A program made the translations under genes and the position numbers. A DNA stretch of 64,000 nt from a candidate division FCPU426 bacterium (lineage in GTDB: Bacteria; Oederibacteriota; JAAXVQ01; JAUVAV01). Under the pieces are notes generated by a model. That model made no database searches, had not been told where the DNA came from, and saw only the letters and a list, made by a program, of their open reading frames with translations. Positions 1 to 64,000 of this stretch are shown here, piece after piece. How positions within the stretch are numbered: position 1 is the stretch's first letter; each line of letters starts with the position of its first letter. The stretch lies in assembly GCA_040756875.1 (NCBI GenBank), contig JBFLYH010000003.1, positions 352,001 through 416,000 on the forward strand, written 5' to 3'.

Positions 1-876
1 GGCGGCGCGGATCGCGGCCAGCCCCGGATTGCCGATGGGCCCCGGCGGCAGGCCGAAATGGCGGTAGGTGTTGTAAGGCGAAACCGTCTGCAGATCCTCC
101 AGGCTCAAGCTGCCGGAAAGGCGCCCCTGGCTGTAGAGCACGGTGGCGCAGGATTCCAGGCGCTTGTGGCCGTGCAGGCGGTTGTAAAAAATGGAAGCCA
201 CGATTTCAAGTTCATCGCGGTGCGCCACTTCCCGTTCGAGAATGGAGGCCAGGGTGATGAGCTCAAGCGGTTTCAAGCCCTGGGCCTCGCCGGCCGCGAA
301 CAGGTCCTGTCCCACCTGGGCGTGAAACCGTTCGACCATGCGCCGCGCAATCTCCTTGGGGCTCAGGCCCTTGGTCAAGCGATAGGTGTCTGGAAACAGG
401 AAGCCCTCCAGGCCGGCGGCCGGAACGCCCCATTCCTTGGCCACTTCAGGGTCCCGGACCACTTCCATAAACGCCTCGCGGCCGGCCAGCCCGGCCTGTT
501 CCAGGCGTTCAGCAATTTGAGCTGCGGTAAAGCCTTCGGGCACGGCCAGCGGCCGCTGCACCACATCGCCGGCCACCAGGCGGTGCACGACCTGAGGCAA
601 GGGCTGGCGCGGCGGGAACTCATATTCCCCGGCCTTGAGCCGGCGGGCCGAACCGGTGAGCAGCACATAGGCCCTGAAAGCCCACGGCTGGCGGATCACG
701 TTGGCCTCGTGCAATTGCCGGGCCATGGCCTGCGTCCGCGTTCCAGGCGCGATCTCCACCAGGCGCGCGGACGTCCCGGGCGTTCCGCTTAAAGCCAGCC
801 ACGCCAGCAACCAGAGTACGGCTGCGCCGCACAACGCGATCAGCCACCACCACGGGCGGCGCAGAGAAAGGAACAT
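1..876 (-). CDS. mltG: Endolytic transglycosylase MltG (YceG family), 3' end outside the window
   Basis: Absent from the ORF track because the stop lies outside the window. Manual minus-strand translation from ATG 876 gives an N-terminal TM (MFLSLRRPWWWLIALCGAAVLWLL), LKAGEYEF, LEGFLFPDTYR, TLASILEREV and the C-terminal SPYNTYRHFGLPPGPIGNPG signature. Confidence 0.95.
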   Translation of the reverse strand, partial: MFLSLRRPWWWLIALCGAAVLWLLAWLALSGTPGTSARLVEIAPGTRTQAMARQLHEANVIRQPWAFRAYVLLTGSARRLKAGEYEFPPRQPLPQVVHRLVAGDVVQRPLAVPEGFTAAQIAERLEQAGLAGREAFMEVVRDPEVAKEWGVPAAGLEGFLFPDTYRLTKGLSPKEIARRMVERFHAQVGQDLFAAGEAQGLKPLELITLASILEREVAHRDELEIVASIFYNRLHGHKRLESCATVLYSQGRLSGSLSLEDLQTVSPYNTYRHFGLPPGPIGNPGLAAIRAA

Positions 877-912
877 AAGGATTCTTTCCTTCGATAAGAA
901 TTAACAAAATAT

Positions 913-957
913 CCCCTCTCCCCGGCGACAGCCGCGGGAGAGGGCGAGGGTGAGGGG
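913..957. repeat. REP/BoxC-like GC-rich palindromic element (CCCTCTCCC...GGGAGAGGG-CGAGGGTGAGGGG)
   Basis: Stem CCCTCTCCC/GGGAGAGGG followed by a GAGGGTGAGGGG tail; a degenerate inverted copy lies at 1032-1075. Confidence 0.6.
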
Positions 958-1031
958 TCCAGCAATTCTTTTTAATGCTTGAGGAAATCTGTAGGTAATT
1001 ATCTTCTAATGCTTTCCTTGTTTTAAAGGAG

Positions 1032-1075
1032 CCCCCTCCCCTTCATACCCTCCCGCCATGTCCTGGGGAGGGGAG
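1032..1075. repeat. Degenerate inverted copy of the REP-like element at 913-957
   Basis: CCCCCTCCCCTTCATACCCTCCCGCC...GGGGAGGGG resembles the reverse complement of 913-957. Confidence 0.45.
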
Positions 1076-1128
1076 AAGAGGTGATAGAGCGTTTATATCA
1101 TAGTCGCAGGACAGGTTCAATCTTGGCT

Positions 1129-2529
1129 CTACCGCATGATGGCCAGTTTGCCCCGGCGGGAACGGCCTTCAGGATCGGTAATAATATATAGATAGACTCC
1201 GGAAGCCACGGAACGGCCCTGTTCATTGGTCAACGCCCATTGCGCGCGGCCGTTGTCACCAGGGTTCCGGGTTTGTCCGCCGTCGGCTACCAGGCCGGGC
1301 GCCAGCGTGGTGACGCGGCGGCCATCGAGCGAATAAATGCGGATGGTGGCGTTGAGGCTCAGGTTGAGGAAGATGATCCTGGGCCTCACCCAGGGCAGTT
1401 CGCCGTTCCAGGGATTGGGATAGACAACCACATTCTCCAAATCCGGCGCATTGCGCAGCGGTGTGGGCGATATCGTCATGGTCGGCGTGATCGTGGACGT
1501 GGGGCTGATGGTGCTGGTGGGAGAAATCGTAAAGGTCGGCGTAATGGTCGGCGTGGGCGTTATGGTCGGCGTGGCCGAAGCCGTAGGCGAGGCCGTGCGG
1601 GTCGGCGTAATAGTGGACGTGGGCGTGATCGTCGAAGTGGGGGTGATGGTGGGCGTCGGCGTCGGCGTATAGACCGGCGAATTCGTGCAAGTCGGCGAGA
1701 TGGTGGAAGTCAGGGTAATGGTGGGCGTGGCCGTAAACGTGGGCGAATGGGTGAAGGTTTCGGTCTGAGTGGCCGTGGGCGTGTGCGTGGCGCTCGCGGT
1801 CAGGGTCGGCGTGGGCGTGAAAGTTGGACTGGCTGTCGCAGTCGGCGTAATGGAAGGCGTCGCGGTTGCGGTGGCGGAATGGGTAGCCGTGGGTGTGCCC
1901 GTGAAGGTCGGGCTCTGCGTGGGCGAGGCGGTGATGGTCGGCGTGCCGGTGGTGGTGCGGGTGGCCGTGGGCGAGGCGGTCACGGTAAAAGTCGGCGTGG
2001 GCGGTATTTCCGTGGCGTAAATGCAAACCCGCCAATTGTCCGTGTAATCAGGCGAACCGAACGGATCTGGAAACGCGCCCCACGTGAAGGGCTGACGCCC
2101 GCGCAGTTTGGTGGACGACCCGTCATTGTTATACATGGCGATATACGTTCCCGAGGAGGTGACCTGGAAGCAAAACCAATAAATCACTCCGGAACTCACC
2201 GATACCGTCGAGAGGGGATAAGCATTCCAACCCTCGGCCAGGCTTTGGACGCCGCTTTCCGCGAGCAGATTGCCCGGCACGCCAAAATTATTGTCATAAA
2301 TCGCCACCCGGCCTTGGGCGCCGTTGGGAGTGGTGATGTAGATGTTGATCTGGTTGACCGAACCATCGGACGGGCATTGAAAATAGGACCCAAAGACGCC
2401 GTTGTTGGCATTGATGATATTGCTGTTGCCGGTTCCGGTTTCACCGAAAGTCACGGCGCCGGCCGGCGAAGCCGCCAGCAGCCAGACCATGGCCGCTGCC
2501 CCGAGTCCGCGTTTCATTCCAATCGTCAT
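1129..2529 (-). CDS. Secreted protein: N-terminal beta-rich (DUF4082-like) domain, long Pro/Thr linker, FlgD-Ig/T9SS-like C-terminal sorting domain
   Basis: Signal peptide (MKRGLGAAAMVWLLAASPAGA; start may be 2517), ~180 aa of TPT-type repeats, C-terminus YPNP...IYSLDGRRV...W...NEQGRSVASGVYLY...GKLAIMR. Confidence 0.85.
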   Translation of the reverse strand: MTIGMKRGLGAAAMVWLLAASPAGAVTFGETGTGNSNIINANNGVFGSYFQCPSDGSVNQINIYITTPNGAQGRVAIYDNNFGVPGNLLAESGVQSLAEGWNAYPLSTVSVSSGVIYWFCFQVTSSGTYIAMYNNDGSSTKLRGRQPFTWGAFPDPFGSPDYTDNWRVCIYATEIPPTPTFTVTASPTATRTTTGTPTITASPTQSPTFTGTPTATHSATATATPSITPTATASPTFTPTPTLTASATHTPTATQTETFTHSPTFTATPTITLTSTISPTCTNSPVYTPTPTPTITPTSTITPTSTITPTRTASPTASATPTITPTPTITPTFTISPTSTISPTSTITPTMTISPTPLRNAPDLENVVVYPNPWNGELPWVRPRIIFLNLSLNATIRIYSLDGRRVTTLAPGLVADGGQTRNPGDNGRAQWALTNEQGRSVASGVYLYIITDPEGRSRRGKLAIMR

Positions 2530-2619
2530 AAGACCTTTCCTGCCTTTTCATGCCCTTTCGTTTGTTAAACGAAAGCCAGGGTATGATAATGGCTTCCCCG
2601 CGATCAACCACGGGGAAGT

Positions 2620-3792
2620 TCATTTAAGCGTGATGGCCATTTTCCCCTTTACTAGGCGCCGGCCCTGCTGATCCTCGATCTGCAGGCGGACATAATAAAT
2701 GCCCGGAGCCAAATCCCGGGTTTGCAACTCCAGCACCGCTTCGCCTACCTGGCTGGCAAACGCGTTCCGCAGACCCAGCACCCGTTCTCCGGCCGCATTG
2801 TATACTTCCAAAAGAATAACACCCGGACCGGTAAAACCGCAAGCCAGATGCACGCGATCCCGGCCCGGCTGCGGATAAATCCGCAATCCGCCGGGGTTTT
2901 CGAACCCCGCCCTGGTCGAGGTCATTGAGGGGCTGGGCGAGGCCGCCGGGATGGGCGTTCCGGTCGGACTGACAGCAGGCAGCGGCGTTCCGGTCGGGGA
3001 AATCGAAACCGTCGGCGTGATGGTCGGCGTCGAAGTCGGCGTGTAGACCGGAGAAATCGTGCCGGTCACTGTGATCGTCCTGGTCGGGCTAAAGGTCGCG
3101 GTGCGGGTGCTCGTGGGAGTGGAGGTCGCGGTGGGAGTGCCGGAAGGCGTTGCGGTCCGGCTGACGGTTAGTGTAGGGGTAAATGTAGCGGTGGCGCTGG
3201 CGGTGACGCTGGGCGTGGGCGTGAACGTAGCCGTCCCTACCGCAGGCGTGGGCGTAAAGGTGGCCGTCACCTCGTCGGCATAAATGCAAAAACGCCACGC
3301 TTGGGCTCCGGTGGGGGAGCCGAAAGGATCCGGAAAACCAGCGTAAGTATACGGCCACCGTTCCCGGCTTTTCCAGATGCTGGGGTCATTGTTGTAGATG
3401 CCGACCGTGGCGGCGGCATTGGAAAGCTGGTTGGCCAGCCAGTAGGTTTCCCCCAAAGTCACCGCTGTATCGGGGATCACGAAAGTGTTCCAGCCCGTAA
3501 CCAGGGCTTGTGACCCGCTTTCAGCCAGCAGCGCGCCGGGGAGATTGGTTCCGCCGTTGCCGTACAGAGCCACGCGGCCGCTGGCGCCGGCGGTGATGGG
3601 AACATAAAAGACGATGCGGTTGACCGCACCCGAGGCCGGGCAGGTGAATTGAGTGGCGGTCAGGAAATTCAGGTTGTCGTAGATGGCGTCATTGCCCGTC
3701 CCCTGCTCGCCAAAGGTCACGGCCTCCGCGGCCAGGGCCAGCGGCCAAGAGAGCATGATCAATCCCGCGCCCAACCACCCTCGCAACGGCAT
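2620..3792 (-). CDS. Secreted paralog of 1129-2529 with Pro/Thr linker and T9SS type-A-like C-terminal domain
   Basis: Start placed at MPLRGWLGAG (signal peptide ...ALA-AEA). N-terminal domain alignable with 1129-2529 (AVTFGExGTGN...FxCP...GRVAxY...LLAESG...WRxCIYA). CTD YPQP...YNAAGERV...LAPGIYYV. Confidence 0.85.
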   Translation of the reverse strand: MPLRGWLGAGLIMLSWPLALAAEAVTFGEQGTGNDAIYDNLNFLTATQFTCPASGAVNRIVFYVPITAGASGRVALYGNGGTNLPGALLAESGSQALVTGWNTFVIPDTAVTLGETYWLANQLSNAAATVGIYNNDPSIWKSRERWPYTYAGFPDPFGSPTGAQAWRFCIYADEVTATFTPTPAVGTATFTPTPSVTASATATFTPTLTVSRTATPSGTPTATSTPTSTRTATFSPTRTITVTGTISPVYTPTSTPTITPTVSISPTGTPLPAVSPTGTPIPAASPSPSMTSTRAGFENPGGLRIYPQPGRDRVHLACGFTGPGVILLEVYNAAGERVLGLRNAFASQVGEAVLELQTRDLAPGIYYVRLQIEDQQGRRLVKGKMAITLK

Positions 3793-3805
3793 GCTTCCCC
3801 CGTAA

Positions 3806-5686
3806 TTAACGCACCACCACGAATTTGTTCTTGAGCAGCCGCTTCCCGGCCGCATCCTCCACCTTCAACATCACGTAATACACGCCGGGTGCAAGCGAGC
3901 GGATGTCCAGGTCTGTCACCGCGTTGCCTCGCTGGGCTTGGGGTTGCGCTTCCACGCTGGCCACGGTCTCTCCCACCGCATTAAAAACCACGATCCGGAC
4001 GCTGCCCGGCCCGCTGAACCTGTACATGAAGCGCGCCACTTCCCTGGCCGGCTGGGGATAGACCACGCTTTCTTCCGCCTGCAAAACGATCGGGGTGGTC
4101 GTGGAAGTCGGCGTGATGGTGAAGGTCAAGGTCCGCGTGGGCGTCACCGTGGAGGTGGGCGTGATCGTGAGCGTGGGGGTAATCGTGGGCGTGCGGGTGC
4201 GGGTCGGCGTGCGGGTGCGCGTGGGCGTGATCGTCGGGGTGGGCGTGATCGTGGGCGTGGCGGTGCGCGTGGGCGTGATCGTCGGCGTCGGGAAAATGCT
4301 CAGGGCCCGCAACAGGTTGATCCGGCCGCTGCCGATGGCCGTGGGATTGCCCGAATCCACGCTGTCGCAATTGGTCAGAATGCGGGTCCTGATCTGGGCG
4401 GCGGTCATGGAAGGCCAGGCCAGTTTGATCATGGCCGCCAGCGCCGACACCTGCGGGCATGAGAAGGAAGTGCCGTCCACGGCGGACCAGAACCCGGTGT
4501 TGGCGGTGGAAGTAACGCCGTTATCTTCGTACCACCCGGGGGAATATTCCTCCAAAGCTCCGCCCGGCGCCACGCAATCAAGCCGGTCGGCGTTGTACGG
4601 GTTGCAGTAGTTCGAATAATACGTCACGTAATCCTCGGCGTCCGTGGCGCCCACGCTCATGACGCTGGCGTAGCAGGCCGGATACCGCGGAGCGGAGGCG
4701 AGGTTGACGTTCTCGTTTCCGGCCGCCGCCACCATGACCTTGCCCAGCCCGTTCGCGTAATTGACCGCGGTCTGGATGAACGCCGAGTCCGTGCTGGTGG
4801 TAAAGCTCATGCTGATGACGTCGGCGCCGTTGTCCGCGGCCCAGGTGATGCCGTCGCCGATGTCGACGAACGTGCCGCTGGCGTTCAGGTCTAGCACTTT
4901 CACGGGCAGGATCTTGACCCGGTCGTCGTAGGCCGTGCCCGCCACGCCGCTGCTGTTGTTCGCTATGGCCGCGATGGTGCCGGCCGCGTGCGTGCCGTGG
5001 CCGAAAATCTGGCGGGTGCCGAACCAAATGTTGTCGTCATCCGTATTGGTGTTGTTGGCGACGAAGTTGTATCCGGTCAGCAGACGGCCGTTGAACTCCG
5101 CGTGATTCGCGTCCACGCCCGTGTCCAGCAAGGCCACGACCACCTGCTGGACGTTGAAGTAGTAATTCGCCGCCTTAGCCGCGTCCCCGCGCGTGCGGTT
5201 GATCCACCACTGCGCGAAACCGGTCTGGTAGTACGTATCGTTAAAGGAGCTGCCCAAGGGGGTGTAGGTGGTCGACAGGGCCGCGGCATAGACCCGGCCG
5301 TTCGGCTCCGCGACCTCGATCAGCGCATTGTCGCTCATGGCCGCCACGGCCTCGGCCACGGGCTGGCCCGCCGGAAGCTCCAGCAGCTCCCAATCCTTCA
5401 GCCGGGTCCGCTTCTTCACCTGAGTGCGGAAATGGCGGTGAAAGGCGGCTTGGGCCGAGGCCTTGTCCACGGCGCTGGCTTGGACCTGGGCGTTAAAACG
5501 CGCCTTGTCCGAGGCCGAAAATTCGCTCCGGTACTTGACCACCACCTCGCCGGCTACGTAATCCTGCGTTTGCTGACAGGGGTGGGGCAGGCTGGGAAGC
5601 TTGGTTTTGTCCGGCCGGCCGGCGGCCAAGGCCACAGCCGGAAGCAGGGAAACTGCCAGGATCCAAAAGGGCTTTGCAGGGCGCAT
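3806..5686 (-). CDS. Secreted S8 subtilase with propeptide, Pro/Thr linker and T9SS-like CTD
   Basis: Catalytic motifs LLDTG, GHGTHAAG, GTSFSCP; signal peptide MRPAKPFWILAVSLLPAVALA; CTD YPQP...FNAVGE...LAPGVYYV. Confidence 0.92.
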   Translation of the reverse strand: MRPAKPFWILAVSLLPAVALAAGRPDKTKLPSLPHPCQQTQDYVAGEVVVKYRSEFSASDKARFNAQVQASAVDKASAQAAFHRHFRTQVKKRTRLKDWELLELPAGQPVAEAVAAMSDNALIEVAEPNGRVYAAALSTTYTPLGSSFNDTYYQTGFAQWWINRTRGDAAKAANYYFNVQQVVVALLDTGVDANHAEFNGRLLTGYNFVANNTNTDDDNIWFGTRQIFGHGTHAAGTIAAIANNSSGVAGTAYDDRVKILPVKVLDLNASGTFVDIGDGITWAADNGADVISMSFTTSTDSAFIQTAVNYANGLGKVMVAAAGNENVNLASAPRYPACYASVMSVGATDAEDYVTYYSNYCNPYNADRLDCVAPGGALEEYSPGWYEDNGVTSTANTGFWSAVDGTSFSCPQVSALAAMIKLAWPSMTAAQIRTRILTNCDSVDSGNPTAIGSGRINLLRALSIFPTPTITPTRTATPTITPTPTITPTRTRTPTRTRTPTITPTLTITPTSTVTPTRTLTFTITPTSTTTPIVLQAEESVVYPQPAREVARFMYRFSGPGSVRIVVFNAVGETVASVEAQPQAQRGNAVTDLDIRSLAPGVYYVMLKVEDAAGKRLLKNKFVVVR

Positions 5687-5830
5687 GGGCGGACCTCTTT
5701 CCAATGCAGATTGGTTCAAGTATAGCAAGCCTTGTTGGCCTGCCGCAACCGCTTTCCTGTTTACAAACCCGCGCCGCCAAGCCTATAATGGGCCAATTTC
5801 AGCCGTTCGACTCTCAGGAGGAACGCCCCA

Positions 5831-6190
5831 ATGTCCATGCACGCCCATCATGGAGGTCCCAGCGATCTCGGCACGACCAAATCAGGATTAGACCCCACGG
5901 TCGCGGCCGCCTTGGCCTATCTGCTGGGATTTGTCAGCGGCATCCTCTTCTATATCGTGGAAAAAGACAACCCCTTCGTGCGCTTTCACGGGCTGCAATC
6001 CACCATCTTTTTCGGCGGATTGTTCCTGATCGTGGCCGTGTTGCACCAAATTCCCATCCTGGGCTTTATCCTGAACTTCATCCTGCTCATGGCCGCCTTT
6101 GCTGTCTGGCTGTTTCTGATGATCAAGGCCTCGCAGGGCATTGCGTTCAAGCTGCCCTTTATCGGCGACCTCGCGGAACGCAACCTCTAG
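5831..6190 (+). CDS. DUF4870-family membrane protein
   Basis: AALAYLLG, FVRFHGLQS, three hydrophobic segments and C-terminal FKLPFIGDLAE pattern; GGAGG RBS upstream. Confidence 0.85.
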   Translation: MSMHAHHGGPSDLGTTKSGLDPTVAAALAYLLGFVSGILFYIVEKDNPFVRFHGLQSTIFFGGLFLIVAVLHQIPILGFILNFILLMAAFAVWLFLMIKASQGIAFKLPFIGDLAERNL

Positions 6191-6218
6191 GCCGCCCTCG
6201 TTTCAGGAGCCTGTCTGC

Positions 6219-6968
6219 ATGCTGAACGGCCTGCGCATCACAGTGGTGTTGCCCGCCTACAACGCCGCGAAAACCCTGGACCAAACCTACGCGGAAATCC
6301 CGCGCGAGATCGTGGACGACATTCTGCTGGTCGACGACCACAGCCGGGACGAAACCACGTCTAAAGCCCGCCAGTTGGGCATCGAAACCCACGAGCACGC
6401 TTCCAACCTGGGCTACGGCGGCAACCAAAAAACCTGCTACCGCCTGGCCTTGGACAAGCGGGCCGACATCATCGTCATGCTCCATCCTGATTATCAATAC
6501 ACGCCCAAGCTGCTGCGGGCCATGTGCGCCATGATCGCGGATGGCGTCTACGACGTGGTCCTGGGCTCGCGCATTCTCACCGGCGGCGCGCTGCAGGGCG
6601 GCATGCCTTTTTATAAATACCTGAGTAACCGCCTGCTCACGCTCCTGGAAAACTGGCTGCTGGGCGCCAAACTTTCCGAATACCACACCGGTTACCGGGC
6701 TTACCGGCGCGAGGTGCTGGAGAAAATCCCCTTTGACCGTTTCTCCAACGACTTCATCTTCGACAACCAGTTCCTGATCGCGGTGATCCAACAAGGCTGG
6801 CGCCTGGGTGAACTTTCCTGCCCCACCCGTTATTTCCCCGACGCCTCCTCCATCAATTTCAGCCGCAGCCTGCGCTACGGCCTCCTGTGCCTGTGGTACG
6901 CCTGGCTGGCCAGCTGGTCCCTGTTTCCCCGTCGATTCCGCCGGTTTTTCGGCTCGGATTCCCCTTAA
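6219..6968 (+). CDS. Glycosyltransferase family 2 (DPM-synthase-like)
   Basis: VVLPAYN, LVDDHSRD, NLGYGGNQKT, HPDYQY, VLGSR and YHTGYRAY motifs; start moved to MLNGLRITVV after a CAGGAG RBS. Confidence 0.92.
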   Translation: MLNGLRITVVLPAYNAAKTLDQTYAEIPREIVDDILLVDDHSRDETTSKARQLGIETHEHASNLGYGGNQKTCYRLALDKRADIIVMLHPDYQYTPKLLRAMCAMIADGVYDVVLGSRILTGGALQGGMPFYKYLSNRLLTLLENWLLGAKLSEYHTGYRAYRREVLEKIPFDRFSNDFIFDNQFLIAVIQQGWRLGELSCPTRYFPDASSINFSRSLRYGLLCLWYAWLASWSLFPRRFRRFFGSDSP

Positions 6969-7022
6969 ATAACCGTTGTTTTATAGTTTTCAGGGTTTCC
7001 GCACACTTGACGTTAATAACTA

Positions 7023-7031
7023 TGATATAAT
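7023..7031 (+). promoter_or_regulatory. Possible extended -10 promoter element (TGnTATAAT)
   Basis: TGATATAAT in an AT-rich intergenic stretch ~40 nt before the small Cys-rich ORF. Confidence 0.4.
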
Positions 7032-7072
7032 CCTTAGTAGGAATTCTACCTAACGTGAAGGGAGTGGCTCTT

Positions 7073-7273
7073 GTGGAACAGGAATGCGAGTTGCTTTCCA
7101 AATGCGGATTCTTTAGAAAGTATCAAAATACCCGGGAACTCGCCTGCCAGGGATTCATCCTGCAGTATTGCCGGGGTCCTAAAATGAACGATTGCAAGCG
7201 CAAAGAATATCGCAAGCAGCACAATGCGCCGCCAGTGGACGACATGCTGCCGACCGGGGATATTTTTAAATAG
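7073..7273 (+). CDS. Small Cys-rich hypothetical protein (possible metal binding)
   Basis: GTG start after a GAAGGGAG RBS; CELLSKCGFF...YC...CKR...PVDDMLPTG; fills the gap between GT2 and ruvX. Confidence 0.65.
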   Translation: MEQECELLSKCGFFRKYQNTRELACQGFILQYCRGPKMNDCKRKEYRKQHNAPPVDDMLPTGDIFK

Positions 7274-7328
7274 ATAAATTTTTCAACCAGGATATTAAAG
7301 CAGGCGGTACGGCCGAGGCAGCGCCGTA

Positions 7329-7757
7329 TCACCTGCTTTTTTTTTGCCTGTCCAACCAGGTTTGCAGAATCAGGGTGGCAGCCAGTTTGTCCGCTACCGC
7401 CCGTTTCTTGGCGCCGGACATGTTGGTCTCGGACAGAACGCGTTGGGCTGCAGCGGTGGTCAGGCGTTCGTCCGCGTACTCCACCGTAACACCCGCGGCC
7501 AGTGCCAGTTGTTCGCCGAATGCCCGCACCTCTTCCGCAGCCGGCCCTTCTTCCCCGCTCAGGCGCCGGGGCAGCCCCACCACGATGCGGACCACTTGTC
7601 TGTCCCGCACCAAGGCGGCGATTTCGGACATCAGGGTTTTTTCACGATTGGCGAGCACGACCAACGGCTGGGCGGTCAGCCCGAGGGGATCGGACAACGC
7701 CAGCCCGATGCGTCGCGACCCGTAATCCACGCCCAGTACGCGCCCCGGCAAACCCAT
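7329..7757 (-). CDS. ruvX: RuvX/YqgF pre-16S rRNA nuclease (Holliday junction resolvase-like)
   Basis: VLGVDYGSRRIGLALSD, VVGLP, DERLTT and DKLAATLILQ motifs in the last 142 aa of ORF 7329-8726. Confidence 0.93.
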   Translation of the reverse strand: MGLPGRVLGVDYGSRRIGLALSDPLGLTAQPLVVLANREKTLMSEIAALVRDRQVVRIVVGLPRRLSGEEGPAAEEVRAFGEQLALAAGVTVEYADERLTTAAAQRVLSETNMSGAKKRAVADKLAATLILQTWLDRQKKSR

Positions 7758-9430
7758 CACATCCGGCCTGAGCGCAGAATGGCCAGGATCAACAGCAGGC
7801 CGAAGACCCCGGCCAGCACAAACCCGGCCAGGCCCAGCAGGGAAAGCCCTCCCCATTGCGGACCGATCTGTGAAGCCAGGATCCAGGCCGAACCCAGGAT
7901 CAGCGAAGCCACCACCAGGGCCACGGACAGGCGGTTGCCGGTCCGGTCCAAATCGTAGCGAAGCTCCTCCAGGCCTTTGTGCTCGAACTCCATTTTGAAA
8001 TGCCCCCGCTGCAGCTTGTCCAGCAGGTCCTGCAGCCTGCCCGGCAGGCTGGTGAGGAAACGGCGCAGGTCCTGCATTTGCCTGACTGCGCGTTCGGCCA
8101 GCTGGCGGGGCTCGAAACGCCGGCGCAGGATGGCGGTGGCCATTGGCTGCGCGGCTTCGACCAGGTTGAGTTTGGGATTGAGTTTGCGCGCCATGCCTTC
8201 GGCGCCCAAAAAGGTTTTGACCAGCACCACGAAATCCGGCGGCAGTTGGATGCGATGCTTGAGCGAGAGCCCCACAAGTTCCTGGAGGGAGTTGCCCACG
8301 GAAATGCGGGCGACCGGCAGGTCGTAATATTGCTCCAAAAATACGGTCGCATCGCGTGTCAGGGCCCGGCGGTCCAGGTTCTCGTCCGCCGTTCCCAGTC
8401 GCAGGTAGGCGTCCACCAGGGCCTCGGTGTCCTGGTTGGCCAGGGCCAGCAGCATGTCCGTGAACGCGGCCACGGTTTCCCCGTCCAGGCGCCCGACCTG
8501 GCCGGCGTCGATGAAGGCCAGTTTGCCGGCCGGCGTGAGCAGGAAATTGCCCGCGTGCGGGTCGGCGTGGAAAAACCGGTCTTCCAGGGCCATGTAAATG
8601 TAAGCGTCGATCAAGTGCTGGGCCAGCCGCTGCCGCCGTTCGGCGGACAGCTTGGGCAGGGCCTGGTTGAGTTTGCGGCCGGGAATGTACTCGAGGGTCA
8701 GGCAGCGGGGCGTGGAAAGGTTCCAATAAACCTTGGCGAACTGGTAACCCGGACGTTCCTTAAAATTCCTGGCCAGGCGTTCCAGGTTGCGGCCTTCGCG
8801 CAGGAAATCCAGCTCCGCCTGGATCAACTGTTCGAACTCGTCCACGAACTCCACGGGGCGGCGGGGCAGCGCTTCGGGTTGGATGTTTTCCCACGCGCGG
8901 GCGATGACCCGCACGATTTGCAGATCCGACTCCACGCGGCGCCGCAGGTCCGGCCGCTGCAGCTTGACCACGACCTGGTGTCCGTCCCGGGTCACGGCCC
9001 GGTGCACCTGGGCGATCGAAGCCGCAGCCAGCGGCGAAACCTGAAAAGACTTGAAAAGCTGCTGCACCGGCGCGCCCAATTCCGCGCGGATGATTTCCCG
9101 CGGAGTGGGCTGCGTGAACGGCGCCACCCTGTCCTGCAGCTTGGACAATTCCTGCACATACGCCGGCGGCAGCAAATCCGGCCGCATGGACAGCACCTGG
9201 CCCAGCTTGATGAAGGTCGGGCCCAGTTCCTCCAGCATTTGCCGCAGCCTCGTCGGGACGGCGACCTTGGGCTTGACCGGGCGGGAGACCCTGGCCTTGG
9301 CCGGCAGGTAGGCGCCCAAGTGCAGTTGCGACACCAGGAAACCGAAACCGTATTTCGTCAGGATGGTGAGGATTTCACCCAGACGGTTCAGATCCTGGAT
9401 CGCGCTGCCGAGGCCGGCCAGGGGCATCAT
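7757..9430 (-). CDS. AarF/UbiB (ABC1) family atypical protein kinase
   Basis: LGPTFIKLGQ, LAAASIAQVH, VVVKLQRP, ELDFLREG, FFHADPHAGN, IDAGQVG; two C-terminal TM helices. Confidence 0.93.
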   Translation of the reverse strand: MMPLAGLGSAIQDLNRLGEILTILTKYGFGFLVSQLHLGAYLPAKARVSRPVKPKVAVPTRLRQMLEELGPTFIKLGQVLSMRPDLLPPAYVQELSKLQDRVAPFTQPTPREIIRAELGAPVQQLFKSFQVSPLAAASIAQVHRAVTRDGHQVVVKLQRPDLRRRVESDLQIVRVIARAWENIQPEALPRRPVEFVDEFEQLIQAELDFLREGRNLERLARNFKERPGYQFAKVYWNLSTPRCLTLEYIPGRKLNQALPKLSAERRQRLAQHLIDAYIYMALEDRFFHADPHAGNFLLTPAGKLAFIDAGQVGRLDGETVAAFTDMLLALANQDTEALVDAYLRLGTADENLDRRALTRDATVFLEQYYDLPVARISVGNSLQELVGLSLKHRIQLPPDFVVLVKTFLGAEGMARKLNPKLNLVEAAQPMATAILRRRFEPRQLAERAVRQMQDLRRFLTSLPGRLQDLLDKLQRGHFKMEFEHKGLEELRYDLDRTGNRLSVALVVASLILGSAWILASQIGPQWGGLSLLGLAGFVLAGVFGLLLILAILRSGRM

Positions 9431-9433
9431 GGA

Positions 9434-9760
9434 TTAGCGTTTGGCTTTCTTCTTGGGCGCCGCCTGCTTGTTGAGCTGGCGCTCCAACTCCTTGATCCGC
9501 CGCTCCATCTTGTTGAGCTGCGCCTGCGTGGCCAAGTTCATTTTCTGATAGGTGGCCGAAACCTGCGTGCCGACGGTCTTTTGCACGTCCTTCCGCGCCG
9601 CCTCAACTTTTTGCAGCATATCGGCCAGCACCTTTTTGCCTTCCTGTTCGCGGATCTGCCCCTGTTCCACCAGTTCCTTGACTACCCGCTGGGCCCGTTC
9701 CTTGGTCAGGCTCAGCGCGCCTACTCCGGCGAGAAAAGCTTTCTTAATGACGTCCTGCAT
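9434..9760 (-). CDS. Phasin-family (PHA granule-associated-like) protein
   Basis: IKKAFLAGVGALSLTKERAQRVVKELVEQGQI...NLATQAQL...RIKELE; typical position upstream of a UbiB-like kinase. Confidence 0.8.
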   Translation of the reverse strand: MQDVIKKAFLAGVGALSLTKERAQRVVKELVEQGQIREQEGKKVLADMLQKVEAARKDVQKTVGTQVSATYQKMNLATQAQLNKMERRIKELERQLNKQAAPKKKAKR

Positions 9761-9837
9761 GGGTTCCTCCTCGATGGGTGAAGATGTCGGCTCGCAGAGC
9801 CGTTATGCTCGCTTCCCGCCTTGCGGGAAGCAGAGTA

Positions 9838-9931
9838 TTTGAGCAGGCGAACAGTTGATCAGTAGATCGTTTCATCAGACAAATGCTCGCCTGCTCAAAT
9901 GCGGTCTACTGTTCACCTGCTCAACTGTTCA
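9838..9931. repeat. Inverted array of ~8-bp quasi-repeats (TGAGCAGG/TGAACAGT) overlapping the alaS 3' end
   Basis: TTTGAGCAGGCGA / TCGCCTGCTCAAA inverted pair plus further CTGTTCA/CTGCTCA units. Confidence 0.55.
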
Positions 9932-12563
9932 TCTTTGGATTGAACTTCTTAAACACTTCATTAATGTAGTGTTCTTCTAAAACGCTGGCTAATTTTGACG
10001 AATCCTTCAAGCCTCCTTGACCAAAGTCGGGACGCCCACCCGCTGATCCCCCAAAAGGAGAGACCAGAGCCTTCAGAAATTCACCGTTGTTAAACCCACT
10101 GTTCACTACCGATGCGGTTGCAGTAGCAGCAATAAAGGTCTTATCGTTTAAGATACTGCCTAAAACGACGAAGCCATCATCCATTTTTTGTTTTAAGGCA
10201 TCGGCTGCAGTACGTAAGGCACCGGCATCGAGCCCCGGCAATTCCGCAGCGATATAGTAATAATCTCCGATTTTTTTTCTTTTTTTCAATAATTCATCAA
10301 CATCTTTACCGGCCTGCTTGACCTGGAGTTTCTCGCGCTCCTTCTCCAATTCCCGCACGCGGGCCGCGAGTTTTTCCACCCGGGCCGGAAGCTCCGCCGT
10401 CTGGACCCGCAGGGTCTCGGCCGCGTCCCGCAGCAGGCGCTGCTCCCGCTTGGTTTCCCGGTAGGCTCCCTCGCCGGTCACGGCTTCGATACGGCGGACC
10501 CCGGCCGCTACGCTGGCTTCGGTCAGGATGCGCAGCAGCCCGATTTCACCAGTGGCGCGCACGTGCGTGCCGCCGCAGAGTTCGCAGGAAAACTGGTCCA
10601 CGCTGACCATGCGCACCCAGTCGCCGTACTTCTCGCCGAACAGGGCCATGGCGCCCCGCGCCTTGGCGGCTTCAATCGAAAGTTCCTCCACCGAGACCGG
10701 CGCGTTCTCGCGGATGTGGCCGTTGACGATCTCCTCGATCCGGTCCAGCTCGCGCGGATTCACGGCCTGAAAGTGGGAGAAATCGAAGCGGAAGCCGTCC
10801 GGCCTGACCTCCGAGCCCGCCTGCTCCACGTGCCGTCCCAGCACCTGGCGCAGGGCGGCGTGCAGCAGATGGGTGGCCGTATGGTTCCTGGCCGTGGCGG
10901 CGCGTTCCTGGTTCAGCACGTTCGCGCTGACCGCCTGCTGGACCGCGGCCGCGCCCTCCACCACCCGGCCCTGGTGCAAAAACACCCCGGCCGGGCTTTT
11001 TTGCACGTCCGTGACCTCTATCCGCAATCCGGCAGCCGTCAATTCGCCTTGGTCAGCCACCTGGCCACCCGAGGCGGCGTAGAACGGCGTGGTGTCCAGG
11101 ACCACGGTCACTTCGCTGCCTGCCGGCGCGGATTCGCAGCGCTGGTCGCCGCACAACAAAGCCAGGATTTTCGCGTCGGCCTTCAGCTGCTGGTACCCCA
11201 CGAACCGGGTGGGACCGGCCTGGGCTTCGAGCTGCTGCACCACCGGCGAAAGCGCGCGTTCGCCGCTGCCCACCCAGGCCGAGCGCGCGCGTTCGCGCTG
11301 TTCTTCCATGGCCTGCTGAAAACCCGCCTCGTCCAACCCGAGCTTGTGCTCCTGGGCGATCTCGCGCGTGAGGTCCAGGGGGAACCCGTAGGTGTCGTAG
11401 AGCTGGAAGATCCGCTTGCCGGGGATGACGGGTTTCTTTTGGGCCTTCATCTCGGCGATGATGTCGTTGAGAATGGCCAGCCCCGAGTCCAGGGTGTGCT
11501 GGAACCGTTCCTCCTCGCTGCGCACCACGGCTTCGGCGTGCGCCGCATGCTCCACGAGTTCAGGATACGCTTCGCCCATCAGTTGCGTCACGTCAGGCAC
11601 CAACCGGTACAGAAAGCGCTCGTTGAGCCCCAGCAGCTTCCCGTGGCGAACGGCCCGGCGCACGATGCGCCGCAGCACGTAGCCCCGGCCTTCGTTGCCC
11701 GGCAGCACGCCGTCCGCGATCAGGAAGGCCGCGCACCGCACGTGGTCGGCGATCACCCGCAGCGAGCTGTCCGCTCTCGGGTCCTTGCCGTAGCGCGTCA
11801 TGGTCTCCTTGGCAATGGACTGGATGAGGGGCTGGAACAGGTCCGTGTCGAAATTCGAGGGTACGCCCTGATGCACCGCAGCCAGGCGTTCGAGCCCCAT
11901 GCCGGTGTCGATGTTCTTCTGCGGCAGGGGCGTGAGCGAGCCGTCCGCCTGCCGGTCGTACTGCGTGAACACCAGGTTCCAGACCTCCAGATAGCGGTCT
12001 TCGTCCTGGTCCGGCCCGGCTTCCGGCTTGCCGGGTTTGGGGCCGATGTCATAGAGGATTTCGCTGCAGGGGCCGCAGGGGCCGGTTTCACCCATGGTCC
12101 AGAAGTTGGTCTTCTCGCCCATGCGCACGATGCGCTTCTCGGGAACGCCCACCTGATTTTTCCAAATGGCGTGGGCTTCGTCGTCCTCGCGGTGCACGGT
12201 GATCCAGAGTTTTTCCTTGTCCAGGCCGATGACGTTCACCAGGAAGTCCCAGGACCACTGGATGGCGTCGGTCTTGAAATAATCGCCGAAGGAAAAATTG
12301 CCCAGCATTTCGAAGAAAGTGTGGTGCCGCGGGGTGAAGCCGACGTTCTCGATGTCGTTGGTGCGCACGCATTTCTGGGAAGTGGCGGCGCGGGTGAAAG
12401 GTTTGGGCACGGTGCCCAAAAAATAAGGTTTGAACTGCACCATGCCGGCCACCGTAAACAGCACGGTGGGATCAGCCGGTACCAGGCTGGCGCTGGGCCG
12501 GATGGTGTGGCCCTGCGCCTGGAAATAGTCGAGAAACTTTTTCCGGATTTCTTTGCTCGTCAT
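9921..12563 (-). CDS. alaS: Alanine--tRNA ligase
   Basis: HHTFFEMLGNFSFGDYFK, IDTGMGLERL, editing-domain HTATH and ELCGGTH, C-terminal DHHA1 GGSAGGRPDFGQGG. Confidence 0.99.
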   Translation of the reverse strand: MTSKEIRKKFLDYFQAQGHTIRPSASLVPADPTVLFTVAGMVQFKPYFLGTVPKPFTRAATSQKCVRTNDIENVGFTPRHHTFFEMLGNFSFGDYFKTDAIQWSWDFLVNVIGLDKEKLWITVHREDDEAHAIWKNQVGVPEKRIVRMGEKTNFWTMGETGPCGPCSEILYDIGPKPGKPEAGPDQDEDRYLEVWNLVFTQYDRQADGSLTPLPQKNIDTGMGLERLAAVHQGVPSNFDTDLFQPLIQSIAKETMTRYGKDPRADSSLRVIADHVRCAAFLIADGVLPGNEGRGYVLRRIVRRAVRHGKLLGLNERFLYRLVPDVTQLMGEAYPELVEHAAHAEAVVRSEEERFQHTLDSGLAILNDIIAEMKAQKKPVIPGKRIFQLYDTYGFPLDLTREIAQEHKLGLDEAGFQQAMEEQRERARSAWVGSGERALSPVVQQLEAQAGPTRFVGYQQLKADAKILALLCGDQRCESAPAGSEVTVVLDTTPFYAASGGQVADQGELTAAGLRIEVTDVQKSPAGVFLHQGRVVEGAAAVQQAVSANVLNQERAATARNHTATHLLHAALRQVLGRHVEQAGSEVRPDGFRFDFSHFQAVNPRELDRIEEIVNGHIRENAPVSVEELSIEAAKARGAMALFGEKYGDWVRMVSVDQFSCELCGGTHVRATGEIGLLRILTEASVAAGVRRIEAVTGEGAYRETKREQRLLRDAAETLRVQTAELPARVEKLAARVRELEKEREKLQVKQAGKDVDELLKKRKKIGDYYYIAAELPGLDAGALRTAADALKQKMDDGFVVLGSILNDKTFIAATATASVVNSGFNNGEFLKALVSPFGGSAGGRPDFGQGGLKDSSKLASVLEEHYINEVFKKFNPKMNS

Positions 12564-13264
12564 GCTTGCTCCTTTTCATCGCTTTCCCCGGGCAGCGCCC
12601 GGTCCACGGCCCGGAAAATGTCCTCCGGCCCGAACCCGCGCCTGGCCAGAAACCCGGCCAACCGGCGCCGGCCGGTCTCGCGGGGCAAATTGCGGTAGGC
12701 CTTGGCTTTACGCTGGGCCAGCTCCAGGCAGGATTCGGCCTCGTCCCTGAGCATTCCAGGGACTTCGGCGCCGGGCATTCCAGGGGCTTCGGCGCCGTCC
12801 ACGGCTCCGCTCTCTTCCAGGGCCGCCTCCACGGTCTCGCGGGCCACCCCGCGCTTGAGCAGTTCGCCGCGCAGCCGCCGCCTGCCCACTTCGCCGCCGC
12901 GCAGGCGGTCCTGCACCAGGGAGACGGCCAGGGCGTGGTCGTTCAGCAGGCCGGCCTGCTCCAGGCGGTCCAAAACGCGCCCCGCGATTTCCGGCCGGAT
13001 GTCCAGCCGCCGCAGCCGGTCTTGAAGTTCCCGGCGCGTGCGTCCATGCGCCGAGAGCCAGGTCAGGCACTTCTCCCGGGCCCGGACTTCTTCCTCGCGG
13101 TCCAACAACCGCGCCAGATCATCCGGCTCGACCGGATCGCCCACTTTCAGATGCAGCTCAGCCGCCACTTCCCGCTCCACTCCGGCGAAAAATTCCCCGT
13201 CAATGAAGACCGCCAAGCGCTGGCGGCGTTTTTGTTGGGGCTTGAGCGCGGTAATCACGGGCAT
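12560..13264 (-). CDS. recX: Regulatory protein RecX
   Basis: MPVITALKPQ...VFIDGEF, RTRRELQDRL, GLLND, LLKRGV, FLARRGF; 4-nt overlap with the alaS start. Confidence 0.9.
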   Translation of the reverse strand: MPVITALKPQQKRRQRLAVFIDGEFFAGVEREVAAELHLKVGDPVEPDDLARLLDREEEVRAREKCLTWLSAHGRTRRELQDRLRRLDIRPEIAGRVLDRLEQAGLLNDHALAVSLVQDRLRGGEVGRRRLRGELLKRGVARETVEAALEESGAVDGAEAPGMPGAEVPGMLRDEAESCLELAQRKAKAYRNLPRETGRRRLAGFLARRGFGPEDIFRAVDRALPGESDEKEQA

Positions 13265-13367
13265 GGCGGCGTCCCTGTATTGTAATGATTTCGGCTTTGA
13301 AAAGAAAGGCAAATTCAGCCCGGCTCCATCGCTTGCCGGGCCATGACTTTTTTACCCTTTTGGGTTG

Positions 13368-13412
13368 AAAAAGTCAACGGCCCGGGAGCGAGGAGTGCGC
13401 GCCCGGGCCGTT
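13368..13412 (-). terminator. Probable intrinsic terminator 3' of rnpB
   Basis: 11-bp stem AACGGCCCGGG/CCCGGGCCGTT followed by GACTTTTT on the minus strand. Confidence 0.6.
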
Positions 13413-13421
13413 CCACTTCAG

Positions 13422-13797
13422 GGGAGTAGTCCGTAAGCCGAGTTCTGTCCCCCTTGCGGGGTGACGGTCATTTCTCTGGGACCGGCCTTGCGGCCGGCCT
13501 CTAGCGACCAACCCGAGGGCGCCGCGGGTCACGGTTTCCGGCGAAACAGCCGCCGGAGCCCTCCTATTTGGTCTTGCTCCAAGTGGGGTTTGCCCTGCCG
13601 CGCCGGTCACCCGGCGCGCGGTGAGCTCTTACCTCGCCTTTTCACCCTTACCGCCCGCCTTGCGGCGGGAGGCGGTATGTTTTCTGTGGCACTTTCCTTC
13701 GCGTCGCCGCGACTGGGTGTTACCCAGCACTCTACCCTGGGAGCTCGGACTTTCCTCTCCGGGCGCGAAGCCCGGAGCGACCGTCTGGACTACTCCC
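13422..13797 (-). ncRNA. rnpB: RNase P RNA (bacterial class A)
   Basis: Minus strand contains GAGGAAAGTCCGAGCTC near the 5' end, AGTGCCACAGAAAAC, GGTAAGAGCTCAC, GGCAAACCCCAC, and ACAGAACTCGGCTTACGG at the 3' end; P1 pairs GGGAGTAGTCC with GGACTACTCCC. Confidence 0.97.
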
Positions 13798-13859
13798 GTG
13801 CGATCGATTCGCTTCGGGAAGCGATCGCAATCACCTGCTCCCCTCTCGCCTGCTCTGTT

Positions 13860-14453
13860 CTACTGGTTAAAATCGACTTTCGGCGGTTGTTTCGCGCCTT
13901 CCTCCGCCTCGAACAAGGGCGCCTTCTCGAACTTGAACATGCCGGCGATGATGTTCTTCGGAAACACGCGTATGCTCTGGTTGAATTGCTTCACCAGTTC
14001 GTTGTAGCGCATGCGTTCGACCGCGATGCGGTTTTCCGTGCCCGCCAGCTCGTCCTGCAGCTGCCGGAAATTCTGGTCGGACTTCAACTGCGGATAATTT
14101 TCCACGATCGCGAGCAGTCGGCCCAGGAACCCGGTCATCTCGTTGGCCGCGTTGATTTTCTCGCCCACGTTCTGCGCGCCCGACAGCTTGGCGCGCGCAT
14201 TGGCCACGTTTTCGAAAATGCCCTTCTCCTGCTTGGCGTAGCCTTTGACCGTGGCCACCAGGTTGGGGATCAGATCGTTCCGCCGCTGCAGCTGGTTCTC
14301 CACCTGCGACCAGGCGGTTTTAACCGACTCATCCAGGCGTACCAGGCTATTGTAGCCGCCGATCACGTAGAACACCACGCCAATGACCACGAGCACTACG
14401 ACCACCAAAATGACACCTACCATTGACAACACTGCCAACCCTGTCTTTTCCAT
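13860..14453 (-). CDS. lemA: LemA family protein
   Basis: N-terminal TM, YNSLV, WSQVENQLQRRNDLIPNLV, ENYPQLKSDQNF, TENRIAVER. Confidence 0.96.
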   Translation of the reverse strand: MEKTGLAVLSMVGVILVVVVLVVIGVVFYVIGGYNSLVRLDESVKTAWSQVENQLQRRNDLIPNLVATVKGYAKQEKGIFENVANARAKLSGAQNVGEKINAANEMTGFLGRLLAIVENYPQLKSDQNFRQLQDELAGTENRIAVERMRYNELVKQFNQSIRVFPKNIIAGMFKFEKAPLFEAEEGAKQPPKVDFNQ

Positions 14454-14539
14454 GCCTTTAATATCCTCCTTCTTTATGCGTTATCTTCACCGTTCTCTTT
14501 TCCTGGGTTGTTCGAGGCTGGGCCTCGAACAACCTATAA

Positions 14540-15322
14540 TCACCATCTCCCTCCCACACCGCCGCCGCCTGAAAAGCCGCCGCCAAATCCTCCGAACCCT
14601 CCTCCGAAACCGCCGCCGCCTGATCCATAAAACCCCCCGCCAATGCCGGTTGGTCCCCCCCACCCGGTGCCGGTTAGACCCCGCTTGCGCCGGTAATACG
14701 ACGCCCAGGCCACATAAATGAACAGAACCAGCAGCGTGACCAGCAGTACAATCGCCTGGTCCCGGTTGTCATTGCGCGGACGGCGGGCAGCCGTGCCCGT
14801 CAGTTGGACTCCGGCGTCCTTGGCAATGTCCTGGGCAATGACACGGCCGATGTTGGCCAGCCCGGCGCCGATTTGCCCTTGCCGCAGATAAGGGACAAGG
14901 TATTCGTCCCGGTAACGGCCCAGCTTCCCGTCCGGTAAAATCCCCTCCAGGCCGTAGCCCGTGACCAGGCGCAGGCGGCGGCCTTTGAGATCCAGTAAAA
15001 TCAGCAGCCCATTGTCCTTGCCTTGTTTGCCGATCTTCCAGCGGTCGAAGACGGCCATGGCGTAGGTGAAGTCATCCCAGGGTTCGATGCTGGGCATGAT
15101 GACGAAAACCAGCTGGGCCGTGGTGGCCTGCTCCAGGGATTCCGAAATCCCGGTCAGGGTCGCGGTCTCGGCCGGGGACAGCACGCCGGCATAATCGTTC
15201 ACGAAGCCGCGCGGCTGGGGGATCTCGGGAACCGCGTTGGTTACGGCGGCCCGGGCCGCAGCCGTCCAAGCCAGCAGCCCGGCCAGCAGCAGGATTCTAC
15301 AAGCGGTCGACCTGGGCTGCAA
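14540..15322 (-). CDS. TPM domain (YgcG/DUF477) membrane protein
   Basis: FVNDYAGVL, WKIGKQGKDNGLLIL, TGYGLEGILPD; Gly-rich tail ending FSGGGGVGGRW; start uncertain. Confidence 0.92.
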   Translation of the reverse strand: MQPRSTACRILLLAGLLAWTAAARAAVTNAVPEIPQPRGFVNDYAGVLSPAETATLTGISESLEQATTAQLVFVIMPSIEPWDDFTYAMAVFDRWKIGKQGKDNGLLILLDLKGRRLRLVTGYGLEGILPDGKLGRYRDEYLVPYLRQGQIGAGLANIGRVIAQDIAKDAGVQLTGTAARRPRNDNRDQAIVLLVTLLVLFIYVAWASYYRRKRGLTGTGWGGPTGIGGGFYGSGGGGFGGGFGGFGGGFSGGGGVGGRW

Positions 15323-16010
15323 TTCGGGTCACCTCGTGGAGGTATTGCTGGCAAAGCGTTTCCAGTTCCCCGCGGTTCCGCTTGGCCTGCCCGGCCTTGA
15401 GGTCCCGCAGGTGCTGCAGCACAGGCCCGTCAACCCGGTAGTGCTTGGCCAGAGCCGCGTCGATTTCCTCTTTTTTCACCGGCGGCGCGACACGCTTCAA
15501 CCGCAAGGCCGCGCGAAAGGCCGGGTAATTGGCATTGTGGGCCGCAAGCAGCAACTGCCGCAGCGGCGCGGCGTCCTTGCCGATTTCCAGGTAGCTCTGC
15601 CGCAGGCGCAGGAGGCGGCCTTTGAGTTCGTGTTCACATTCGTGCCGCAGGTTTTTCAAATCAATGCGCAGTTTCGTGAAGGGGTCCTGCCCCCACAGTA
15701 AGCGGTGTTTTTCCTTGATCTCGAGGTATTCAATGGGAAAAACGTCCGCCGAGGTGCGGATATGCTCCGAGGTCAGCATCAGCGGCGTCGACAATTTGAC
15801 TTTCCGGTGCTTCTGGACAAAGCTGCGCAAGCGCTCCAAATCCGCGAGTTCCACCGCTTTGAGGATCAAGACCAGATTGATATCCGACACGCCGGGCAGG
15901 TAATCCGCGGTGGCCGCCGAACCGTAGACCGCCAACCCCAGCAGGTTGCCGCCGAAAAGGCCCCGGATCTCCGCCTGCGCCTCTGCCAGCCAGCTTTCCA
16001 AATGGTTCAT
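15297..16010 (-). CDS. Nucleotidyltransferase-fold protein of the LemA/TPM locus
   Basis: YGSAATADYLPGVSDIN (GS...DxN variant of the polymerase-beta NTase motif), SADVFPIEY, CEHELKGRLLRLRQ. Confidence 0.75.
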   Translation of the reverse strand: MNHLESWLAEAQAEIRGLFGGNLLGLAVYGSAATADYLPGVSDINLVLILKAVELADLERLRSFVQKHRKVKLSTPLMLTSEHIRTSADVFPIEYLEIKEKHRLLWGQDPFTKLRIDLKNLRHECEHELKGRLLRLRQSYLEIGKDAAPLRQLLLAAHNANYPAFRAALRLKRVAPPVKKEEIDAALAKHYRVDGPVLQHLRDLKAGQAKRNRGELETLCQQYLHEVTRIAAQVDRL

Positions 16011-16396
16011 GGTGTCCCGGCCCCCTTGCTCTTCAACTGGCGCTCCACATGCCGCAAGAGCCGCTCGGCTGTGCAGGGTTTGACCAGATAATCATCCGCC
16101 CCGCCCTCGGCGGCCAGCCGCAGGGCTTCCTGGTGGGAGAGCGCGCTCAGGAAAATTATCGGGATATGCTTGGTGTTCGGGTTCTCTTTAATGATCTGGC
16201 AAACCTCATACCCATTAACACGCGGCAGCATAATGTCCAAAATGATCAAATCCGGCCGCTCGCGGGACACGGCCTGCAGAGCCTCCCACCCGCGTTGAAA
16301 GGTCTGGACTTCATACCCCCGGCTTTCGAGCACGTCTTTGAACAATTCGACGATGCCGGGGTCGTCGTCAACCAGGATGATCCGTTTTCCGGCCAT
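16007..16396 (-). CDS. Single-domain response regulator receiver
   Basis: ILVDDD, PDLIILDIMLP, IIFLSA, GADDYLVKP; start moved to MAGKRIILV. Confidence 0.92.
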   Translation of the reverse strand: MAGKRIILVDDDPGIVELFKDVLESRGYEVQTFQRGWEALQAVSRERPDLIILDIMLPRVNGYEVCQIIKENPNTKHIPIIFLSALSHQEALRLAAEGGADDYLVKPCTAERLLRHVERQLKSKGAGTP

Positions 16397-16398
16397 GC

Positions 16399-17373
16399 CT
16401 ATTCCCCTTTCAAGCCCAGGACGCTGCCCGGGCCGACGCGGTACCCGCAGGTAAACGCCTGCGCGGTCATCTGCCTGCTGTTCTCGCACTGGACCTGCAA
16501 TACATGCAAGGTCGTGCCCTGGCCTGCGGCCACCAGCCAGCCGCCTTTGTGCTCCACCTTCAATATGCTCCCGGCGGGCGTGGAAGGTGAAACCTTCTGG
16601 CCGCCCGGTTTGGTCAGCAGGATTTTAAGCGTTTCGCCCGCGGCTTCGGTATAAGCTCCGGGCCAGGGCTGCACGCCCCGGACCCGGTTATGCAGTTCCA
16701 GGGCCGTCTGCGTCCAGTCCAGGTGCCCGTCTTCCCGGCTCAGCCGCGGCGCGAAAGTCGCCTGGCTCTCGTCCTGGGGCGTGCCGGCCCGCCGGCCTTC
16801 GCGGGCCAGCAGGTCCAGGGCTTGCGCCATGAGCGGTCCGCCCAGGGCGGAGAGCCGCGCGAACAAATCCGCCGCAGTCTGGTCCGGATGGATGGCGGTC
16901 TTGTCCTGGACGAGAATATCGCCGCTGTCCACGCGTTCGGCCATGCGCTGGACGGTCACGCCGGTTTCCGTTTCGCCGCGAATGATCGCCCATTGGATCG
17001 GCGCCGCCCCGCGGTACTTGGGCAGCAGCGAAGCGTGCAAATTCACGGCGCCCAGCGGGGCGAGCGTCAAAAGCGGCGCCTTGAGAATTTGGCCGTAGGC
17101 CGCCACCACGAGCACATCCGCCCTGAGTTCCCGCAGCTGCTCCACCACCGCGGGTTCATTCACCTGCGACGGCTGCAAGATCTTCGCACCCAGCTCCTGC
17201 GCTGCGCGCTTGACGGGGCTGAAAGACGTCTGGTAACCCCGGCCCTGCGGCTTGTCAGGCCCGGTGACGACCGCGGCCACGGGAAACCCCGCTTGCGCCA
17301 GATGCCGCAGCGTGGGTACCCCGAAATCGGGAGTGCCCATGAAGATCAAGCGCGGATGGCTGCCGGCGGCCAT
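16399..17373 (-). CDS. fmt: Methionyl-tRNA formyltransferase
   Basis: IFMGTPDF, VAAYGQIL, NLHASLLPKYRGAAPIQWA, PWPGA. Confidence 0.98.
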   Translation of the reverse strand: MAAGSHPRLIFMGTPDFGVPTLRHLAQAGFPVAAVVTGPDKPQGRGYQTSFSPVKRAAQELGAKILQPSQVNEPAVVEQLRELRADVLVVAAYGQILKAPLLTLAPLGAVNLHASLLPKYRGAAPIQWAIIRGETETGVTVQRMAERVDSGDILVQDKTAIHPDQTAADLFARLSALGGPLMAQALDLLAREGRRAGTPQDESQATFAPRLSREDGHLDWTQTALELHNRVRGVQPWPGAYTEAAGETLKILLTKPGGQKVSPSTPAGSILKVEHKGGWLVAAGQGTTLHVLQVQCENSRQMTAQAFTCGYRVGPGSVLGLKGE

Positions 17374-17422
17374 GTGGATTATACCCCTTCACCGGATACC
17401 CTGCAGCAACCCGCAGGGTCAT

Positions 17423-17968
17423 TCACAGTTTCGCCGCTTTCCGGCCGGCCAGGGCGTTCCTGGTCGCGCGTGCGATCTCCCGCAGCTGCTTGTTCAGCCG
17501 CACCCGGTGGACCAGATTCATCCGTTCGATGAAAACGATGCCGTCCAAATGGTCCAGTTCATGCTGAAAAGCCCGGCCGACCATGCCTGCGCCGCGGATC
17601 AAGACCTGCTTTCCCTCCAGGTCCACGCCCTCTATCTCCACCTCCAGCGCCCGTTCGACGGGCCCCCAGAGCTGGGGGAATGACAAACAGCCTTCGTCCA
17701 GCGTTTCCTTTTCTTTGCTGCGGAAAGTGATCTTTGGGTTGATGATGATGTGGGTGACCGGCGGCCCGACTTTGGCCGGCACTTCCACCACAAACAGGCG
17801 CTCGGCGACGCCGACTTGGTTCGCCGCCAGCCCCAACCCGTTTTCAGCCCGCATGGTTTCCAGCATATCGCGGGCCAGCTGGCGGATGCGGTCATCCACC
17901 TGCTTGATCTCCTTGGCACGCGTTTTTAACACCGGATGGCCCCAGGTGCAAATGGGCAAAATGGCCAT
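17423..17968 (-). CDS. def: Peptide deformylase
   Basis: GLGLAANQVG, EGCLS, QHELDHLDG. Confidence 0.98.
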   Translation of the reverse strand: MAILPICTWGHPVLKTRAKEIKQVDDRIRQLARDMLETMRAENGLGLAANQVGVAERLFVVEVPAKVGPPVTHIIINPKITFRSKEKETLDEGCLSFPQLWGPVERALEVEIEGVDLEGKQVLIRGAGMVGRAFQHELDHLDGIVFIERMNLVHRVRLNKQLREIARATRNALAGRKAAKL

Positions 17969-17993
17969 TTCACGTTCCTCCTGCGAGGGAGGT

Positions 17994-18023
17994 ATTATAT
18001 AACACTTCCGTAAAAGGTTGCAA
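17994..18023 (-). promoter_or_regulatory. Sigma70-like promoter for def-fmt
   Basis: TTGCAA-18 nt-TATAAT on the minus strand, ~25 nt upstream of def. Confidence 0.5.
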
Positions 18024-18044
18024 GGCTGGCATCCCCGGGTTTGC

Positions 18045-20225
<2,181 letters not shown>

Positions 20226-20356
20226 CGGCGACTCCCAGGGGAATGGTTCAAAGCTTCCGCATTATGCGCCACCCGGCGGGGGATGACAAGCCCAGAAAAT
20301 AAAACCGGCCCGGGCTAGAAAACGCCCGGGCCGGTTCACTAAAGCGAGAGCGGCGT

Positions 20357-21334
20357 CTAAGGCAGAACGATGTTGACCGTACTGGTGTAGGTTCCGGTGG
20401 AGCAACTGTAGGTGATGGTAATGGTGATCGTGTCCCCGGACCGGTAAACGAATGACGGCCAAGAGATGATCATGGTGTTGGTGAAAATTTGCGCGATCCG
20501 CTGGTAAATGCCGGCCAAATCCGAGGAAGCGCCGGCCCGTTCGTACAACCCGTTGGTCTGCGAGGCGATGCTTTCCAGGATGCTGTCACTGGCTGATCCG
20601 AAGCCGATGGTGTAGATGGGAATCCCGTTGCTGCGCGCGTACTGGATCAAGTCGCTCATGCTGTGCGTACTGGAGTTGTCGCCTCCGTCGGTAAAGGCCA
20701 CCACGGCGCGCTGTCCGGACTCGGGGATCGTATTCGTCACTCCCAGGTATGTGGCGTCAAAAAAAGCGGTCAGCCCATTCAACGACACGGGATTGGTGAT
20801 GGCGGTGCGCAGGGCGTTCTTGTCGGTGGTGTAGGTTTGGATCTGGTTGATGGTGTCGTCGAACTTAATGACTTCACCGCGATCCGCAGGCTGCATGTTG
20901 TTCACGAACGAAACCGCCGCAGTCTCCAGATCACCCGTATATCCGGACATGGATCCGGAATAATCCAGCACCAGTGAGGAAGAAATGCTCTGGCCGGATC
21001 CGCTGGCCGTGCTCACGGTGATGGAGCCGGATGAAATCCGGGTGCCGTTGTAAACCACCTGGAAATTGGCGCTGGAAAAATAGGAGGCCGCCAAGGCATT
21101 GCCGTCCTGGTCCCGGACCGAAACAAATACGCCCTGGCTGTTGGCCTGAGAGTAGTTGGCATCGATGTTCGTGGTCGTGTGATCGCTGGAATTGACCGGA
21201 ACCGCGCCGCCACCGCCTCCGGCGGCACTGGTAATGGGATCCACGGGATTGCTAAAGCAGCCGGCCAAAGAAAGAAGCAAGCCGGCAAGCACAATAAAAT
21301 TGCGCGTCAATCTGTTTCGATCCATGATGTTCAC
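20357..21334 (-). CDS. von Willebrand factor A domain lipoprotein
   Basis: Lipobox LAGC, MIDAS DYSGS, T in GLTAFFDA, FTDG, IYTIGFG. Confidence 0.88.
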   Translation of the reverse strand: MNIMDRNRLTRNFIVLAGLLLSLAGCFSNPVDPITSAAGGGGGAVPVNSSDHTTTNIDANYSQANSQGVFVSVRDQDGNALAASYFSSANFQVVYNGTRISSGSITVSTASGSGQSISSSLVLDYSGSMSGYTGDLETAAVSFVNNMQPADRGEVIKFDDTINQIQTYTTDKNALRTAITNPVSLNGLTAFFDATYLGVTNTIPESGQRAVVAFTDGGDNSSTHSMSDLIQYARSNGIPIYTIGFGSASDSILESIASQTNGLYERAGASSDLAGIYQRIAQIFTNTMIISWPSFVYRSGDTITITITYSCSTGTYTSTVNIVLP

Positions 21335-21373
21335 CTCGTTGAACTAGCTTCCGCCTGATACACTGATTAACGT

Positions 21374-21823
21374 CTAATTCAGTGTTATATTAATACCTGT
21401 CACTGCATTTCCACCGCTGATCGTCACGGTCCCCAGATAGGCACCGCTCAGCGTGTTCTCGTCCGCGCCGACGTAATAAATGCCGTCAGGAAGCCCGGAA
21501 ACCGTATACGTCCCATTCCCGGTCCGCGTGGTTTGATAGAAGCTCGTTCCGCTCAAGACCGCGGTGACGGTCACCGTGCCGCCAGAACTTCCCGAGATCG
21601 TTCCGCTAATGGACCCTGAGCCGGTGCCGCCGCCTCCGCCGCCGGTAATCGGCGTGGGGGTGGGAGAGAGCGTGCCACCGCCAACACCGCAACTGCCCCC
21701 GCAGGTGCTGGTCCCCAGCACATTCGGCGAGGTGGGAGAGGTGAAACACCCGGCAGCCAGCATGAGGCCGGCTGCCAGGGCTGCATTCGCAAGCAAGAGC
21801 AAAAGTGCTTTGGGAGTTCTCAT
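21374..21823 (-). CDS. Small lipoprotein with carboxypeptidase-regulatory-like (transthyretin-like) beta-sandwich
   Basis: Lipobox AAGC, Gly/Pro linker, GSISGTIS...GTYTVSGLPDGIYYV...TGINITL. Confidence 0.75.
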   Translation of the reverse strand: MRTPKALLLLLANAALAAGLMLAAGCFTSPTSPNVLGTSTCGGSCGVGGGTLSPTPTPITGGGGGGTGSGSISGTISGSSGGTVTVTAVLSGTSFYQTTRTGNGTYTVSGLPDGIYYVGADENTLSGAYLGTVTISGGNAVTGINITLN

Positions 21824-21833
21824 GATCAGACTC

Positions 21834-23216
21834 CTAGAAATTTATTGAGCTTCCGATTAGGAGTTTCGTGGCGTTGTTCGGTGCCGTGGCCGGGGAAGGC
21901 GGCCAGCCGATGCCCTCCCGGTTGGGCATGAACATAGCCACTTGCCCGTAGAATGACACGATCTTCGAGGCCTGGTAAACCAGCCACGCGTTCAACTCCG
22001 TGCCCAGGCTCTTGCCGTCCTTGTCGGTATTGGAATAAATCCACAGGCCCACACCCGGCTTGATGCTGTTGAAGGCGAATTCGCCCGTGAAGCCCAGCGA
22101 CAAAACGCCGACGTAATTCTGTATCTTCAAACTTGCGGAGTGCCCATCCAGGTACGTATAGGCACCGGCGCCGTCCTGGATCTTGGAAAACAGCCCGGGG
22201 CCCGAGCCGGGGAGCGAATTCAAGCTGGCAAAACCGCACTTGGTGTTGAGCAGCGGTTCCGGATCTCCGCCCGTATAGACGATGTGCGCGCCCAGTTCAA
22301 AGCCAAAATCCGGGGTGGATTGCATGCCGTACATGCCGTCCAGTTTCAGGCCCAGGGCGGTGGCGTCGATGGAATCGTCAGCCGCAGTCTTGGCCATGCC
22401 GAACTGAATGCCCAACTGGCCGTTCAGGCCGAAGTGCCCGGCATCGCCGGCAGGCATGTCCAGCATATAGCGTCCGCCGAGCAGGATCAGCGTGTTGACC
22501 GCGTCCTTGGCGGTGGGCGGAGTGCCTGACGTGATGGTGATGGGCTCGTTGCCGATCAGCAAGTAACCGCGCAGGCCCATGGTGTCGCCGAGGTTGAAAT
22601 ACGGCGTGAAGCCGATCATGCTTTCGATCTTCCCGCCTGTGCCCCACGGCGCATACAGATCGGTGCGCGCAATGAAAAACATCAGGTCAATCTTGTCCAG
22701 GTCAAAACCCAAAGTCACGGCGTCATGCTGGAACCCCAGCAACAGATCCTGGGTGTCGCCGAACAATTGACGGCCCAGCTTGACGTAAAAATTGTCCTGT
22801 TGGAACTTGGCATACAGTTCATTCACTTTAATGAAGGGATAGGTTATGTTCGCATAACCCGGCTTTTCCACGTCCGCGAACAAGCCGAAATTTTCCTTGT
22901 CAAACACGTTGGCCAACGCCATGCGGTAGACCGGGTAGAAATACCAGTCCGAAGTCTCGCCATAGGCGCTGTTGACCATGTCGAAAATTTTAATGTCGAT
23001 GTTGCCGCTGAAATCGAAGCCCGGCTTCATCTCGTTGATGAGATCCTGGGGTGTGGGCTCCTTCGACTGTTGGACAACAGGTTTGGCGGCGGGTTTGGCT
23101 GCTTGGGTTTGGGCCTTGGCCTTGGGAGCCTGGGCAGCAAGGACGAGCTGGCTTCCGGCCGTGACAAACAAGAGCGTCGTTAGAATGGTGAAGACTTTTT
23201 TCATTTCGTTTTTCAA
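21834..23216 (-). CDS. Probable outer-membrane beta-barrel protein (alginate-export/porin-like)
   Basis: Signal peptide (likely start MKKVFTIL at 23204), alternating beta-strand pattern, VKLGRQ, SLGTELN, C-terminal Phe (SSINF). Confidence 0.7.
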   Translation of the reverse strand: MKNEMKKVFTILTTLLFVTAGSQLVLAAQAPKAKAQTQAAKPAAKPVVQQSKEPTPQDLINEMKPGFDFSGNIDIKIFDMVNSAYGETSDWYFYPVYRMALANVFDKENFGLFADVEKPGYANITYPFIKVNELYAKFQQDNFYVKLGRQLFGDTQDLLLGFQHDAVTLGFDLDKIDLMFFIARTDLYAPWGTGGKIESMIGFTPYFNLGDTMGLRGYLLIGNEPITITSGTPPTAKDAVNTLILLGGRYMLDMPAGDAGHFGLNGQLGIQFGMAKTAADDSIDATALGLKLDGMYGMQSTPDFGFELGAHIVYTGGDPEPLLNTKCGFASLNSLPGSGPGLFSKIQDGAGAYTYLDGHSASLKIQNYVGVLSLGFTGEFAFNSIKPGVGLWIYSNTDKDGKSLGTELNAWLVYQASKIVSFYGQVAMFMPNREGIGWPPSPATAPNNATKLLIGSSINF

Positions 23217-23342
23217 CCCCCTCTTGGTAGTGATTGCAATCCCGAATGGGATTCGAATCCGTAGTAACAGTATTTCTGCAGGCTTCCCACCCCTCTCATC
23301 TGATATAAGGAAAGGTGTTGGAAGGTGGTTAAGGTAGGAATC

Positions 23343-23371
23343 ATTCTCCCAAAAGACTTGCCGCTCGTCAA
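23343..23371 (-). promoter_or_regulatory. Possible sigma70-like promoter for the barrel-lipoprotein operon
   Basis: TTGACG-17 nt-GAGAAT. Confidence 0.35.
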
Positions 23372-23427
23372 GCTCTCAAAACGATTGTATTAAGTAATAC
23401 TTTACATTAATAAATATCTCATCCACG

Positions 23428-24441
23428 TTAATTCTCTTGGGAACCTATTTTTATTTCGTCAAAAGTCGTTCCCGTTCCATCAACACTACCTTCAATAAGC
23501 AAGTCAATATGAAAAGACTTAGTTCCGCTCCAAACAGGCGCTGACGCATTGATGTCTATATAATGAATTCCCGCGTTTAAGTATTCGCAGATGAGTTTGC
23601 GTGAACCATCATCTAAAAAAACCTTAAATGCTGTGCCACTGTCAATCTGTGTTACAACGATCCGCATGTATTTAAATGTATCAAAGTTCAATGTCATGCC
23701 GTCCGATTCTACGTGCCCATATCCCTTGGCACCAGACACAAGAGCGACTTTTGCAGCACCTTTAGGTTGCCCGAGGCCGCTTGTGCGTATGGTGGCATTG
23801 TCCACGTCCCACCAACTTCCTGGCCGGACATCGTCGCCCAGATCCTCAAAATGTTCGACATACCCGTTCGTGGATTGTTTATAAATCCAGACTTCGTCAA
23901 AACGAGTGCCGGTATTGGCCGTAGCACTTTCCACAAGCAAGTCAATGTGAAATGATTTATTCCCGCTCCATATCGGCGCGGTGGCGTTAATGCCGATATC
24001 ATGAACACCCACTCCCAGACCGCTCGCGATTTCTTTTCGTGCCCCATCATCCAGAAAAACCTTGAAAGCTGTGGCGCTATCAACAGATAGTATCACCAGT
24101 CTAACGGTATCCAATGTATCAAAATTCAAGGTCATGCCGTCCGATTCAACATGACCGTAGTTTTTACTTGTAGTCGCAAGCGACACTTTTGCTGTCCCTT
24201 TGGGTTGCCCGGTTCCGCTCGTACGAATGACGGCATTGTCAACATCCCACCAGCTTCCCGGACGCACATCATCGCCTGTTTCTTCGTAATGCTCCAAATA
24301 GGGCGTAGTGGGGGCCGACACATCCAGAAAAGTCACTGTTATGGGAAAGGAAAGACTTACGGCGGCAAAAAGTCGGGTTGAATAAGACGTAGTCAGTACA
24401 GTAAAAACCAACAATCCGCTAAAAAAAACATGGTTCTTCAT
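23428..24441 (-). CDS. Secreted protein with a tandem 146-aa duplicated beta-rich domain (CBM-like), AT-rich
   Basis: Signal peptide from MKNHVFFS; two copies of YxEHxExxGDDVRPGSWWDVDNA...FHIDLL...FDE spaced 438 nt apart. Confidence 0.8.
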   Translation of the reverse strand: MKNHVFFSGLLVFTVLTTSYSTRLFAAVSLSFPITVTFLDVSAPTTPYLEHYEETGDDVRPGSWWDVDNAVIRTSGTGQPKGTAKVSLATTSKNYGHVESDGMTLNFDTLDTVRLVILSVDSATAFKVFLDDGARKEIASGLGVGVHDIGINATAPIWSGNKSFHIDLLVESATANTGTRFDEVWIYKQSTNGYVEHFEDLGDDVRPGSWWDVDNATIRTSGLGQPKGAAKVALVSGAKGYGHVESDGMTLNFDTFKYMRIVVTQIDSGTAFKVFLDDGSRKLICEYLNAGIHYIDINASAPVWSGTKSFHIDLLIEGSVDGTGTTFDEIKIGSQEN

Positions 24442-24580
24442 GATGCATTTGCGGGATTCAGAAAACAAGGATAACACCTCGCTTTTAAACCTTAAAATCG
24501 TATTATATAGTAATTAGACTCTCCGGGCGACCAGTAATTTCAACAAAATAAGGTGTCTTCGAGAAGTATTTAGGCGTGTG

Positions 24581-25744
24581 CTAGCGCCAGCTGGGGACGA
24601 GGTTGTCGTAGTAGCTGCGGGTGAGGTTGCGGACGTGCTGGCCATCGGCGTCCATAATGAAGATATTCCAGGCGTTTTCCCAGCGCGCCACGTAGGCGAT
24701 CAAGGTGCCGTCGGGTGAAAAAATCGGGTCATCCTTGTCCATTTCGTCGTCCGTAATGCGGTAATACTTCTGCCAATTGAGGTCGTAGATATAAAGCTGC
24801 CGCGTCATGCGGTCCAGGGAGTTGGAGGAAAAAACCATCTTGTTGCCCACCGGCGAAAATACCGGATCGCCCATGTAGGTCAGCTCGTCGGTCTCGATCA
24901 GGGGAATCGGCTTTTGGTCCTGCAATTTCATCATAAATATTTCGCTGCGGTTGTTGCGGCTTGATTCCAGGGAAACGTAGGCCCCGTCGGGCGAAAATCC
25001 GTAGCCGTGCGTGTGCCCGAACCAGTGGGTCAACTGCCGCATCTGACTGCCGTCCGCACTGATGATTCCGGTTTCGGCGCTTCCATCCCGGTGCGTTGTG
25101 TACAGCAACGAACGGCCGTCTGGGCTCCAGAAGGGGTTGGTTTTATCCCCCACGCCGTGCGTCACTTGACGGATGGCGCGGGTGGCCAGGTCCATGACAT
25201 AGATTTGATAGGTGCTCGTGCGGTTGGAAGAAAAAGCCAGACAATGCCCGTCGTAGGAAAGATGCGGATCGCGGTCAAAGGCATTCGATTCCATCAGGCG
25301 TTCGCAGTGATTGCCGTCCGCATCCATCAAATACAACTGGTAATGACGCCCATCGCTCCGGTTTGACGCAAAGGCTATTTTGCGCAGGATGCCGCCGCCT
25401 GCAGGCGTTGGTGTAGGCACGGGCGTGGTTTGTACCAGCGGAGGAAAAGTCGGGCGTTCGGCCAGGTAAAGGGTTTTGGGCTGGGAGAGAATTCTCGGCA
25501 AAGGCGCCACGGCGGCGGCCAGCACGGGTTCGCCGGCTGCAAGCGCCTCCACTGAAGCCGCAATGGTAACCGGTGTTGGATGATATCCGAAAACGAAAAT
25601 CAATATTAGAATAATCAGCGCCAATAATGTGACGCTTTTTAAAAAGGTTCCTTCATCATCAATGAAAGATGAAACGAACCAGCTTTTCAAATTTGCCCTC
25701 CATATATGGTATTTGCCATTAATATGATACGCTTTATGGGGCAT
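24581..25744 (-). CDS. TolB-like PD40/WD40 beta-propeller protein with N-terminal TM anchor
   Basis: Repeats such as IAFASNR, PHLSYDG, PFWSPDG, PVFSPVG and PIFSPDG; Pro-rich linker after a hydrophobic segment; start uncertain. Confidence 0.85.
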   Translation of the reverse strand: MPHKAYHINGKYHIWRANLKSWFVSSFIDDEGTFLKSVTLLALIILILIFVFGYHPTPVTIAASVEALAAGEPVLAAAVAPLPRILSQPKTLYLAERPTFPPLVQTTPVPTPTPAGGGILRKIAFASNRSDGRHYQLYLMDADGNHCERLMESNAFDRDPHLSYDGHCLAFSSNRTSTYQIYVMDLATRAIRQVTHGVGDKTNPFWSPDGRSLLYTTHRDGSAETGIISADGSQMRQLTHWFGHTHGYGFSPDGAYVSLESSRNNRSEIFMMKLQDQKPIPLIETDELTYMGDPVFSPVGNKMVFSSNSLDRMTRQLYIYDLNWQKYYRITDDEMDKDDPIFSPDGTLIAYVARWENAWNIFIMDADGQHVRNLTRSYYDNLVPSWR

Positions 25745-25870
25745 ATGTCAATTTGAAAAACATATTTTTTGTATTTAATAAAGTTATTATCAAAACCTCA
25801 TGTTCGTCATCAAGAATATCCTTATTATCATTGATTTTTAAGCATTTTATTAAAAGTTTTATACAGTTTT

Positions 25871-26590
25871 TTAGCTTTTCCCGGCCTGTACAGGCTTCAA
25901 ACCTAAAAGCGATGCGATTTGTTTCATGTCCTCCCAAGCCAGACGTTTATTTTGCGGATGATAGAGCAAGGCCGCGGGATGAAAGGTCGGCACCAGCGCC
26001 ACCCCCTGAAAGCGATGGACTTTGCCCCTCATTTTCCCGATCGGTTCCTGGGTATCCAGGAGCGTTTGAGTGGCATACGTTCCGAGCGTGCAGATAACCT
26101 CGGGTTTGAGCAATTCCAACTGCTGCTGCAGCCAGTCCCGGCAAGCGCTGATTTCTTCTGGTTGGGGATTCCGGTTCCCGGGCGGACGGCATTTGAGGAC
26201 GTTGCAGATGTAAACTTTTTCCCGCCGCAACCCGATCGCTTCCAACATGCGCGTCAGCAGCTGGCCCGCGGCGCCGACAAAAGGCCGCCCTTGCCGGTCT
26301 TCTTCCGCGCCCGGCGCCTCGCCGACCAGAACCAGCCGCGCCCGCGGGTCACCTTCGCCGAAAACCACGCGCTGGCGGCTCTTGTGCAGGGCGCATTTCG
26401 TGCAATGGGCGGCTTCCCCGGCCAAAGCGTCCATCCGGGGATCTGCCGGTTGTTTTCCGGAAACGGGCCGGACGCCCCGCGCCGGGCGATAGAAAAAGTC
26501 GGCCGCATCATCTCCATCCAGGCGCCGGCGCACATACCGCTTCAATTGCCCGGCTATGGATTCCATTTTTTTCCTCGGTTGCTCGGACAT
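25871..26590 (-). CDS. Uracil-DNA glycosylase family 4 (Fe-S)
   Basis: [41 protein letters not shown]. Confidence 0.95.
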
Positions 26591-26655
26591 CGTTCTCCCG
26601 GATTGCAATGGCATTATAATCAAACGGACTGATCGCCGTCTGCGCTGGCCGGAGG

Positions 26656-27612
26656 TTACCAGGACACCGCCAGGGAAAAGACGTGATTCAAACCCTCGCC
26701 GGGCATTCGCTCCGTCGCCAAAGCGTAGTCCAGCTGCAGCGTGACCCGCTCGCCGAGACGGAAGTTACCGCTGGCGCCGGCGGTCCAGCGCCCATTGTCC
26801 AAACCCGTGCGCACGGCCAAAGCCGGAAGCGCTTGATATTCGACGCCCGCGTGGTACCGGTAGTTCCTGACCGCGGCCGGAGCGTGAAGATACTCGGCGT
26901 CAGCGTCGCAGGAAGCCCGCAGCCCGGTGTCACCCAGCTGGTACATGACCCCGGCCCGAATAAGCCAGGGCACCCGGTCCTGATACCCGCCCGGCCAGTT
27001 GAGGGAACTGTACACGTCCTGCAACATCAAACCCCAACTCCAATCCGGATCCAGTTGGTGCCAAACCGCCAGGTCGAGGCCGAATCCACTGGCCGATGTG
27101 CCGTCCAAGGATTGCAGCAGAAGCTTGAGATTGCTGCCCACGCCCAACCCGGGCCCCAAGCCGGAAGCGAGCGACAGCAGGAGGGCGTTCTCTGAATCGG
27201 AAAACATGTGATCCGGCAGCGGCCGATTCTCTTCCCGGGCTTCCAGGTCGCTGCCAGCCGAAAAATTGATCCAGGTTCCCGCGTAGGCGTACGATCCGCC
27301 GGTGGCGTTGACGTCGGCATGGGTGAAGCCGAGGAAATTCCAGGCCCGCTCCCATCCCAAAACCGAGGTCTGTGCCAGCACCCGGTCGCCGGCCAGAAAC
27401 GGCAGTTTGCCCGGATTCCAATAGGCGGCCGAAGCATCATCCGCGGCCGCGGTCTGGGCACCACCCATTCCCACTCCCCTGGCGCCGGCGCCGGCCCGCA
27501 GGTACGGCGCTGCACCGCCGCCCTCGGCCCGAACCTGCGGGACCCAGGCCATGAGCAGGCATCCTGCCAGCAAAACCCCCGACAGGCGCGGCCACGCGGC
27601 AAGGTTTTTCAA
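26656..27612 (-). CDS. PorV/PorQ-like (FadL-superfamily) outer-membrane barrel
   Basis: Signal peptide, GAGARGVGMGGA...DDASAAYWNPG, GFGLDL, GVEY, LDYA, H near the C-terminus, terminal Trp; TTGA overlap with the upstream subtilase. Confidence 0.8.
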   Translation of the reverse strand: MKNLAAWPRLSGVLLAGCLLMAWVPQVRAEGGGAAPYLRAGAGARGVGMGGAQTAAADDASAAYWNPGKLPFLAGDRVLAQTSVLGWERAWNFLGFTHADVNATGGSYAYAGTWINFSAGSDLEAREENRPLPDHMFSDSENALLLSLASGLGPGLGVGSNLKLLLQSLDGTSASGFGLDLAVWHQLDPDWSWGLMLQDVYSSLNWPGGYQDRVPWLIRAGVMYQLGDTGLRASCDADAEYLHAPAAVRNYRYHAGVEYQALPALAVRTGLDNGRWTAGASGNFRLGERVTLQLDYALATERMPGEGLNHVFSLAVSW

Positions 27613-29258
27613 TTTCGCACCACGATTTTATTCATATACGTCTTGCCGCCGATCTCCAAAACAAAAGGATAAACGCCGTTGGCCGCCAAATCGCCGGATT
27701 CGTTCCGTCCGTTCCAGCCGATCACGCCCCCCGCATGCACCGCAGCGCCCTGAAGTTCGAGCGTCCGCACCAGGGTGCCGAGGGAATCGAAGATCCGAAC
27801 GCTGGCTGTCTGGCCGGTCGCGGCTTCCGGAATGACAATATAGGTTTGTTCCCCGCGGGCGGGGCGGAAGGGATTGGGATAGTTGTACGAGGGGCGGCTC
27901 CCGCCGGCCGCTTTAAAAGTGTATTGCCGCGTCAGCGCCCGGTAAAGGTTGACCCGCCCCCATCCCAGCTCGGGATTCCAGCCGTCCGCGTCCGCGGCCA
28001 GGCTTCCGGTCTTGTCCGCCGTGGTGATCAGCAGGTTAAGCACTTCTGCGGACGTACGGTTGGGGTCCTGCATCCACAGCATGGCCGCGCAGCCCGAAAC
28101 CACGGGCGCGGACATGGACGTGCCGTAGGCGTAGGCATAGGCGTCCGGCGCATCGTAAAACGTACTGAGAATCTTGCCCGCATCGGCTCCTGGATTGCCG
28201 CCGGGCGCAGCCAGGTCGATATAATCGTGGTAAATGGAATACCCGGCCCGGGCGCCCGTGGAATCACACGCTGCGACCGCCACGACCTCCGGGTAAGCGG
28301 CCGGATAAACGACGGGGTTGTAGGTGGGATCGCCGGTGTCGTTGTTGCCGCCCGAAGCCACGACCAGGCAGCCGCGCTGGACGGCATACTGGACGGCCTC
28401 CTCCATAACCTGCCCGCTGGCCGTTCCTCCCAAGCTGAGATTGAGCACCTTGGTGCCCTGATCCGCGGCCCAAATGATCGCCTGGGCGATGTCATAATCA
28501 TTCCCGGAGGGGATGGTCCCGGCCGGCCCGCCCAGGACCTTGACCGGCATGAGCCGGATCCCCGCGTGACTGGCCGTGCCCGCCACGCCCAGGCTGTTGC
28601 CCGTGGCCGCGGCTGCGATGCCGGCCACATGCGTGCCATGGCCCTGAATGTCAGAGGCATCGCCGCCCACGTCGTAAAAGTCCCGGCCCGGCACCAAGCG
28701 GCTGATCAAATCCTCGTGCTGAAGCGCAATGCCGCTGTCCAGGATGGCGATGACCACGGTGCGCCCGGCCGAAGGTGCGGGCAAAATGGCTTCAGCCCAC
28801 ACCCGGTCCGCGCCCACGGCTTCCACCCACCACTGGCTGCCGTTTTGATAATAGGGATCGTTCGGTCCGTTAGACAGGGGGGACAAGGCGGCGCGGCGAT
28901 AGTTCGGTTGGGCGTAAAGCACGGCCGGGGAATCCTGCAGTTGCCGCAGCACCAGGGAAGGGACCCGGCTGTCCGTCAGGCGCAGGCGTTCCACGCCCAG
29001 ATTGGGAATGCGGTCCCACGCGCGCGTGCCGGTGGCCTGCATCAGGGCGCTGCGCAACTGCGGAAGTTCAGCCTCGGTAATGCCCAGTTGTTTTTGCTCG
29101 GCCCCGGTCAGACGGGTGCGGAATTTGACCAGGACCACGCCCGGCACGGCGTCTTCCGGGCCCGGCAGGGGCGCGCCGGCCAAGACCGGCCAGGTCCAGA
29201 GGGCCAGGCAGAGTGCCGCTACCGAGCGGATGAACCACCGGAAAGTCAAGGTTGCCAA
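27609..29258 (-). CDS. Secreted S8 subtilase with FlgD-Ig/T9SS-like CTD
   Basis: ILDSG, GHGTHVAG, GTSMSAP; CTD NYPNPF...IFDSLG...WNGRNESGDLAANGVY. Confidence 0.92.
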   Translation of the reverse strand: MATLTFRWFIRSVAALCLALWTWPVLAGAPLPGPEDAVPGVVLVKFRTRLTGAEQKQLGITEAELPQLRSALMQATGTRAWDRIPNLGVERLRLTDSRVPSLVLRQLQDSPAVLYAQPNYRRAALSPLSNGPNDPYYQNGSQWWVEAVGADRVWAEAILPAPSAGRTVVIAILDSGIALQHEDLISRLVPGRDFYDVGGDASDIQGHGTHVAGIAAAATGNSLGVAGTASHAGIRLMPVKVLGGPAGTIPSGNDYDIAQAIIWAADQGTKVLNLSLGGTASGQVMEEAVQYAVQRGCLVVASGGNNDTGDPTYNPVVYPAAYPEVVAVAACDSTGARAGYSIYHDYIDLAAPGGNPGADAGKILSTFYDAPDAYAYAYGTSMSAPVVSGCAAMLWMQDPNRTSAEVLNLLITTADKTGSLAADADGWNPELGWGRVNLYRALTRQYTFKAAGGSRPSYNYPNPFRPARGEQTYIVIPEAATGQTASVRIFDSLGTLVRTLELQGAAVHAGGVIGWNGRNESGDLAANGVYPFVLEIGGKTYMNKIVVRN

Positions 29259-29282
29259 CAGGCTGGTCTTCCCTTCTGAGGT

Positions 29283-30476
29283 TTAACGGGCGAGCTTCTG
29301 CTCCAGACGGTCGCAAACCAGGTCGGCGACGCGGGCTTTGGACTGCCGGGAAACGGCTTCCCGTCCGCCCTCCCGGTCCAGGATAAGAACCGCTGCTTCA
29401 TCAGACGCAAAGGCGTCGTCTGGGCCCGAGGCCTGGTTGGCGATCAGCAGATCTAATTTTTTGGCTGCCAGCTTGTCGCGGCCCCGCTTCTCCAGTTCTT
29501 CGGTTTCCGCCGCAAATCCTACCAGAATCTGGCCGGTTTTGCGTTCCCCCAACTCCTTCAGAATGTCCGGGTTGGGCAGCAGCTCCAGTGCCGGCGGAGT
29601 CTGGCCTTTTTTCAATTTTCCGGTTTGGGGATGGGCGGGCCGGAAATCCGAAACCGCAGCCGCGGCAATGACCACGTCGGCGTTTGGGAATTCAGCCAGG
29701 GTCGCGGCATGCATCTCCACGGCCGTGATGACCGGGATGACCCGTACGCCGGGCGGCGGAACCAGTTCGACCGGCCCCAGCACCAGGGTGACATGGGCTC
29801 CCCGCCGGGCTGCCGCGGCCGCCAGCGCCAGACCCATTTTCCCCGTGGACCGGTTGGAGAGAAAACGTACGGCATCCCAGGGTTCGCGGGTCGGTCCGGC
29901 TGTGATGAGCACGCGCTTGCCGGCCAGAGGGCCGGCCGGGGACAGCCTCCGTTCGACTGCGGCCACAATTTCCTCGACCGGCGCCAGGCGGCCCCGGCCG
30001 GTTTCGCCGCAGGCCAGCTCGCCTTGGGCCGGAAGCACCCACTGGTGCCCCATCTGCTCCAAAGCGCGGACATGGGCCTGAGTGAGCGGATGCTCCCACA
30101 TGCGCACGTTCATGGCCGGCGCCCATATCACCGGCGCGCGCGTGTCCAGGAGCAAGGCGGCCAGCAGGTCGTCGGCCCGTCCCTGGGCCGCGCGGGCGAT
30201 GCTGTCCGCCGTGGCGGGCGCCACGAGGACCAACTCGGCCCACTGGGCGAGGGAAATGTGCGGAACCGGCGAGGCCGGATCGGCGAAAAACTCCGTCACC
30301 ACCGGCCGCTGGGTCAGGGTGCGCAGGGTCAGCGGCGTGATGAAGCGGCAGGCATTGGCCGTCATGACCGCGGTGACTTCGCACCCGGCCCGCACCAGTT
30401 GGCGCGCCAGTTCAGCCGCCTTGTAGGCCGCAATGCTGCCTGTCACGCCCAGCAGGATGCGGCGGCCGGCCAGCAT
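29283..30476 (-). CDS. coaBC: Phosphopantothenoylcysteine decarboxylase/ligase
   Basis: GVTGSIAAYKA, PAMNVRMW, LACGETGRGR, TAGPTRE...VRFLSNRSTGKMG, AAVSDF, GFAAET. Confidence 0.98.
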   Translation of the reverse strand: MLAGRRILLGVTGSIAAYKAAELARQLVRAGCEVTAVMTANACRFITPLTLRTLTQRPVVTEFFADPASPVPHISLAQWAELVLVAPATADSIARAAQGRADDLLAALLLDTRAPVIWAPAMNVRMWEHPLTQAHVRALEQMGHQWVLPAQGELACGETGRGRLAPVEEIVAAVERRLSPAGPLAGKRVLITAGPTREPWDAVRFLSNRSTGKMGLALAAAAARRGAHVTLVLGPVELVPPPGVRVIPVITAVEMHAATLAEFPNADVVIAAAAVSDFRPAHPQTGKLKKGQTPPALELLPNPDILKELGERKTGQILVGFAAETEELEKRGRDKLAAKKLDLLIANQASGPDDAFASDEAAVLILDREGGREAVSRQSKARVADLVCDRLEQKLAR

Positions 30477-30482
30477 GAAGCG

Positions 30483-30692
30483 TCAGCCTTTCAGCGGGGA
30501 GGCCGGGTCGGTTTCCTGGCCCTGCTGCTTGAGGTATTCGTGCAAGGCCTGGCTGGTGACTTTGCGATTGGACGGCAGGTCCGAGGTGATGGCCGCGTCG
30601 GCCAACTGCCGGGCCAGGACCGACATGCGGGTCACGGCCTCATATTTGCTCCCGAGTTTGTCCACGATCTTTTCAAAATCCAAGTGGTGCAT
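30483..30692 (-). CDS. rpoZ: RNA polymerase omega subunit
   Basis: SKYEAVTRMSVLARQL...KVTSQALHE; AGGAGG RBS; canonical position between gmk and coaBC. Confidence 0.8.
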   Translation of the reverse strand: MHHLDFEKIVDKLGSKYEAVTRMSVLARQLADAAITSDLPSNRKVTSQALHEYLKQQGQETDPASPLKG

Positions 30693-30792
30693 GATGCAAG
30701 TTCCTCCTTGATGATATAAAGCTGTTATGCCACAGCGTACACGCGTGGGGCAAAGTGGATAGACCGATGCGCGCTGCGGTTTTATCCCACGA

Positions 30793-31368
30793 CTACCGCT
30801 TCCGGCGCAGGCGTTCGGCGGTGATGATGGCCTCGACCTGGCGTACTGCCCGCGCCAACGTGTGGTTGACCACCACATAATCATACGCATCGGCCTGGGT
30901 CATTTCCCAGCGCGCGTTGCGCAGCCGTTGGCGGATAATTTTCCTGCTGTCCGTGCCACGCCGCCGCAGCCGTTCGGCCAGCACGCGGTACGTGGGCGGT
31001 TTGACGAAAATCAGCACGGCCTCGGGGTCCTGCTTTTTGACCGCCAGGCCCCCTTGAACATCGATGACCAGGATCACGTCCCGGTCGCCGCGGCGCCGGC
31101 GGGCGATTTCGCTCCGCAGGGTTCCGTAATAATGGCCGTGGACCTTCGCCCATTCCAAAAAACAGCCGGCGCGCAAGTGCCGTTTGAAGGTGGCTTCGTT
31201 CCAAAAGTAATATTCGCGCCCGTGCTGTTCGCGTCCGCGGCGGGGCCGGGTGGTGGCGGATATGCTCCGGCTCAATTTCCGGTCGCGGCGCAGGAGCTGC
31301 TCGCAGATGGTGGTTTTGCCGCCGCCCGAAGGGGCCGACAAGACCAGCAACCGTCCGGTTCCACGCAT
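30793..31368 (-). CDS. gmk: Guanylate kinase
   Basis: SAPSGGGKTT, SATTRPRR, FLEWAKVHGHYYGT, IDVQG. Confidence 0.97.
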   Translation of the reverse strand: MRGTGRLLVLSAPSGGGKTTICEQLLRRDRKLSRSISATTRPRRGREQHGREYYFWNEATFKRHLRAGCFLEWAKVHGHYYGTLRSEIARRRRGDRDVILVIDVQGGLAVKKQDPEAVLIFVKPPTYRVLAERLRRRGTDSRKIIRQRLRNARWEMTQADAYDYVVVNHTLARAVRQVEAIITAERLRRKR

Positions 31369-31381
31369 CGCCGCCTCCGGC

Positions 31382-32260
31382 CTACTCCAGATTCTGCACC
31401 TGCTCGCGGATTTTTTCCATTTCTTCCTTCAGTCCCACCACCTGGTGGGCCAGTTTGGCGTCCACGGACTTGGCGCCGAGGGTGTTGAGTTCCCGGCCGA
31501 TTTCCTGAAGCAGGAAATCCATTTGCCGCCCCACGGGTTCCCCGGCCGACAGCAACTGGTGGAACTGCTCCAAATGCGAACGGAGCCGGACGACTTCCTC
31601 GGTCACGTCGGACCGCAATTGTTTGCTGATCAATTCCTGCACCAGGCGCCGGTTGTCCGCCTCCTTGGCGCCCAGCCAATCCGCCACTTTCAACCGCATC
31701 TGCTGTTCCTGCCGCCGCCAGCTTTCCCGGGCGGCCAGTTCCACGGGGGTCAAGCGGTGCTGGATGTAGTTCACCCGGCGGCGGATGTCCTGGCCCAGGC
31801 GCCGCCCTTCGGTCAGGCGCATTTGGGCGAGACGCCGCAAAGCCTTCAGCAGGGCCTGCTTGACCAGCGGCCGGATGGGCGCGGTCTCGACCGGCCTCTC
31901 CTCGACGCGTACAACATCCGGCAGCCGCACCAACAGCGACAGATCCAGGGCGGAAGCAAGCTTGAGGCGCTTGCCGGCGGCGCGCAAGGCTTTGAGATAT
32001 TTGCCGGCCAGGGCCGTGTCCACCAGCGGCTCGCGGTCTCCGGCCAGGGGTGACAGTACGTGCAGGAAAACCTCGACCCGGCCCCGGCTGATCGCCCTTT
32101 GGACTTCGCGTTTGATAAACGGCTCCAGTTCCCACAGTCCGACAGGCAAGCGGATGCTGGTTTCCAGATGCCGGTGGTTCACCGTACGTATCTCCACGGC
32201 CACGGCCACGCCCCGGCCGCGCGCTTCGCCCCGGCCGTATCCAGTCATGCTGGCGATCAT
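31382..32260 (-). CDS. yicC: YicC/YloC family endoribonuclease
   Basis: SMTGYGR, EIRTVNHR, RGRV, DVTEEVVRLRSH, GRQMDFLLQEIGRELNTLGAK, EKIREQVQNLE. Confidence 0.95.
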   Translation of the reverse strand: MIASMTGYGRGEARGRGVAVAVEIRTVNHRHLETSIRLPVGLWELEPFIKREVQRAISRGRVEVFLHVLSPLAGDREPLVDTALAGKYLKALRAAGKRLKLASALDLSLLVRLPDVVRVEERPVETAPIRPLVKQALLKALRRLAQMRLTEGRRLGQDIRRRVNYIQHRLTPVELAARESWRRQEQQMRLKVADWLGAKEADNRRLVQELISKQLRSDVTEEVVRLRSHLEQFHQLLSAGEPVGRQMDFLLQEIGRELNTLGAKSVDAKLAHQVVGLKEEMEKIREQVQNLE

Positions 32261-32505
32261 ACCGTCTCTCCGTTTCCAGCGGCCCCGCGCTCAACGGCCC
32301 AGTAAATCAGCCAGGCCCCGGCCAGGCCCATTCCGGTAAGCAGCACGGTAAACATAAGGATGACTTCCGCCACATCAGCCCGCAGCGGCAGCAACGAAAG
32401 CAGCGTCAACAACGCCAATCCGAGCAGCAAAACCCAAAGGCTTATGGCTGCGCGGAATGACGCGTCTTTTTTACCCTTGTTTTTCAATGGTATTCTGGCA
32501 GCCAT
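32257..32505 (-). CDS. Small hypothetical membrane protein (2 TM)
   Basis: Two hydrophobic segments, ATGA overlap with yicC, promoter immediately upstream. Confidence 0.6.
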   Translation of the reverse strand: MAARIPLKNKGKKDASFRAAISLWVLLLGLALLTLLSLLPLRADVAEVILMFTVLLTGMGLAGAWLIYWAVERGAAGNGETV

Positions 32506-32551
32506 CGCTTCCGCCTGTATTCACGCCGGAAGAATTGGATGAAAGGTTTAG

Positions 32552-32580
32552 ATTGTACTGGCAAAGGCGGTTTTTGTCAA
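32552..32580 (-). promoter_or_regulatory. Sigma70-like promoter for the yicC-gmk operon
   Basis: TTGACA-17 nt-TACAAT. Confidence 0.65.
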
Positions 32581-32607
32581 TCAGCGATATATTATATGGA
32601 AGACTGG

Positions 32608-33594
32608 TTACATCTCCAGCCTCAGGGTCACCCAGTGGTCCCACCCTTCGATGCGGTCGGTTTGCGCCGCGTAATCCAGGCGCAAGGCGATGCGTCCCCA
32701 GCCGATGGAGGGTAGGCGCAAGCCGCCGCCGATTGCCCATGCGCCGTCCATCCAGCCGCCGCGCGCAAACAAAATCCGGTTGAAACCGTATTCCAGTCCG
32801 GCCCGCGTTTGGGGTACGCGCCGTTCGGAAAGCGTCTGCACCCCCTCAATGCTGACAAGCAGATCCTGGGCTTCCAGCCACGACCAGGCGTAGGCCACAC
32901 CCAGATGGATTACAGCGGGAAAACGGTCGCGGGCGCCGGTGGACCATTGCAAATCGGCATAGGCGTTCCGCAAAACCAGGGCCACGGTCAACCCGGAAAA
33001 CGGCAGCCAGCGTGCGCCTGCATCCAATCCCCAGCCCGAGGCTTGTTCCCGCTCCAGCAAATGATAAAACCCCTTGAGGCCCAGGCCTACTGACAATTGC
33101 CGGTCGAAAAAAGGATGCCCGTAAGCCAGCCCATAACTGCCTTCGATATCCGAAAATAAATAATCCGGATTCAGCGAGTCAATGCGCCGGGCTTCCAGGG
33201 CGTAAGAGCCGGCGAAGCGGAGAATGGTCAGTCCCAGGGCGCCGAGCGGCAGGGAGCCCGTGCTCCCGGCTCGTTCGTCGGTTGGAAACGCGAAAGCGTT
33301 CAGCGGCAGCGCGAAATGCACCTGCGAATAATCGCCGCCGGCCGGAAGGGCCGCATACGTGCCCGAACCCTCGAGACGCGTCATGGACGCGAGGCCGGCC
33401 GGATTCCAGAAGCCGGCCGCGCTGTCCTCGCAGACCGCGGTGTACGCGCCGCCCAATCCCAGGGCCCGCGCATCCGCCCCCAGTTTTAGGAAGGCTCCCG
33501 CCTGTCCGCCGCCCGGTTCCGCGCGCAGGCCCGCGGCCAGGCCCAGGCAGATCAGGCAGCAGACCGCGGTTCCCAACCGCCGCGTCCAGGTCAT
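32608..33594 (-). CDS. PorV/PorQ-like outer-membrane barrel
   Basis: GQAGAFLKLGADARALGLGGAYTA...WNPAGL, GWGLDAG, GLEY, LDYA, HWVTL; ATGA overlap with the upstream subtilase. Confidence 0.82.
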   Translation of the reverse strand: MTWTRRLGTAVCCLICLGLAAGLRAEPGGGQAGAFLKLGADARALGLGGAYTAVCEDSAAGFWNPAGLASMTRLEGSGTYAALPAGGDYSQVHFALPLNAFAFPTDERAGSTGSLPLGALGLTILRFAGSYALEARRIDSLNPDYLFSDIEGSYGLAYGHPFFDRQLSVGLGLKGFYHLLEREQASGWGLDAGARWLPFSGLTVALVLRNAYADLQWSTGARDRFPAVIHLGVAYAWSWLEAQDLLVSIEGVQTLSERRVPQTRAGLEYGFNRILFARGGWMDGAWAIGGGLRLPSIGWGRIALRLDYAAQTDRIEGWDHWVTLRLEM

Positions 33595-35198
33595 CGCAGC
33601 ACCGCCATGGCTTTGACCGGGCTGGAAGGCCCGCCGGGCGACGTCATCTGAAAGTAATAGATGCCATTGGCCACGGGCTCACCCCAGCCGTTGCGGCCTT
33701 CCCACAGGATGACATTCTTGCCGGCCAGCGTGGCAGCCGCAGCCAGCGAGCGGTGGAACACCAATTCCCGGCCGGCGTCGTAAATGCGCAAGTCCACGTC
33801 CCGCGGGCGGTCCAACAGAAAAACGATCCGGGTTGCGTCGTCCTGGCCGGGCCGGAAAGGATTGGGATAATTATACGCGGTCATGACCGGCCGTTCGACC
33901 GGCGGGTTTCCCAGGGCGGCCAGCAAGTCGATCCGTCCGGCGCCGGTCTGTTCATCCGGGCCGGCCGGCCCCAGATCCACGGCGGTCGCAGCCAACGCGT
34001 TCTCCACCTGATCGGCGCTCCATCCCGGCTGATGGCCCCACACCACGGCAGCCGCGCCGGAAACCATGGCTGCGGCCATGGACGTGCCGGCGGTCACGGC
34101 GTACTCGCCGGCTTCCGATCCGCCGACGAAATCAGAAATCCGGCTGTTTTCGCTCCAAAAGGTGCTGAGCATGCCCGTATCCTTGGAAAACAAGGTTCCG
34201 CCGGCCCCGCCCGGAGCCGCCATGTCCACCGTGGAACTGGAAGTCGAGTAGCTGGCCCGCTGGTCCCAGGGATCCGTGGCTGCGACCGAGACCACGTGGT
34301 TCAACCCGGCTGGATAAAATAGTTCCTCCTGGCCCGAATTGCCGGACGCGGCGACGATCAGGCAGCCGCGGCCGTAGGCGTCGTCCACGGCGTCCTGCAC
34401 GGCCTGCGGATAATCCTGCCCTGCGGCCGGACCTCCCAAGGACAGGTTGATGATGCGCGCGCCCATGTCCACGGCCCAGCGGATGCCGGCGGCGATGTCC
34501 GCGTCCGTCCCCTCTCCCTTGTTGTTCAAAACCTTGACCGGCATGATTTTTCCGAACCAGGCGCATCCCGCCAGGCCCAGGGCATTGTCCGCGCCGGCTG
34601 CGATCAACCCCGCTACGTGCGTGCCGTGCCCGTTGTCGTCCTGCCCGTTGGCGGGCGGAGTATACCCGGACTGGTTGACCAGCGAGATGCCTTGCACCAG
34701 GCGGTCCTTCAATTCGGGGTGTTTCAGGTCCACGCCGCTGTCCACGACTGCGATCACCAGATCGTCCCTGCCTTTGGCCAGGGACCACGCGTAATTGGCG
34801 TTGATCTTGGGCAGGTACCACTGTTGATATTGCCGCTGGTTGTGGTCCGGACGGTAGTAGGGATCATTGGGCGTGACTTCCACGGCCAGGGCGTGCCGCC
34901 AGTAATTGGGTTGCACCTGCAGCACGCCGGGATCCCGGCGAAGGGCCGCGGCGGCGCTGAACACCGAAGCGCCGGAGGACGGCGACTGCCGTCTCCAGCC
35001 CAAAGCGGCGAGCGGGTCAGCCGGCGAGGTCCCCGGAGGGGTCCGCCCTTTCACCAGCACGTCCTCGGGCTGGCGCTGGACTACCTGGGCCGGCTGGACC
35101 AGGACCGGTTCCGATGCCTGGGCGCTGCATACGCCAACCGCCAGACAGCAGGCCGCCAGCAAAACCCAGGTGCTTGTACGTCGTGAGTCAAATGTCAT
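33591..35198 (-). CDS. Secreted S8 subtilase with FlgD-Ig/T9SS-like CTD
   Basis: VVDSG, GHGTHVAG, GTSMAAA; CTD NYPNPF...IYDAGRE...WEGRNGWGEPVANGIY. Confidence 0.92.
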   Translation of the reverse strand: MTFDSRRTSTWVLLAACCLAVGVCSAQASEPVLVQPAQVVQRQPEDVLVKGRTPPGTSPADPLAALGWRRQSPSSGASVFSAAAALRRDPGVLQVQPNYWRHALAVEVTPNDPYYRPDHNQRQYQQWYLPKINANYAWSLAKGRDDLVIAVVDSGVDLKHPELKDRLVQGISLVNQSGYTPPANGQDDNGHGTHVAGLIAAGADNALGLAGCAWFGKIMPVKVLNNKGEGTDADIAAGIRWAVDMGARIINLSLGGPAAGQDYPQAVQDAVDDAYGRGCLIVAASGNSGQEELFYPAGLNHVVSVAATDPWDQRASYSTSSSTVDMAAPGGAGGTLFSKDTGMLSTFWSENSRISDFVGGSEAGEYAVTAGTSMAAAMVSGAAAVVWGHQPGWSADQVENALAATAVDLGPAGPDEQTGAGRIDLLAALGNPPVERPVMTAYNYPNPFRPGQDDATRIVFLLDRPRDVDLRIYDAGRELVFHRSLAAAATLAGKNVILWEGRNGWGEPVANGIYYFQMTSPGGPSSPVKAMAVLR

Positions 35199-37777
35199 TA
35201 GCGCGACTTCCCTTTGGTCAACTGTATCGTTTCACCCTCCAGGCGCCCCTGAATGACGTCGCCGGGCTGAAAATCGCCGGCGACCAGCCTCTTAGCCAAG
35301 GGATCCGCGAGCAGCCTTTGCAGCGCCCGTTTCAATGGCCGCGCCCCGTATACGGGATCGTATCCCTCCCTCGCGATCAAGTCCTTGGCCCGGTCGTCCA
35401 GCTCCAGCCTGAGCCGTTTGGCCTCCAGCCGGGTTTTCAGGTGTTCCAGCTGCCGCTCCACGATTTGGCGCAGCAATCCGTCGTTGAGACGGTGGAAAAT
35501 GATGATGTCGTCCAGGCGGTTGAGAAATTCCGGCTTGAATTGGGCGCGCAACTCTTCCATCACCGCGGTCTGCAGCTCGTCCTCAGACGCGCCGGCCATG
35601 CGTGACAGCGTTGCGCCGCCGACATTGCTGGTCAGGATGATCAGCGCCTGGCGGAAATCCACGGTCCGTCCCTGGCCGTCGGTCAACCGCCCGTCATCCA
35701 GAACCTGCAGCAGAATGGAAAACACCTCGGGATGGGCTTTTTCGATCTCGTCGAACAGGATGAGGCAGTATGGCCGGCGCCTGACCACTTCGGTCAGCTG
35801 TCCGCCTTCCTCGTAGCCCACGTATCCCGGGGGCGCCCCGATCAGGCGGGCCACGGAATGGCGCTCCATGTATTCGGACATGTCGATCCTCACCATGGCG
35901 GATTCGTCGTCGAACAGAAACGCCGCCAGGGCGCGCGCAAGTTCGGTCTTGCCCACGCCGGTGGGGCCGAGAAACAGAAAAGACCCCAGCGGCCGGTTGG
36001 GCTCAGCCAGGCCGGAGCGCGCGCGGCGTACGGCGTCGGAAACCGCCTGCACGGCCTCGTCCTGCCCCACGACCCGCCGCCGCAGCGTTTCCTCCATCGT
36101 CAGCAACTTGGCGGTCTCGCCTTGCAGAAGCTTGGTCACGGGGATGCCCGTCCAGCGGGCGACGACTTCGGCCACGTCTTCCTCGTCCACTTCGTCCTTC
36201 AGCAGGGCCTGCTCTTTGGCGGACGGCCCCGCCTGATCCAGTTTGGCCTGCAGCTCGCGCAGGCGGCCGTAACGGATCTCGGCCACCCGTTCGAGGTTGC
36301 CTTCCCGTTCCGCCCGCGCTTCCTCCTGTTTAAGCGCCTCCACCTGTTCCTTGAGCTTCTGCGCCGTTTCGATTTCCTGCTTTTCGCGCTGCCATTGGTC
36401 GCGCAGGGTGTTGCGGCGCGCCGACTGGGCCTTCAACTCCTGCTCCAGGTGGCGCATCCGGTTTTGGACCGCTTCCCCGGATTCGCGCTTCAAGGCTTCC
36501 CGTTCGATCTCCAGCTGCCTGACTTTGCGTTCGACCTCGTCCAGTTCGGACGGCAGACTGTCGATCTCGGTGCGCAGGCGCGAGGCGGCTTCATCCACCA
36601 GGTCGATGGCCTTGTCCGGCAAAAAGCGGCCGGTGATGTAGCGGTGCGACAATTCCGCGGCCGCCACCAACGCGGCGTCGCGGATTTTCACCCCGTGGTG
36701 CAACTCGTAGCGCTCCCGCAAGCCGCGCAAAATGGACACCGTGTCCGCCACGGTCGGCTCGCCGACCATCACCACCTGGAAGCGCCGCTCCAGCGCCGCG
36801 TCCTTCTCGATGTATTTTTTATATTCGTTCAAGGTCGTGGCGCCGATGCAGCGCAGTTCGCCGCGCGCCAGGGCGGGTTTCAGCATGTTGGAGGCGTCGA
36901 TCGCGCCTTCCGCCGCCCCGGCGCCCACCACGGTATGCAGTTCGTCGATGAAAAGGATGACTTCCCCGCCGGCGTCGGCGATCTCCTTCAGGACCGCCTT
37001 GAGGCGGTCCTCGAATTCGCCGCGGTATTTGGCGCCGGCCAGGAGGGCGCCCATGTCCAGGGACAGCACCCGCTTGTGCTTCAATCCTTCGGGGACATCC
37101 CGGGCGATAATGCGCTGAGCCAGCCCTTCGGCAATGGCGGTCTTCCCCACCCCGGGCTCGCCGATGAGCACCGGATTGTTTTTGGTGCGCCGCGACAGCA
37201 CCTGGATGACGCGGCGGATCTCCGCGTCGCGTCCAATGACCGGATCGAGCTTGCCGGATTGCGCCCGATCGGTCAAATCCGTGCAGTACCGTTTCAGCGC
37301 CTGGTACTTGTCCTCGGGATTGGGATCAGTGACGCGGTGGCTTCCGCGGATTTCCTGCAACGCCGACAGGGCGGACTCTGGCTTGACGCCGGCCGCGGAC
37401 AGGACTTTGCCGGCGGTTCCGCGGTCCGCTAGCATGGCCAAAAAGAGGTGCTCAGTGGACAGGTATTCGTCCTGAAGTTCCTGGGTCTTGGTCCAGGCCG
37501 TTTCGAGCACCTGGTTGAGGTCGCGGGACGGGGCGGGCTGGGCGGCAGCTCCGGCCACTTGAGGCAGGCGCTTCAGTTCCGCCTCGGCCAAACGGCCGAG
37601 CAGGCCCGCATCCAGGCCCAGCTTTTCCAACAAGAGGGGAACCACCCCTCCGGTCTCGGCCAGCAACGCCTGCAGCAGGTGTAGCGGCTGGACTTCGGGG
37701 TGCCCGCGCTCCGCCGCCGCGGCAACGGCTTGCTGCAGCGCTTCCTGGCTTTTGACGGTAAAGCGATCGTAACGCAT
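35198..37777 (-). CDS. clpB: Chaperone ClpB
   Basis: Two AAA+ modules ([16 protein letters not shown]), long coiled-coil middle domain, [14 protein letters not shown]. Confidence 0.98.
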
Positions 37778-37854
37778 GAACCATCGCTCCTTAGACAGTG
37801 ATCAATCTATAAAATATCAGAAAAACCGGCGAATATAAAGGGGGGATAAAAGAT

Positions 37855-37882
37855 GTAGGGGCGTTCAATTGAACGCCCCTAC
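37855..37882. repeat. GTAG-type REP palindrome
   Basis: Perfect 28-bp palindrome GTAGGGGCGTTCAATTGAACGCCCCTAC, 18 nt downstream of the 2236-aa gene stop. Confidence 0.7.
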
Positions 37883-37900
37883 TCAGGGATCTGCCAGGGA

Positions 37901-40900
37901 TTACGCCGCAGCTCCGGTCCGCAGGATCTTGCGCCGCACCGGCGGCAACGGCTTGCCCTGGGTGTCGAAGACATCCAGGAAGAACAGCAGATCGTCGCGC
38001 AGGTGGGTGTTGTAAATGCTGGCCGGCAGCGTGGTCTGGATGACTTTCCCGGAATCCAGCAGGACCTGCACAGGGAATTGCTGGAACGGCTCGATGCGGG
38101 TCATGACTTGGAACAGGCTTTCCTGGTACGCCTCGAAATCAGCCACGTCCCGCCGGCTCACTTCACGCATCAGCAGGGTGACGACGCGCTGCAGGTTATA
38201 CGGCGTGATATCGCGCTCCAGGCGGTCCAGGGCCCGCTGCAGCAACAGGCTGAAGCGCCGGTCCTTGATGGCAACCGCCACCTGGGCCAGACGCGCCGCT
38301 GAAGCCTCGGGATTTTTCAGCAGTTGTTGCTGCTCGGCCCGCAGTTGGGCCAGTTCCTGCTTGGCTTGATCCGCCGAGCGGGTCAGGTTGGCCTTAAGGC
38401 CGGGATGGGCGCCTTCCAGCTGGTTGAAGTGGCGCTGCAGGGTGGTGGCCGGCGCGAAGTAGAACATGACCGATTGCAGCTGGTCGGATTCGGAAAGCAG
38501 AGCGAACAACTCGGGATAAAGCGGCACCAGGTTTTGAATCCGCACCAGGTTCATCAGCAGTTTGAACACGCTGTGATTGGACAAAAACCGGTTAAACCGC
38601 ACGAACTGGCTTAAGCTGTATTTGAGGGAAACAGGCACCTCTCCGGGCTGCAAGGTTTCCAACACCCGCTGTTTTTCGATCAATCCCTGCAAATCCTGAA
38701 TTTGCTGCCGAAGCAAGGGCGACAGGGATTCCATGGCCCGCCGTTCCCCGAACACCACGCGCACCATCAACTGCAGGGATTTCACGAAATCAGGATGGGT
38801 GATCACGCGGAAAAGCGGCAGCCTGCGGCCTTGGCGGTCGCGGGTTCTGGCCACCTGGGCCAGCGTATCCATGACCAGCGACCCGGCCGCGAAACCCAGC
38901 AGCAGCGCCGAGACCACTTTGGCCATGCCCCGCTTCTGTTCGTGGGCGGTGACTTTCATCTCAGGGCTCCACGCCTCCACGTTCATGCGCGGCTGCGACA
39001 CCATGCGCCCCCGCTTGAAGCGATAGAAAACATCCGAAGCGAACAAAGACGGCGGCTCGGCCACTTCCTGGCCGCGCAAACGCAGCAGGCGGTTGGCCAG
39101 GGCTTTATCGCTGATGACCGTGGTCACGGCATCCAGGCCCAACAGCGCCTCGGCTTGGGCATTCAGCTGGCGGTCGGACAAGCCTTGCGCCGCTTGTTCG
39201 CCGAGCTGTTCCATCACGAATGATCTGGCCTCCTGCTGCCATTGCGTCAATGCCTCGCTCTCCAGGCCCAACTCCTCCTGCAGATCGTCCCGTTCCACGG
39301 CACTGGCTACGGATGAGGTTTCCAAGGTGTCGGCGTTGAACAAGGACTGCATGAACAGCGAGTTGAAATCGTATCCTGCCAGCGAAGCCAGCGCCACTTC
39401 GCTCAAACCGAACAACAACACGCCCTGGGCTCCGGTCCTGGCGGCGCGCTCAAGGGCGCGATATGCGGACTGGTTGAAGTCCACCACCACGCGTTCCGCG
39501 CCCTGGGCCAAGGCCGGTTGGGCCGCGGTCCGCAAGGCCGTCAAGGGCAGCTGGATGCCGGTTTGCGAGGCGGCCTGAAAGCCGACGACCGAGGTCAAAA
39601 GGTTGTTGACCTGGCCGGGCGTGCTTTGCAGCTGCTGCACGGTGGCCGCGCTGACCAGCAAATACCCTTCCAATTCGGTCTGATTGCGCATTTGCGAAAG
39701 CAGCCGTTGGTGGTCGGCCAGCAGCGCGTCCCATCCCGCTTTGCCGGCAAAGGCTTTCTGTGCTTCATCCATCTTTATGGCCGGCACTTTCACGCCGACT
39801 GTCGCTTCCCCGTTCCGGCCTATCACGACGGTCAAAGGCGACAGGTTGCTGCCTGCCTCTGACAGCACGGCCAGGCTGTTGGGCGCGCGCCAGTCCGTCG
39901 GCGCCAGGCGCTGGCCGGTGGCCGGATCAACGGGAAAGAGCGTGGTCTGAATGCGGTCGGCCAGTCCCGTGCCCACGCCTGAAGCCCGCAGGCTTTCCAG
40001 CATGGCGTCGATCCTGGCTTTCAATTGCGGGTTGTCCAATCCCAGGGTGACCGTCTGCCCGTCCGGCAATGTGTTCAACACCTGCGCGGCTTGTCCGAGG
40101 ATGTAGAGCGCCCGTTGTTCTGATAGCAATTGCTCCTTGGCCGACCCGGGCATGGCCAACCCGCCCAGCAAAGGAACAAAGTAGGATCTGCCACCGGGCA
40201 CATAAGGCTGGGTTTCGGATGGACCGATGCCCGTGGGACTCAGCGTCAGTTGGCCGTCTTCAGTCAGTCCAGCAACCATCCGGGCGGCTTGGGCAACACT
40301 GCGTCCGGGCAATTCCTGGCCAGGGACGCTCTGGTTCAATCCCTGAGTGTTGACTGCGTTCGTCCCGGTATTGACGGTGGTCTGCGCGTTCTGCGCGCCG
40401 AGTGACAATACGGGAACCAGGTTGGATTGTCCCGGCAGTCGCACCTCGGCAGGCAAAGCGAACGCGCCCGGCGGAGGCACGCCGTCCGCGGGATAGCGGG
40501 GCAAGCCGGTGAGATCGGTATCCACCAGCCCGGCAGTCTCGGCCGCCATGACGCCCGTGGCGAAGTCGTTGGACGCAACCGGCGCTTCCGAGGTAACGGC
40601 AGAAGCCGGCAGCTGGGAGAACGAAACCAATTGGGTTTCCTGGTCCTCCTTGCGGCCCGCTTCGACCATGTCCTCGTTTTTATCCATCATGGTTTGGACG
40701 AATCTGCTGGTCGACAATGTTTGGTCAGCCTCTTGCCGTGTCCTTCGCTTGGCTTCGGAACCATCCTCGCCGAGGCGTGCTGGCTGTACGGGCGCCGAGG
40801 CGACTGTTTCGCTCGTGAGCGAAAGCTGTATGACGGGCTGATCCAGTTCATGTTCAAGTAAGGATCGCAACGTCGGACGTTTGGCCGCCTTGGGTTCTTC

Positions 40901-43900
40901 GGCGCTGACCGCAGCAATATCGACAAGCGGCATGGTTTGGGCTTGAACAGCGGCAATGCTTTTCGTGCTTTTTTCAGCCGTCAGGTGAATGAGCGGCGGC
41001 ATTTCGGCGGCCGCTTCTTCGGTTGCCGGGCCTGCTAGCGGTTGCACCGGGGTTTCGCGAACCGTCACTTCAGTATCCAAATCCGTCCTCAGTTGCTTGG
41101 GTTGGTTGAGGCGGTCGATCAGACTTTTAGCCAAGAGCGCCGGGCCGGACCATAGCCACGCGTTTTGGCGGACAAAATCCATGACGCCGATCGAAATATC
41201 CTGGACCAGTCCCGCCACGGTTGCCAGCATGAAGCGGCTGGAATTGGCGTGCTGCATGGTGAACCGCAGTATCTTGTTCTCGTTGTCAAATTGTTTGAGA
41301 AGATTGAGGTAATCGTTGAAGAATTTATATTCCGCATCCGTGAGCTTGGGATCGCCGAATGCGGAAATATAGACGTGATCACGCTCGGCGGCATCCAGAT
41401 CCGCTTCCAGCTGTTGCATTTGCTGCTGTGTTACACCTTGCATCAAGGCTTGCGTCCCCAAATTGCCTTTGGCGCGCGCGCCCTCCAGCACGATCATTTG
41501 GTCGATGTTGATGGGAAAACCCAGCCGTTCCCTTAAAAGCTGATTATAAATCTGGATTTTCAGGAAATTCTCATACATATACATGCTAAAGCGGTCACAG
41601 AATGTTTCCAAAGCAATAAGAATATTGATGCTGTCTTTGGTTTCTGCGCTGGCTGGTTTGTCGGACACTTTGACCAAGGCCTTGTAAATGTTCTTTATAA
41701 ATACCACACTGGTTTGAAGGCGGGGGTCGCTGTTGATCAACCGCAAATAGCTTTCCAGATTTATCGCGCGGAGATGGTCCTGTTCATCCACAGTCAGGTT
41801 GGCGGGAATTTCATCCGGCATATGCAGCACCAAGGCATGAACGGCCTCGTGCAGAAAAGCCAGGCTGATCCAGGCTTGCAGGGTTTGGAAATCCTTGGGA
41901 GCGGTCTTCTTCTGCCATTGCTGGGCGGCGAACTTCAGCAGTTGTTCAAAGGCGGGGGCGTTTTCCTCGGCCCGGGCCAGATAATCGGGCAAGGAATCGC
42001 GCAGGATCTGGTACAAAGCATCCGGCCGCAATCCGTTCAATACAGCTTCGATATAGCGCGCCGGGATTTCTTTGTAGGGCATCTTCACATCCATCAATAC
42101 GATCCGGAAAACCATGGTGGCCATTTCATTCTGATTGCGCGGCAGTCGGAACAAAGGCTCGCTGGCGATCGGGGCCGGTTGCACGTAAATTTGCTTCGGA
42201 TCCTCGTTCACCTCTTCGTCCTTGGTGAACCAATCCACCAGCACCTGGTCGCTGAAACGGCGGAGTCCGTTGGCCTCCAGCAGCTGAAGCCAGGTCTCCA
42301 CCATGTCCTCGGAAACGATTTCGAACGCGCCCGGCACGGGCCGTTTTTGATCTCCCTCGATAAGATCTCCGAATTTTTGTTTGATCCGTTGGGTGATGGC
42401 CCGCGTGCTTTCCTGGGCCCTGAGCATGGCGAAATCTGTCCCAAACTGGGCCTGCGTGGTTTTTTCCTGGCGTATCTCCCGGCGTCCCATTAACTTGGTC
42501 ATCTGGGTGATGCCAAACACCCCGCCCATGGTCGTGCTGCCGAACAGGGTTTGCGCGTTCTGCATCATGTTCGCCGCAACAGCAGGGTCGTGCGTTTGGG
42601 GCATGAACGGCAACACTTGCACCACCTGGTCCACCGCTGCCGTCAATCCTTGCAGATGCACCGCCAGGCCGGTCCGCACGGACAAAGACACGACGATGTC
42701 GGACAAGAGCGGCATAGCCAGGATGGGGATGGCCACCGCAGCAATGGCCAGGACCCCCAAAATCACGTTGCGCTTGGTGAAGAGCCGCTGGCCGAAATCC
42801 CCGGTGGCGTTCGTGGTCACCCACCAGGCGGCCAAAAGCATCAGGCTGCCGGTTGCCACCAGCAGAGCCGGAACCGCACTCGCGGTAAATCCAAGCAGAG
42901 GCAGGACGATCCCCGCCAAGAGCCCGCCGGAAAGCAGCCACAAGGCGGAAATCCGCAGTTGGGTGGAATTGATGGCCGTCGGCCGCGCCGCATACGCCTC
43001 TACTTCCGTGCGGGAGAGAACCTGCAGGCCCTGGCGGTTGAATTGCAGGCCCATGATCGTCGATTGATCGTTCGCGCTGATCCTGACCAGGCGGTCCCGT
43101 AGGCGTTCCAGGGTCAAACCAGGCAGGCGGAGATAGGAACTGTTGCCGAGCCGTTGCAAGCCGTTCTCAATGAACCCGACCGCCCGTTGAAATTGCAGGC
43201 GGAAAGCCGGCAGCGTGAGGAAGTTGCGCACCGCCATGGCCGCCGGGCCGGCTGTTTGTTTGGCCAACAACTGCTCGAATTCGGTCGGCCTTTCCGGCGC
43301 CCGCAACAGTTCGAAATAATTGGCCGAAGACTCGGCGCGGTCCATGGCCGGCCGCAGCACCACATAGGCCTGCCCGGCCTGCCGCGCCAAATCACGGATG
43401 GCTTCGGTATGATACCCGCCGGTGATCAATACGGCCCGTTTCTCTCCGCGATCCCTGAGTCGCTGCCAGGCATTCCGGAACAGCGCTGCGTCGCGCTGTG
43501 CGGCCAGGTCGTAAAATTTCATGGCCTGCTGCAGCAGCGCCGGCAGGGTATCTAGGTCGCGGGCCAACGTGGGGTTGTCGGCCACGAGCGCCTGCAAGCC
43601 GGCAACATTCACTTCCCGGCTCAGCGCCTGATACCGGTCCAGGTCTTCGCGGGAGGCGGACACGTTCAGGATGCGTTCAGCCAGTTCCACCCACTCCTGG
43701 TACTGCAGCAATTGACTCTCACCAGGCGTCCTTATAAGCCGGGCGCGCAATTGCGCTTCCAAATGCTGCACCTGGAGGTTGCGGGAATAGTAATCCCGTT
43801 CGACCTGGCGCTCCCAGCCGCGCAGGGATTCAGGATAGAGAGGCACTTGGGCCCGCCCGGCCTCCCGCATCAGATCCCGGCGGTAGGTTTCAGAATCCGC

Positions 43901-44611
43901 GTCGCCGCGCTGGTAAAATTTGCGGCGGCGCTCGAAGCTCAGCAACGGAGCGTTGAATTGCTGTTCCTGAAGAAAATCGAGTTGGTCCAAGAGTTCCTGC
44001 ACCAAGCCCCGGTTCTCCTCGGTGGCGAATTGGCGGATCAGCACCAGGCTGCGTTCATACAAAGCCGAGTCTTCGGCGCCGAACAGTTCCAATTCCGGCC
44101 GGTCGAGAATGGCCAGCCAGTCCGCGCCGGTCAGCTTGCCCATGCGCACGAAATATTCGGTCACCGCCCTTTTGGCTGCGCTTTCCGGCATCGAGGACAG
44201 TTCCAGGGTCGGAATGATGCCGCTGCCGCCCTCGACCGCAATCAAGCGCAAGTCAGGATAACGTGCGCAAAGAGTATCCACCATGCCGCGGATATTGGTT
44301 TGAATGCCGGTATGACAGTGCAGATCTTGGATAAGAATGAAGGTCACCGGTCCGGGAAGGCCGGCTTCAGCCACGCGCCCCAAATGCGCAGGTATCTGGT
44401 ATTCCGCTGCCAGCCGGTCACTGCCCGGACCTTCCAAGCGCACTCCTTGGCTGGGCGGCAACAGGTAGCTTTCAGCATTAAAAGCAAACCCAAGGGTTGG
44501 CATAAGAAAACTCAGTGCACATGCCAAGGCGATTACCCTAATCCCCGGGTGTTTTCTTGGCAAGATAGAAAGAAACAATCCGCCAATGCTGTTTTTGTTC
44601 TTCATGGTCAT
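37901..44611 (-). CDS. Giant (2236 aa) exported/membrane protein with EreA/ChaN/Tiki-like N-terminal domain, TM cluster, HExxH region and conserved C-terminal domain
   Basis: Uninterrupted ORF with GGGGG RBS; signal peptide; IQDLHCH...AVEGG...QRDAALFRN...LITGGYH; HEAVH; paralogous to 44734-63126 at both ends. Confidence 0.85.
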   Translation of the reverse strand: MTMKNKNSIGGLFLSILPRKHPGIRVIALACALSFLMPTLGFAFNAESYLLPPSQGVRLEGPGSDRLAAEYQIPAHLGRVAEAGLPGPVTFILIQDLHCHTGIQTNIRGMVDTLCARYPDLRLIAVEGGSGIIPTLELSSMPESAAKRAVTEYFVRMGKLTGADWLAILDRPELELFGAEDSALYERSLVLIRQFATEENRGLVQELLDQLDFLQEQQFNAPLLSFERRRKFYQRGDADSETYRRDLMREAGRAQVPLYPESLRGWERQVERDYYSRNLQVQHLEAQLRARLIRTPGESQLLQYQEWVELAERILNVSASREDLDRYQALSREVNVAGLQALVADNPTLARDLDTLPALLQQAMKFYDLAAQRDAALFRNAWQRLRDRGEKRAVLITGGYHTEAIRDLARQAGQAYVVLRPAMDRAESSANYFELLRAPERPTEFEQLLAKQTAGPAAMAVRNFLTLPAFRLQFQRAVGFIENGLQRLGNSSYLRLPGLTLERLRDRLVRISANDQSTIMGLQFNRQGLQVLSRTEVEAYAARPTAINSTQLRISALWLLSGGLLAGIVLPLLGFTASAVPALLVATGSLMLLAAWWVTTNATGDFGQRLFTKRNVILGVLAIAAVAIPILAMPLLSDIVVSLSVRTGLAVHLQGLTAAVDQVVQVLPFMPQTHDPAVAANMMQNAQTLFGSTTMGGVFGITQMTKLMGRREIRQEKTTQAQFGTDFAMLRAQESTRAITQRIKQKFGDLIEGDQKRPVPGAFEIVSEDMVETWLQLLEANGLRRFSDQVLVDWFTKDEEVNEDPKQIYVQPAPIASEPLFRLPRNQNEMATMVFRIVLMDVKMPYKEIPARYIEAVLNGLRPDALYQILRDSLPDYLARAEENAPAFEQLLKFAAQQWQKKTAPKDFQTLQAWISLAFLHEAVHALVLHMPDEIPANLTVDEQDHLRAINLESYLRLINSDPRLQTSVVFIKNIYKALVKVSDKPASAETKDSINILIALETFCDRFSMYMYENFLKIQIYNQLLRERLGFPINIDQMIVLEGARAKGNLGTQALMQGVTQQQMQQLEADLDAAERDHVYISAFGDPKLTDAEYKFFNDYLNLLKQFDNENKILRFTMQHANSSRFMLATVAGLVQDISIGVMDFVRQNAWLWSGPALLAKSLIDRLNQPKQLRTDLDTEVTVRETPVQPLAGPATEEAAAEMPPLIHLTAEKSTKSIAAVQAQTMPLVDIAAVSAEEPKAAKRPTLRSLLEHELDQPVIQLSLTSETVASAPVQPARLGEDGSEAKRRTRQEADQTLSTSRFVQTMMDKNEDMVEAGRKEDQETQLVSFSQLPASAVTSEAPVASNDFATGVMAAETAGLVDTDLTGLPRYPADGVPPPGAFALPAEVRLPGQSNLVPVLSLGAQNAQTTVNTGTNAVNTQGLNQSVPGQELPGRSVAQAARMVAGLTEDGQLTLSPTGIGPSETQPYVPGGRSYFVPLLGGLAMPGSAKEQLLSEQRALYILGQAAQVLNTLPDGQTVTLGLDNPQLKARIDAMLESLRASGVGTGLADRIQTTLFPVDPATGQRLAPTDWRAPNSLAVLSEAGSNLSPLTVVIGRNGEATVGVKVPAIKMDEAQKAFAGKAGWDALLADHQRLLSQMRNQTELEGYLLVSAATVQQLQSTPGQVNNLLTSVVGFQAASQTGIQLPLTALRTAAQPALAQGAERVVVDFNQSAYRALERAARTGAQGVLLFGLSEVALASLAGYDFNSLFMQSLFNADTLETSSVASAVERDDLQEELGLESEALTQWQQEARSFVMEQLGEQAAQGLSDRQLNAQAEALLGLDAVTTVISDKALANRLLRLRGQEVAEPPSLFASDVFYRFKRGRMVSQPRMNVEAWSPEMKVTAHEQKRGMAKVVSALLLGFAAGSLVMDTLAQVARTRDRQGRRLPLFRVITHPDFVKSLQLMVRVVFGERRAMESLSPLLRQQIQDLQGLIEKQRVLETLQPGEVPVSLKYSLSQFVRFNRFLSNHSVFKLLMNLVRIQNLVPLYPELFALLSESDQLQSVMFYFAPATTLQRHFNQLEGAHPGLKANLTRSADQAKQELAQLRAEQQQLLKNPEASAARLAQVAVAIKDRRFSLLLQRALDRLERDITPYNLQRVVTLLMREVSRRDVADFEAYQESLFQVMTRIEPFQQFPVQVLLDSGKVIQTTLPASIYNTHLRDDLLFFLDVFDTQGKPLPPVRRKILRTGAAA

Positions 44612-44665
44612 ACCCCCAATAGCAAAAAACGTATTAAAATCAAACAGCTAATATATTACGTATAA

Positions 44666-44694
44666 AATATAACACTTTTCTTGTCGTATTTCAA
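44666..44694 (-). promoter_or_regulatory. Sigma70-like promoter with extended -10 for the 2236-aa gene
   Basis: TTGAAA-17 nt-TATATT with TGn preceding the -10. Confidence 0.45.
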
Positions 44695-44733
44695 ATTGAT
44701 ACTATAATAAATAACCAATTAAAATAAGCATAA

Positions 44734-47700
44734 TCAGGCAGCGCTATCAACTGCCCTACGTTGTCTAGGTTGTGGTGCTTCCCAGATTTGGTTATCTATT
44801 TTAATGACTGGGAATATCCGTTTAAAGCGAATTAAAAGATTTGGCTTTTCAAGTACAGCCATGGGTAACTGCCGGGAGAACTGACTGCCATCTGCCATTT
44901 GCAGGGTCACGTTTTTCTGGTTTGACGGCAGGCTAGATAAAATATCCAATACCGCTTCTCTGGCCACCGGGTCGTCTTTAACTTCATTTAATACTCCCAA
45001 TAACTCTTGCAGCAATAGCGAAACCTGAACCGAATCCCGTGAACGGTTCAGTGCCAAGACGATCTGTTCCAGCCAGGCGCTGCGGGCAATCGCCCGGGAG
45101 GCAGGCGTGGCAGCCATGGTCCGCAAACGGTATTGGAACGCAAACCCCGGCGCCAACACCGTCAAACCGGTCAGCACAAAACTCGCGGCCATATTCACTC
45201 CGGCGCCGTTAACCAGGGCCAGGCTGATTCCGGCCCAGGCGGCCAAACTCAAGCCGATGACCGCGGCCCTGCCCCAGAAATTGTTTTGAGGCCTGGGAAG
45301 CAGGAGCATGAGCTTGAGTCCGGCTGGCAGGCCGCGCATTTGAATAATAGCCCGCCCCAGTCCGCTTTCCACAAAGCGCAGTCTTAAACGCTGCCAAACC
45401 GTGGTTCCGGGCTGCGCCGTTACACCCAGGTTCTGGTCCTGGCGCACGGTGGCAATGATTTCCTGCAGCGGCTGCGCCTCGGCCGTTGTGCCTGCTGCTG
45501 TTTCGGCGTCTGCCGGCTCAGCGGCCCGTGGAGCCAGCACACCGCGGAACCCGGCCACGCTCAGACCGGCCAGGGCAAACACCGCACCCAAAGCCACGGG
45601 CACGGCTGCCGGCAGGGCGACGAAGAAACTCGCGGCCAACAACAATCCCGAAGTTAAAAAGACGCCACTCAATACAACCGCATCCCAACGCGGCCCGGTC
45701 CGTAAACGGGCAAACGCCATGGGGGCGGTCAAGGTGTCCAGCGTATGGGTTAAAAATTCCGCCAGACCCGCAACCAAGGCATAGCGGAACGTGCCTGTTG
45801 GCATGGACGCCATGTTGATCCCGAACACGCGCAGGAGGCGCTGCGCCGCGGCATGTGAAAATCCTTCATGCCAGGCAATCGGCCAGTCCGCTTCGCCCAA
45901 CACGGCGCCGGTCTGGGGGTCCACCATCTTCTCGATTTTCGGATCATAGGCTCCGACCGGTTCGCCCACGTGGCGCAGCAGGCCCGGGAATCCGTACTTG
46001 GCCCGCAACAACCGGAATGCGGTTGCCAGCTTGGCCGAAGGATAGAGCAACCCGAGCCCCAGGGACGGCAGCAGGGGCAGCCCCAGACCCAGGCTCAAAA
46101 TCCCGATCCAGACCGCGGCCACGACCAAGGTGTTCCGCAGGCTTAATGCCTGGTAATCGCCGTTTTTCCTCCCCAAGACCGCCTGGCGCACGATTCCGCG
46201 GCTCATGATCGTGTCCGCGATCATCTGCTCGATCATGCGGACCGTGCGGCTGGCGCTTTTTTGCGTCTCCGGAGAAATGATGAGCGCGTCCGTGGGCACG
46301 GGCATTCTCGACTGGGGTTCCGTGGATTTACGGTCTTTGGCTGTCAGGTCAAAATAAACCCGGATGTCCGTCCGTTTAACGTATTGCTCGGGCGTTTGCC
46401 CCACCACGATGACCCGGCCTTTTTGGGCTGAGTTTTGGACCAGCCGGCTGACCAGGGTATCCAGCAATTGCCGCTGATCCCTGAAGATTTTCGCGCCCAC
46501 GGTCAACTCCGAGGATTCCGTGGTTTCGCCCGCCAGTTCGTTGCGGTTAAAAGCCATGGTTTCCTTGGCCGCGCCTTTACGGTTGTAGTCGGCGGTCAGA
46601 CCTTCGGCCGTTAACCGGAACTTGGCCCGTTTGACAAATTCCTCGAAGCTGTCCGCCTTGCCGGCTGCGAGAAACTTCTCATACACCGAAACGATTCCCC
46701 GATAAACCAACCCGACATCGATGACCCGGTAACTGAGGCTCTGAGCCAGTTTCCAGGCAGCCTCGATCTTGCCCGTACCCGAGGGCCCACCCATGGTAAT
46801 GATCCAATCGACCGCCTTGATGACGTCCTGTTTGACCAGGGTATAGCCCGGACGGGTGGCGCTCTCATCGAGGAAATTAGGCAGGATTTTAATCTCAGCG
46901 CCGAACGCCATGGGATCAACCGGCGCGATTTTAATTTTAACGTCGAAATAGCCGTCGGTTATTTGCTCGATTTTTATGCGCCCGTCTGCGCCCTGGGTGA
47001 TGCTGACGTTGACCCCGGCGGCTTTTTGGCCGTCAACGACCTTGATGCGGTAGCCGTGCGCTTCCAAATAGGGTATCAGCTGATTGACCGCTTTCTCAAT
47101 CTGGTCCACATGAGGAATGACCAATAGGGTCCCTACGACGTCGTCCACGATTTTCTTGACGTTTCGTTCGTTGTATATGTCGGTGTCGCTGAAATCCGGC
47201 TTGGCTGGCATGGCCTTATTCCAATACCGCAGGAAATTCATGAGGATAGAGAAGGGTTCCTTGACTCGGCCCGGAGCGACCAGCATGTCCAAATCCACCT
47301 GGTCCGCAAAGCTGCGCAAGTCTTCGCGCAAGCGTTCCATTTCTTTTTCCCGTCTGGCGGGATCGATCAACCGCCGGAGGCGGGCCATGGCCGGACGAAG
47401 CTCGGGATGGCGGTCCAGATATTGATCGACCATCCCGCCGCCGTGCCGCTGTTCCCACAGGAGAGTGATTTCCCAGAACTTCCGCTCCGCATCAGGCAGG
47501 GCGTAGTGCCCCATTTGCCGCATCTCTTCAATGACTTGCCGTGCGTTCAGGAAAATGACCCCCAGATAATCGAAATCCATATCCTCGAGCGCTTCCTGGT
47601 TGTCGTGATACAACTGGCGCAAGGCGTCGATAGCCGCCAATTTGTCGTCGCTTTCGCTTGCCAGGCGCTGGGCCGTATTCACAAACCAGCGTTGGAAAAT

Positions 47701-50700
47701 TTGGTCGTTGCGTATATTGAAATTCAGCAGACTCCATTCCGGCGAAATGAATTCCTTGGCTTCCTGCGCTTGGCCGTTGGCTTCCTGTTCCAGGTTGACG
47801 GCAAAAACGATTTCGCCGCCCAAGGGGCGGGCGAAAGCCGCTAGCGCATCCGTGGCTGCTTTTTCCAGAACCCTAAACAAGTCCCGGCCCGGCATCTGGG
47901 AGCGGACTTCGCCCTGGCGGGTCGGCACTTGGGCCAGGGCCTTATCATAGGCTTCGGCGCCGGCCACGCCCATGGAAAGCTTGGGTACGTACAAATAACC
48001 CGCATGCAGTCCGATTTTGGATTCAACTTCAAAGGGCATGGCAGCCAGCGTGTCAGCCGAGGTGCCCGAAGGCTGCAGGATGCCGGCCACTTCCAGAGCA
48101 TGCTGCAGGTCTTTCTGGGCCGATATTTCATAAACAACGTGCACTTGCCGGCCTTCGGTAATCCCCACGGCGCCGTGCCCGAATTCCCTGACCGCGTTGC
48201 GCAACTGGCTGAGACGAATGTTGAAATCCCGCTCCGAGATGGTCCGGGCCTGGTTGTCGAGGTCGAAATACTGCAGGGTGACCACCCGGTAACGGCGGTT
48301 GAAGCTATAGAATAAATAGGATTGAACGTCCTGCAGCAACCGGCTGAATTCTTTGTCGTTTCTCAGCTTGGTCGCAATGGCAAACCGGGCGGAAGTGTTT
48401 TCCGGCCGGAAGAAGAAAATATTTCTGCCCAAATATCCTTGCAGAATTTGCAAGGTTTTTTCATAAATGAACTCCGCGATATCCTGGCCGTAAATATCCT
48501 TCAAATCGGAGAAAGAATCGATCTCCGCCACGGCCAGGGCCGCCGGTTCTCCGTCGGATAACAGTTTCTCCACCCGGCGCTGGCCGGAAACGCGCTGCGG
48601 AATTTTATACCTGTCCCGGACAATGGTATCCTTGCCCAAACCGCCGACCATACCCGCGGCCAGGATGAATTGTCCACCGGCTGGTTGCTGGTTCAAGAGG
48701 GCGTAGATCCCGATGGCGGCCAGGAGGATGATCATCGGGTTGCCGCGGACGAAATCAACCGCGCGCTGCAGATGCCGGCGCAGCACCGGCCAGGCGGTTT
48801 CCCGCAGGGCGGCCACGCGCAGGCGCAGTTTCTGGAACGCGCTCAAGAAGGCGGCTGCACCGGCCAGCAGCCCTACGCCCAGCAGGACGGCTCCAGCGCC
48901 AAACAGGGCCGCGGTCCCGGCGCCGAGAAAAACGGCGGTGTAGATGAGGTATCCCAGTCCAACGGCCAGGAACGAACCGCCGGCCAAGCCCATCACCAGC
49001 GATAAGGAAGCGGTGCCGCGCTCTCCCAAACGCGGGGTCCTGCCTTCGGGCTGGCTGGCCGTTTGCGCGACCGAGGCGATTTCAGCATCGCGTTTTTCTT
49101 TGGTCTGAAGCAACCGGTTCCAGAAATAAGCCAGCGTGGTCTCCAGCGGCCGGTCTTTGAAGAATTCTCCGCTGAGCGTGGTCAAAACATGTTCCTCGGC
49201 GCTGCGAAGCACGAAGAGGCGCTCAGCCTCGGTCAAACCGAATTGATCCATTACCGTGGACAGTTCCGGCAACACCTCGGAGTAGCGGTCCGCCAGCCAG
49301 GCAATGATCATGGCCCGGGTCAGCCGCAGCATGCGCTGAGACCGCCAAGGGGACCCCAGGGAATACAAGGCTTGCATTAAATCATTCACAAAAGCACCGT
49401 GCGGCCCGCGCCAGGCCAGACGCCGCTCCAGGAAATCCCGGATCTCGTCCGGCGTCCCGTCCAGCGGGCTGGCCACCGGCGCAGCCCGCGCCGGGCGGGC
49501 CTGGAATTCGTCGGCCCGCAGGATTCTGACCCGGGCCAGCAAGGCGCGGGTGGCGGCCATGGCATTGAGCGGCTGGTTCAAGGCGCGACGAACGGATACG
49601 CCCCACAGCGGCGAGCGAACGGAACCGACATTGAAGCCTGAATCCGCCACTAAAGGCAGGTCATTGTCGAAAATCGAGCCCACCGAATCACCGGCTAAAA
49701 ACAGCTCAGTGGTGTCAATACCCAGGTCCGCGGCCATATCTTCCGCGGCCCGGCGTTTGGTGACGTCCCACGGATAAATCCGCAGGTCCTTGCCTTCGAC
49801 ATACATTGCATACTGCCGCTGCAACCGGGGAAACTGCCGGGTGATGAACCGCGCCAATTCGAAGGCCTTGTCCCGGCTTCTGCAGCTGACGTTGAAGTAT
49901 CCCTGCCCCTCGGAAACTTTCTTGTCGGGATAGCTCGCCAGCAGCTGTTCAAGCAAGTTGATGTCGCCGGGTTGAAGCGTGCGCCGATAGGCCGCGTCTT
50001 CGACCGGCTGGCCGGACCGCACCTGCCATTTGGTCGCGCCGTTTTCCCCGTAGATCCGCAGGCGCTCCAAGTCCTGTTCCGTGGCGCCGTAGGCCTGCAA
50101 TTGCTTGATGGTCTTGGCCATGGAGGAGGCGGTCATGATCCGACCCGTGGCCAATCCCACATACTTGCCTTCTTGCAGGGCCTGGGCAATGTCTTTTTCC
50201 TCCATCGTCCCGGTCCAGTCTGTCAGCATGCCCTTGTAGGTCTGACCCAGCCTCTCCTCCCACATTTTTCTTTCGACTTCGGGAAGTAGCGCCAAAAGTT
50301 TGGAGGTAGGCAGCAATTCCGTGCGACCGTCGCGCTCGTCCACTGCCACGGGTGCGCCCCGCTGGGTAAGCAGCACGGCGGTCATGGCATCAAAGAAGAT
50401 GTTCAAAACCTGGGCCGGGCTCAAATTCAGGTCAGGACGGATTGGATCCAGCGCCGGCACGGCTTCCGCTTCCCGGGTTGGCTGTTGCCGCCTCAATTTG
50501 CCGAATAATTCCTGCACGCGGGCGTAGAAGGTCTTGTTTGCAAACGCGTAGAAATCCTCGAAGTATCCGGGCCGGTGGTCTTTGCGACCCATTTCCGGCG
50601 CATCCATGGCCATGAATTTCCTGAGCCACAGGGGAATACTGGCGTTGTTGACCGTGGCGTTGATCAGGATGATTTCCCTCTGCCCCGGCCGTTCCCGGAA

Positions 50701-53700
50701 GTTCTCGTAATTGCGCTGCAAGCTATCGAAGATCTTGTCCCGGCGGGTGGGCAGCGCGCGGCCGTCGGGAGTCCAGTATTGGACATCATAAACCACCTGC
50801 GTGGCCCCGGGTTTCAGTTCACGCAACCGGGCCAGCAGTTCGCGGTTGTTCCGGTCCCGCAGGGCTTCTTCGGCGTGGCTCGCGCGGCTCTTTTTGGACA
50901 GCTCCAGAACGTCCTGGCTGGGAAGCCCCGGATTCAGCACGGAGTTCAGCAGGACCGACAGGTTGGAAAATTGCTGGAAGCCGTCCGGATAGCGTTGGTT
51001 TTTAGAACCGTCCAGGACGACCACGTGCGGAGCTTCGGTCATCAAGCGGCGCAAAATTTGGGGCGTAATGTCGTCTTCCGGCGCCATGCGGGCGTCCGCA
51101 TCTTCGCGGTAGAACAAACGGTCCGCAATATAGGGCGGGTTGGTGTGGCTCATGCCCGAACGCGCGCGGGTCCGGATGAATTCGACCTGTTTCCCTTTCT
51201 GGGCAGCATACTCTTGGATATGCTGCTTCAGCGGCTGGGTGACGAACATGCCGTACGCCACGTTTTCGCAGATCAGGACAGGAGCCGTGGCGGCGTCGAT
51301 AATGCGTTCAAGGTAGCGGGCCACCTGCAGGCTTTCATACGCCAGAAAATACTGTTCCTGGGCCGATTCCTTGATTTGCTGCTCCAGGCGCGACAAGGCG
51401 TCCAGGCCGAGTTCATCCACCATGTCCGCCACTGCTTCGATGCCCCGGTCCCGGATGGCGGCCAACTGGCGGTTGCTGGCCAGCAGGCTGAGCAGGCGGG
51501 CGGCGTTCTGGCCGGTCCGCTGGATCATCCGGTTCATTTGGCCGATGAAAAGCTGCACTTCCGCAAAATCGGCAAATCCGCCCTTTCGCTGGTAGTTTTC
51601 GAGCACCTGCACGAAATGCACAAAGTATTGGGGCCGGTCCGCGATCAGCTGCACGATGACCGCCGCGTCATAATCTTTCAACCCCTTCAGCGCCGCATGG
51701 AGGCTTTCAAATTTATTAGCGGTCTTCAAATGTTCCTGATGCCGGAGCAACGCTTCGGTCAACTGCGGAACCACGGCCGCCAATTCCGGATGGGCCCGGA
51801 CCAGGGCCGCCACTTTATTCTCGACTTGTGTTTTCTTGTCGCCCGGCCCGACCACCATGCCGGCAGCGGCGAAAATCACCCCGCCTTCCGCCGGATGCTG
51901 GGCCAGGAGGGAGTAAATGCCTATGGCCGCCAGCAGTACGATCATGGGATTGCCGCGGATAAAATCAATTACACGTTTGGCCAGCCTGGCGAAGCCCGCC
52001 GGATTGACGACCTTGGCCAGCTTTGACAGCGTGGTGCGGGTGGGCAATCCGGTTATAACGGCCCCCATGCCTAGAATCAGCAGAATGCCGGCAGCGACCA
52101 GCCCGCCGGTCAGCAGGGTTGCGGTTCCGGTGGCGATGATGGCCGTCGTACCCGCCACGACCGCCGAGGCGCCGGTGAGCACGCCGGCCAGCGGCGCGGT
52201 AATGAATCCGCCCTGGCCGGGTTTGGCCTCCAGCTGGGTGGGAATGGGCATTCCCCGCTTTTCCATTTCGAGGCTCAAGGCATTGGCAAAATCCTGGTCC
52301 ACTGTCTGTCCCTGGGCTTTTTGCTCCAGGATTTGCCGCCAAGCAGCCAGCAGCGCCCCTTGGATGGCCCTTTCGATCTCCGGATTATCCGCGGACAGAT
52401 TGGGATCGATGGAATGAACGGAAATCTGAAGCCCGGTTTCGCCAAAACCGAGCGAAACTTTCAACATGGACCCAAAAGCATCCACCCCGAACTTCAGAAC
52501 CCGGTTTTCTTCGGCGTTGTCGCCGATTTGGCCGTACGCCGAGCGGACCGCGGGATGCAGGTTCTCGTGCACGAGATCATAAGCTAGCAATTCCGGATCA
52601 TTGAGATGCCCGGCTGGCACATAGGTCCGGCCATTTACCAGGAAAGCGCCGAGCTCCTGGCCCTCCAAAGTGACCGGTGCATGCAATTGCACTTCTCCCG
52701 GATTCAAAGCGGACAGCGTGCGGTCCAGGGAACGCCAGGTGTTGATCTCCCTGGGGTCAGCGGGTTCTTCCTGCCCCTGCAGCCTCGCCAGCTGCTTCTT
52801 CACCAATGCTTGAGCCCGGACCTTCGCGGCCCGGAATTTATCGATGTCTGCGGAAGTCTTTTCCAGGATCAGCGCCACATGACTCCCGAGCGGCGAGGTC
52901 ATGGTCATGTGGGAGGAGACCGCCCGGTCGCCCGCCTCCACCGGTACTTCCAGTTGCTGTTGCCGGCCCTCCAGGGCCAGCGAATAGGAGCGCGTGGCCG
53001 GGGCTTTCTTAATAAGCTCCACTTGCTCGGTATCAACGCGTATATTCGGCTGCGCGCCTTGGGCCCAGGCGGAAACATTCGGGGTCGAAACCGCCATGAA
53101 CCCGGCCGCGATCAGGGCAAACAGCATCAGGAAAAGCGAACGGGGCCTGAACCCGCGGGTGCGCGGCGCAGTTTCCGCCGCTTCCACTTCCTCCACCATA
53201 CGGCGCTGGGCGCCCGGCTCGGCGAACATCCCCTGCAGGCGGGTGACCGCCAACCCCATCTGCGTAACCAGGGCCGGCTGCCGCAGCGTGGGCTGATAGG
53301 CCGTGATCTTGCCCTGTTTGGCCATGCTGGCCACGCGCAGGTCCGAGAACAAGCGGCCCAGACCGCGCTTGGCCGCCTGCTTGGTCGGCATTTCGGAGAA
53401 GACTGCGGTCAGGACGACGTGGGCCTGGTTGCCTGATTGCGGGTCGTTGATCTCCTTTTCCAATTCCGACAGCACGCCGGGCAGCTTCCTATTCATCCGG
53501 CCCGGTTGGCGCAGCAGGTTCAGGCCGTTCAGGTCCAGAATCAGGTGGGGCAAGCCGATCATCTGGTCGCCGGCCGTATAACCGATGGCGTCGTTGACTA
53601 ATTTGAAGCGGTTATAATTGACCCCGTCCCGCGTGGCGATGACGTAGGAGGCCATGGTTTCATCGAGCGTCCGTTCCAGGACCGGGTCGGCCAGGACTTC

Positions 53701-56700
53701 CTCAAGCGGACGCTGTTGTTGTTGCGACCATTCCTCGGCCATGCGTTGCCGCAGGATCCCGCGGGCTTGCTCGACAAAGGGGCCGTAATACTGCCCTTCC
53801 AATTCCAGCAGGTAGGTGGTTTCCGGGGTGATGACGGCAATGTGCACTTTGTCCGGCCCGCTGTCCGGCGGCGCCCGGCTGACGTGCACTTCGGGCTGGA
53901 AATCGCCGCGCCCGGCCAGCACGGCCAAGCGCTGCGCCACCAGTTCGCGGAACCCCTCGGTGGAAAAGTGTTTCGGATAAATGGCGTCGTGCTTGGGTTT
54001 GTCGCCGCTCCGGAGGATCATGTTGTCCTCGTAGAGCAGTTGTTGCCGCAGCAGCTGGCGGCCGTGCGCGTCGCCCAGCACCGGGGCCTCGGCTTTCTTC
54101 TCTTTGGCCTGAATCGGCTTCGTCAGGTCGTCCACCACCACCTGGTTTTTGCCCGCATCCTTGGCCACGTGCAGAAAATCGCCAGCCAATTGATATAAAG
54201 CTTCGCTCCAGGCTTGCACCTCCGACCGGCTCAGCTCTCCGGCCGCCTGTTTCTCGACGTAGGCGAAGTCCACGCGGGAGGCTTTGGTGGCGCCGATGGA
54301 AAGCGTGGGCGTGAGGAAGTATCCCTCCTGCAGGTACCCGTATCCCTTCTGGTCAATGGGCGGTTTGAAATCTTCGGCCTCCCGGGGCCAAGCCATTTTC
54401 GTCAAATTAAGGTTTTCCAGGCGGGCGGTCTGCAACCCAGCTTGTTCGAGGCGTTTCTTGAAAATCTGTTCAAGCAAGCGGCCGTTGACCTGATCCGCCG
54501 GCACGGGCGCAAATCCCTGCAGTTCCCGCTGGAAACGGCCAGCCAGGTCGTTGCGTCCGACGCGCAGCAACAGCCGCACGCCGTACACTTCGTCGAAAGC
54601 CACCCGCGCCAATTTGGGATCGCCGTAATCCTCGTTGATTTTAGCCGCGATAGCCCGCAATTGCTGTTCTTCCTGGGGTTTCAGCCCCCGCAAATCATAG
54701 GCCATGAACTGGCGGTGCATGTTCAGCTGCACCCGGCTGCGGAACAGGCGCATGATCTCTTTGATTTCCTGGGGAGTGAAATTTTCGGGCATGAGATACA
54801 GGCCCTCGTCGCCTCCGTGCCGGATGGTCGTCACCCGGGTTTCAGCCAGCTTGGGCAACAGCTTAAAGACCTGACGGAAATGGAGCGTAAGCAGCGCGCC
54901 CAGCAGCTGCCGCCTCACTGCCTGCCGCTTCTTTTCCAGGATCAGCTTTACCGGCCTGGAATTCGCCGTCTCCTCAATGATGCCGAGCACGTCGTCCAGC
55001 AGGAAATTCGTTATGGATTTGCCGTAAATGAGGTTGTAGCCGGACAGCCCGTCGATGTCCGAAAATCCCAGCCAGGCGTCGCCGGCTTGCTCCAACATCT
55101 GCCGCCGGGCGTTTTCACCCTGGATCCGGTTGAGCATACGGTTCCGCTCGCGCGCCATGGACCACAACCGGCCGATGGCCGAGCGAACCACCCTGGACTT
55201 GCGGATAATGCTCTGCTGCGCGGTGCCGAGAACTTCGGCCAGGGTGAAATTGCCCGTGTCCAGCACCACAGCCTCCGGAATCGGGCGGAGGGGATCACGC
55301 GACCGGGTGCGGGCTGAGAGGTCCATGTTCTCGATTTCCTTCAACCCAGCGGCCAACTCCTCCTCGGTGCGCAACGGGCGCTTCAAGAGCCGTTCCGCGC
55401 GGTTCCGCAGATCGTTGTTCACCACGTAGAAGCGCATTTTGGCGTCCCGGTCGAACAGCTTGGTGCCCATGGTCTGCCCGACCGCCACTAGGTTTTCCCG
55501 TTTGGCCAGGGCGCGGAGATGGTCGTCCACCACTTTTTGGACCGCCGGAATCCGTCCCAGCCTGGAGGCCAGGGATTCGAGGCGCTGGAAATCCTCTCCG
55601 GCCGCGTTGACGGCGTTGGGCAGCACCTGGTCCGTCACTTCGCGCCGCCGCCCTGGAAAAGCGCCTTCGCGGAGGAAAACCCGCATGCGCTGTTCTCCCA
55701 AGGCGCGGTCGAAATAAACCGTGACATTCGCCTGCTGCAAACGGTCCATGACGATCTTGGTGAAGGTGGCGAAGGCTTGCTGCTCGGCGGGCGTTTCCGC
55801 GCGGAAAGCGTCCTCGGTCCAATTCCCCTTGTCGATCTCGTCCTTGACGATGAGCGCGAACGCCCGGTAATAAATAGCCGCATCCGCGTAGGTATAGCCA
55901 AAGTAGCGCGACAAGACCTCGCCGATTTCAGTTTTTCCCGTGGCATCCGGTCCGTCCACCGTGATGATAAATCGCGGTTTGAAGAAGGTCGCCACGCTCC
56001 ACAGCAGGGGCACCAGGCCCGAGCCGGCGAGCGTCACGGCGGCCGCGGGTGCGACCAGCCCGGTGGCAATGGCCCCCACGGCCAACAGGGTGGCTAGAAT
56101 GCCTATCACCCCCACGATCGCGCTCAGCACGCGCGTGGGCCAGAATATTTCCCGGGCCAGGGACTGTAAGAACGGCTGTGTGCCGAGGCTGTAGGCGGAC
56201 ACGGCTTCCAGGTCCGCCACGTTGCGGTGGTCAAGGCCCAGCACTGACTCCAGCAATTCATGCAGCAGGGCTTGCGGCAGCTGGCGGTGGGCCATGACAT
56301 TGACGAAGCCCACGGGCCCGGCCGGCGTTTCTTCCACCGTGAAAAAGGCCCCGATCTTGAGGGCCTCGGGAGAAACCGACGCCTTGGAAGTAATCTTGCG
56401 AATTTGCAGATCCGTGATGGCCCGGTCCTGGCCGTTGACCTTGACGGTCAAGCCCTGCCCGCTTTCCAGGGACTGGACCGCGGCCTGGGCTTGGTCGAGC
56501 GTGTTCTCGAAGACCGTGCCCCGCAGGCTGCGGCGCAGGCGATTGATTTCCTCGGACAGTACCTGGCGGGTATAGAGCCCGGCCCGGGTTTCGGCCTTGT
56601 GGCCGAAGGAGGCGAAAAAGGCGTTCAATTGCTCCTGATCCAGCAGATCGAACCCGCGCTGCACCAGCGTTCGCGCCAATTGCAGGGTGTTCGCGCCGGG

Positions 56701-59700
56701 AATTTGTTTGAAAAGACGGTCGCGGAGTTCCTTCTGCGAATTTAAAAACACCGCCAGCAGCGTCGACAGGGCTGATTGGGTTTCCTCGCCGTAGAATCCG
56801 CGCCGGTCCAGGGCCAGCGCGCGCACGCGCTGCTGCTCCTGCAGCAGAGACCGGGCCACCCGCGCCACCAGGAGGGCGTTTTCTTTCTGGCGTTGCTTCA
56901 ACGCCGGTGTTCCGCCGGGTTCGCGGTCAACGGCGCTGATCACGTCCGCAGTGTTGGCCACCACGTTCCGCAGGTGCACCTCGTCGTAATGGGTCGTTTG
57001 GCTTAACTTGGCCCTCAGGCTTTCAGGCGCCAGTTCCTGCTCCACCACAAACGCCAGGGCGTGGGCCTCGGCAATGCCCTGGCTGCGCAGAGCCGCCTCC
57101 ACCGCTTCATGCAGGATCGTGGATTTTTTCAAATCCCCCTCGAGTTGCCGCTCCGCGATGACCTGGAGTTTTCCGCCAGCCTGGCGGTGCACGGCCAGGG
57201 CGCCGGAGATCCGCTCGGTGGTCCGGACCTCGAAGTTTTCGGGCGAAAGCCCGCGCAGGTAAGCTTCCACGGCCGCGGCATCCTCCGCCTTGGCCAGGAA
57301 GGGACGCACCGCGTTGGCCGCCGCTTCGGCGCGTGAACGGATGTACTCGGCATATTCCGCCGGAGATTCGGGCTGGAGGTCGGCGGCGCGCGTTTCCACG
57401 GCCTCGAAGCCTTCGATTTCCACGGGCGTGGCGATGTCCTTGCTGGCGCGGGCCTGCCCGTTTTTAAGATCGATCACGCCCACGATCTGGGAAGGATCGA
57501 AGCGGGTCATGCCTTCCAGGGCGTGGCCCGGGAACAGGGCGACCTGCGTGAATCCCAGGGCGGCCAGGGCCTGGCGCATTCCGCGGATGCCGGCCAGGAA
57601 TTGGGCCTCCGCGCCCCGGAATCCCGGACGCTGATAGTGGGAGGAGCCGTTGTCCACGCACAATACGGTCTGGCCGTTGATCATCGCCACGCGCATGTAA
57701 CCGGCAAATTGCGCCTGGGCGATGTTGTCGGCATTAGGGTTGGAATAGGTGGCGTGCGGCACCCCGCCCCGGGAAACGATCTGGCCGCTGGCCGCGGCAT
57801 AGGTCAGGAAATCGCTCCAGCCCACGGTTCCCGTAGTGTCCCGGACCTGCTGCTTGAGGCTGTCCAAAGCTTTGACGTATTCCGGATTGCGGCGGGCGAA
57901 ATCCTCGAAATTCAAGGTCTGCACCAGCAGGCGTTTTTGTTCGGTCAGGTTGCCTTGCAGGGCCAGCACATCCGGATCATCGCTGTAGCGGTTGACCAGC
58001 GTCGCCATGAGCTGTTCCGCCTCATCCAACAACTCAATCAGACGGGTCCGCTGGTATTTCCCGCTTTGATACTGCTGGAGCGCCGTGTTGAACGCCTGGC
58101 GGACGCCGGCCATCAACTGCTTTTGTTCGTCTTCAACCACGCGGCCGGCCCTGCGCGGCCCGACCAAGGCCAGGGGGCGTGTCTGCGGCAGGGCGGCCAC
58201 CGCTTGTTCGTGGGCCGCCTGGGCCAAGCGGGCGAGGGAGGCGGTTTGGCCGCCTTGGGCCTGCCGCAAGGCCGCCAGTTCATCGGCCACGATGTTCAAT
58301 TCAGCCGCCAGGGCGGTCTGGGAAGCCAGGGAGCGGTCCGAGGCGACTTGTTCAAGCGGCACCTTCAGGCTGTCGGCCAGATTGCGCGCATACTGCATGC
58401 GATAAAGGGCGAGCGCCATCTGCTCCACTTCAGCCCAGTCGGCCGTATCGAAGAACCAGGCGATCTGGTCCAATGCCTGCTGCAGGTTTCCGCGGATCGC
58501 TTCACGCCGGGACTGGGCGGCGTTCGCCGCGTCCTGCAACTGTTTGAGCGCCGTCACATACCCTTGGGTTTTAGTGGCATTGCCGAGGAACCAGACGGCT
58601 TGTGATGTGTACTGGGAAAATATTTGCTGAAAACGCGGGTCATTCGCGAGTTTGTCCGCCAGGAATGGAAGGGGATAATCCGCAGGCAGGAAGCGGCTAA
58701 GCTCTTCCTGCGACGGAGGCGCTTTGTTGCCAAACAGCCGTATGACCTGCTGCGATGCAGTCTGGCGCAACAGGTCCTGCCCTATCCGGCGCAGGCTGTT
58801 GCGCACGGCATCCGCCTGATCGGCAAATCCCGTTTCCTGGAAATTGGAACGGAAGAAACGCCCGAAATCACGAAGCGCACCAATTGCAGCCTCGGGAGTC
58901 GGCACTTGGGTTTGCAGTTTGCGGTCGATCAATTTCGCCATGGTCCCGGGCTGCGAAGCCAGGGCTTTGTCCAGCGTGGCCTGCAGCAACTGCCGGGCTT
59001 GCGGCTGAAGGGCAACAGGCAGGTCTTTGAGCACGGCCGCTGCACGGGCGTCGAAGTTCAGCGCGAATTCGACGGCATAATTAGCCTCGGTGAACTTGGC
59101 CGCTTCGTCGGAGGCCACCCGTTCAACCATCAACGTCAAGGCCGGCGTCAAAGCCAGGCCCTCCTCGCCGTCGAAAGCCATCCTCACCAACTCGCGCACG
59201 CCGTCCGTGGTGCGAATCGGCGCGCGGGCGGTTTCATAGGCTGAAAATTCGGCCGGAACGACGTCTTGGGCGTAGGTCTTCAAGTCTTGGATATGCTTGG
59301 TCACGGCCGCATCCAGACTCAGGCCCTGCAGCGTCAGCTTGAAGGTTTCCAGCAGGTCGGCCCCTGAATAAAACCGGCTGTCCATGCCGGCCAGGGCCTG
59401 GGATAGTTGCGCCAGCAGTTTGACGCCGTCCTGGTGGGTTTTCTCCGTCGTCCGTCCGGGCACAAGGGATTCGAGTTGTCCGGCCGACAGTCCGCCGGTG
59501 TACGTCGCCAGGGTATCGATCGAAACCTCGGTCCAGCCCCGCGCGTTGAACCAGGTGCTCATGGTTTCACGTTCGCCGTCGGTTAAGGCAATTTCGCTCG
59601 CCGGCCCGACTGCGGCCAAGGGCAACTCCACCGTCTCCCCGAGAATGGCGCGCCGGTTGACATTGCCGATTTCCGCGGTGTAATCGGCAATGCCCAACTG

Positions 59701-62700
59701 GTAGCCGGCCAGGATTTTGGCGATCAGGCCGGCCCGGATTTCGCCGATGCGCGTCTGTTCCAAACCGGCGATGTGCCCGCTTTCGTGCGCCAGGCGGCGC
59801 AGCAGCTGCATCTTGCCGCGGTTGTTTTTCAGCTGGTCCAGGGCCTTGGCATTGAGAACCATGCGGTTGCCCTGCACCTCGGAAAACGCCTGGCCGTGTG
59901 CCAGTGCATCCATTTCACCCGATAGACGTACCTCGAACTCCTTGTCGCCGCTGGCCTTGAAGGCGGCCATGATTTCCGAGAGTTCGAACGCCGCATTCGG
60001 ATACTGTTGCAGGCGCTGCTGGAGTTCAAACCGCTCCTGCTGCTGGGCCGGCGTGGGTGCGGCGATGCGGTTCAAGAAATTCAACCGCCGGTTCGAAGCC
60101 CGGCGCTCCTGATCCAGCGTCCGCTGCGCCGCTTGCACGCGTTTCACCAACTGCGAAGTTTGCAAAATGACGCGTCCGTCGGGCCGCATCTGGAATCCCA
60201 ACAGTTTCAGGCCGTCGGTGACAATTTGGCGCTGCCCGTTGTCGGCCACCTGGCCCAGGGGCGTGGCGCGGTCCATGATTTGCTCCAGGGTCAGCGCTGA
60301 AGTCCCGGCCCCGGCCGGTCCCAGCAGGGCGTTGTCGGGTTTGCGGCTTATATTCAGGTTGATCACCGGAGCTTCGGCGACTTCCTCTTCCACCGGAGTC
60401 TCCGCGCTGCTGCCGGCCATGATTTCCTGGCTGGCGGCGGTCATGGGCAGTTCGGCGCCCTGCAGCAGATCGGCGTCCAATTGCTGGGCAAAATTCAGCA
60501 ATCCCTGGCGGATGGAAGCGATTTGAAGCTGGGCCGGGCGGAAAAATACGATCGGATTGAAACTGAAATTGGGGATCTGGACTTTCAGGTTGTTCTGCTT
60601 GGCCAACTGCCTCATGGCATCTCGCTGGCGGTCGCTGGTAAACTCCGGCAGCAGGCGTTCGGGGCTCAACACATCCTGTTCACCCAGCTCAAAACTACGG
60701 CGTCCCGCGCGGATGGCCTGGACCAACTGGGCCAAATGCGAACCCGCGCTTTTCAAATCCAGACTGTCCAGAGACGTTCCGGCCAAAACAGCCTCCGCCA
60801 GCTCCTCGGCCTCGTTGTAATCCCGCACCAGACGGTTCAGGTTGTCCGACGGCGTAACCTCGCCCAGCAGGGGTAGGCGGCCGTTCCGGAAGGCCATGCC
60901 TGCCAGCGCGAGGCGTTCGGCGCGGCCGGCAATGAAGGCTTGCAGGGTTTTGTCGTCTTTCGACAGATCCAGAACGTTTTGCAAATCCACTTCCAATTCC
61001 GTCCGGTTCACCTGGTTCTGCGCATAACCGTACTTATCCAGCGACCACAGCATGGCCCGCTCCACCAGGCGCTGCTCCGGCCTGAAATACCCGCTCATGC
61101 GGGCGGTGACAACGGACCAAAGAGTGGCCGCCGGCCTGAATAATCTTGCCAAGGCCGCAACAAGGGAGCGCGCCGCCGATACCGGCGTCAGTCCCCGCAA
61201 TCCCTGGGGCGCGCCCCAGGCAATGGCCAGCGTCCCCAGTGCCCGGGTGATTGGGTTGGTGACTTCCGCCACCTGCGCCGCAAGCCGGCTCAGGGCGAAG
61301 GCACCGGCGCGTGCAGGTTCCTCAGTGCCGAGGATCTGCGCGCGCTTCTGGGCGAACTCGTCGGCGCCTACGAATTGGAACTGGAAGTTGTTGCCGTAGA
61401 GCACTTCCCCGGACAGCTCCGTGGTGTAGGCCGTGGTGGCGTTGGGTCTTACGACCACGTACCACCCGGCCTCCTGATCGAACTGGAAGACAAAAACATT
61501 AGCCGCGGGATTGGATTGCTCGGGCCTGAAAACCAGGCTGACCTTGGCGTCGTCCTCGGGATAGTTCCCGCGCGCCTCGCGGAACGCCTGTTGCAGGGCA
61601 TCGCCGGCAAGCTTGTCTTCCAGCACCAATTTGCGCCCCAACTCGATCTCCCAAACCGTTTCGAGATAGCGTTTGAAGACGGGATTGTTGAAAAGGCTGC
61701 GGGGAGCGAAAATATTTTCATTGCGGGCCAGCAATTTCTCCAAGGGGGTGCGCTCATTGCGCAGCAGCGAAAAATAGGGGTTGGCGACGTCCGTACGCGT
61801 CAGGCGAGGTTTAACGGTCAGGAACGAGACTCCCTGGGTCCGCAGGACGTTTTCGACATGCGAGGCGTGAAAACCGCCCGTGATCAGCACGGCCAAGGAC
61901 GTCTGGTTCTTGCGCATGGCCTGCATCAGGTTTTCCACAAAAGCCTGCGAACGCTGATCAGCCACGCGGTAGAAATCCGCGGACAGGTCGAGGTATTCAA
62001 CCAGCTTGAGTACACCCGGGTCCAGATCCGGCTGCAGGGCGTACCGGTAACTGACGTTTTCCAGAAAATGCAGCATGGACTCCAGCGTGAAATCCTCGCG
62101 GTGGCCTCGGAAGTAGCGCAAATCCTCTTCGGTCGCGCTGATGTTGATGAGGTTCTCCATTATTTTCAGGACGTACAGCTGATGGTCCAACTGGCGTTGC
62201 TCGTCGCTGGTGTACAAGCGCTGCCGGACAGCCCGGTCCAAAGCCTCGGCTTCATGCAGCAGACGTTCGTAGTCGACCACCGCGTTCACGGGCAGCCGGT
62301 GCTCCAAGGCGTACAGGCGGATGACTTTGTACGGTTCCAGTTCCACTCCCAGCCGGTTGGCTTCAGCCAGCAGGAAATCGCAATACTTTTCGAGCGTCTG
62401 GTTTTCCTGGTCGAAATTCTCTCGTTCATGGTCCATTTTGGCCAAATCCGTGCTGTAAATCGGGCGTTTGAGTTGTTCGAGGGCAAAACGCAAATCCTGG
62501 CAGTAGCCCTGGCTTTCCTCGTTCAGGAATTTCATCAGGGTGTTCTGGTTATGATCATAGAGCGCCTGGGATTCAATGCCCTGCAATACCAATGGTTCCG
62601 CACCCGTGGCAGCCTGGTATTCCGCTCCGGTTATGCGTCCCCGCTGGAGGAAGTACTGTCCGACTTTGTCCTTGACCGGCGATAAGGGGATACGGGCAAG

Positions 62701-63126
62701 TTTGTCGACATTCACCGGCGTGCTCTCGCCTTCCACGCCGACCACGCGCAGACGGTTTTTCCTGCCCAGTTCCGCCAGCATGGCTTGGATGTTGCTTTGC
62801 ACTTCATAATTGCAATGCAGGTCCTGAATATACACCACGGTTTTTCCCGAAGCGCCCTGGTAACTGCTGGTAACGCGCCCCCATTCAGGTTTGATTTCGA
62901 TGGATTGCCCGTTGGCGGCCAGCGGGGTATAGCGGAATTCCTCGATTAAACTTTTCGGATAGGTGGCCGGCTCAAATGCGAAGGCTACGGAGGGCCAGAT
63001 GAATCCCAGGGATATCATCAAGGCCAGGGTTTTAGCGATTGGCAGGCGGCCAGGACGGCGCCAGGCATCCAGACTGGCTACGGCTGGCACGGGTGTTTGA
63101 GCTGCGGATGGTTTCATCGAAGACAT
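44734..63126 (-). CDS. Giant (6130 aa) multidomain exported/membrane protein: EreA/ChaN/Tiki-like N-terminal domain, 2 cytidylate-kinase-like, GGDEF-like, HAD-like, multiple HExxH/E motifs, several TM clusters
   Basis: 18.4-kb uninterrupted ORF with AGGGAG RBS-like sequence; motifs IQDLHCN/VEG/GGFH, IITVDGPDATGKT, IRHGGDEG, TDWTGT...ATGR...GENGA...GDS...ND, IITMGGPSGTGK. Confidence 0.88.
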   Translation of the reverse strand: MSSMKPSAAQTPVPAVASLDAWRRPGRLPIAKTLALMISLGFIWPSVAFAFEPATYPKSLIEEFRYTPLAANGQSIEIKPEWGRVTSSYQGASGKTVVYIQDLHCNYEVQSNIQAMLAELGRKNRLRVVGVEGESTPVNVDKLARIPLSPVKDKVGQYFLQRGRITGAEYQAATGAEPLVLQGIESQALYDHNQNTLMKFLNEESQGYCQDLRFALEQLKRPIYSTDLAKMDHERENFDQENQTLEKYCDFLLAEANRLGVELEPYKVIRLYALEHRLPVNAVVDYERLLHEAEALDRAVRQRLYTSDEQRQLDHQLYVLKIMENLINISATEEDLRYFRGHREDFTLESMLHFLENVSYRYALQPDLDPGVLKLVEYLDLSADFYRVADQRSQAFVENLMQAMRKNQTSLAVLITGGFHASHVENVLRTQGVSFLTVKPRLTRTDVANPYFSLLRNERTPLEKLLARNENIFAPRSLFNNPVFKRYLETVWEIELGRKLVLEDKLAGDALQQAFREARGNYPEDDAKVSLVFRPEQSNPAANVFVFQFDQEAGWYVVVRPNATTAYTTELSGEVLYGNNFQFQFVGADEFAQKRAQILGTEEPARAGAFALSRLAAQVAEVTNPITRALGTLAIAWGAPQGLRGLTPVSAARSLVAALARLFRPAATLWSVVTARMSGYFRPEQRLVERAMLWSLDKYGYAQNQVNRTELEVDLQNVLDLSKDDKTLQAFIAGRAERLALAGMAFRNGRLPLLGEVTPSDNLNRLVRDYNEAEELAEAVLAGTSLDSLDLKSAGSHLAQLVQAIRAGRRSFELGEQDVLSPERLLPEFTSDRQRDAMRQLAKQNNLKVQIPNFSFNPIVFFRPAQLQIASIRQGLLNFAQQLDADLLQGAELPMTAASQEIMAGSSAETPVEEEVAEAPVINLNISRKPDNALLGPAGAGTSALTLEQIMDRATPLGQVADNGQRQIVTDGLKLLGFQMRPDGRVILQTSQLVKRVQAAQRTLDQERRASNRRLNFLNRIAAPTPAQQQERFELQQRLQQYPNAAFELSEIMAAFKASGDKEFEVRLSGEMDALAHGQAFSEVQGNRMVLNAKALDQLKNNRGKMQLLRRLAHESGHIAGLEQTRIGEIRAGLIAKILAGYQLGIADYTAEIGNVNRRAILGETVELPLAAVGPASEIALTDGERETMSTWFNARGWTEVSIDTLATYTGGLSAGQLESLVPGRTTEKTHQDGVKLLAQLSQALAGMDSRFYSGADLLETFKLTLQGLSLDAAVTKHIQDLKTYAQDVVPAEFSAYETARAPIRTTDGVRELVRMAFDGEEGLALTPALTLMVERVASDEAAKFTEANYAVEFALNFDARAAAVLKDLPVALQPQARQLLQATLDKALASQPGTMAKLIDRKLQTQVPTPEAAIGALRDFGRFFRSNFQETGFADQADAVRNSLRRIGQDLLRQTASQQVIRLFGNKAPPSQEELSRFLPADYPLPFLADKLANDPRFQQIFSQYTSQAVWFLGNATKTQGYVTALKQLQDAANAAQSRREAIRGNLQQALDQIAWFFDTADWAEVEQMALALYRMQYARNLADSLKVPLEQVASDRSLASQTALAAELNIVADELAALRQAQGGQTASLARLAQAAHEQAVAALPQTRPLALVGPRRAGRVVEDEQKQLMAGVRQAFNTALQQYQSGKYQRTRLIELLDEAEQLMATLVNRYSDDPDVLALQGNLTEQKRLLVQTLNFEDFARRNPEYVKALDSLKQQVRDTTGTVGWSDFLTYAAASGQIVSRGGVPHATYSNPNADNIAQAQFAGYMRVAMINGQTVLCVDNGSSHYQRPGFRGAEAQFLAGIRGMRQALAALGFTQVALFPGHALEGMTRFDPSQIVGVIDLKNGQARASKDIATPVEIEGFEAVETRAADLQPESPAEYAEYIRSRAEAAANAVRPFLAKAEDAAAVEAYLRGLSPENFEVRTTERISGALAVHRQAGGKLQVIAERQLEGDLKKSTILHEAVEAALRSQGIAEAHALAFVVEQELAPESLRAKLSQTTHYDEVHLRNVVANTADVISAVDREPGGTPALKQRQKENALLVARVARSLLQEQQRVRALALDRRGFYGEETQSALSTLLAVFLNSQKELRDRLFKQIPGANTLQLARTLVQRGFDLLDQEQLNAFFASFGHKAETRAGLYTRQVLSEEINRLRRSLRGTVFENTLDQAQAAVQSLESGQGLTVKVNGQDRAITDLQIRKITSKASVSPEALKIGAFFTVEETPAGPVGFVNVMAHRQLPQALLHELLESVLGLDHRNVADLEAVSAYSLGTQPFLQSLAREIFWPTRVLSAIVGVIGILATLLAVGAIATGLVAPAAAVTLAGSGLVPLLWSVATFFKPRFIITVDGPDATGKTEIGEVLSRYFGYTYADAAIYYRAFALIVKDEIDKGNWTEDAFRAETPAEQQAFATFTKIVMDRLQQANVTVYFDRALGEQRMRVFLREGAFPGRRREVTDQVLPNAVNAAGEDFQRLESLASRLGRIPAVQKVVDDHLRALAKRENLVAVGQTMGTKLFDRDAKMRFYVVNNDLRNRAERLLKRPLRTEEELAAGLKEIENMDLSARTRSRDPLRPIPEAVVLDTGNFTLAEVLGTAQQSIIRKSRVVRSAIGRLWSMARERNRMLNRIQGENARRQMLEQAGDAWLGFSDIDGLSGYNLIYGKSITNFLLDDVLGIIEETANSRPVKLILEKKRQAVRRQLLGALLTLHFRQVFKLLPKLAETRVTTIRHGGDEGLYLMPENFTPQEIKEIMRLFRSRVQLNMHRQFMAYDLRGLKPQEEQQLRAIAAKINEDYGDPKLARVAFDEVYGVRLLLRVGRNDLAGRFQRELQGFAPVPADQVNGRLLEQIFKKRLEQAGLQTARLENLNLTKMAWPREAEDFKPPIDQKGYGYLQEGYFLTPTLSIGATKASRVDFAYVEKQAAGELSRSEVQAWSEALYQLAGDFLHVAKDAGKNQVVVDDLTKPIQAKEKKAEAPVLGDAHGRQLLRQQLLYEDNMILRSGDKPKHDAIYPKHFSTEGFRELVAQRLAVLAGRGDFQPEVHVSRAPPDSGPDKVHIAVITPETTYLLELEGQYYGPFVEQARGILRQRMAEEWSQQQQRPLEEVLADPVLERTLDETMASYVIATRDGVNYNRFKLVNDAIGYTAGDQMIGLPHLILDLNGLNLLRQPGRMNRKLPGVLSELEKEINDPQSGNQAHVVLTAVFSEMPTKQAAKRGLGRLFSDLRVASMAKQGKITAYQPTLRQPALVTQMGLAVTRLQGMFAEPGAQRRMVEEVEAAETAPRTRGFRPRSLFLMLFALIAAGFMAVSTPNVSAWAQGAQPNIRVDTEQVELIKKAPATRSYSLALEGRQQQLEVPVEAGDRAVSSHMTMTSPLGSHVALILEKTSADIDKFRAAKVRAQALVKKQLARLQGQEEPADPREINTWRSLDRTLSALNPGEVQLHAPVTLEGQELGAFLVNGRTYVPAGHLNDPELLAYDLVHENLHPAVRSAYGQIGDNAEENRVLKFGVDAFGSMLKVSLGFGETGLQISVHSIDPNLSADNPEIERAIQGALLAAWRQILEQKAQGQTVDQDFANALSLEMEKRGMPIPTQLEAKPGQGGFITAPLAGVLTGASAVVAGTTAIIATGTATLLTGGLVAAGILLILGMGAVITGLPTRTTLSKLAKVVNPAGFARLAKRVIDFIRGNPMIVLLAAIGIYSLLAQHPAEGGVIFAAAGMVVGPGDKKTQVENKVAALVRAHPELAAVVPQLTEALLRHQEHLKTANKFESLHAALKGLKDYDAAVIVQLIADRPQYFVHFVQVLENYQRKGGFADFAEVQLFIGQMNRMIQRTGQNAARLLSLLASNRQLAAIRDRGIEAVADMVDELGLDALSRLEQQIKESAQEQYFLAYESLQVARYLERIIDAATAPVLICENVAYGMFVTQPLKQHIQEYAAQKGKQVEFIRTRARSGMSHTNPPYIADRLFYREDADARMAPEDDITPQILRRLMTEAPHVVVLDGSKNQRYPDGFQQFSNLSVLLNSVLNPGLPSQDVLELSKKSRASHAEEALRDRNNRELLARLRELKPGATQVVYDVQYWTPDGRALPTRRDKIFDSLQRNYENFRERPGQREIILINATVNNASIPLWLRKFMAMDAPEMGRKDHRPGYFEDFYAFANKTFYARVQELFGKLRRQQPTREAEAVPALDPIRPDLNLSPAQVLNIFFDAMTAVLLTQRGAPVAVDERDGRTELLPTSKLLALLPEVERKMWEERLGQTYKGMLTDWTGTMEEKDIAQALQEGKYVGLATGRIMTASSMAKTIKQLQAYGATEQDLERLRIYGENGATKWQVRSGQPVEDAAYRRTLQPGDINLLEQLLASYPDKKVSEGQGYFNVSCRSRDKAFELARFITRQFPRLQRQYAMYVEGKDLRIYPWDVTKRRAAEDMAADLGIDTTELFLAGDSVGSIFDNDLPLVADSGFNVGSVRSPLWGVSVRRALNQPLNAMAATRALLARVRILRADEFQARPARAAPVASPLDGTPDEIRDFLERRLAWRGPHGAFVNDLMQALYSLGSPWRSQRMLRLTRAMIIAWLADRYSEVLPELSTVMDQFGLTEAERLFVLRSAEEHVLTTLSGEFFKDRPLETTLAYFWNRLLQTKEKRDAEIASVAQTASQPEGRTPRLGERGTASLSLVMGLAGGSFLAVGLGYLIYTAVFLGAGTAALFGAGAVLLGVGLLAGAAAFLSAFQKLRLRVAALRETAWPVLRRHLQRAVDFVRGNPMIILLAAIGIYALLNQQPAGGQFILAAGMVGGLGKDTIVRDRYKIPQRVSGQRRVEKLLSDGEPAALAVAEIDSFSDLKDIYGQDIAEFIYEKTLQILQGYLGRNIFFFRPENTSARFAIATKLRNDKEFSRLLQDVQSYLFYSFNRRYRVVTLQYFDLDNQARTISERDFNIRLSQLRNAVREFGHGAVGITEGRQVHVVYEISAQKDLQHALEVAGILQPSGTSADTLAAMPFEVESKIGLHAGYLYVPKLSMGVAGAEAYDKALAQVPTRQGEVRSQMPGRDLFRVLEKAATDALAAFARPLGGEIVFAVNLEQEANGQAQEAKEFISPEWSLLNFNIRNDQIFQRWFVNTAQRLASESDDKLAAIDALRQLYHDNQEALEDMDFDYLGVIFLNARQVIEEMRQMGHYALPDAERKFWEITLLWEQRHGGGMVDQYLDRHPELRPAMARLRRLIDPARREKEMERLREDLRSFADQVDLDMLVAPGRVKEPFSILMNFLRYWNKAMPAKPDFSDTDIYNERNVKKIVDDVVGTLLVIPHVDQIEKAVNQLIPYLEAHGYRIKVVDGQKAAGVNVSITQGADGRIKIEQITDGYFDVKIKIAPVDPMAFGAEIKILPNFLDESATRPGYTLVKQDVIKAVDWIITMGGPSGTGKIEAAWKLAQSLSYRVIDVGLVYRGIVSVYEKFLAAGKADSFEEFVKRAKFRLTAEGLTADYNRKGAAKETMAFNRNELAGETTESSELTVGAKIFRDQRQLLDTLVSRLVQNSAQKGRVIVVGQTPEQYVKRTDIRVYFDLTAKDRKSTEPQSRMPVPTDALIISPETQKSASRTVRMIEQMIADTIMSRGIVRQAVLGRKNGDYQALSLRNTLVVAAVWIGILSLGLGLPLLPSLGLGLLYPSAKLATAFRLLRAKYGFPGLLRHVGEPVGAYDPKIEKMVDPQTGAVLGEADWPIAWHEGFSHAAAQRLLRVFGINMASMPTGTFRYALVAGLAEFLTHTLDTLTAPMAFARLRTGPRWDAVVLSGVFLTSGLLLAASFFVALPAAVPVALGAVFALAGLSVAGFRGVLAPRAAEPADAETAAGTTAEAQPLQEIIATVRQDQNLGVTAQPGTTVWQRLRLRFVESGLGRAIIQMRGLPAGLKLMLLLPRPQNNFWGRAAVIGLSLAAWAGISLALVNGAGVNMAASFVLTGLTVLAPGFAFQYRLRTMAATPASRAIARSAWLEQIVLALNRSRDSVQVSLLLQELLGVLNEVKDDPVAREAVLDILSSLPSNQKNVTLQMADGSQFSRQLPMAVLEKPNLLIRFKRIFPVIKIDNQIWEAPQPRQRRAVDSAA

Positions 63127-63239
63127 GAGGAGACGACTCTCCCTTCCCTTACGCTGCGGGTTCCATGCCCTTTTCGATAAAAAGGCAGCCTGAAATGGGA
63201 AAACCGCAGACTATTTCCCTTATATATTATTTCAATTTT

Positions 63240-63268
63240 AGTATAGCACAGGGTTTCATGGATCGCAA
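63240..63268 (-). promoter_or_regulatory. Sigma70-like promoter with extended -10 for the 6130-aa gene
   Basis: TTGCGA-17 nt-TATACT with TGn preceding the -10. Confidence 0.5.
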
Positions 63269-63375
63269 ATCAGGGGGCCGATTTCCAGGAACCGCCGAAA
63301 TCCGCTTCAATTTAAGGCCTTTTTCGGCTGGCGTTTCAACTTGTTGTAACCGGGCAAATAGCTTGATCCATTCTT

Positions 63376-64000
63376 TCAGTCCAATTTCAGCTTTATACTG
63401 ACCTCCGGAAATTCCAGACGATCCGGCATGAGCAGGGAAATATTCTTCTTCAACCGGTTGATCAGCAGCATGTTGCCGGTGCTGCTGGTGATGCTTCCCG
63501 CGGCATCCAGACGTAAAACGCATTGCGCTCGTGCTTGCGCAAAAACCAGCTCCACACCTTTATTCCCGTTTGGATACTTGTATGTCGCCGTCTCCCCGGA
63601 AGGAAACTGCAAGCCTGTTCTTCGTCCCACCTGGTCATACTCTTTGATAAGTTGCAATTGGCCCTTTTCGTCCAAATATCGGACTTGGGTCTGGTTTTGC
63701 GTGCGGTTGAAAAGCAGGCGTTTTCCATCGGGAAGCGTCATTGCTTCGACCCGGCCTTGCGATAAATGCCACGTCTGACTGCGGCCGCGATACTGTATTT
63801 CCAATTTGGTTCTTTCGGGAGAAACGTCCACAACCTTGCCGGCTTCCCCCCGGGCAGTGTTCCAGCTTTGCAATCGGCCGTCCGGGCCGTACGTTTCGGT
63901 CTGCACGACTGCTTCGTGCAGACGCCAAACCCGGCGGTACCCCATGGGGCGCCCCAGCCAGGTTTGCTGATAAAGGGTGCCGCGATATCCTCCGGGGCCC
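63376..64000 (-). CDS. 3' part of a YD/RHS-repeat-like protein (5' end outside the window)
   Basis: Frame stays open from 63945 to the window edge (GPGGYRGTLYQQTWLGRPM...); YGPDGRL, LPDGK, YLDEKGQL, YDQVGRRT and FPSGETATYKY resemble YD repeats. Confidence 0.6.
   Translation of the reverse strand, partial: GPGGYRGTLYQQTWLGRPMGYRRVWRLHEAVVQTETYGPDGRLQSWNTARGEAGKVVDVSPERTKLEIQYRGRSQTWHLSQGRVEAMTLPDGKRLLFNRTQNQTQVRYLDEKGQLQLIKEYDQVGRRTGLQFPSGETATYKYPNGNKGVELVFAQARAQCVLRLDAAGSITSSTGNMLLINRLKKNISLLMPDRLEFPEVSIKLKLD

Follow-up and report, generated by a model that had tools for sequence, protein, structure and literature searches.

Giant proteins that combine a signal peptide or transmembrane segments with several enzymes have been described from Omnitrophota as 'Archaeovorins' (West-Roberts et al. 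2023, bioRxiv 10.1101/2023.11.21.568195), and a 'multi-enzyme metabolic cluster' class of Omnitrophota giants has been delineated (Nielsen & Lui 2026, bioRxiv 10.64898/2026.06.07.730766), the size mark being over 30,000 aa in the former report and 10,000 aa or more in the latter. Archaeovorin features given in the former include a SecA_DEAD-like domain and glycosyltransferase, NUDIX and methyltransferase content. In the main texts of both reports, the N-termini of the giants are without identifiable domains except C39/S8, and a shared head or tail is not mentioned. A frame-plus-cassette logic is known from MARTX, where a conserved N- and C-terminal frame encloses exchangeable cassettes and an internal releasing protease, and where a TIKI-fold effector is carried (PMC6254334).

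The window analysed here, the whole stretch of 64,000 nucleotides, contains two giant genes, P0002 (6130 aa) and P0001 (2236 aa). The preliminary description held that they match no named class; this was mistaken, since they are of the "giant multi-enzyme membrane protein" kind of Omnitrophota (West-Roberts 2023; Nielsen & Lui 2026), here in a Firestonebacteria-like lineage. The window family shares with the Omnitrophota giants a signal peptide, numerous transmembrane helices and low sequence conservation between proteins, and strings of enzyme domains that usually stand alone occur in its head-sharing relatives; hydropathy analysis revealed 8 hydrophobic clusters in P0002 and 3 in P0001, each in addition to the signal peptide. 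It differs in size (2.2-12.5 kaa versus >10-147 kaa) and in host, a Firestonebacteria/Goldbacteria-like order as opposed to Omnitrophota, with P0001 and P0002 lying below both size marks and outside that phylum. SecA_DEAD, glycosyltransferase, NUDIX, methyltransferase and dockerin domains were not found in either protein using Pfam and NCBIfam. For giants of this kind, the identity of the head and the signature of the tail appear to be new.

Two intact genes in a conserved tandem

Both frames were found to be free of internal stops, in agreement with the preliminary description of two adjacent co-oriented giant genes, and the similar signal-peptide strings quoted there are present in the translations. 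Positions 43600-63400 were covered in one piece and with 0 differences by a contig from another assembler, which does not amount to independent data, as the reads are probably the same. A collinear P0002 ortholog, P0003 (5800 aa; 74%/60% identity), was located on a separate contig, and four further genomes encode P0001 orthologs in open frames of 2198-2324 aa. We conclude that P0001 and P0002 are intact genes and not assembly chimeras.

The order of a P0002-type gene followed by a P0001-type gene is maintained in G001, G002 and G003, and the window pair is a conserved tandem, of which the first gene is highly variable in length and the second constant. A promoter-like site was found for each gene, as had been suggested, both being consensus matches only; the scan containing the spacer site returned 7 sites versus 2.5 expected.

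BLASTP aligned residues 18-471 versus 25-485 of the two giants at 30% identity (E 2e-43), by which the shared N-terminal domain, put at ~400 aa before, comprises the first ~450 aa. Further significant BLASTP segments between the two proteins were absent beyond this region, and hidden homology of the middles was rejected, with jackhmmer (iterated HMM) profiles built from modules A, B, C and D of P0002 missing P0001; the middles thus gave no match to each other, as noted earlier. The reported homology of the ~110-aa C-termini was undetectable by pairwise comparison, but hhalign of the two tails, each as ortholog alignment (7 and 6 sequences), gave a probability of 98.3% (E 1.3e-14, 113 columns). 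This homology is therefore real but weak, being seen at the profile level only. The positions of all features are compiled in Table 1.

Table 1. Features of the tandem locus, with positions in the window.
Feature	Position	Strand	Remarks
Giant gene P0002, 6130 aa	44734..63126	-	Signal peptide, head, neck, cargo cassettes and transmembrane modules, tail; spanned by single contig of other assembly; collinear ortholog P0003
P0002 signal peptide, residues 1-50	62977..63126	-	Basic n-region, hydrophobic core, signal-peptidase-I-like VAFA↓FE; putative cleavage
P0002 head, residues ~53-480	61687..62970	-	Predicted TIKI/EreA/ChaN-like hydrolase; ~220-aa helical insert; D102, H104, E132, R392, H420
P0002 'neck', residues ~481-883	60478..61686	-	Kept in cargo-less homologs
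HESGH motif, residues 1114-1118	59773..59787	-	P0002; within recurrent module A (923-1178)
Cytidylate-kinase domain 1, residues 2388-2638	55213..55965	-	P-loop GPDATGKT; PF02224, E 1.1e-20
HENLH motif, residues 3520-3524	52555..52569	-	P0002
Transmembrane linker module copy 1, residues 3638-3760	51847..52215	-	Hydropathy, profile
Transmembrane linker module copy 2, residues 4704-4829	48640..49017	-	E 3.5e-37 to copy 1 profile
Weak GGDEF-like stretch, residues 4853-4926	48349..48570	-	Under Pfam cut-off: E 3e-4, 21 bits vs 23.8
Cytidylate-kinase-like domain 2, residues 5443-5577	46396..46800	-	Partial PF02224 match, E 2.9e-6, 27.6 bits vs cut-off 26
P0002 tail, last 140 aa	44737..45156	-	Five helices, two beta-hairpins, basic disordered end ...RQRRAVDSAA
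Giant gene P0001, 2236 aa	37901..44611	-	Signal peptide, head, transmembrane cluster of 3 helices, cargo of ~1250 aa lacking known domains, single transmembrane helix, tail
P0001 signal-peptide-like start, residues 1-43	44483..44611	-	LGFA↓FN; translation, paralog alignment
P0001 head, residues ~45-471	43199..44479	-	Same family as P0002 head (BLASTP, paralog alignment)
P0001 transmembrane cluster, residues 552-646	42674..42958	-	Hydropathy only
HEAVH motif, residues 921-925	41837..41851	-	P0001
P0001 single transmembrane helix, residues 1895-1918	38858..38929	-	Hydropathy
P0001 tail, last 140 aa	37904..38323	-	End ...VRRKILRTGAAA; hhalign of ortholog alignments
Promoter-like site in spacer, TTGAAA-17-TATATT	44666..44694	-	TG upstream; AT-rich 122-nt spacer between P0002 and P0001; consensus match only
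Promoter-like site upstream of P0002, TTGCGA-17-TATACT	63240..63268	-	Weaker than spacer site; consensus match only
Terminator-like hairpin	37855..37882	-	12-bp stem, 8 G-C pairs; directly 3' of P0001; consensus match only

Conserved head and tail domains

Alignment of the heads of 9 paralogs revealed 45 invariant columns, with D102-x-H104, E132, R392 and H420 unchanged throughout. Over 257 heads, conservation was 249/249 for H104, 251/251 for E132, 230/230 for both R392 and H420, and 244/249 for D102. The D-x-H motif is followed after 28 residues by the Glu and later by an Arg and a His 28 residues apart; in RRSP, the corresponding distances are 28 (H3902-E3930) and 29 residues (R4001-H4030) (PMC6254334). 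The 2His/2Glu plus basic residue set of the TIKI superfamily, whose members with a 2His/2Glu+Arg site include HopBA1, ChaN, BcR135, EreC, RRSP and PMT (PMC6254334), is present in the head with Asp for Glu as the first acidic residue, this mapping of the putative catalytic residues being based on residue order, spacing and position after strands.

The AlphaFold model of the head (pLDDT 76) is of the alpha/beta type, with helices flanking a core of parallel beta-sheet. Using VIA, the top five of 48,161 chains were HopBA1 (Z 9.7), ChaN (9.4), BcR135 (8.9 and 8.4) and EreC (8.7), aligned over 159-189 residues at an rmsd of 3.6-6.0, where Z values of 8-10 are only moderately above background; RRSP (Z 6.0) and PMT (Z 5.9) scored lower. 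Foldseek returned nothing at E 1e-3 or better, the best match being EreC at E 0.011. Because of these VIA and Foldseek values, the support for a TIKI fold is moderate and not strong. At the sequence level, the head matched 0 Pfam/NCBIfam families at E 0.01 or better (TraB_PrgY_gumN, Erythro_esteras and Cofac_haem_bdg included), and a search of PDB chains with its profile gave no match at E 1 or better. We conclude with moderate confidence that the head has a predicted TIKI/erythromycin-esterase/ChaN fold with a complete catalytic-type residue set and is a candidate hydrolase. The predicted fold would be common to the head and the TIKI superfamily hydrolases (Tiki, TraB/PrgY, GumN, erythromycin esterases, ChaN, HopBA1, RRSP), from which the head differs in the leading Asp, in the ~220-aa helical insert splitting the core, in its fusion to kilobases of cargo and in the missing sequence-level match to Pfam, NCBIfam and PDB. 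The trafficking or processing role assigned earlier to the end modules is retained in part, namely for the head, which looks like a processing-type hydrolase by its predicted fold and invariant catalytic-type set. In the ESM Atlas, the head matched only Omnitrophota clusters without names, of 500-560 aa. Stand-alone heads of ~530 aa occur in Omnitrophota and Planctomycetia operons, by which the head would have a function of its own in the absence of cargo.

The tail runs from helices and two hairpins into a basic, non-hydrophobic end (...RRxxRxxxxAA), whose final ~15 residues were modelled at low pLDDT and without secondary structure. An Ala-Ala end is found in 7/8 complete paralogs versus 58/2668 ORFs of at least 300 aa genome-wide; among the fetched relatives, truncated ones included, 112/256 end in AA and 165/256 in A. 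The PEP-CTERM, LPXTG, GlyGly-CTERM and T9SS CTD sorting signals, marked by a motif with a transmembrane helix and a basic end or by a beta-sandwich CTD, were not found in the tail, which gave no NCBIfam match, nothing in Foldseek at E 1e-3 or better and no clear fold match in VIA, where helical parts of pre-ribosome proteins scored best (Z 7.5). Its connection with the main paralog group is weak, at an hhalign probability of only 69-76%.

C-terminal Ala-Ala degradation tags of the ssrA type are recognised by cytoplasmic ClpX/ClpA/FtsH and by periplasmic Tsp/Prc. The giants resemble such ssrA-like/Tsp-type tags in the small non-polar dipeptide that follows a flexible stretch and differ in that the end is genome-encoded within a conserved folded tail domain, degradation being hypothetical and recognition by a protease only proposed. 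The genome encodes one S41 peptidase, and a ClpB-like gene lies directly downstream of the tandem. Omnitrophota operons consisting of an OMP-like gene, a stand-alone head and a secreted protein ending in ..ALIAA were considered as a split head and tail and rejected (hhalign probability 0.2%); what looks like an in-frame stop between the Omnitrophota head and the following ORF is a normal junction of two genes (TAA, AAGGAG, ATG).

Variable middles, membrane segments and distribution

P0002 homologs range from 1125 aa, with head, neck and tail only, to 6775 aa, the middle being absent or up to ~5000 aa long. The L014 ORF, P0177 and P0228 (1125-1144 aa) correspond to P0002 residues 17-883 plus ~5830-6130, and the L028 ORF (1344 aa) corresponds to the ends of a 12,426-aa paralog. 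P0003 is without residues 3317-3637 of P0002, and in P0004 to P0010, blocks are deleted, duplicated and reordered. P0109 (1162 aa, head 88% identical) was rejected as a cargo-less allele, as this truncated fragment aligns collinearly to residues 1-1193 and has no tail. The P0001 type is conserved at constant length and 63-75% identity. The proposed arrangement of fixed ends around exchangeable middles thus holds for the P0002 homologs but not for the length-conserved P0001 type.

Cargo domains in the window giants and 106 relatives comprise cytidylate kinase, enolase, PGK, TPI, PGM, methyltransferases and others. Among Pfam enzyme domains, P0002 has only Cytidylate_kin (twice) and the sub-threshold GGDEF, P0001 has none and the head-sharing relatives have many. 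The P0001 cargo gave no match in Pfam and NCBIfam, and six P0001 homologs are likewise without a Pfam domain; named ESM Atlas clusters for this cargo, including an ImmA/IrrE-like one, were discarded as too weak (only 0.75-0.76). Of the transmembrane linker module, P0002 contains two copies and the 12,426-aa paralog four.

In the paralog alignment of the signal peptides, P45, A50 and F51, which flank or form the A50↓F51 site, are invariant; relatives retain P in 176/214, A in 183/216 and F in 167/215 cases, and the cleavage-type pattern small-x-A↓F-E is conserved in the family. According to hydropathy, the signal peptide is the sole strong hydrophobic segment of the cargo-less forms, and cytidylate kinase 1 is preceded by a 49-residue hydrophobic stretch resembling two helices; unless a further helix escaped notice, this ATP-using enzyme would then lie on the exported side. 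Positive charges after the last helix of P0001 suggest a cytoplasmic tail, whereas the helix-parity count suggests the opposite side. Since the hydropathy helix count and the positive-inside rule conflict, no topology is claimed.

Within the 3.2 Mb genome, 9 head-bearing ORFs and one fragment (1103+ to 12,520 aa) were found, accounting for about 5.7% of the DNA, and head matches were obtained in 14/14 other searched genomes of the same order (7-44 each). Genomes from other families of the phylum yielded no head (0/16). The head was matched by 9,519 cluster representatives and is N-terminal in all but one of the best 150 matches listed. The search for longer head-bearing proteins with the head alone as query covered 747-2130 aa, and protein-level head searches covered proteins up to 10,728 aa. 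Among named relatives, MAGs of Ca. Firestonebacteria and Goldiibacteriota are the nearest; the same head is present on Omnitrophota-labelled proteins and, on P0055, P0062, P0218 and P0257, together with SecA_DEAD (PF07517). P0001 and P0002 are members of one very large modular mega-protein family.

Models for the function of the mega-proteins

It is probable that the family consists of exported modular mega-proteins with a conserved frame, variable membrane-threaded cassettes and an active head hydrolase. The frame comprises a Sec-type signal peptide, the ~430-aa head, the neck and a ~115-aa tail ending in small residues (Ala-Ala here), and enzyme-type domains and transmembrane linker modules between neck and tail are inserted, lost, duplicated and reordered among orthologs and paralogs. 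With the N-terminus presumably exported, the head would be an active hydrolase (peptidase or esterase) at the outer face of the inner membrane, and in cargo-less forms the tail would be on the same side. The cassettes may be threaded through the membrane by their own transmembrane modules, and by this threading enzymes that usually reside in the cytoplasm, the cytidylate kinases among them, would be tethered at the membrane.

Alternatively, whole, uncut mega-proteins might serve as membrane-tethered scaffolds, i.e., anchored arrays of enzymes and regulators, with the head acting not on the mega-protein but on some substrate of the envelope or the exterior (either a peptide signal, in line with a proposal made for TraB/PrgY, or an ester or lipid) and the tail being a folding or docking domain. 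This reading, which we regard as rather doubtful, would agree with transmembrane modules that are spread over the full length of the proteins and form conserved repeats in their own right, with the stand-alone heads in Omnitrophota and Planctomycetia operons and with the first 650 aa of P0001, where a TIKI-type domain followed by a transmembrane cluster would resemble the TraB/PrgY layout. It is likewise compatible with the lack of an enriched junction motif: in 61,433 aa, no recurrent motif marking cleavage sites was found (R-S-E-x-R, 1 observed vs 1.4 expected), and no short motifs other than those of the head were enriched. The near-universal small-residue C-terminus and the excess of HExxH motifs within the cargo (10 observed vs ~1 expected) are left unexplained by a scaffold, and the placement of cytoplasmic-type enzymes with respect to the membrane stays inconsistent.

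The preliminary description favoured a polymorphic effector or toxin platform, the ends being trafficking modules and the middles effectors for a host or prey cell. Conserved ends around exchangeable middles and the multicopy nature of the family fit this idea, a predation role was proposed for related Omnitrophota giants (West-Roberts 2023, 10.1101/2023.11.21.568195), and MARTX offers a comparable logic including a TIKI-fold effector (PMC6254334). The analogy with MARTX is one of logic only, as the giants have transmembrane modules throughout and housekeeping-type cargo, without RTX-type repeats, a cysteine protease or toxin effector domains. Effector delivery is quite improbable, since the cargo of the giants and their 106 relatives consists of housekeeping enzymes, kinases and regulators and not of toxin families, and release would be hindered by the many transmembrane segments along the whole length. 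At E 0.01 or better, Pfam and NCBIfam gave no RTX/MARTX, CdiA, autotransporter, Rhs or NRPS family in either giant, and the tails are not followed by small genes of an immunity-like kind; the P0001 type has kept both its length and its sequence and has not diversified, and the giant genes are surrounded by housekeeping genes, the next one being ClpB-like. An artefact, i.e., assembly chimeras or long open frames that are non-genes, might be suspected in a metagenome-derived genome, for which a search for runs holding the sequence gave only the probable source run and no RNA run, and is extremely improbable in view of the second-assembler contig over the 6130-aa gene (reads probably the same), the collinear orthologs on independent contigs and in other genomes, the catalytic-type residues invariant over 257 sequences and the 9,519 cluster representatives matching the head.

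Within the preferred model of an exported, membrane-threaded mega-protein family, we tentatively propose, as the likeliest role of the frame, that head and tail act as handles for maturation or quality control: a peptide or ester bond of the mega-protein itself or of a sibling would be cut by the head, and a protease that binds C-termini would recognise the [A/S][A/V]-COOH end as a tag. A further-reaching version, which we consider unlikely, is a bacterial 'polyprotein export' system, in which the head would be a cis- or trans-acting maturation hydrolase with the [A/S][A/V]-COOH tail as its partner signal, and the Sec-exported frame would bring cytoplasmic-type enzymes to or across the inner membrane and release or position them there. 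The cargo concerned is nucleotide kinases here and glycolysis in relatives. If true, this would mean a metabolism compartment outside the cytoplasm, or in a partner cell, for these uncultured lineages.

In Omnitrophota and neighbouring candidate phyla, giant multi-enzyme membrane proteins count among the features that are understood least, be it in their making, their placement or their use. Many of them have in common one head, in which the TIKI-type catalytic set is conserved throughout, and many also a tail with a fixed small-residue end, which provides two mutable experimental handles, head activity and tail recognition. The natural series at the same locus, which begins with cargo-less forms of 1.1 kaa and extends to forms of 6-12 kaa, implies that cargo is added to a self-sufficient exported frame, and this narrows the range of possible mechanisms.

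The giant gene pair and its neighbourhood

Both adjacent, co-oriented giant genes of the preliminary description were found intact in translation, separated by a 122-nt AT-rich spacer; their products are designated P0001 (the shorter) and P0002. Consensus matching revealed a good sigma-70-like site in the spacer (TTGAAA-17-TATATT, TG upstream), a weaker one upstream of P0002 and a terminator-like hairpin with a 12-bp stem after P0001, so that the proposed promoter for each gene stands as a consensus match, the weaker one being that of P0002. A contig that a different assembler built from the single run containing this DNA spans 43600-63400 in one piece with zero differences; since that run is probably the source run, this contig does not represent independent data. 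Collinear orthologs occur on further contigs as well as in additional genomes. The one-piece contig and these orthologs speak against the chimeric assembly considered in the preliminary description, and an assembly artefact is unlikely for the giant gene. A public collection lists the P0001 gene as a 2178-aa product (P0224) starting 58 codons downstream (window 44438-44611); that start would drop the conserved signal peptide, and the ATG at 44611 agrees better with the alignment of the family.

The neighbours are housekeeping genes (AlaRS, PriA, CoaBC, Gmk, YicC), with a ClpB-like gene and an S8 subtilase gene 3' of P0001. The ClpB-like gene lies 123 nt downstream of P0001, beyond the terminator-like hairpin, and follows the P0001 ortholog in two of the four relatives checked (88% and 72% identity); a second ClpB-like gene is present on contig C1 of the genome (47% identity). 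Two of the three S8 subtilases carry a C-terminal FlgD_ig-like domain, and the three are possible secretion-linked proteases near the giant genes. The sole Peptidase_S41 match of the genome (tail-specific protease type) is not a neighbour of the giant genes; it lies outside the window, ~7 kb ahead of its start.

Coordinates of the giant genes and other features (window positions unless a contig or locus is named)
Feature	Position	Strand	Description
P0002 ORF	44734-63126	minus	6130 aa, open start to stop
P0001 ORF	37901-44611	minus	2236 aa, open start to stop
ClpB-like AAA+ gene	35198-37777	minus	859 aa; Clp_N, two AAA modules, ClpB_D2-small
S8 subtilase gene	33591-35198	minus	
S8 subtilase gene	27609-29258	minus	
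S8 subtilase gene	3806-5728	minus	
PorV-like ORF	26656-27612	minus	weak match, E 4e-4, below cut-off
Low-GC stretch	22001-26000		0.49-0.52 vs ~0.62 elsewhere; holds the next three
PD40 beta-propeller protein	24581-25744		
ORF	23428-24477		no Pfam match
ORF	21834-23216		no Pfam match
Peptidase_S41 match	G000:C3:344751-345242	minus	
Headless giant frame	G000:C2:1078294-1099185	plus	6963 codons
In-frame TAG in a relative's head	L066:3982-3984		just before the GGxH motif (GRYH there)

The conserved head and tail

BLASTP aligned residues 18-471 of P0001 with 25-485 of P0002 (30% identity, E 2e-43), confirming the described shared N-terminal domain (head), and returned no second significant segment, in agreement with the dissimilar middles. 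The head is present in nine ORFs and one contig-edge fragment of the 3.22-Mb, 7-contig genome. Counted from the first start codon, the ORFs measure 2236, 6130, 1256, 2611, 8793, 10,037, 12,426 and 12,520 aa, with two further ones running to contig ends (1103+ and 4321+ aa); they total 61,433 codons, ~5.7% of the genome, and include another tandem pair, in which the 2611-aa gene follows the 12,426-aa gene after 179 nt. All-against-all BLASTP showed the head to be common to all nine head-bearing ORFs (9/9) and few blocks to be shared beyond it.

Aligning the nine heads revealed 45 invariant columns, including P45 and A50-F51 in the signal-peptide region, Q101-D102-L103-H104-C105, E132-G133, R392 and G417-G418-x-H420 (P0002 numbering). 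The N-terminus displays a basic n-region and a hydrophobic core; with proline at position -6, the small-x-Ala|Phe-Glu junction is a putative signal-peptidase-I site. Pfam, NCBIfam and PDB sequence models did not match the head, and the ESM Atlas returned unnamed Omnitrophota clusters only. In the alignment-based AlphaFold model (mean pLDDT 76), a core of strands (83-131 and 411-440) is split by a helical insert (187-405). Structural comparison with 48,161 PDB representatives gave HopBA1 (Z 9.7), ChaN (Z 9.4), BcR135 (2qgm, Z 8.9; 2rad, Z 8.4) and EreC (Z 8.7) as the five best chains, with RRSP at Z 6.0 and PMT at Z 5.9; Foldseek ranked EreC best (E 0.011), with zero matches at E 1e-3. We regard these fold matches as moderate.

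According to PMC6254334, PMT, HopBA1, BcR135 and ChaN are structural neighbours of RRSP in the TIKI superfamily, and the RRSP active site, linked to the erythromycin esterase family, is of the 2His/2Glu type (E3900, H3902, E3930, H4030) with a conserved basic residue, R4001. In the head, D102-x-H104 precedes E132, and the His-to-Glu spacing is 28 residues in both proteins; from R392 to H420 it is 28 versus 29 in RRSP, the mapping following order and spacing rather than residue-by-residue structural superposition. Among 257 heads on the profile, non-gap conservation was 249/249 for H104, 251/251 for E132, 230/230 for both R392 and H420, and 244/249 for D102. Judged from model and motif, we assign the head to the TIKI/EreA/ChaN superfamily as a distant member that is probably active. 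The TAG in the head at locus L066 is likely due to a pseudogene or a sequencing error.

Stand-alone head genes of ~530 aa occur in Omnitrophota and Planctomycetia records (L075, L080, L081, L083, L084, L086, L087). In five of the seven loci (not L075, L087) they are preceded by an ORF of ~680-920 aa with an outer-membrane-protein-like GGQYRF/GGLYRF end, and in L075, L081, L084 and L087 they are followed by a 453-855-aa signal-peptide protein ending ALIAA or ALVAA; this end shows no homology with the tail domain.

Regarding the claimed homologous ~110-aa C-terminal domain (tail), pairwise comparison of P0001 and P0002 gave no significant similarity, but homology was evident at profile level: hhalign of seven P0001-type against six P0002-type tails yielded a probability of 98.3% (E 1.3e-14, 113 columns); the comparison with 12 tails from the main group of paralogs was weaker, at 69% and 76% (E 4e-5 and 2e-5). 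Four other genomes encode orthologs of the last 400 aa of P0001, within open frames of 2282, 2198, 2324 and 2200 aa. Modelling of the C-terminal 140 aa (pLDDT 79.5) gave five helices and two beta-hairpins, with the basic end unstructured; a fold search with this model gave no clear relative. Ala-Ala termini, with RRxxR-like residues ahead, were found in 7/8 complete paralogs, compared to 58 of 2668 stop-to-stop ORFs >=300 aa genome-wide (2.2%, family members included), and an AA end is present in all of P0003-P0013 (11/11). Of 256 fetched relatives, many truncated by contig ends and all retained, 112 end in AA, 27 in SA and 10 in SV (final A, 165). More generally, Ala-Ala C-termini are associated with tail-specific or Clp-type proteases, which would be a possible link for this family.

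The headless 6963-codon frame ends ...KLKTTGSAA; a membrane anchor and a long, acidic region of low complexity form its start, and BLASTP against the paralogs gave no match. As an ORF upstream of L014 likewise has a similar tail (end GGAV), a second class of giant proteins may also use the tail motif. Among 37 stop-to-stop ORFs >=1500 aa in the genome, at least 10 headless ones have a K-[VI]-A-[LV]-[IV]-[KR]-like strand at the C-terminus (e.g. KKVALIK, KIFLVR), a possible resemblance to T9SS-type C-terminal domains.

Cassettes, topology and distribution

P0002 contains a cytidylate-kinase match at residues 2388-2638 (E 1e-20, P-loop intact), a partial second one at 5443-5577 and a sub-threshold GGDEF stretch; for P0001, Pfam, NCBIfam and homologs revealed no known domain. 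Homologs bore out fixed ends with exchangeable middles. P0003 (5800 aa) is collinear with P0002 except for missing residues 3317-3637, P0004 (3443 aa) retains 10-1658, 5658-5863 and 5886-6130, and P0005 to P0010 (3595-6775 aa) retain the head, with P0002 modules reordered or in other copy number. In cargo-less forms (the L014 ORF, P0228 and P0177; 1144, 1128 and 1125 aa), residues 17-883, comprising head and neck, are joined to ~5830-6130, and the L028 ORF (1344 aa) likewise corresponds to the 12,426-aa paralog reduced to its two ends. Three P0002 modules occur 22-33 times in 8-10 relatives and are absent from P0001. One transmembrane linker module is present twice in P0002 (3638-3760, 4704-4829); another has one copy in P0002 and four in the 12,426-aa paralog. 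In three other genomes (G001, G002, G003) the tandem order is kept, a variable-length first gene (1144 aa in G003) preceding a constant-length P0001-type gene. HExxH was observed 10 times in the family versus about 1 expected, a motif-level hint of metalloprotease-like modules. An R-S-E-x-R junction motif is not enriched (1 observed versus 1.4 expected in 61,433 aa).

Hydropathy analysis, used as a rough stand-in for topology prediction, revealed hydrophobic clusters along every family member. In cargo-less forms the signal peptide is the sole strong hydrophobic segment, so that export is expected for the head as well as the tail. For P0001, 3+1 helices after the signal peptide would place the cargo inside and the tail outside by helix count; charge distribution at the last helix points the opposite way. 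The first P0002 kinase follows an apparent two-helix hairpin. The same difficulty in assigning topology is reported for Omnitrophota giants (West-Roberts et al. 2023).

The head profile matched 15 of 31 genomes, this one counted: all 14 others searched within its order, with 7-44 matches apiece, and 0/16 from other families of the phylum. Close heads were found in records of Ca. Firestonebacteria, Ca. Goldiibacteriota and unclassified MAGs, distant ones in those of Omnitrophota, Planctomycetia and Endomicrobiaceae. Among 1.84 billion cluster representatives, 9,519 matched at E 1e-3 and 5,811 at E 1e-30; in 149 of the 150 best listed of the 9,519, the match starts within the first ~40 residues, and the P0182 match starts at residue 106. 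Precomputed Pfam annotation of the 106 head proteins of 3371-10,728 aa includes enolase, TPI, PGK, PGM, PPDK-type domains, FBPase, ROK kinases, methyltransferases, HATPase_c, protein kinases, NUDIX, HD, adenylate kinase, PEPCK, isocitrate lyase and malate synthase, with SecA_DEAD in two.

Relation to known giant proteins and proposed function

Giant signal-peptide/transmembrane multi-enzyme proteins are described for Omnitrophota (West-Roberts et al. 2023; Nielsen & Lui 2026) and, according to PMC12057145, are common in Omnitrophota, Elusimicrobia and CG03. The kind is already known, and the earlier view that the pair matches no named class does not hold. The available text of the first two papers reports no identifiable domains other than C39/S8 in the N-terminal regions and does not mention a shared head or tail; nor was a description of either found in searches of the literature on giant or large proteins of Omnitrophota, Firestonebacteria or Goldbacteria, or on Omnitrophota with TraB.

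The conserved frame comprises a signal peptide, followed by the TIKI-like head, the neck and the tail; its cassette content varies, and the expansion is lineage-wide. An exported hydrolase carrying variable cassettes in this frame is, as a whole, the description we favour with some confidence. That the mega-protein stays uncut as a scaffold is a minority alternative, perhaps a one-in-a-few case. The polymorphic effector or toxin platform of the preliminary description is improbable, given housekeeping-type cargo, membrane segments along whole proteins, toxin or immunity features not being found and a P0001 that is conserved rather than polymorphic; an artefact has next to no likelihood.

For the favoured exported hydrolase with variable cassettes, the head would act as an active exported enzyme, transmembrane modules would hold the enzymes at the membrane, and head and tail would be handles for maturation or turnover, where processing by the protein itself or by a sibling is a tentative component.

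Follow-up and report, generated by a model that had tools for sequence, protein, structure and literature searches.

The window, a 64,000-nucleotide stretch of DNA from an uncultured groundwater bacterium of candidate division FCPU426, contains a giant ORF whose product is best explained, with middling confidence, as a nucleotide second-messenger hub that is polytopic in the inner membrane. A ClpB encoded nearby is closest to that division. The protein resembles the kind of giant multi-enzyme membrane protein already known from preprints on Omnitrophota. The signal sequence would place a ~500-aa head outside the cell and helical-hairpin cassettes would thread the body through the membrane, leaving the large soluble modules in the cytoplasm. 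Module A would consist of a Cmk-derived domain (CMK1), a GGDEF domain (GGDEF-1) and domain X, and module B of a degenerate GGDEF domain (GGDEF-2), a helical bundle, a RelA/SpoT-type synthetase-like domain and a second Cmk-derived domain (CMK2); in this genus, a probable HAD phosphatase module would lie between them (Table 1).

Table 1. Features of the giant ORF and its downstream neighbour, with positions in the window (KD, Kyte-Doolittle hydropathy)
Feature	Position	Strand	Basis or score
Giant ORF, 6,130 aa	44734-63126	minus	single open frame
N-terminal signal peptide or signal anchor, aa 33-51, end AFA|FE	62974-63030	minus	KD 1.85
N-terminal head domain, common to 10 ORFs of the genome	61447-62973	minus	sequence matches
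TM hairpin ahead of CMK1, aa 2333-2381	55984-56130	minus	KD 2.58
CMK1, Cmk-fold domain; P-loop Lys kept, GQT replaces GRD	55186-55980	minus	Pfam, profile, model
GGDEF-1; DxD and GGDEG kept, inserts of ~45 and ~125 aa	54130-55140	minus	model and hhalign
Domain X with GGDEF alpha1-like motif FKxxNDxxGYxAGDxxI (nt 53533-53616)	53167-54072	minus	hhalign
Single TM, aa 3330-3348; 4 K/R before, 1 after	53083-53139	minus	hydropathy
Predicted extracytoplasmic loop domain, aa 3349-3640, with HExxH motif	52207-53082	minus	sequence; topology inferred
TM cassette 1: TM, K/R-rich loop, 'DFIRGNPMI...' hairpin	51835-52200	minus	hydropathy
Probable HAD-IIB-like domain (DWTGT ... ATGR ... K ... GDS..DND)	49561-50241	minus	profiles, ESM features, motifs
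TM cassette 2	48619-49011	minus	hydropathy and sequence
GGDEF-2; degenerate signature, ~95-aa insert at the GGDEF-1 site	47791-48612	minus	model
Helical bundle linker, aa 5129-5276	47299-47742	minus	DSSP secondary structure of model B
RelA/SpoT-type synthetase-like domain, between GGDEF-2 and CMK2	46819-47286	minus	model, hhalign, motifs
CMK2, Cmk-fold; degenerate P-loop, VGQ at the Cmk GRD site	46189-46812	minus	Pfam, profile, model
C-terminal membrane region: hairpins aa 5664-5706 and 5952-5998; TM 5828-5850	45133-46137	minus	hydropathy
Downstream 2,236-aa ORF: head domain, then three TMs	37901-44611	minus	sequence and hydropathy

All six elements of an earlier note on this DNA (two cytidylate kinase-like domains, two GGDEF-like domains, a GGDEF fragment and a HAD domain) lie in this one ORF where they had been placed, with support from Pfam, profiles or folds; the HAD domain is probable only. 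Their N-to-C order was correctly read but incomplete, as the RelA/SpoT-like domain had been overlooked. The giant ORF has counterparts in relatives, including open frames of 5,843, 5,753 and 3,848 aa. Within the order, a cut-off of E<=1e-10 detects module A in 12 genomes out of 15, each time within an open frame of 1,660-11,927 aa, and module B in nine out of 15; giant ORFs carrying either span 1,660-12,659 aa. The two modules occur together in five further giant ORFs and elsewhere alone or in separate ORFs. Thus, the mirrored order CMK-GGDEF...GGDEF-CMK is accurate here but follows no fixed rule, and that description leaves out domain X from module A and the RelA/SpoT-like domain from module B. 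By sequence reading, the homologue P0005 carries different enzyme-like inserts, i.e. modules swapped between homologues. The head domain also defines a paralogous family: ten ORFs of the genome match it (~5.7% of the genome together), and the giant ORF and its 2,236-aa neighbour share 29% identity across it (E 4e-46).

The Cmk fold of both copies is clear. CMK1 matches Pfam Cytidylate_kin (E 1.4e-20, 74.4 bits), its family profile matches solved Cmk at E 5.5e-25, and its model aligns with 218 of the 221 residues of 2cmk (VIA Z 22.2). For CMK2, the corresponding values are 31.6 bits (domain scanned alone), E 7.2e-12 and a fold Z of 16.4. The giant ORF scores 69.6 bits with TIGR00017, against a curated threshold of 135.55. 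The loss of the Cmk GRD that had been noticed is confirmed, with GQ[TN] at that site in both copies; the substitution is visible in the HMM alignments, and GRD occurs in none of the rows from relatives (0/11 for CMK1, 0/6 for CMK2). A Ser or Thr follows the P-loop Lys in just two of 11 CMK1 rows, and GK is kept in three of seven CMK2 rows. The genome encodes a separate housekeeping Cmk (245 bits) and Rel, and a quick tree places CMK1 and CMK2 outside 42 ordinary Cmks (support 92), with the lineage's own Cmk nested inside.

The Pfam GGDEF and RelA_SpoT models stay below threshold across the giant ORF, and none of the genome's 15 canonical GGDEF matches falls within it; GGDEF-1 has no Pfam match even at E<=5. 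Its model matches GGDEF domains at Z 14-17 (3i5c_A, rmsd 1.9 over 146 residues), and hhalign pairs it with 12 canonical GGDEF domains taken from this genome (84%, E 7.3e-6). DxD and GDE persist in 13 of the 15 rows, and so does the C-terminal K..[KR]N, at an overall identity of ~30%. The position normally occupied by Asp, which we take to be the guanine-recognising site, is Asn in ten of the 15 rows. GGDEF-2 matches the fold at Z 16-18.5 in the model and weakly by hhalign, and its signature is degenerate in all eight rows. The supposed GGDEF fragment does contain a conserved alpha1 motif (hhalign 87%, E 4.3e-6), but the match covers only 28 columns and sits in domain X, a ~300-aa domain absent from the fold-match lists of the modelled region.

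The RelA/SpoT-like domain, which PF04607 does not match, resembles the alarmone synthetases 5dec_A, 6ewz_A, 8acu_B, 8vx3_A and 6fgk_A in its model (Z 10.9-11.8), and the lineage's own Rel aligns with module B (52%, E 1.5e-4) with RxKxxxS and DxxG in register. Syn1 R/K/S, Syn2 D, Syn3 Y and Syn4 E, including the metal- and phosphate-binding residues, are invariant in all eight rows. In this protein, the Syn2 Arg is lost together with the Syn4 Gln/Arg/Thr, and most rows have replacements at these sites. Two of the eight rows read GEVQIFT. The HAD region scores 16.4 bits with Hydrolase_3, under the 20.9 cut-off; hhalign gives 25% (E 7.8e-4), ESM features reach 0.94 to Hydrolase_3 clusters, and motifs I-IV are legible, making it a probable, sub-threshold HAD-IIB domain.

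Catalysis and its products we infer from these patterns. GGDEF-1 and the RelA/SpoT-like domain would be the likely catalysts, of nucleotidyl cyclisation and pyrophosphate transfer respectively, since their catalytic signatures are kept across the family. The Cmk-derived domains and GGDEF-2, having lost canonical substrate or catalytic motifs, would probably be nucleotide-binding regulatory or scaffolding units, and calling them enzymes, as before, is too strong. It is possible, though doubtful, that the entire giant is a pseudoenzyme scaffold, with all nucleotide-type modules catalytically dead and acting on the cytoplasmic side as structural spacers or nucleotide sensors while other parts, such as the head, HExxH regions or membrane cassettes, do the real work. 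The motif losses in both Cmk copies, the degenerate GGDEF-2, the partial retention of Syn2 and Syn4 and the missed curated thresholds (TIGR00017, GGDEF, RelA_SpoT) are consistent with such a scaffold. However, the conservation of GGDEF-1 residues despite low overall identity, and of the RelA/SpoT-like metal- and phosphate-binding residues, is the pattern expected from purifying selection on an active site.

The topology is predicted from the positive-inside rule. Every hairpin or cassette carries two to six K/R on its outer flanks and none in its inner turns, although the bias is weak at the first hairpin, with two K/R on either side. The nucleotide modules are therefore most likely all cytoplasmic, between conserved helical-hairpin cassettes. 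Cassettes 1 and 2 share 61% identity across 57 aa, the C-terminal membrane region is also kept in homologues P0003-P0005, and the loop domain is missing from P0004, the giant of a same-genus relative. Of the two placements offered earlier, facing the producer's cytoplasm or delivery into another cell, the former is also favoured by a paralog of 12,450 aa, encoded in this genome, which contains DnaJ, a cytoplasm marker (E 2.7e-18), along with CheR, HD and NTP_transferase domains. The earlier argument that domains using ATP or GTP require a cytoplasm does not strictly hold, as exported alarmone synthetases work extracellularly according to the available part of PMC12691689.

Such synthetases suggest a very improbable alternative, in which the modules lie on the periplasmic or outer side and, like the exported alarmone synthetase SaEAS, use nucleotides outside the cell. 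A naive count of one signal plus a two-helix hairpin does put module A outside, with no convincing TM in residues 52-2326 (top KD score 1.4 at 655-673), and the RelA/SpoT-like domain counts the exported synthetase 8vx3_A among its five structural matches (Z 11.0). That orientation would leave ~40 cassette-flank K/R outside and nearly none inside, in violation of the positive-inside rule, and the paralog's DnaJ also speaks against it. Homologues P0002 and P0005 have a clear TM cluster following the head, which would bring the body back inside. An improbable reading, for which multi-effector toxins of the MARTX type or toxic alarmone synthetases are the model, is that the giant is exported and cut, e.g. 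at the HExxH regions, so that its modules enter another cell. It draws on the signal sequence (preceded by four K/R), several HExxH motifs read in the sequence, a weak Peptidase_M10 match (Pfam, E 0.018), the inserts of P0005, the use of RelA/SpoT-family enzymes as secreted toxins (PMC12691689, in part) and the proposal that Omnitrophota giants target prey (bioRxiv 10.1101/2023.11.21.568195, in part). Yet membrane hairpins part the modules with a charge bias that suits a static topology, Pfam and NCBIfam detect no secretion-system or translocation domain in the giant ORF or its 2,236-aa neighbour, the modules are spread through much of the order, the paralog contains DnaJ, and two of the four nucleotide domains are seemingly inactive. 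The label of an exported giant holds, by the signal sequence, only for the N-terminal head.

The Cmk domains share with housekeeping Cmk (PF02224, TIGR00017; 2cmk, 2h92, 4die) the entire fold and insert, with the YR motif and C-terminal lid region alignable. Unlike that enzyme, they are two copies inside a membrane protein, miss the equivalog cut-off, read GQ[TN] or VGQ for GRD, and have a P-loop of GxDxxGK[TQRK]E in place of the canonical GPxGxGK[GS][ST]. Compared with diguanylate cyclases and their degenerate regulatory relatives (PleD, WspR, DosC, YfiN), the fold is retained, and GGDEF-1 keeps DxD, GDE, the helix alpha1 Asn and the C-terminal AKxxGKN. Both copies differ in inserts of ~95-125 aa between beta4 and beta5 (DSSP) and in falling below the Pfam threshold; GGDEF-1 reads GGDEG, with the last position variable in relatives, has no RxxD site by reading and mostly has Asn at the presumed guanine Asp, whereas GGDEF-2 lacks the signature. 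The RelA/SpoT-like domain shares with small alarmone synthetases and RelA-SpoT homologues (5dec, 6ewz, 6fgk, 8acu, 8vx3) the synthetase fold, RxKxxxS, the Mg-binding Asp and the Syn3/Syn4 Tyr and Glu; it differs in its replaced Syn2 and Syn4 residues, and in lying inside a giant membrane protein between a degenerate GGDEF and a Cmk-like domain.

The closest counterparts in overall design are the Omnitrophota giants, or 'Archaeovorins' (bioRxiv 10.1101/2023.11.21.568195, 10.64898/2026.06.07.730766; both available in part). The present proteins belong to another phylum, are defined by their common N-terminal head, and are smaller (1.1-12.6 thousand aa versus >30 thousand); SecA_DEAD and TSP3 are not found by Pfam in the giant ORF, and the main text of the two preprints, as available, does not mention Cmk-derived or RelA/SpoT-like domains ('cytidylate' occurs 0 times). 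In both groups, the ORFs are of great length and encode a signal peptide, numerous TM helices or both; each small genome has several such giants, and divergent enzyme domains of cytoplasmic type follow one another along the chain, with GGDEF, HAD, NUDIX and AAA named as common domains in those preprints. They also share the same doubt over which side each domain faces.

The 6,130-residue minus-strand reading frame carries two Cmk-fold domains, one in each of two modules. Module A joins CMK1 to a first GGDEF-like domain (GGDEF-1) and a domain X, and module B comprises a second GGDEF-like domain (GGDEF-2), a helical bundle, a RelA/SpoT-type synthetase-like domain and CMK2; a probable HAD piece lies between the modules. 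The earlier note had described two cytidylate-kinase-like copies, GGDEF domains and a HAD within one exported giant, and profile and structure matches bear out this observation as a whole, with the RelA/SpoT-like domain added to it. CMK1 matches Pfam Cytidylate_kin (PF02224) at E 1.4e-20 (74.4 bits, cut-off 26 bits), and an eight-member CMK1 family profile matches solved Cmk at E 5.5e-25. In an AlphaFold model of residues 2380–3330 (pLDDT 82.1, pTM 0.71), CMK1 superposes on E. coli Cmk (2cmk) over 218 of 221 residues with Z 22.2, indicating a Cmk fold with the Cmk insert. CMK2 passes the same Pfam cut-off at 26.1 bits (31.6 scanned alone), its profile matches solved Cmk at E 7.2e-12, and its model reaches Z 16.4 to 7l4a and Z 16.0 to 4die_D, also a Cmk fold. 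By hhalign the two domains are homologues (97%, E 8.7e-11). Both miss the NCBIfam equivalog cut-off of TIGR00017 (135.55 bits), CMK1 with 69.6 and CMK2 with 25.1 bits, and a separate housekeeping Cmk (245.5 bits) is present in the same genome.

Coordinates of the principal features (nucleotides of the window unless a contig is named; residues of the giant)
Feature	Nucleotides	Strand	Residues	Description
Giant ORF	44734-63126	-		6,130 aa
Following ORF	37901-44611	-		2,236 aa, same direction
Signal sequence			33-51	Kyte-Doolittle
Head domain	61447-62973	-
Membrane hairpin			2333-2381	Kyte-Doolittle
CMK1	55186-55980	-	2388-2638	Cmk fold
Single TM			3330-3348	Kyte-Doolittle
Membrane cassette, copy 1	51835-52200	-	~3643-3764	two hydrophobic helices, K/R-rich loop, 'DF[IV]RGNPMI..LLAAIGIY.LL.Q.PA.GG..AAGMV'
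Membrane cassette, copy 2	48619-49011	-	~4706-4836	as copy 1
Probable HAD piece	49561-50241	-
RelA/SpoT-like domain			~5281-5436
CMK2	46189-46812	-	5439-5646	Cmk fold
HExxH or HE modules	52207-53082	-	also ~1095, ~1960, ~2290	HESGH, LHEAVEA, LHELLES, HENLH
Low-G+C stretch	22000-26000
ORFs without Pfam family	21834-23216; 23428-24477			in low-G+C stretch
Two subtilases and PorV-like protein	26656-29258; 33591-35198	-		downstream of the giants
12,450-aa paralogue (L091/L092)	G000:C2:59900-98000	-		source genome, contig C2

The nucleotide sites of both kinase-like domains depart from the canonical pattern. At the position of GRD, which we take to be the NMP-site motif of Cmk with a role in CMP binding, HMM alignments of the Cmk-like domains place GQT, as the earlier note had read. 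GRD itself occurs in none of the 11 CMK1 rows and none of the six CMK2 rows of the family alignments, and VGQ is present in all six of the latter. Compared with the presumed canonical P-loop, GxxGxGK with S/T within two residues after, CMK1 keeps the Lys in 11 of 11 rows, has S/T after it in only two, and carries Glu/Asp (nine rows) or Gln (two) at the +2 position; CMK2 has GK in 3 of 7 rows. A quick IQ-TREE phylogeny of 55 rows, with one in three eligible ordinary Cmks kept and CMK2 rows shorter than 150 aa left out, recovers a CMK1 group (8 rows, support 97) and a CMK2 group (5 rows, support 87). It separates both from 42 ordinary Cmks (support 92, with long-branch attraction possible), among which the lineage's own Cmks are nested (support 96).

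The two GGDEF-like domains also hold up, the second in the degenerate form that had been claimed. GGDEF-1 adopts a GGDEF fold in its model (Z 14–17.1), has no match to Pfam PF00990 (gathering score 23.8 bits) at E<=5, and aligns with 12 canonical GGDEF domains of the same genome from DxD to GGDEG (hhalign 84%, E 7.3e-6). GGDEF-2 is likewise a GGDEF fold (Z 16–18.5, with 154 of 161 residues of 4iob superposed) that is barely visible by sequence, scoring 15.9 and 12.4 bits against PF00990, below 23.8, and 5.5% (E 0.007) by hhalign against canonical GGDEF; none of the 15 PF00990 matches across the genome falls within the giant. The GGDEF-1 signature reads GGDEG, and both DxD with GDE and the helix-alpha1 Asn are retained in 13 of 15 module-A rows, which range down to ~26% identity. 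Asn occupies what is presumably the position of the guanine-recognising residue (Asp) in 10 rows, with Asp in three and Arg or Cys in the two degenerate rows. In GGDEF-2 the beta1 metal-binding Asp (D59) is invariant, but all 8 rows have lost the signature. Because the modelled secondary structures of both domains contain a helix-hairpin-helix insert at the same site, between beta4 and the 'SxG' strand, the models suggest a paralogous relationship between GGDEF-1 and GGDEF-2 within one derived GGDEF type. A complex prediction for the pair scores 0.00, which speaks neither for nor against binding. The "GGDEF fragment" of the earlier note does correspond to a helix-alpha1 motif that is conserved (hhalign 87%, E 4.3e-6, across just 28 columns), and it lies inside the ~300-residue domain X (model residues 640–940). 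No entry in two 50-entry VIA lists covers domain X, a gap that is no sign of a novel fold; its hhalign value against module B is 0.4%, and its profile has matches in the PDB only at E 0.09–1.8.

The RelA/SpoT-like domain follows the helical bundle between GGDEF-2 and CMK2 and was absent from the earlier note. A Foldseek-independent structure comparison with 48,161 chains yields five alarmone synthetases (SAS1, RelP, B. subtilis Rel, an exported Streptomyces synthetase and SAS2) at Z 10.9–11.8, a moderate range, over 155–173 aligned residues. The lineage's own Rel profile aligns with the domain at 52% (hhalign, E 1.5e-4), keeping register at GRxKxxxS and DxxG, and 9 of its 30 nearest ESM clusters fall in a set with RelA_SpoT on 12% of members. 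Pfam PF04607 (cut-off 27 bits) has no match on this piece at E<=5, nor in the genome search at E<=0.01. Taking the synthetase motifs to be RxKxxxS (Syn1), DxxGxR (Syn2), Y..H (Syn3) and ExQxRT (Syn4), the residues R, K, S, D, Y and E are conserved in 8 of 8 rows. In the giant, the Syn2 Arg is replaced by Leu and the Syn4 Gln/Arg/Thr by Lys/Leu/Pro, and the Syn4 region of two relatives is GEVQIFT.

The HAD assignment stands only in part, as a probable HAD-IIB-like domain: ESM features score 0.94 to Hydrolase_3 clusters, and the score against Pfam Hydrolase_3 (PF08282) is 16.4 bits, below the 20.9 cut-off. Using 12 canonical Hydrolase_3 domains from the wider phylum (13 relatives contain none at E<=1e-15), hhalign gives 25% (E 7.8e-4) over motifs III–IV only, and a phmmer comparison with solved structures finds no HAD, its sole match being XRCC4 at E 1.9. 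Set against what we take as HAD-IIB motifs I–IV (DxDx[TV]; S/T; K; GDxxxD / DD), the piece reads DWTGT, LATG(R), K and GDS....DND, with Thr at Asp+2, and two of two sequences agree except at GR. The stretch between modules A and B that includes this piece is full-length in the same genus only.

A protein search of 1.84 billion representatives returns 1,827 proteins at E<=0.001, 31 at E<=1e-10 and 8 at E<=1e-30; among the best 150 of the 1,827, 13 (the window's own included) match beyond the Cmk part, and all are 1,415–6,244 aa long. At E<=1e-10, module A occurs in 12 of 15 genomes of the order, always in open frames of 1,660–11,927 aa, and module B in nine. Module A is followed by B in one ORF in G001, G004, G006, G014 (contig 8) and G007 (contig 13), the two reside in different giants in G011, and A occurs without B in G003, in G014 (contig 2) and in the 1,660-aa forms. 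Cmk*-GGDEF-X and GGDEF*-helical-RSH-Cmk* are two recurrent architectures, not described before, that unite three families of nucleotide-messenger enzymes in a single chain. The family is of tractable size, with modules of 850–950 aa that fold confidently in silico. P0005, a 5,713-aa homologue 39% identical in module A, is named '(d)CMP kinase [bacterium]' in the public record, a misleading name for such proteins. In the space of the HAD and module B, its sequence reads as other enzyme-like inserts with nitrilase-, kinase-, methyltransferase- and nucleotidyltransferase-like motifs.

The head, the N-terminal domain after the signal sequence, starts ten ORFs in the genome analysed (3.22 Mb, 7 contigs, 100% complete), with open frames of 12,551, 12,450, 10,037, 8,807, 6,158, 4,323, 2,613, 2,248, 1,271 and 1,136 aa on contigs C1, C2, C3, C6 and C7. 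Together they amount to ~61,600 aa, or ~5.7% of the genome, a major investment for the organism whatever their job. A weak ChaN/Tiki-like match (E 0.18) is all that Pfam gives for the head. On contig C2 the 12,450- and 2,613-aa ORFs are in tandem, like the 6,130-/2,236-aa pair. The 12,450-aa paralogue contains NTP_transferase (E 3.4e-45), ManC beta-helix and DnaJ (E 2.7e-18) matches, along with CheR SAM-binding, HD/HD_5 and glycogen-phosphorylase-like pieces; the family therefore habitually strings enzymes of cytoplasmic type along its giants.

The giants lie among ordinary chromosomal genes (ClpB, Gmk, CoaBC, YicC, PriA and two subtilases), and the nearest named relative of the ClpB, at 77% identity, is from 'candidate division FCPU426'. 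The subtilases, downstream, have FlgD_ig-like C-terminal domains and are accompanied by a weak PorV-like protein (E 4e-4). G+C falls to 0.49–0.52, against ~0.62 elsewhere, in a stretch that also spans a PD40 beta-propeller protein. A search for related loci among the genome contigs gave no confirmed relative, and PADLOC on 7 pieces gave no match except DpdD (E 0.046). A groundwater metagenome, which may be the source, is the only public sequencing run carrying the DNA, and no RNA run carrying it was found among public runs.

Kyte-Doolittle scanning places a signal sequence, a hairpin at residues 2333–2381, a single TM, a twice-occurring conserved cassette (61% identity over 57 aa) and C-terminal hairpins along the giant. 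The cassette is also visible on reading P0003–P0005, three homologues. Outer flanks of the hairpins and cassettes carry 2–6 K/R and the inner turns none; therefore, by the positive-inside rule, modules A and B and the HAD piece are predicted to be cytoplasmic and residues 3349–~3640 to lie outside. The weak point of this topology is residues 52–2326, where Kyte-Doolittle scanning finds no convincing TM to bring the chain back inside; the homologues P0005 and P0002 have clear TMs directly after the head. Short HExxH or HE-containing modules also occur, one with a weak Peptidase_M10 match (E 0.018), and an HExxH at residue ~3525 is within the loop predicted outside.

The pattern of motif retention and loss across module-A and module-B rows makes two domains, GGDEF-1 and the RelA/SpoT-like domain, look catalytic and three, CMK1, GGDEF-2 and CMK2, look like non-canonical binders. 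The leading interpretation, to which we give an even chance, is that the giant polytopic protein is a cytoplasm-facing nucleotide-messenger hub. A pseudoenzyme scaffold is rather unlikely; it would suit the three binder-like domains and sit less easily with the two catalytic-looking ones. The earlier note had reasoned that nucleotide-dependent domains need a cytoplasm, the producer's or that of another cell. That interpretation finds partial support: the positive-inside rule predicts a cytoplasmic placement of the modules, but the premise does not hold strictly. Exported alarmone synthetases exist (PMC12691689), so nucleotide dependence by itself does not establish that a domain is cytoplasmic. 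These synthetases and the missing return helix would favour extracytoplasmic enzymes, the least probable alternative given the charged flanks. An effector array delivered into another cell, compatible with the signal sequence, is improbable, and the DnaJ of the 12,450-aa paralogue argues for a cytoplasmic body.

Beyond the cytoplasm-facing hub, it is conceivable, as a long shot, that the giant is a membrane-embedded messenger factory. Cmk-derived domains with a rebuilt cytosine/NMP site would select nucleotides, or feed them, for a GGDEF-type cyclase with altered base recognition and a RelA/SpoT-type pyrophosphokinase, yielding non-canonical messengers that the membrane cassettes would couple to cell-surface events or pass outward. 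If so, the giant would belong to a system of ten giant-protein genes.

A literature search found no paper joining cytidylate kinase, GGDEF and giant proteins, and PMC11573180 mentions neither cytidylate nor GGDEF. The Omnitrophota giants of two preprints (10.1101/2023.11.21.568195; 10.64898/2026.06.07.730766) have numerous TM helices and diverged enzymatic domains, GGDEF and HAD among them, and the same topology question is raised there; the main text of neither mentions cytidylate kinase. With the present protein, giant multi-enzyme membrane proteins, hitherto described for Omnitrophota, extend to a second uncultured phylum. The Omnitrophota 'Archaeovorin' giants, as these preprints describe them, have SecA_DEAD / TSP3 and exceed 30,000 aa, whereas the present protein has 6,130 aa and neither domain by Pfam. 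The likeness between them is one of architecture, not homology.
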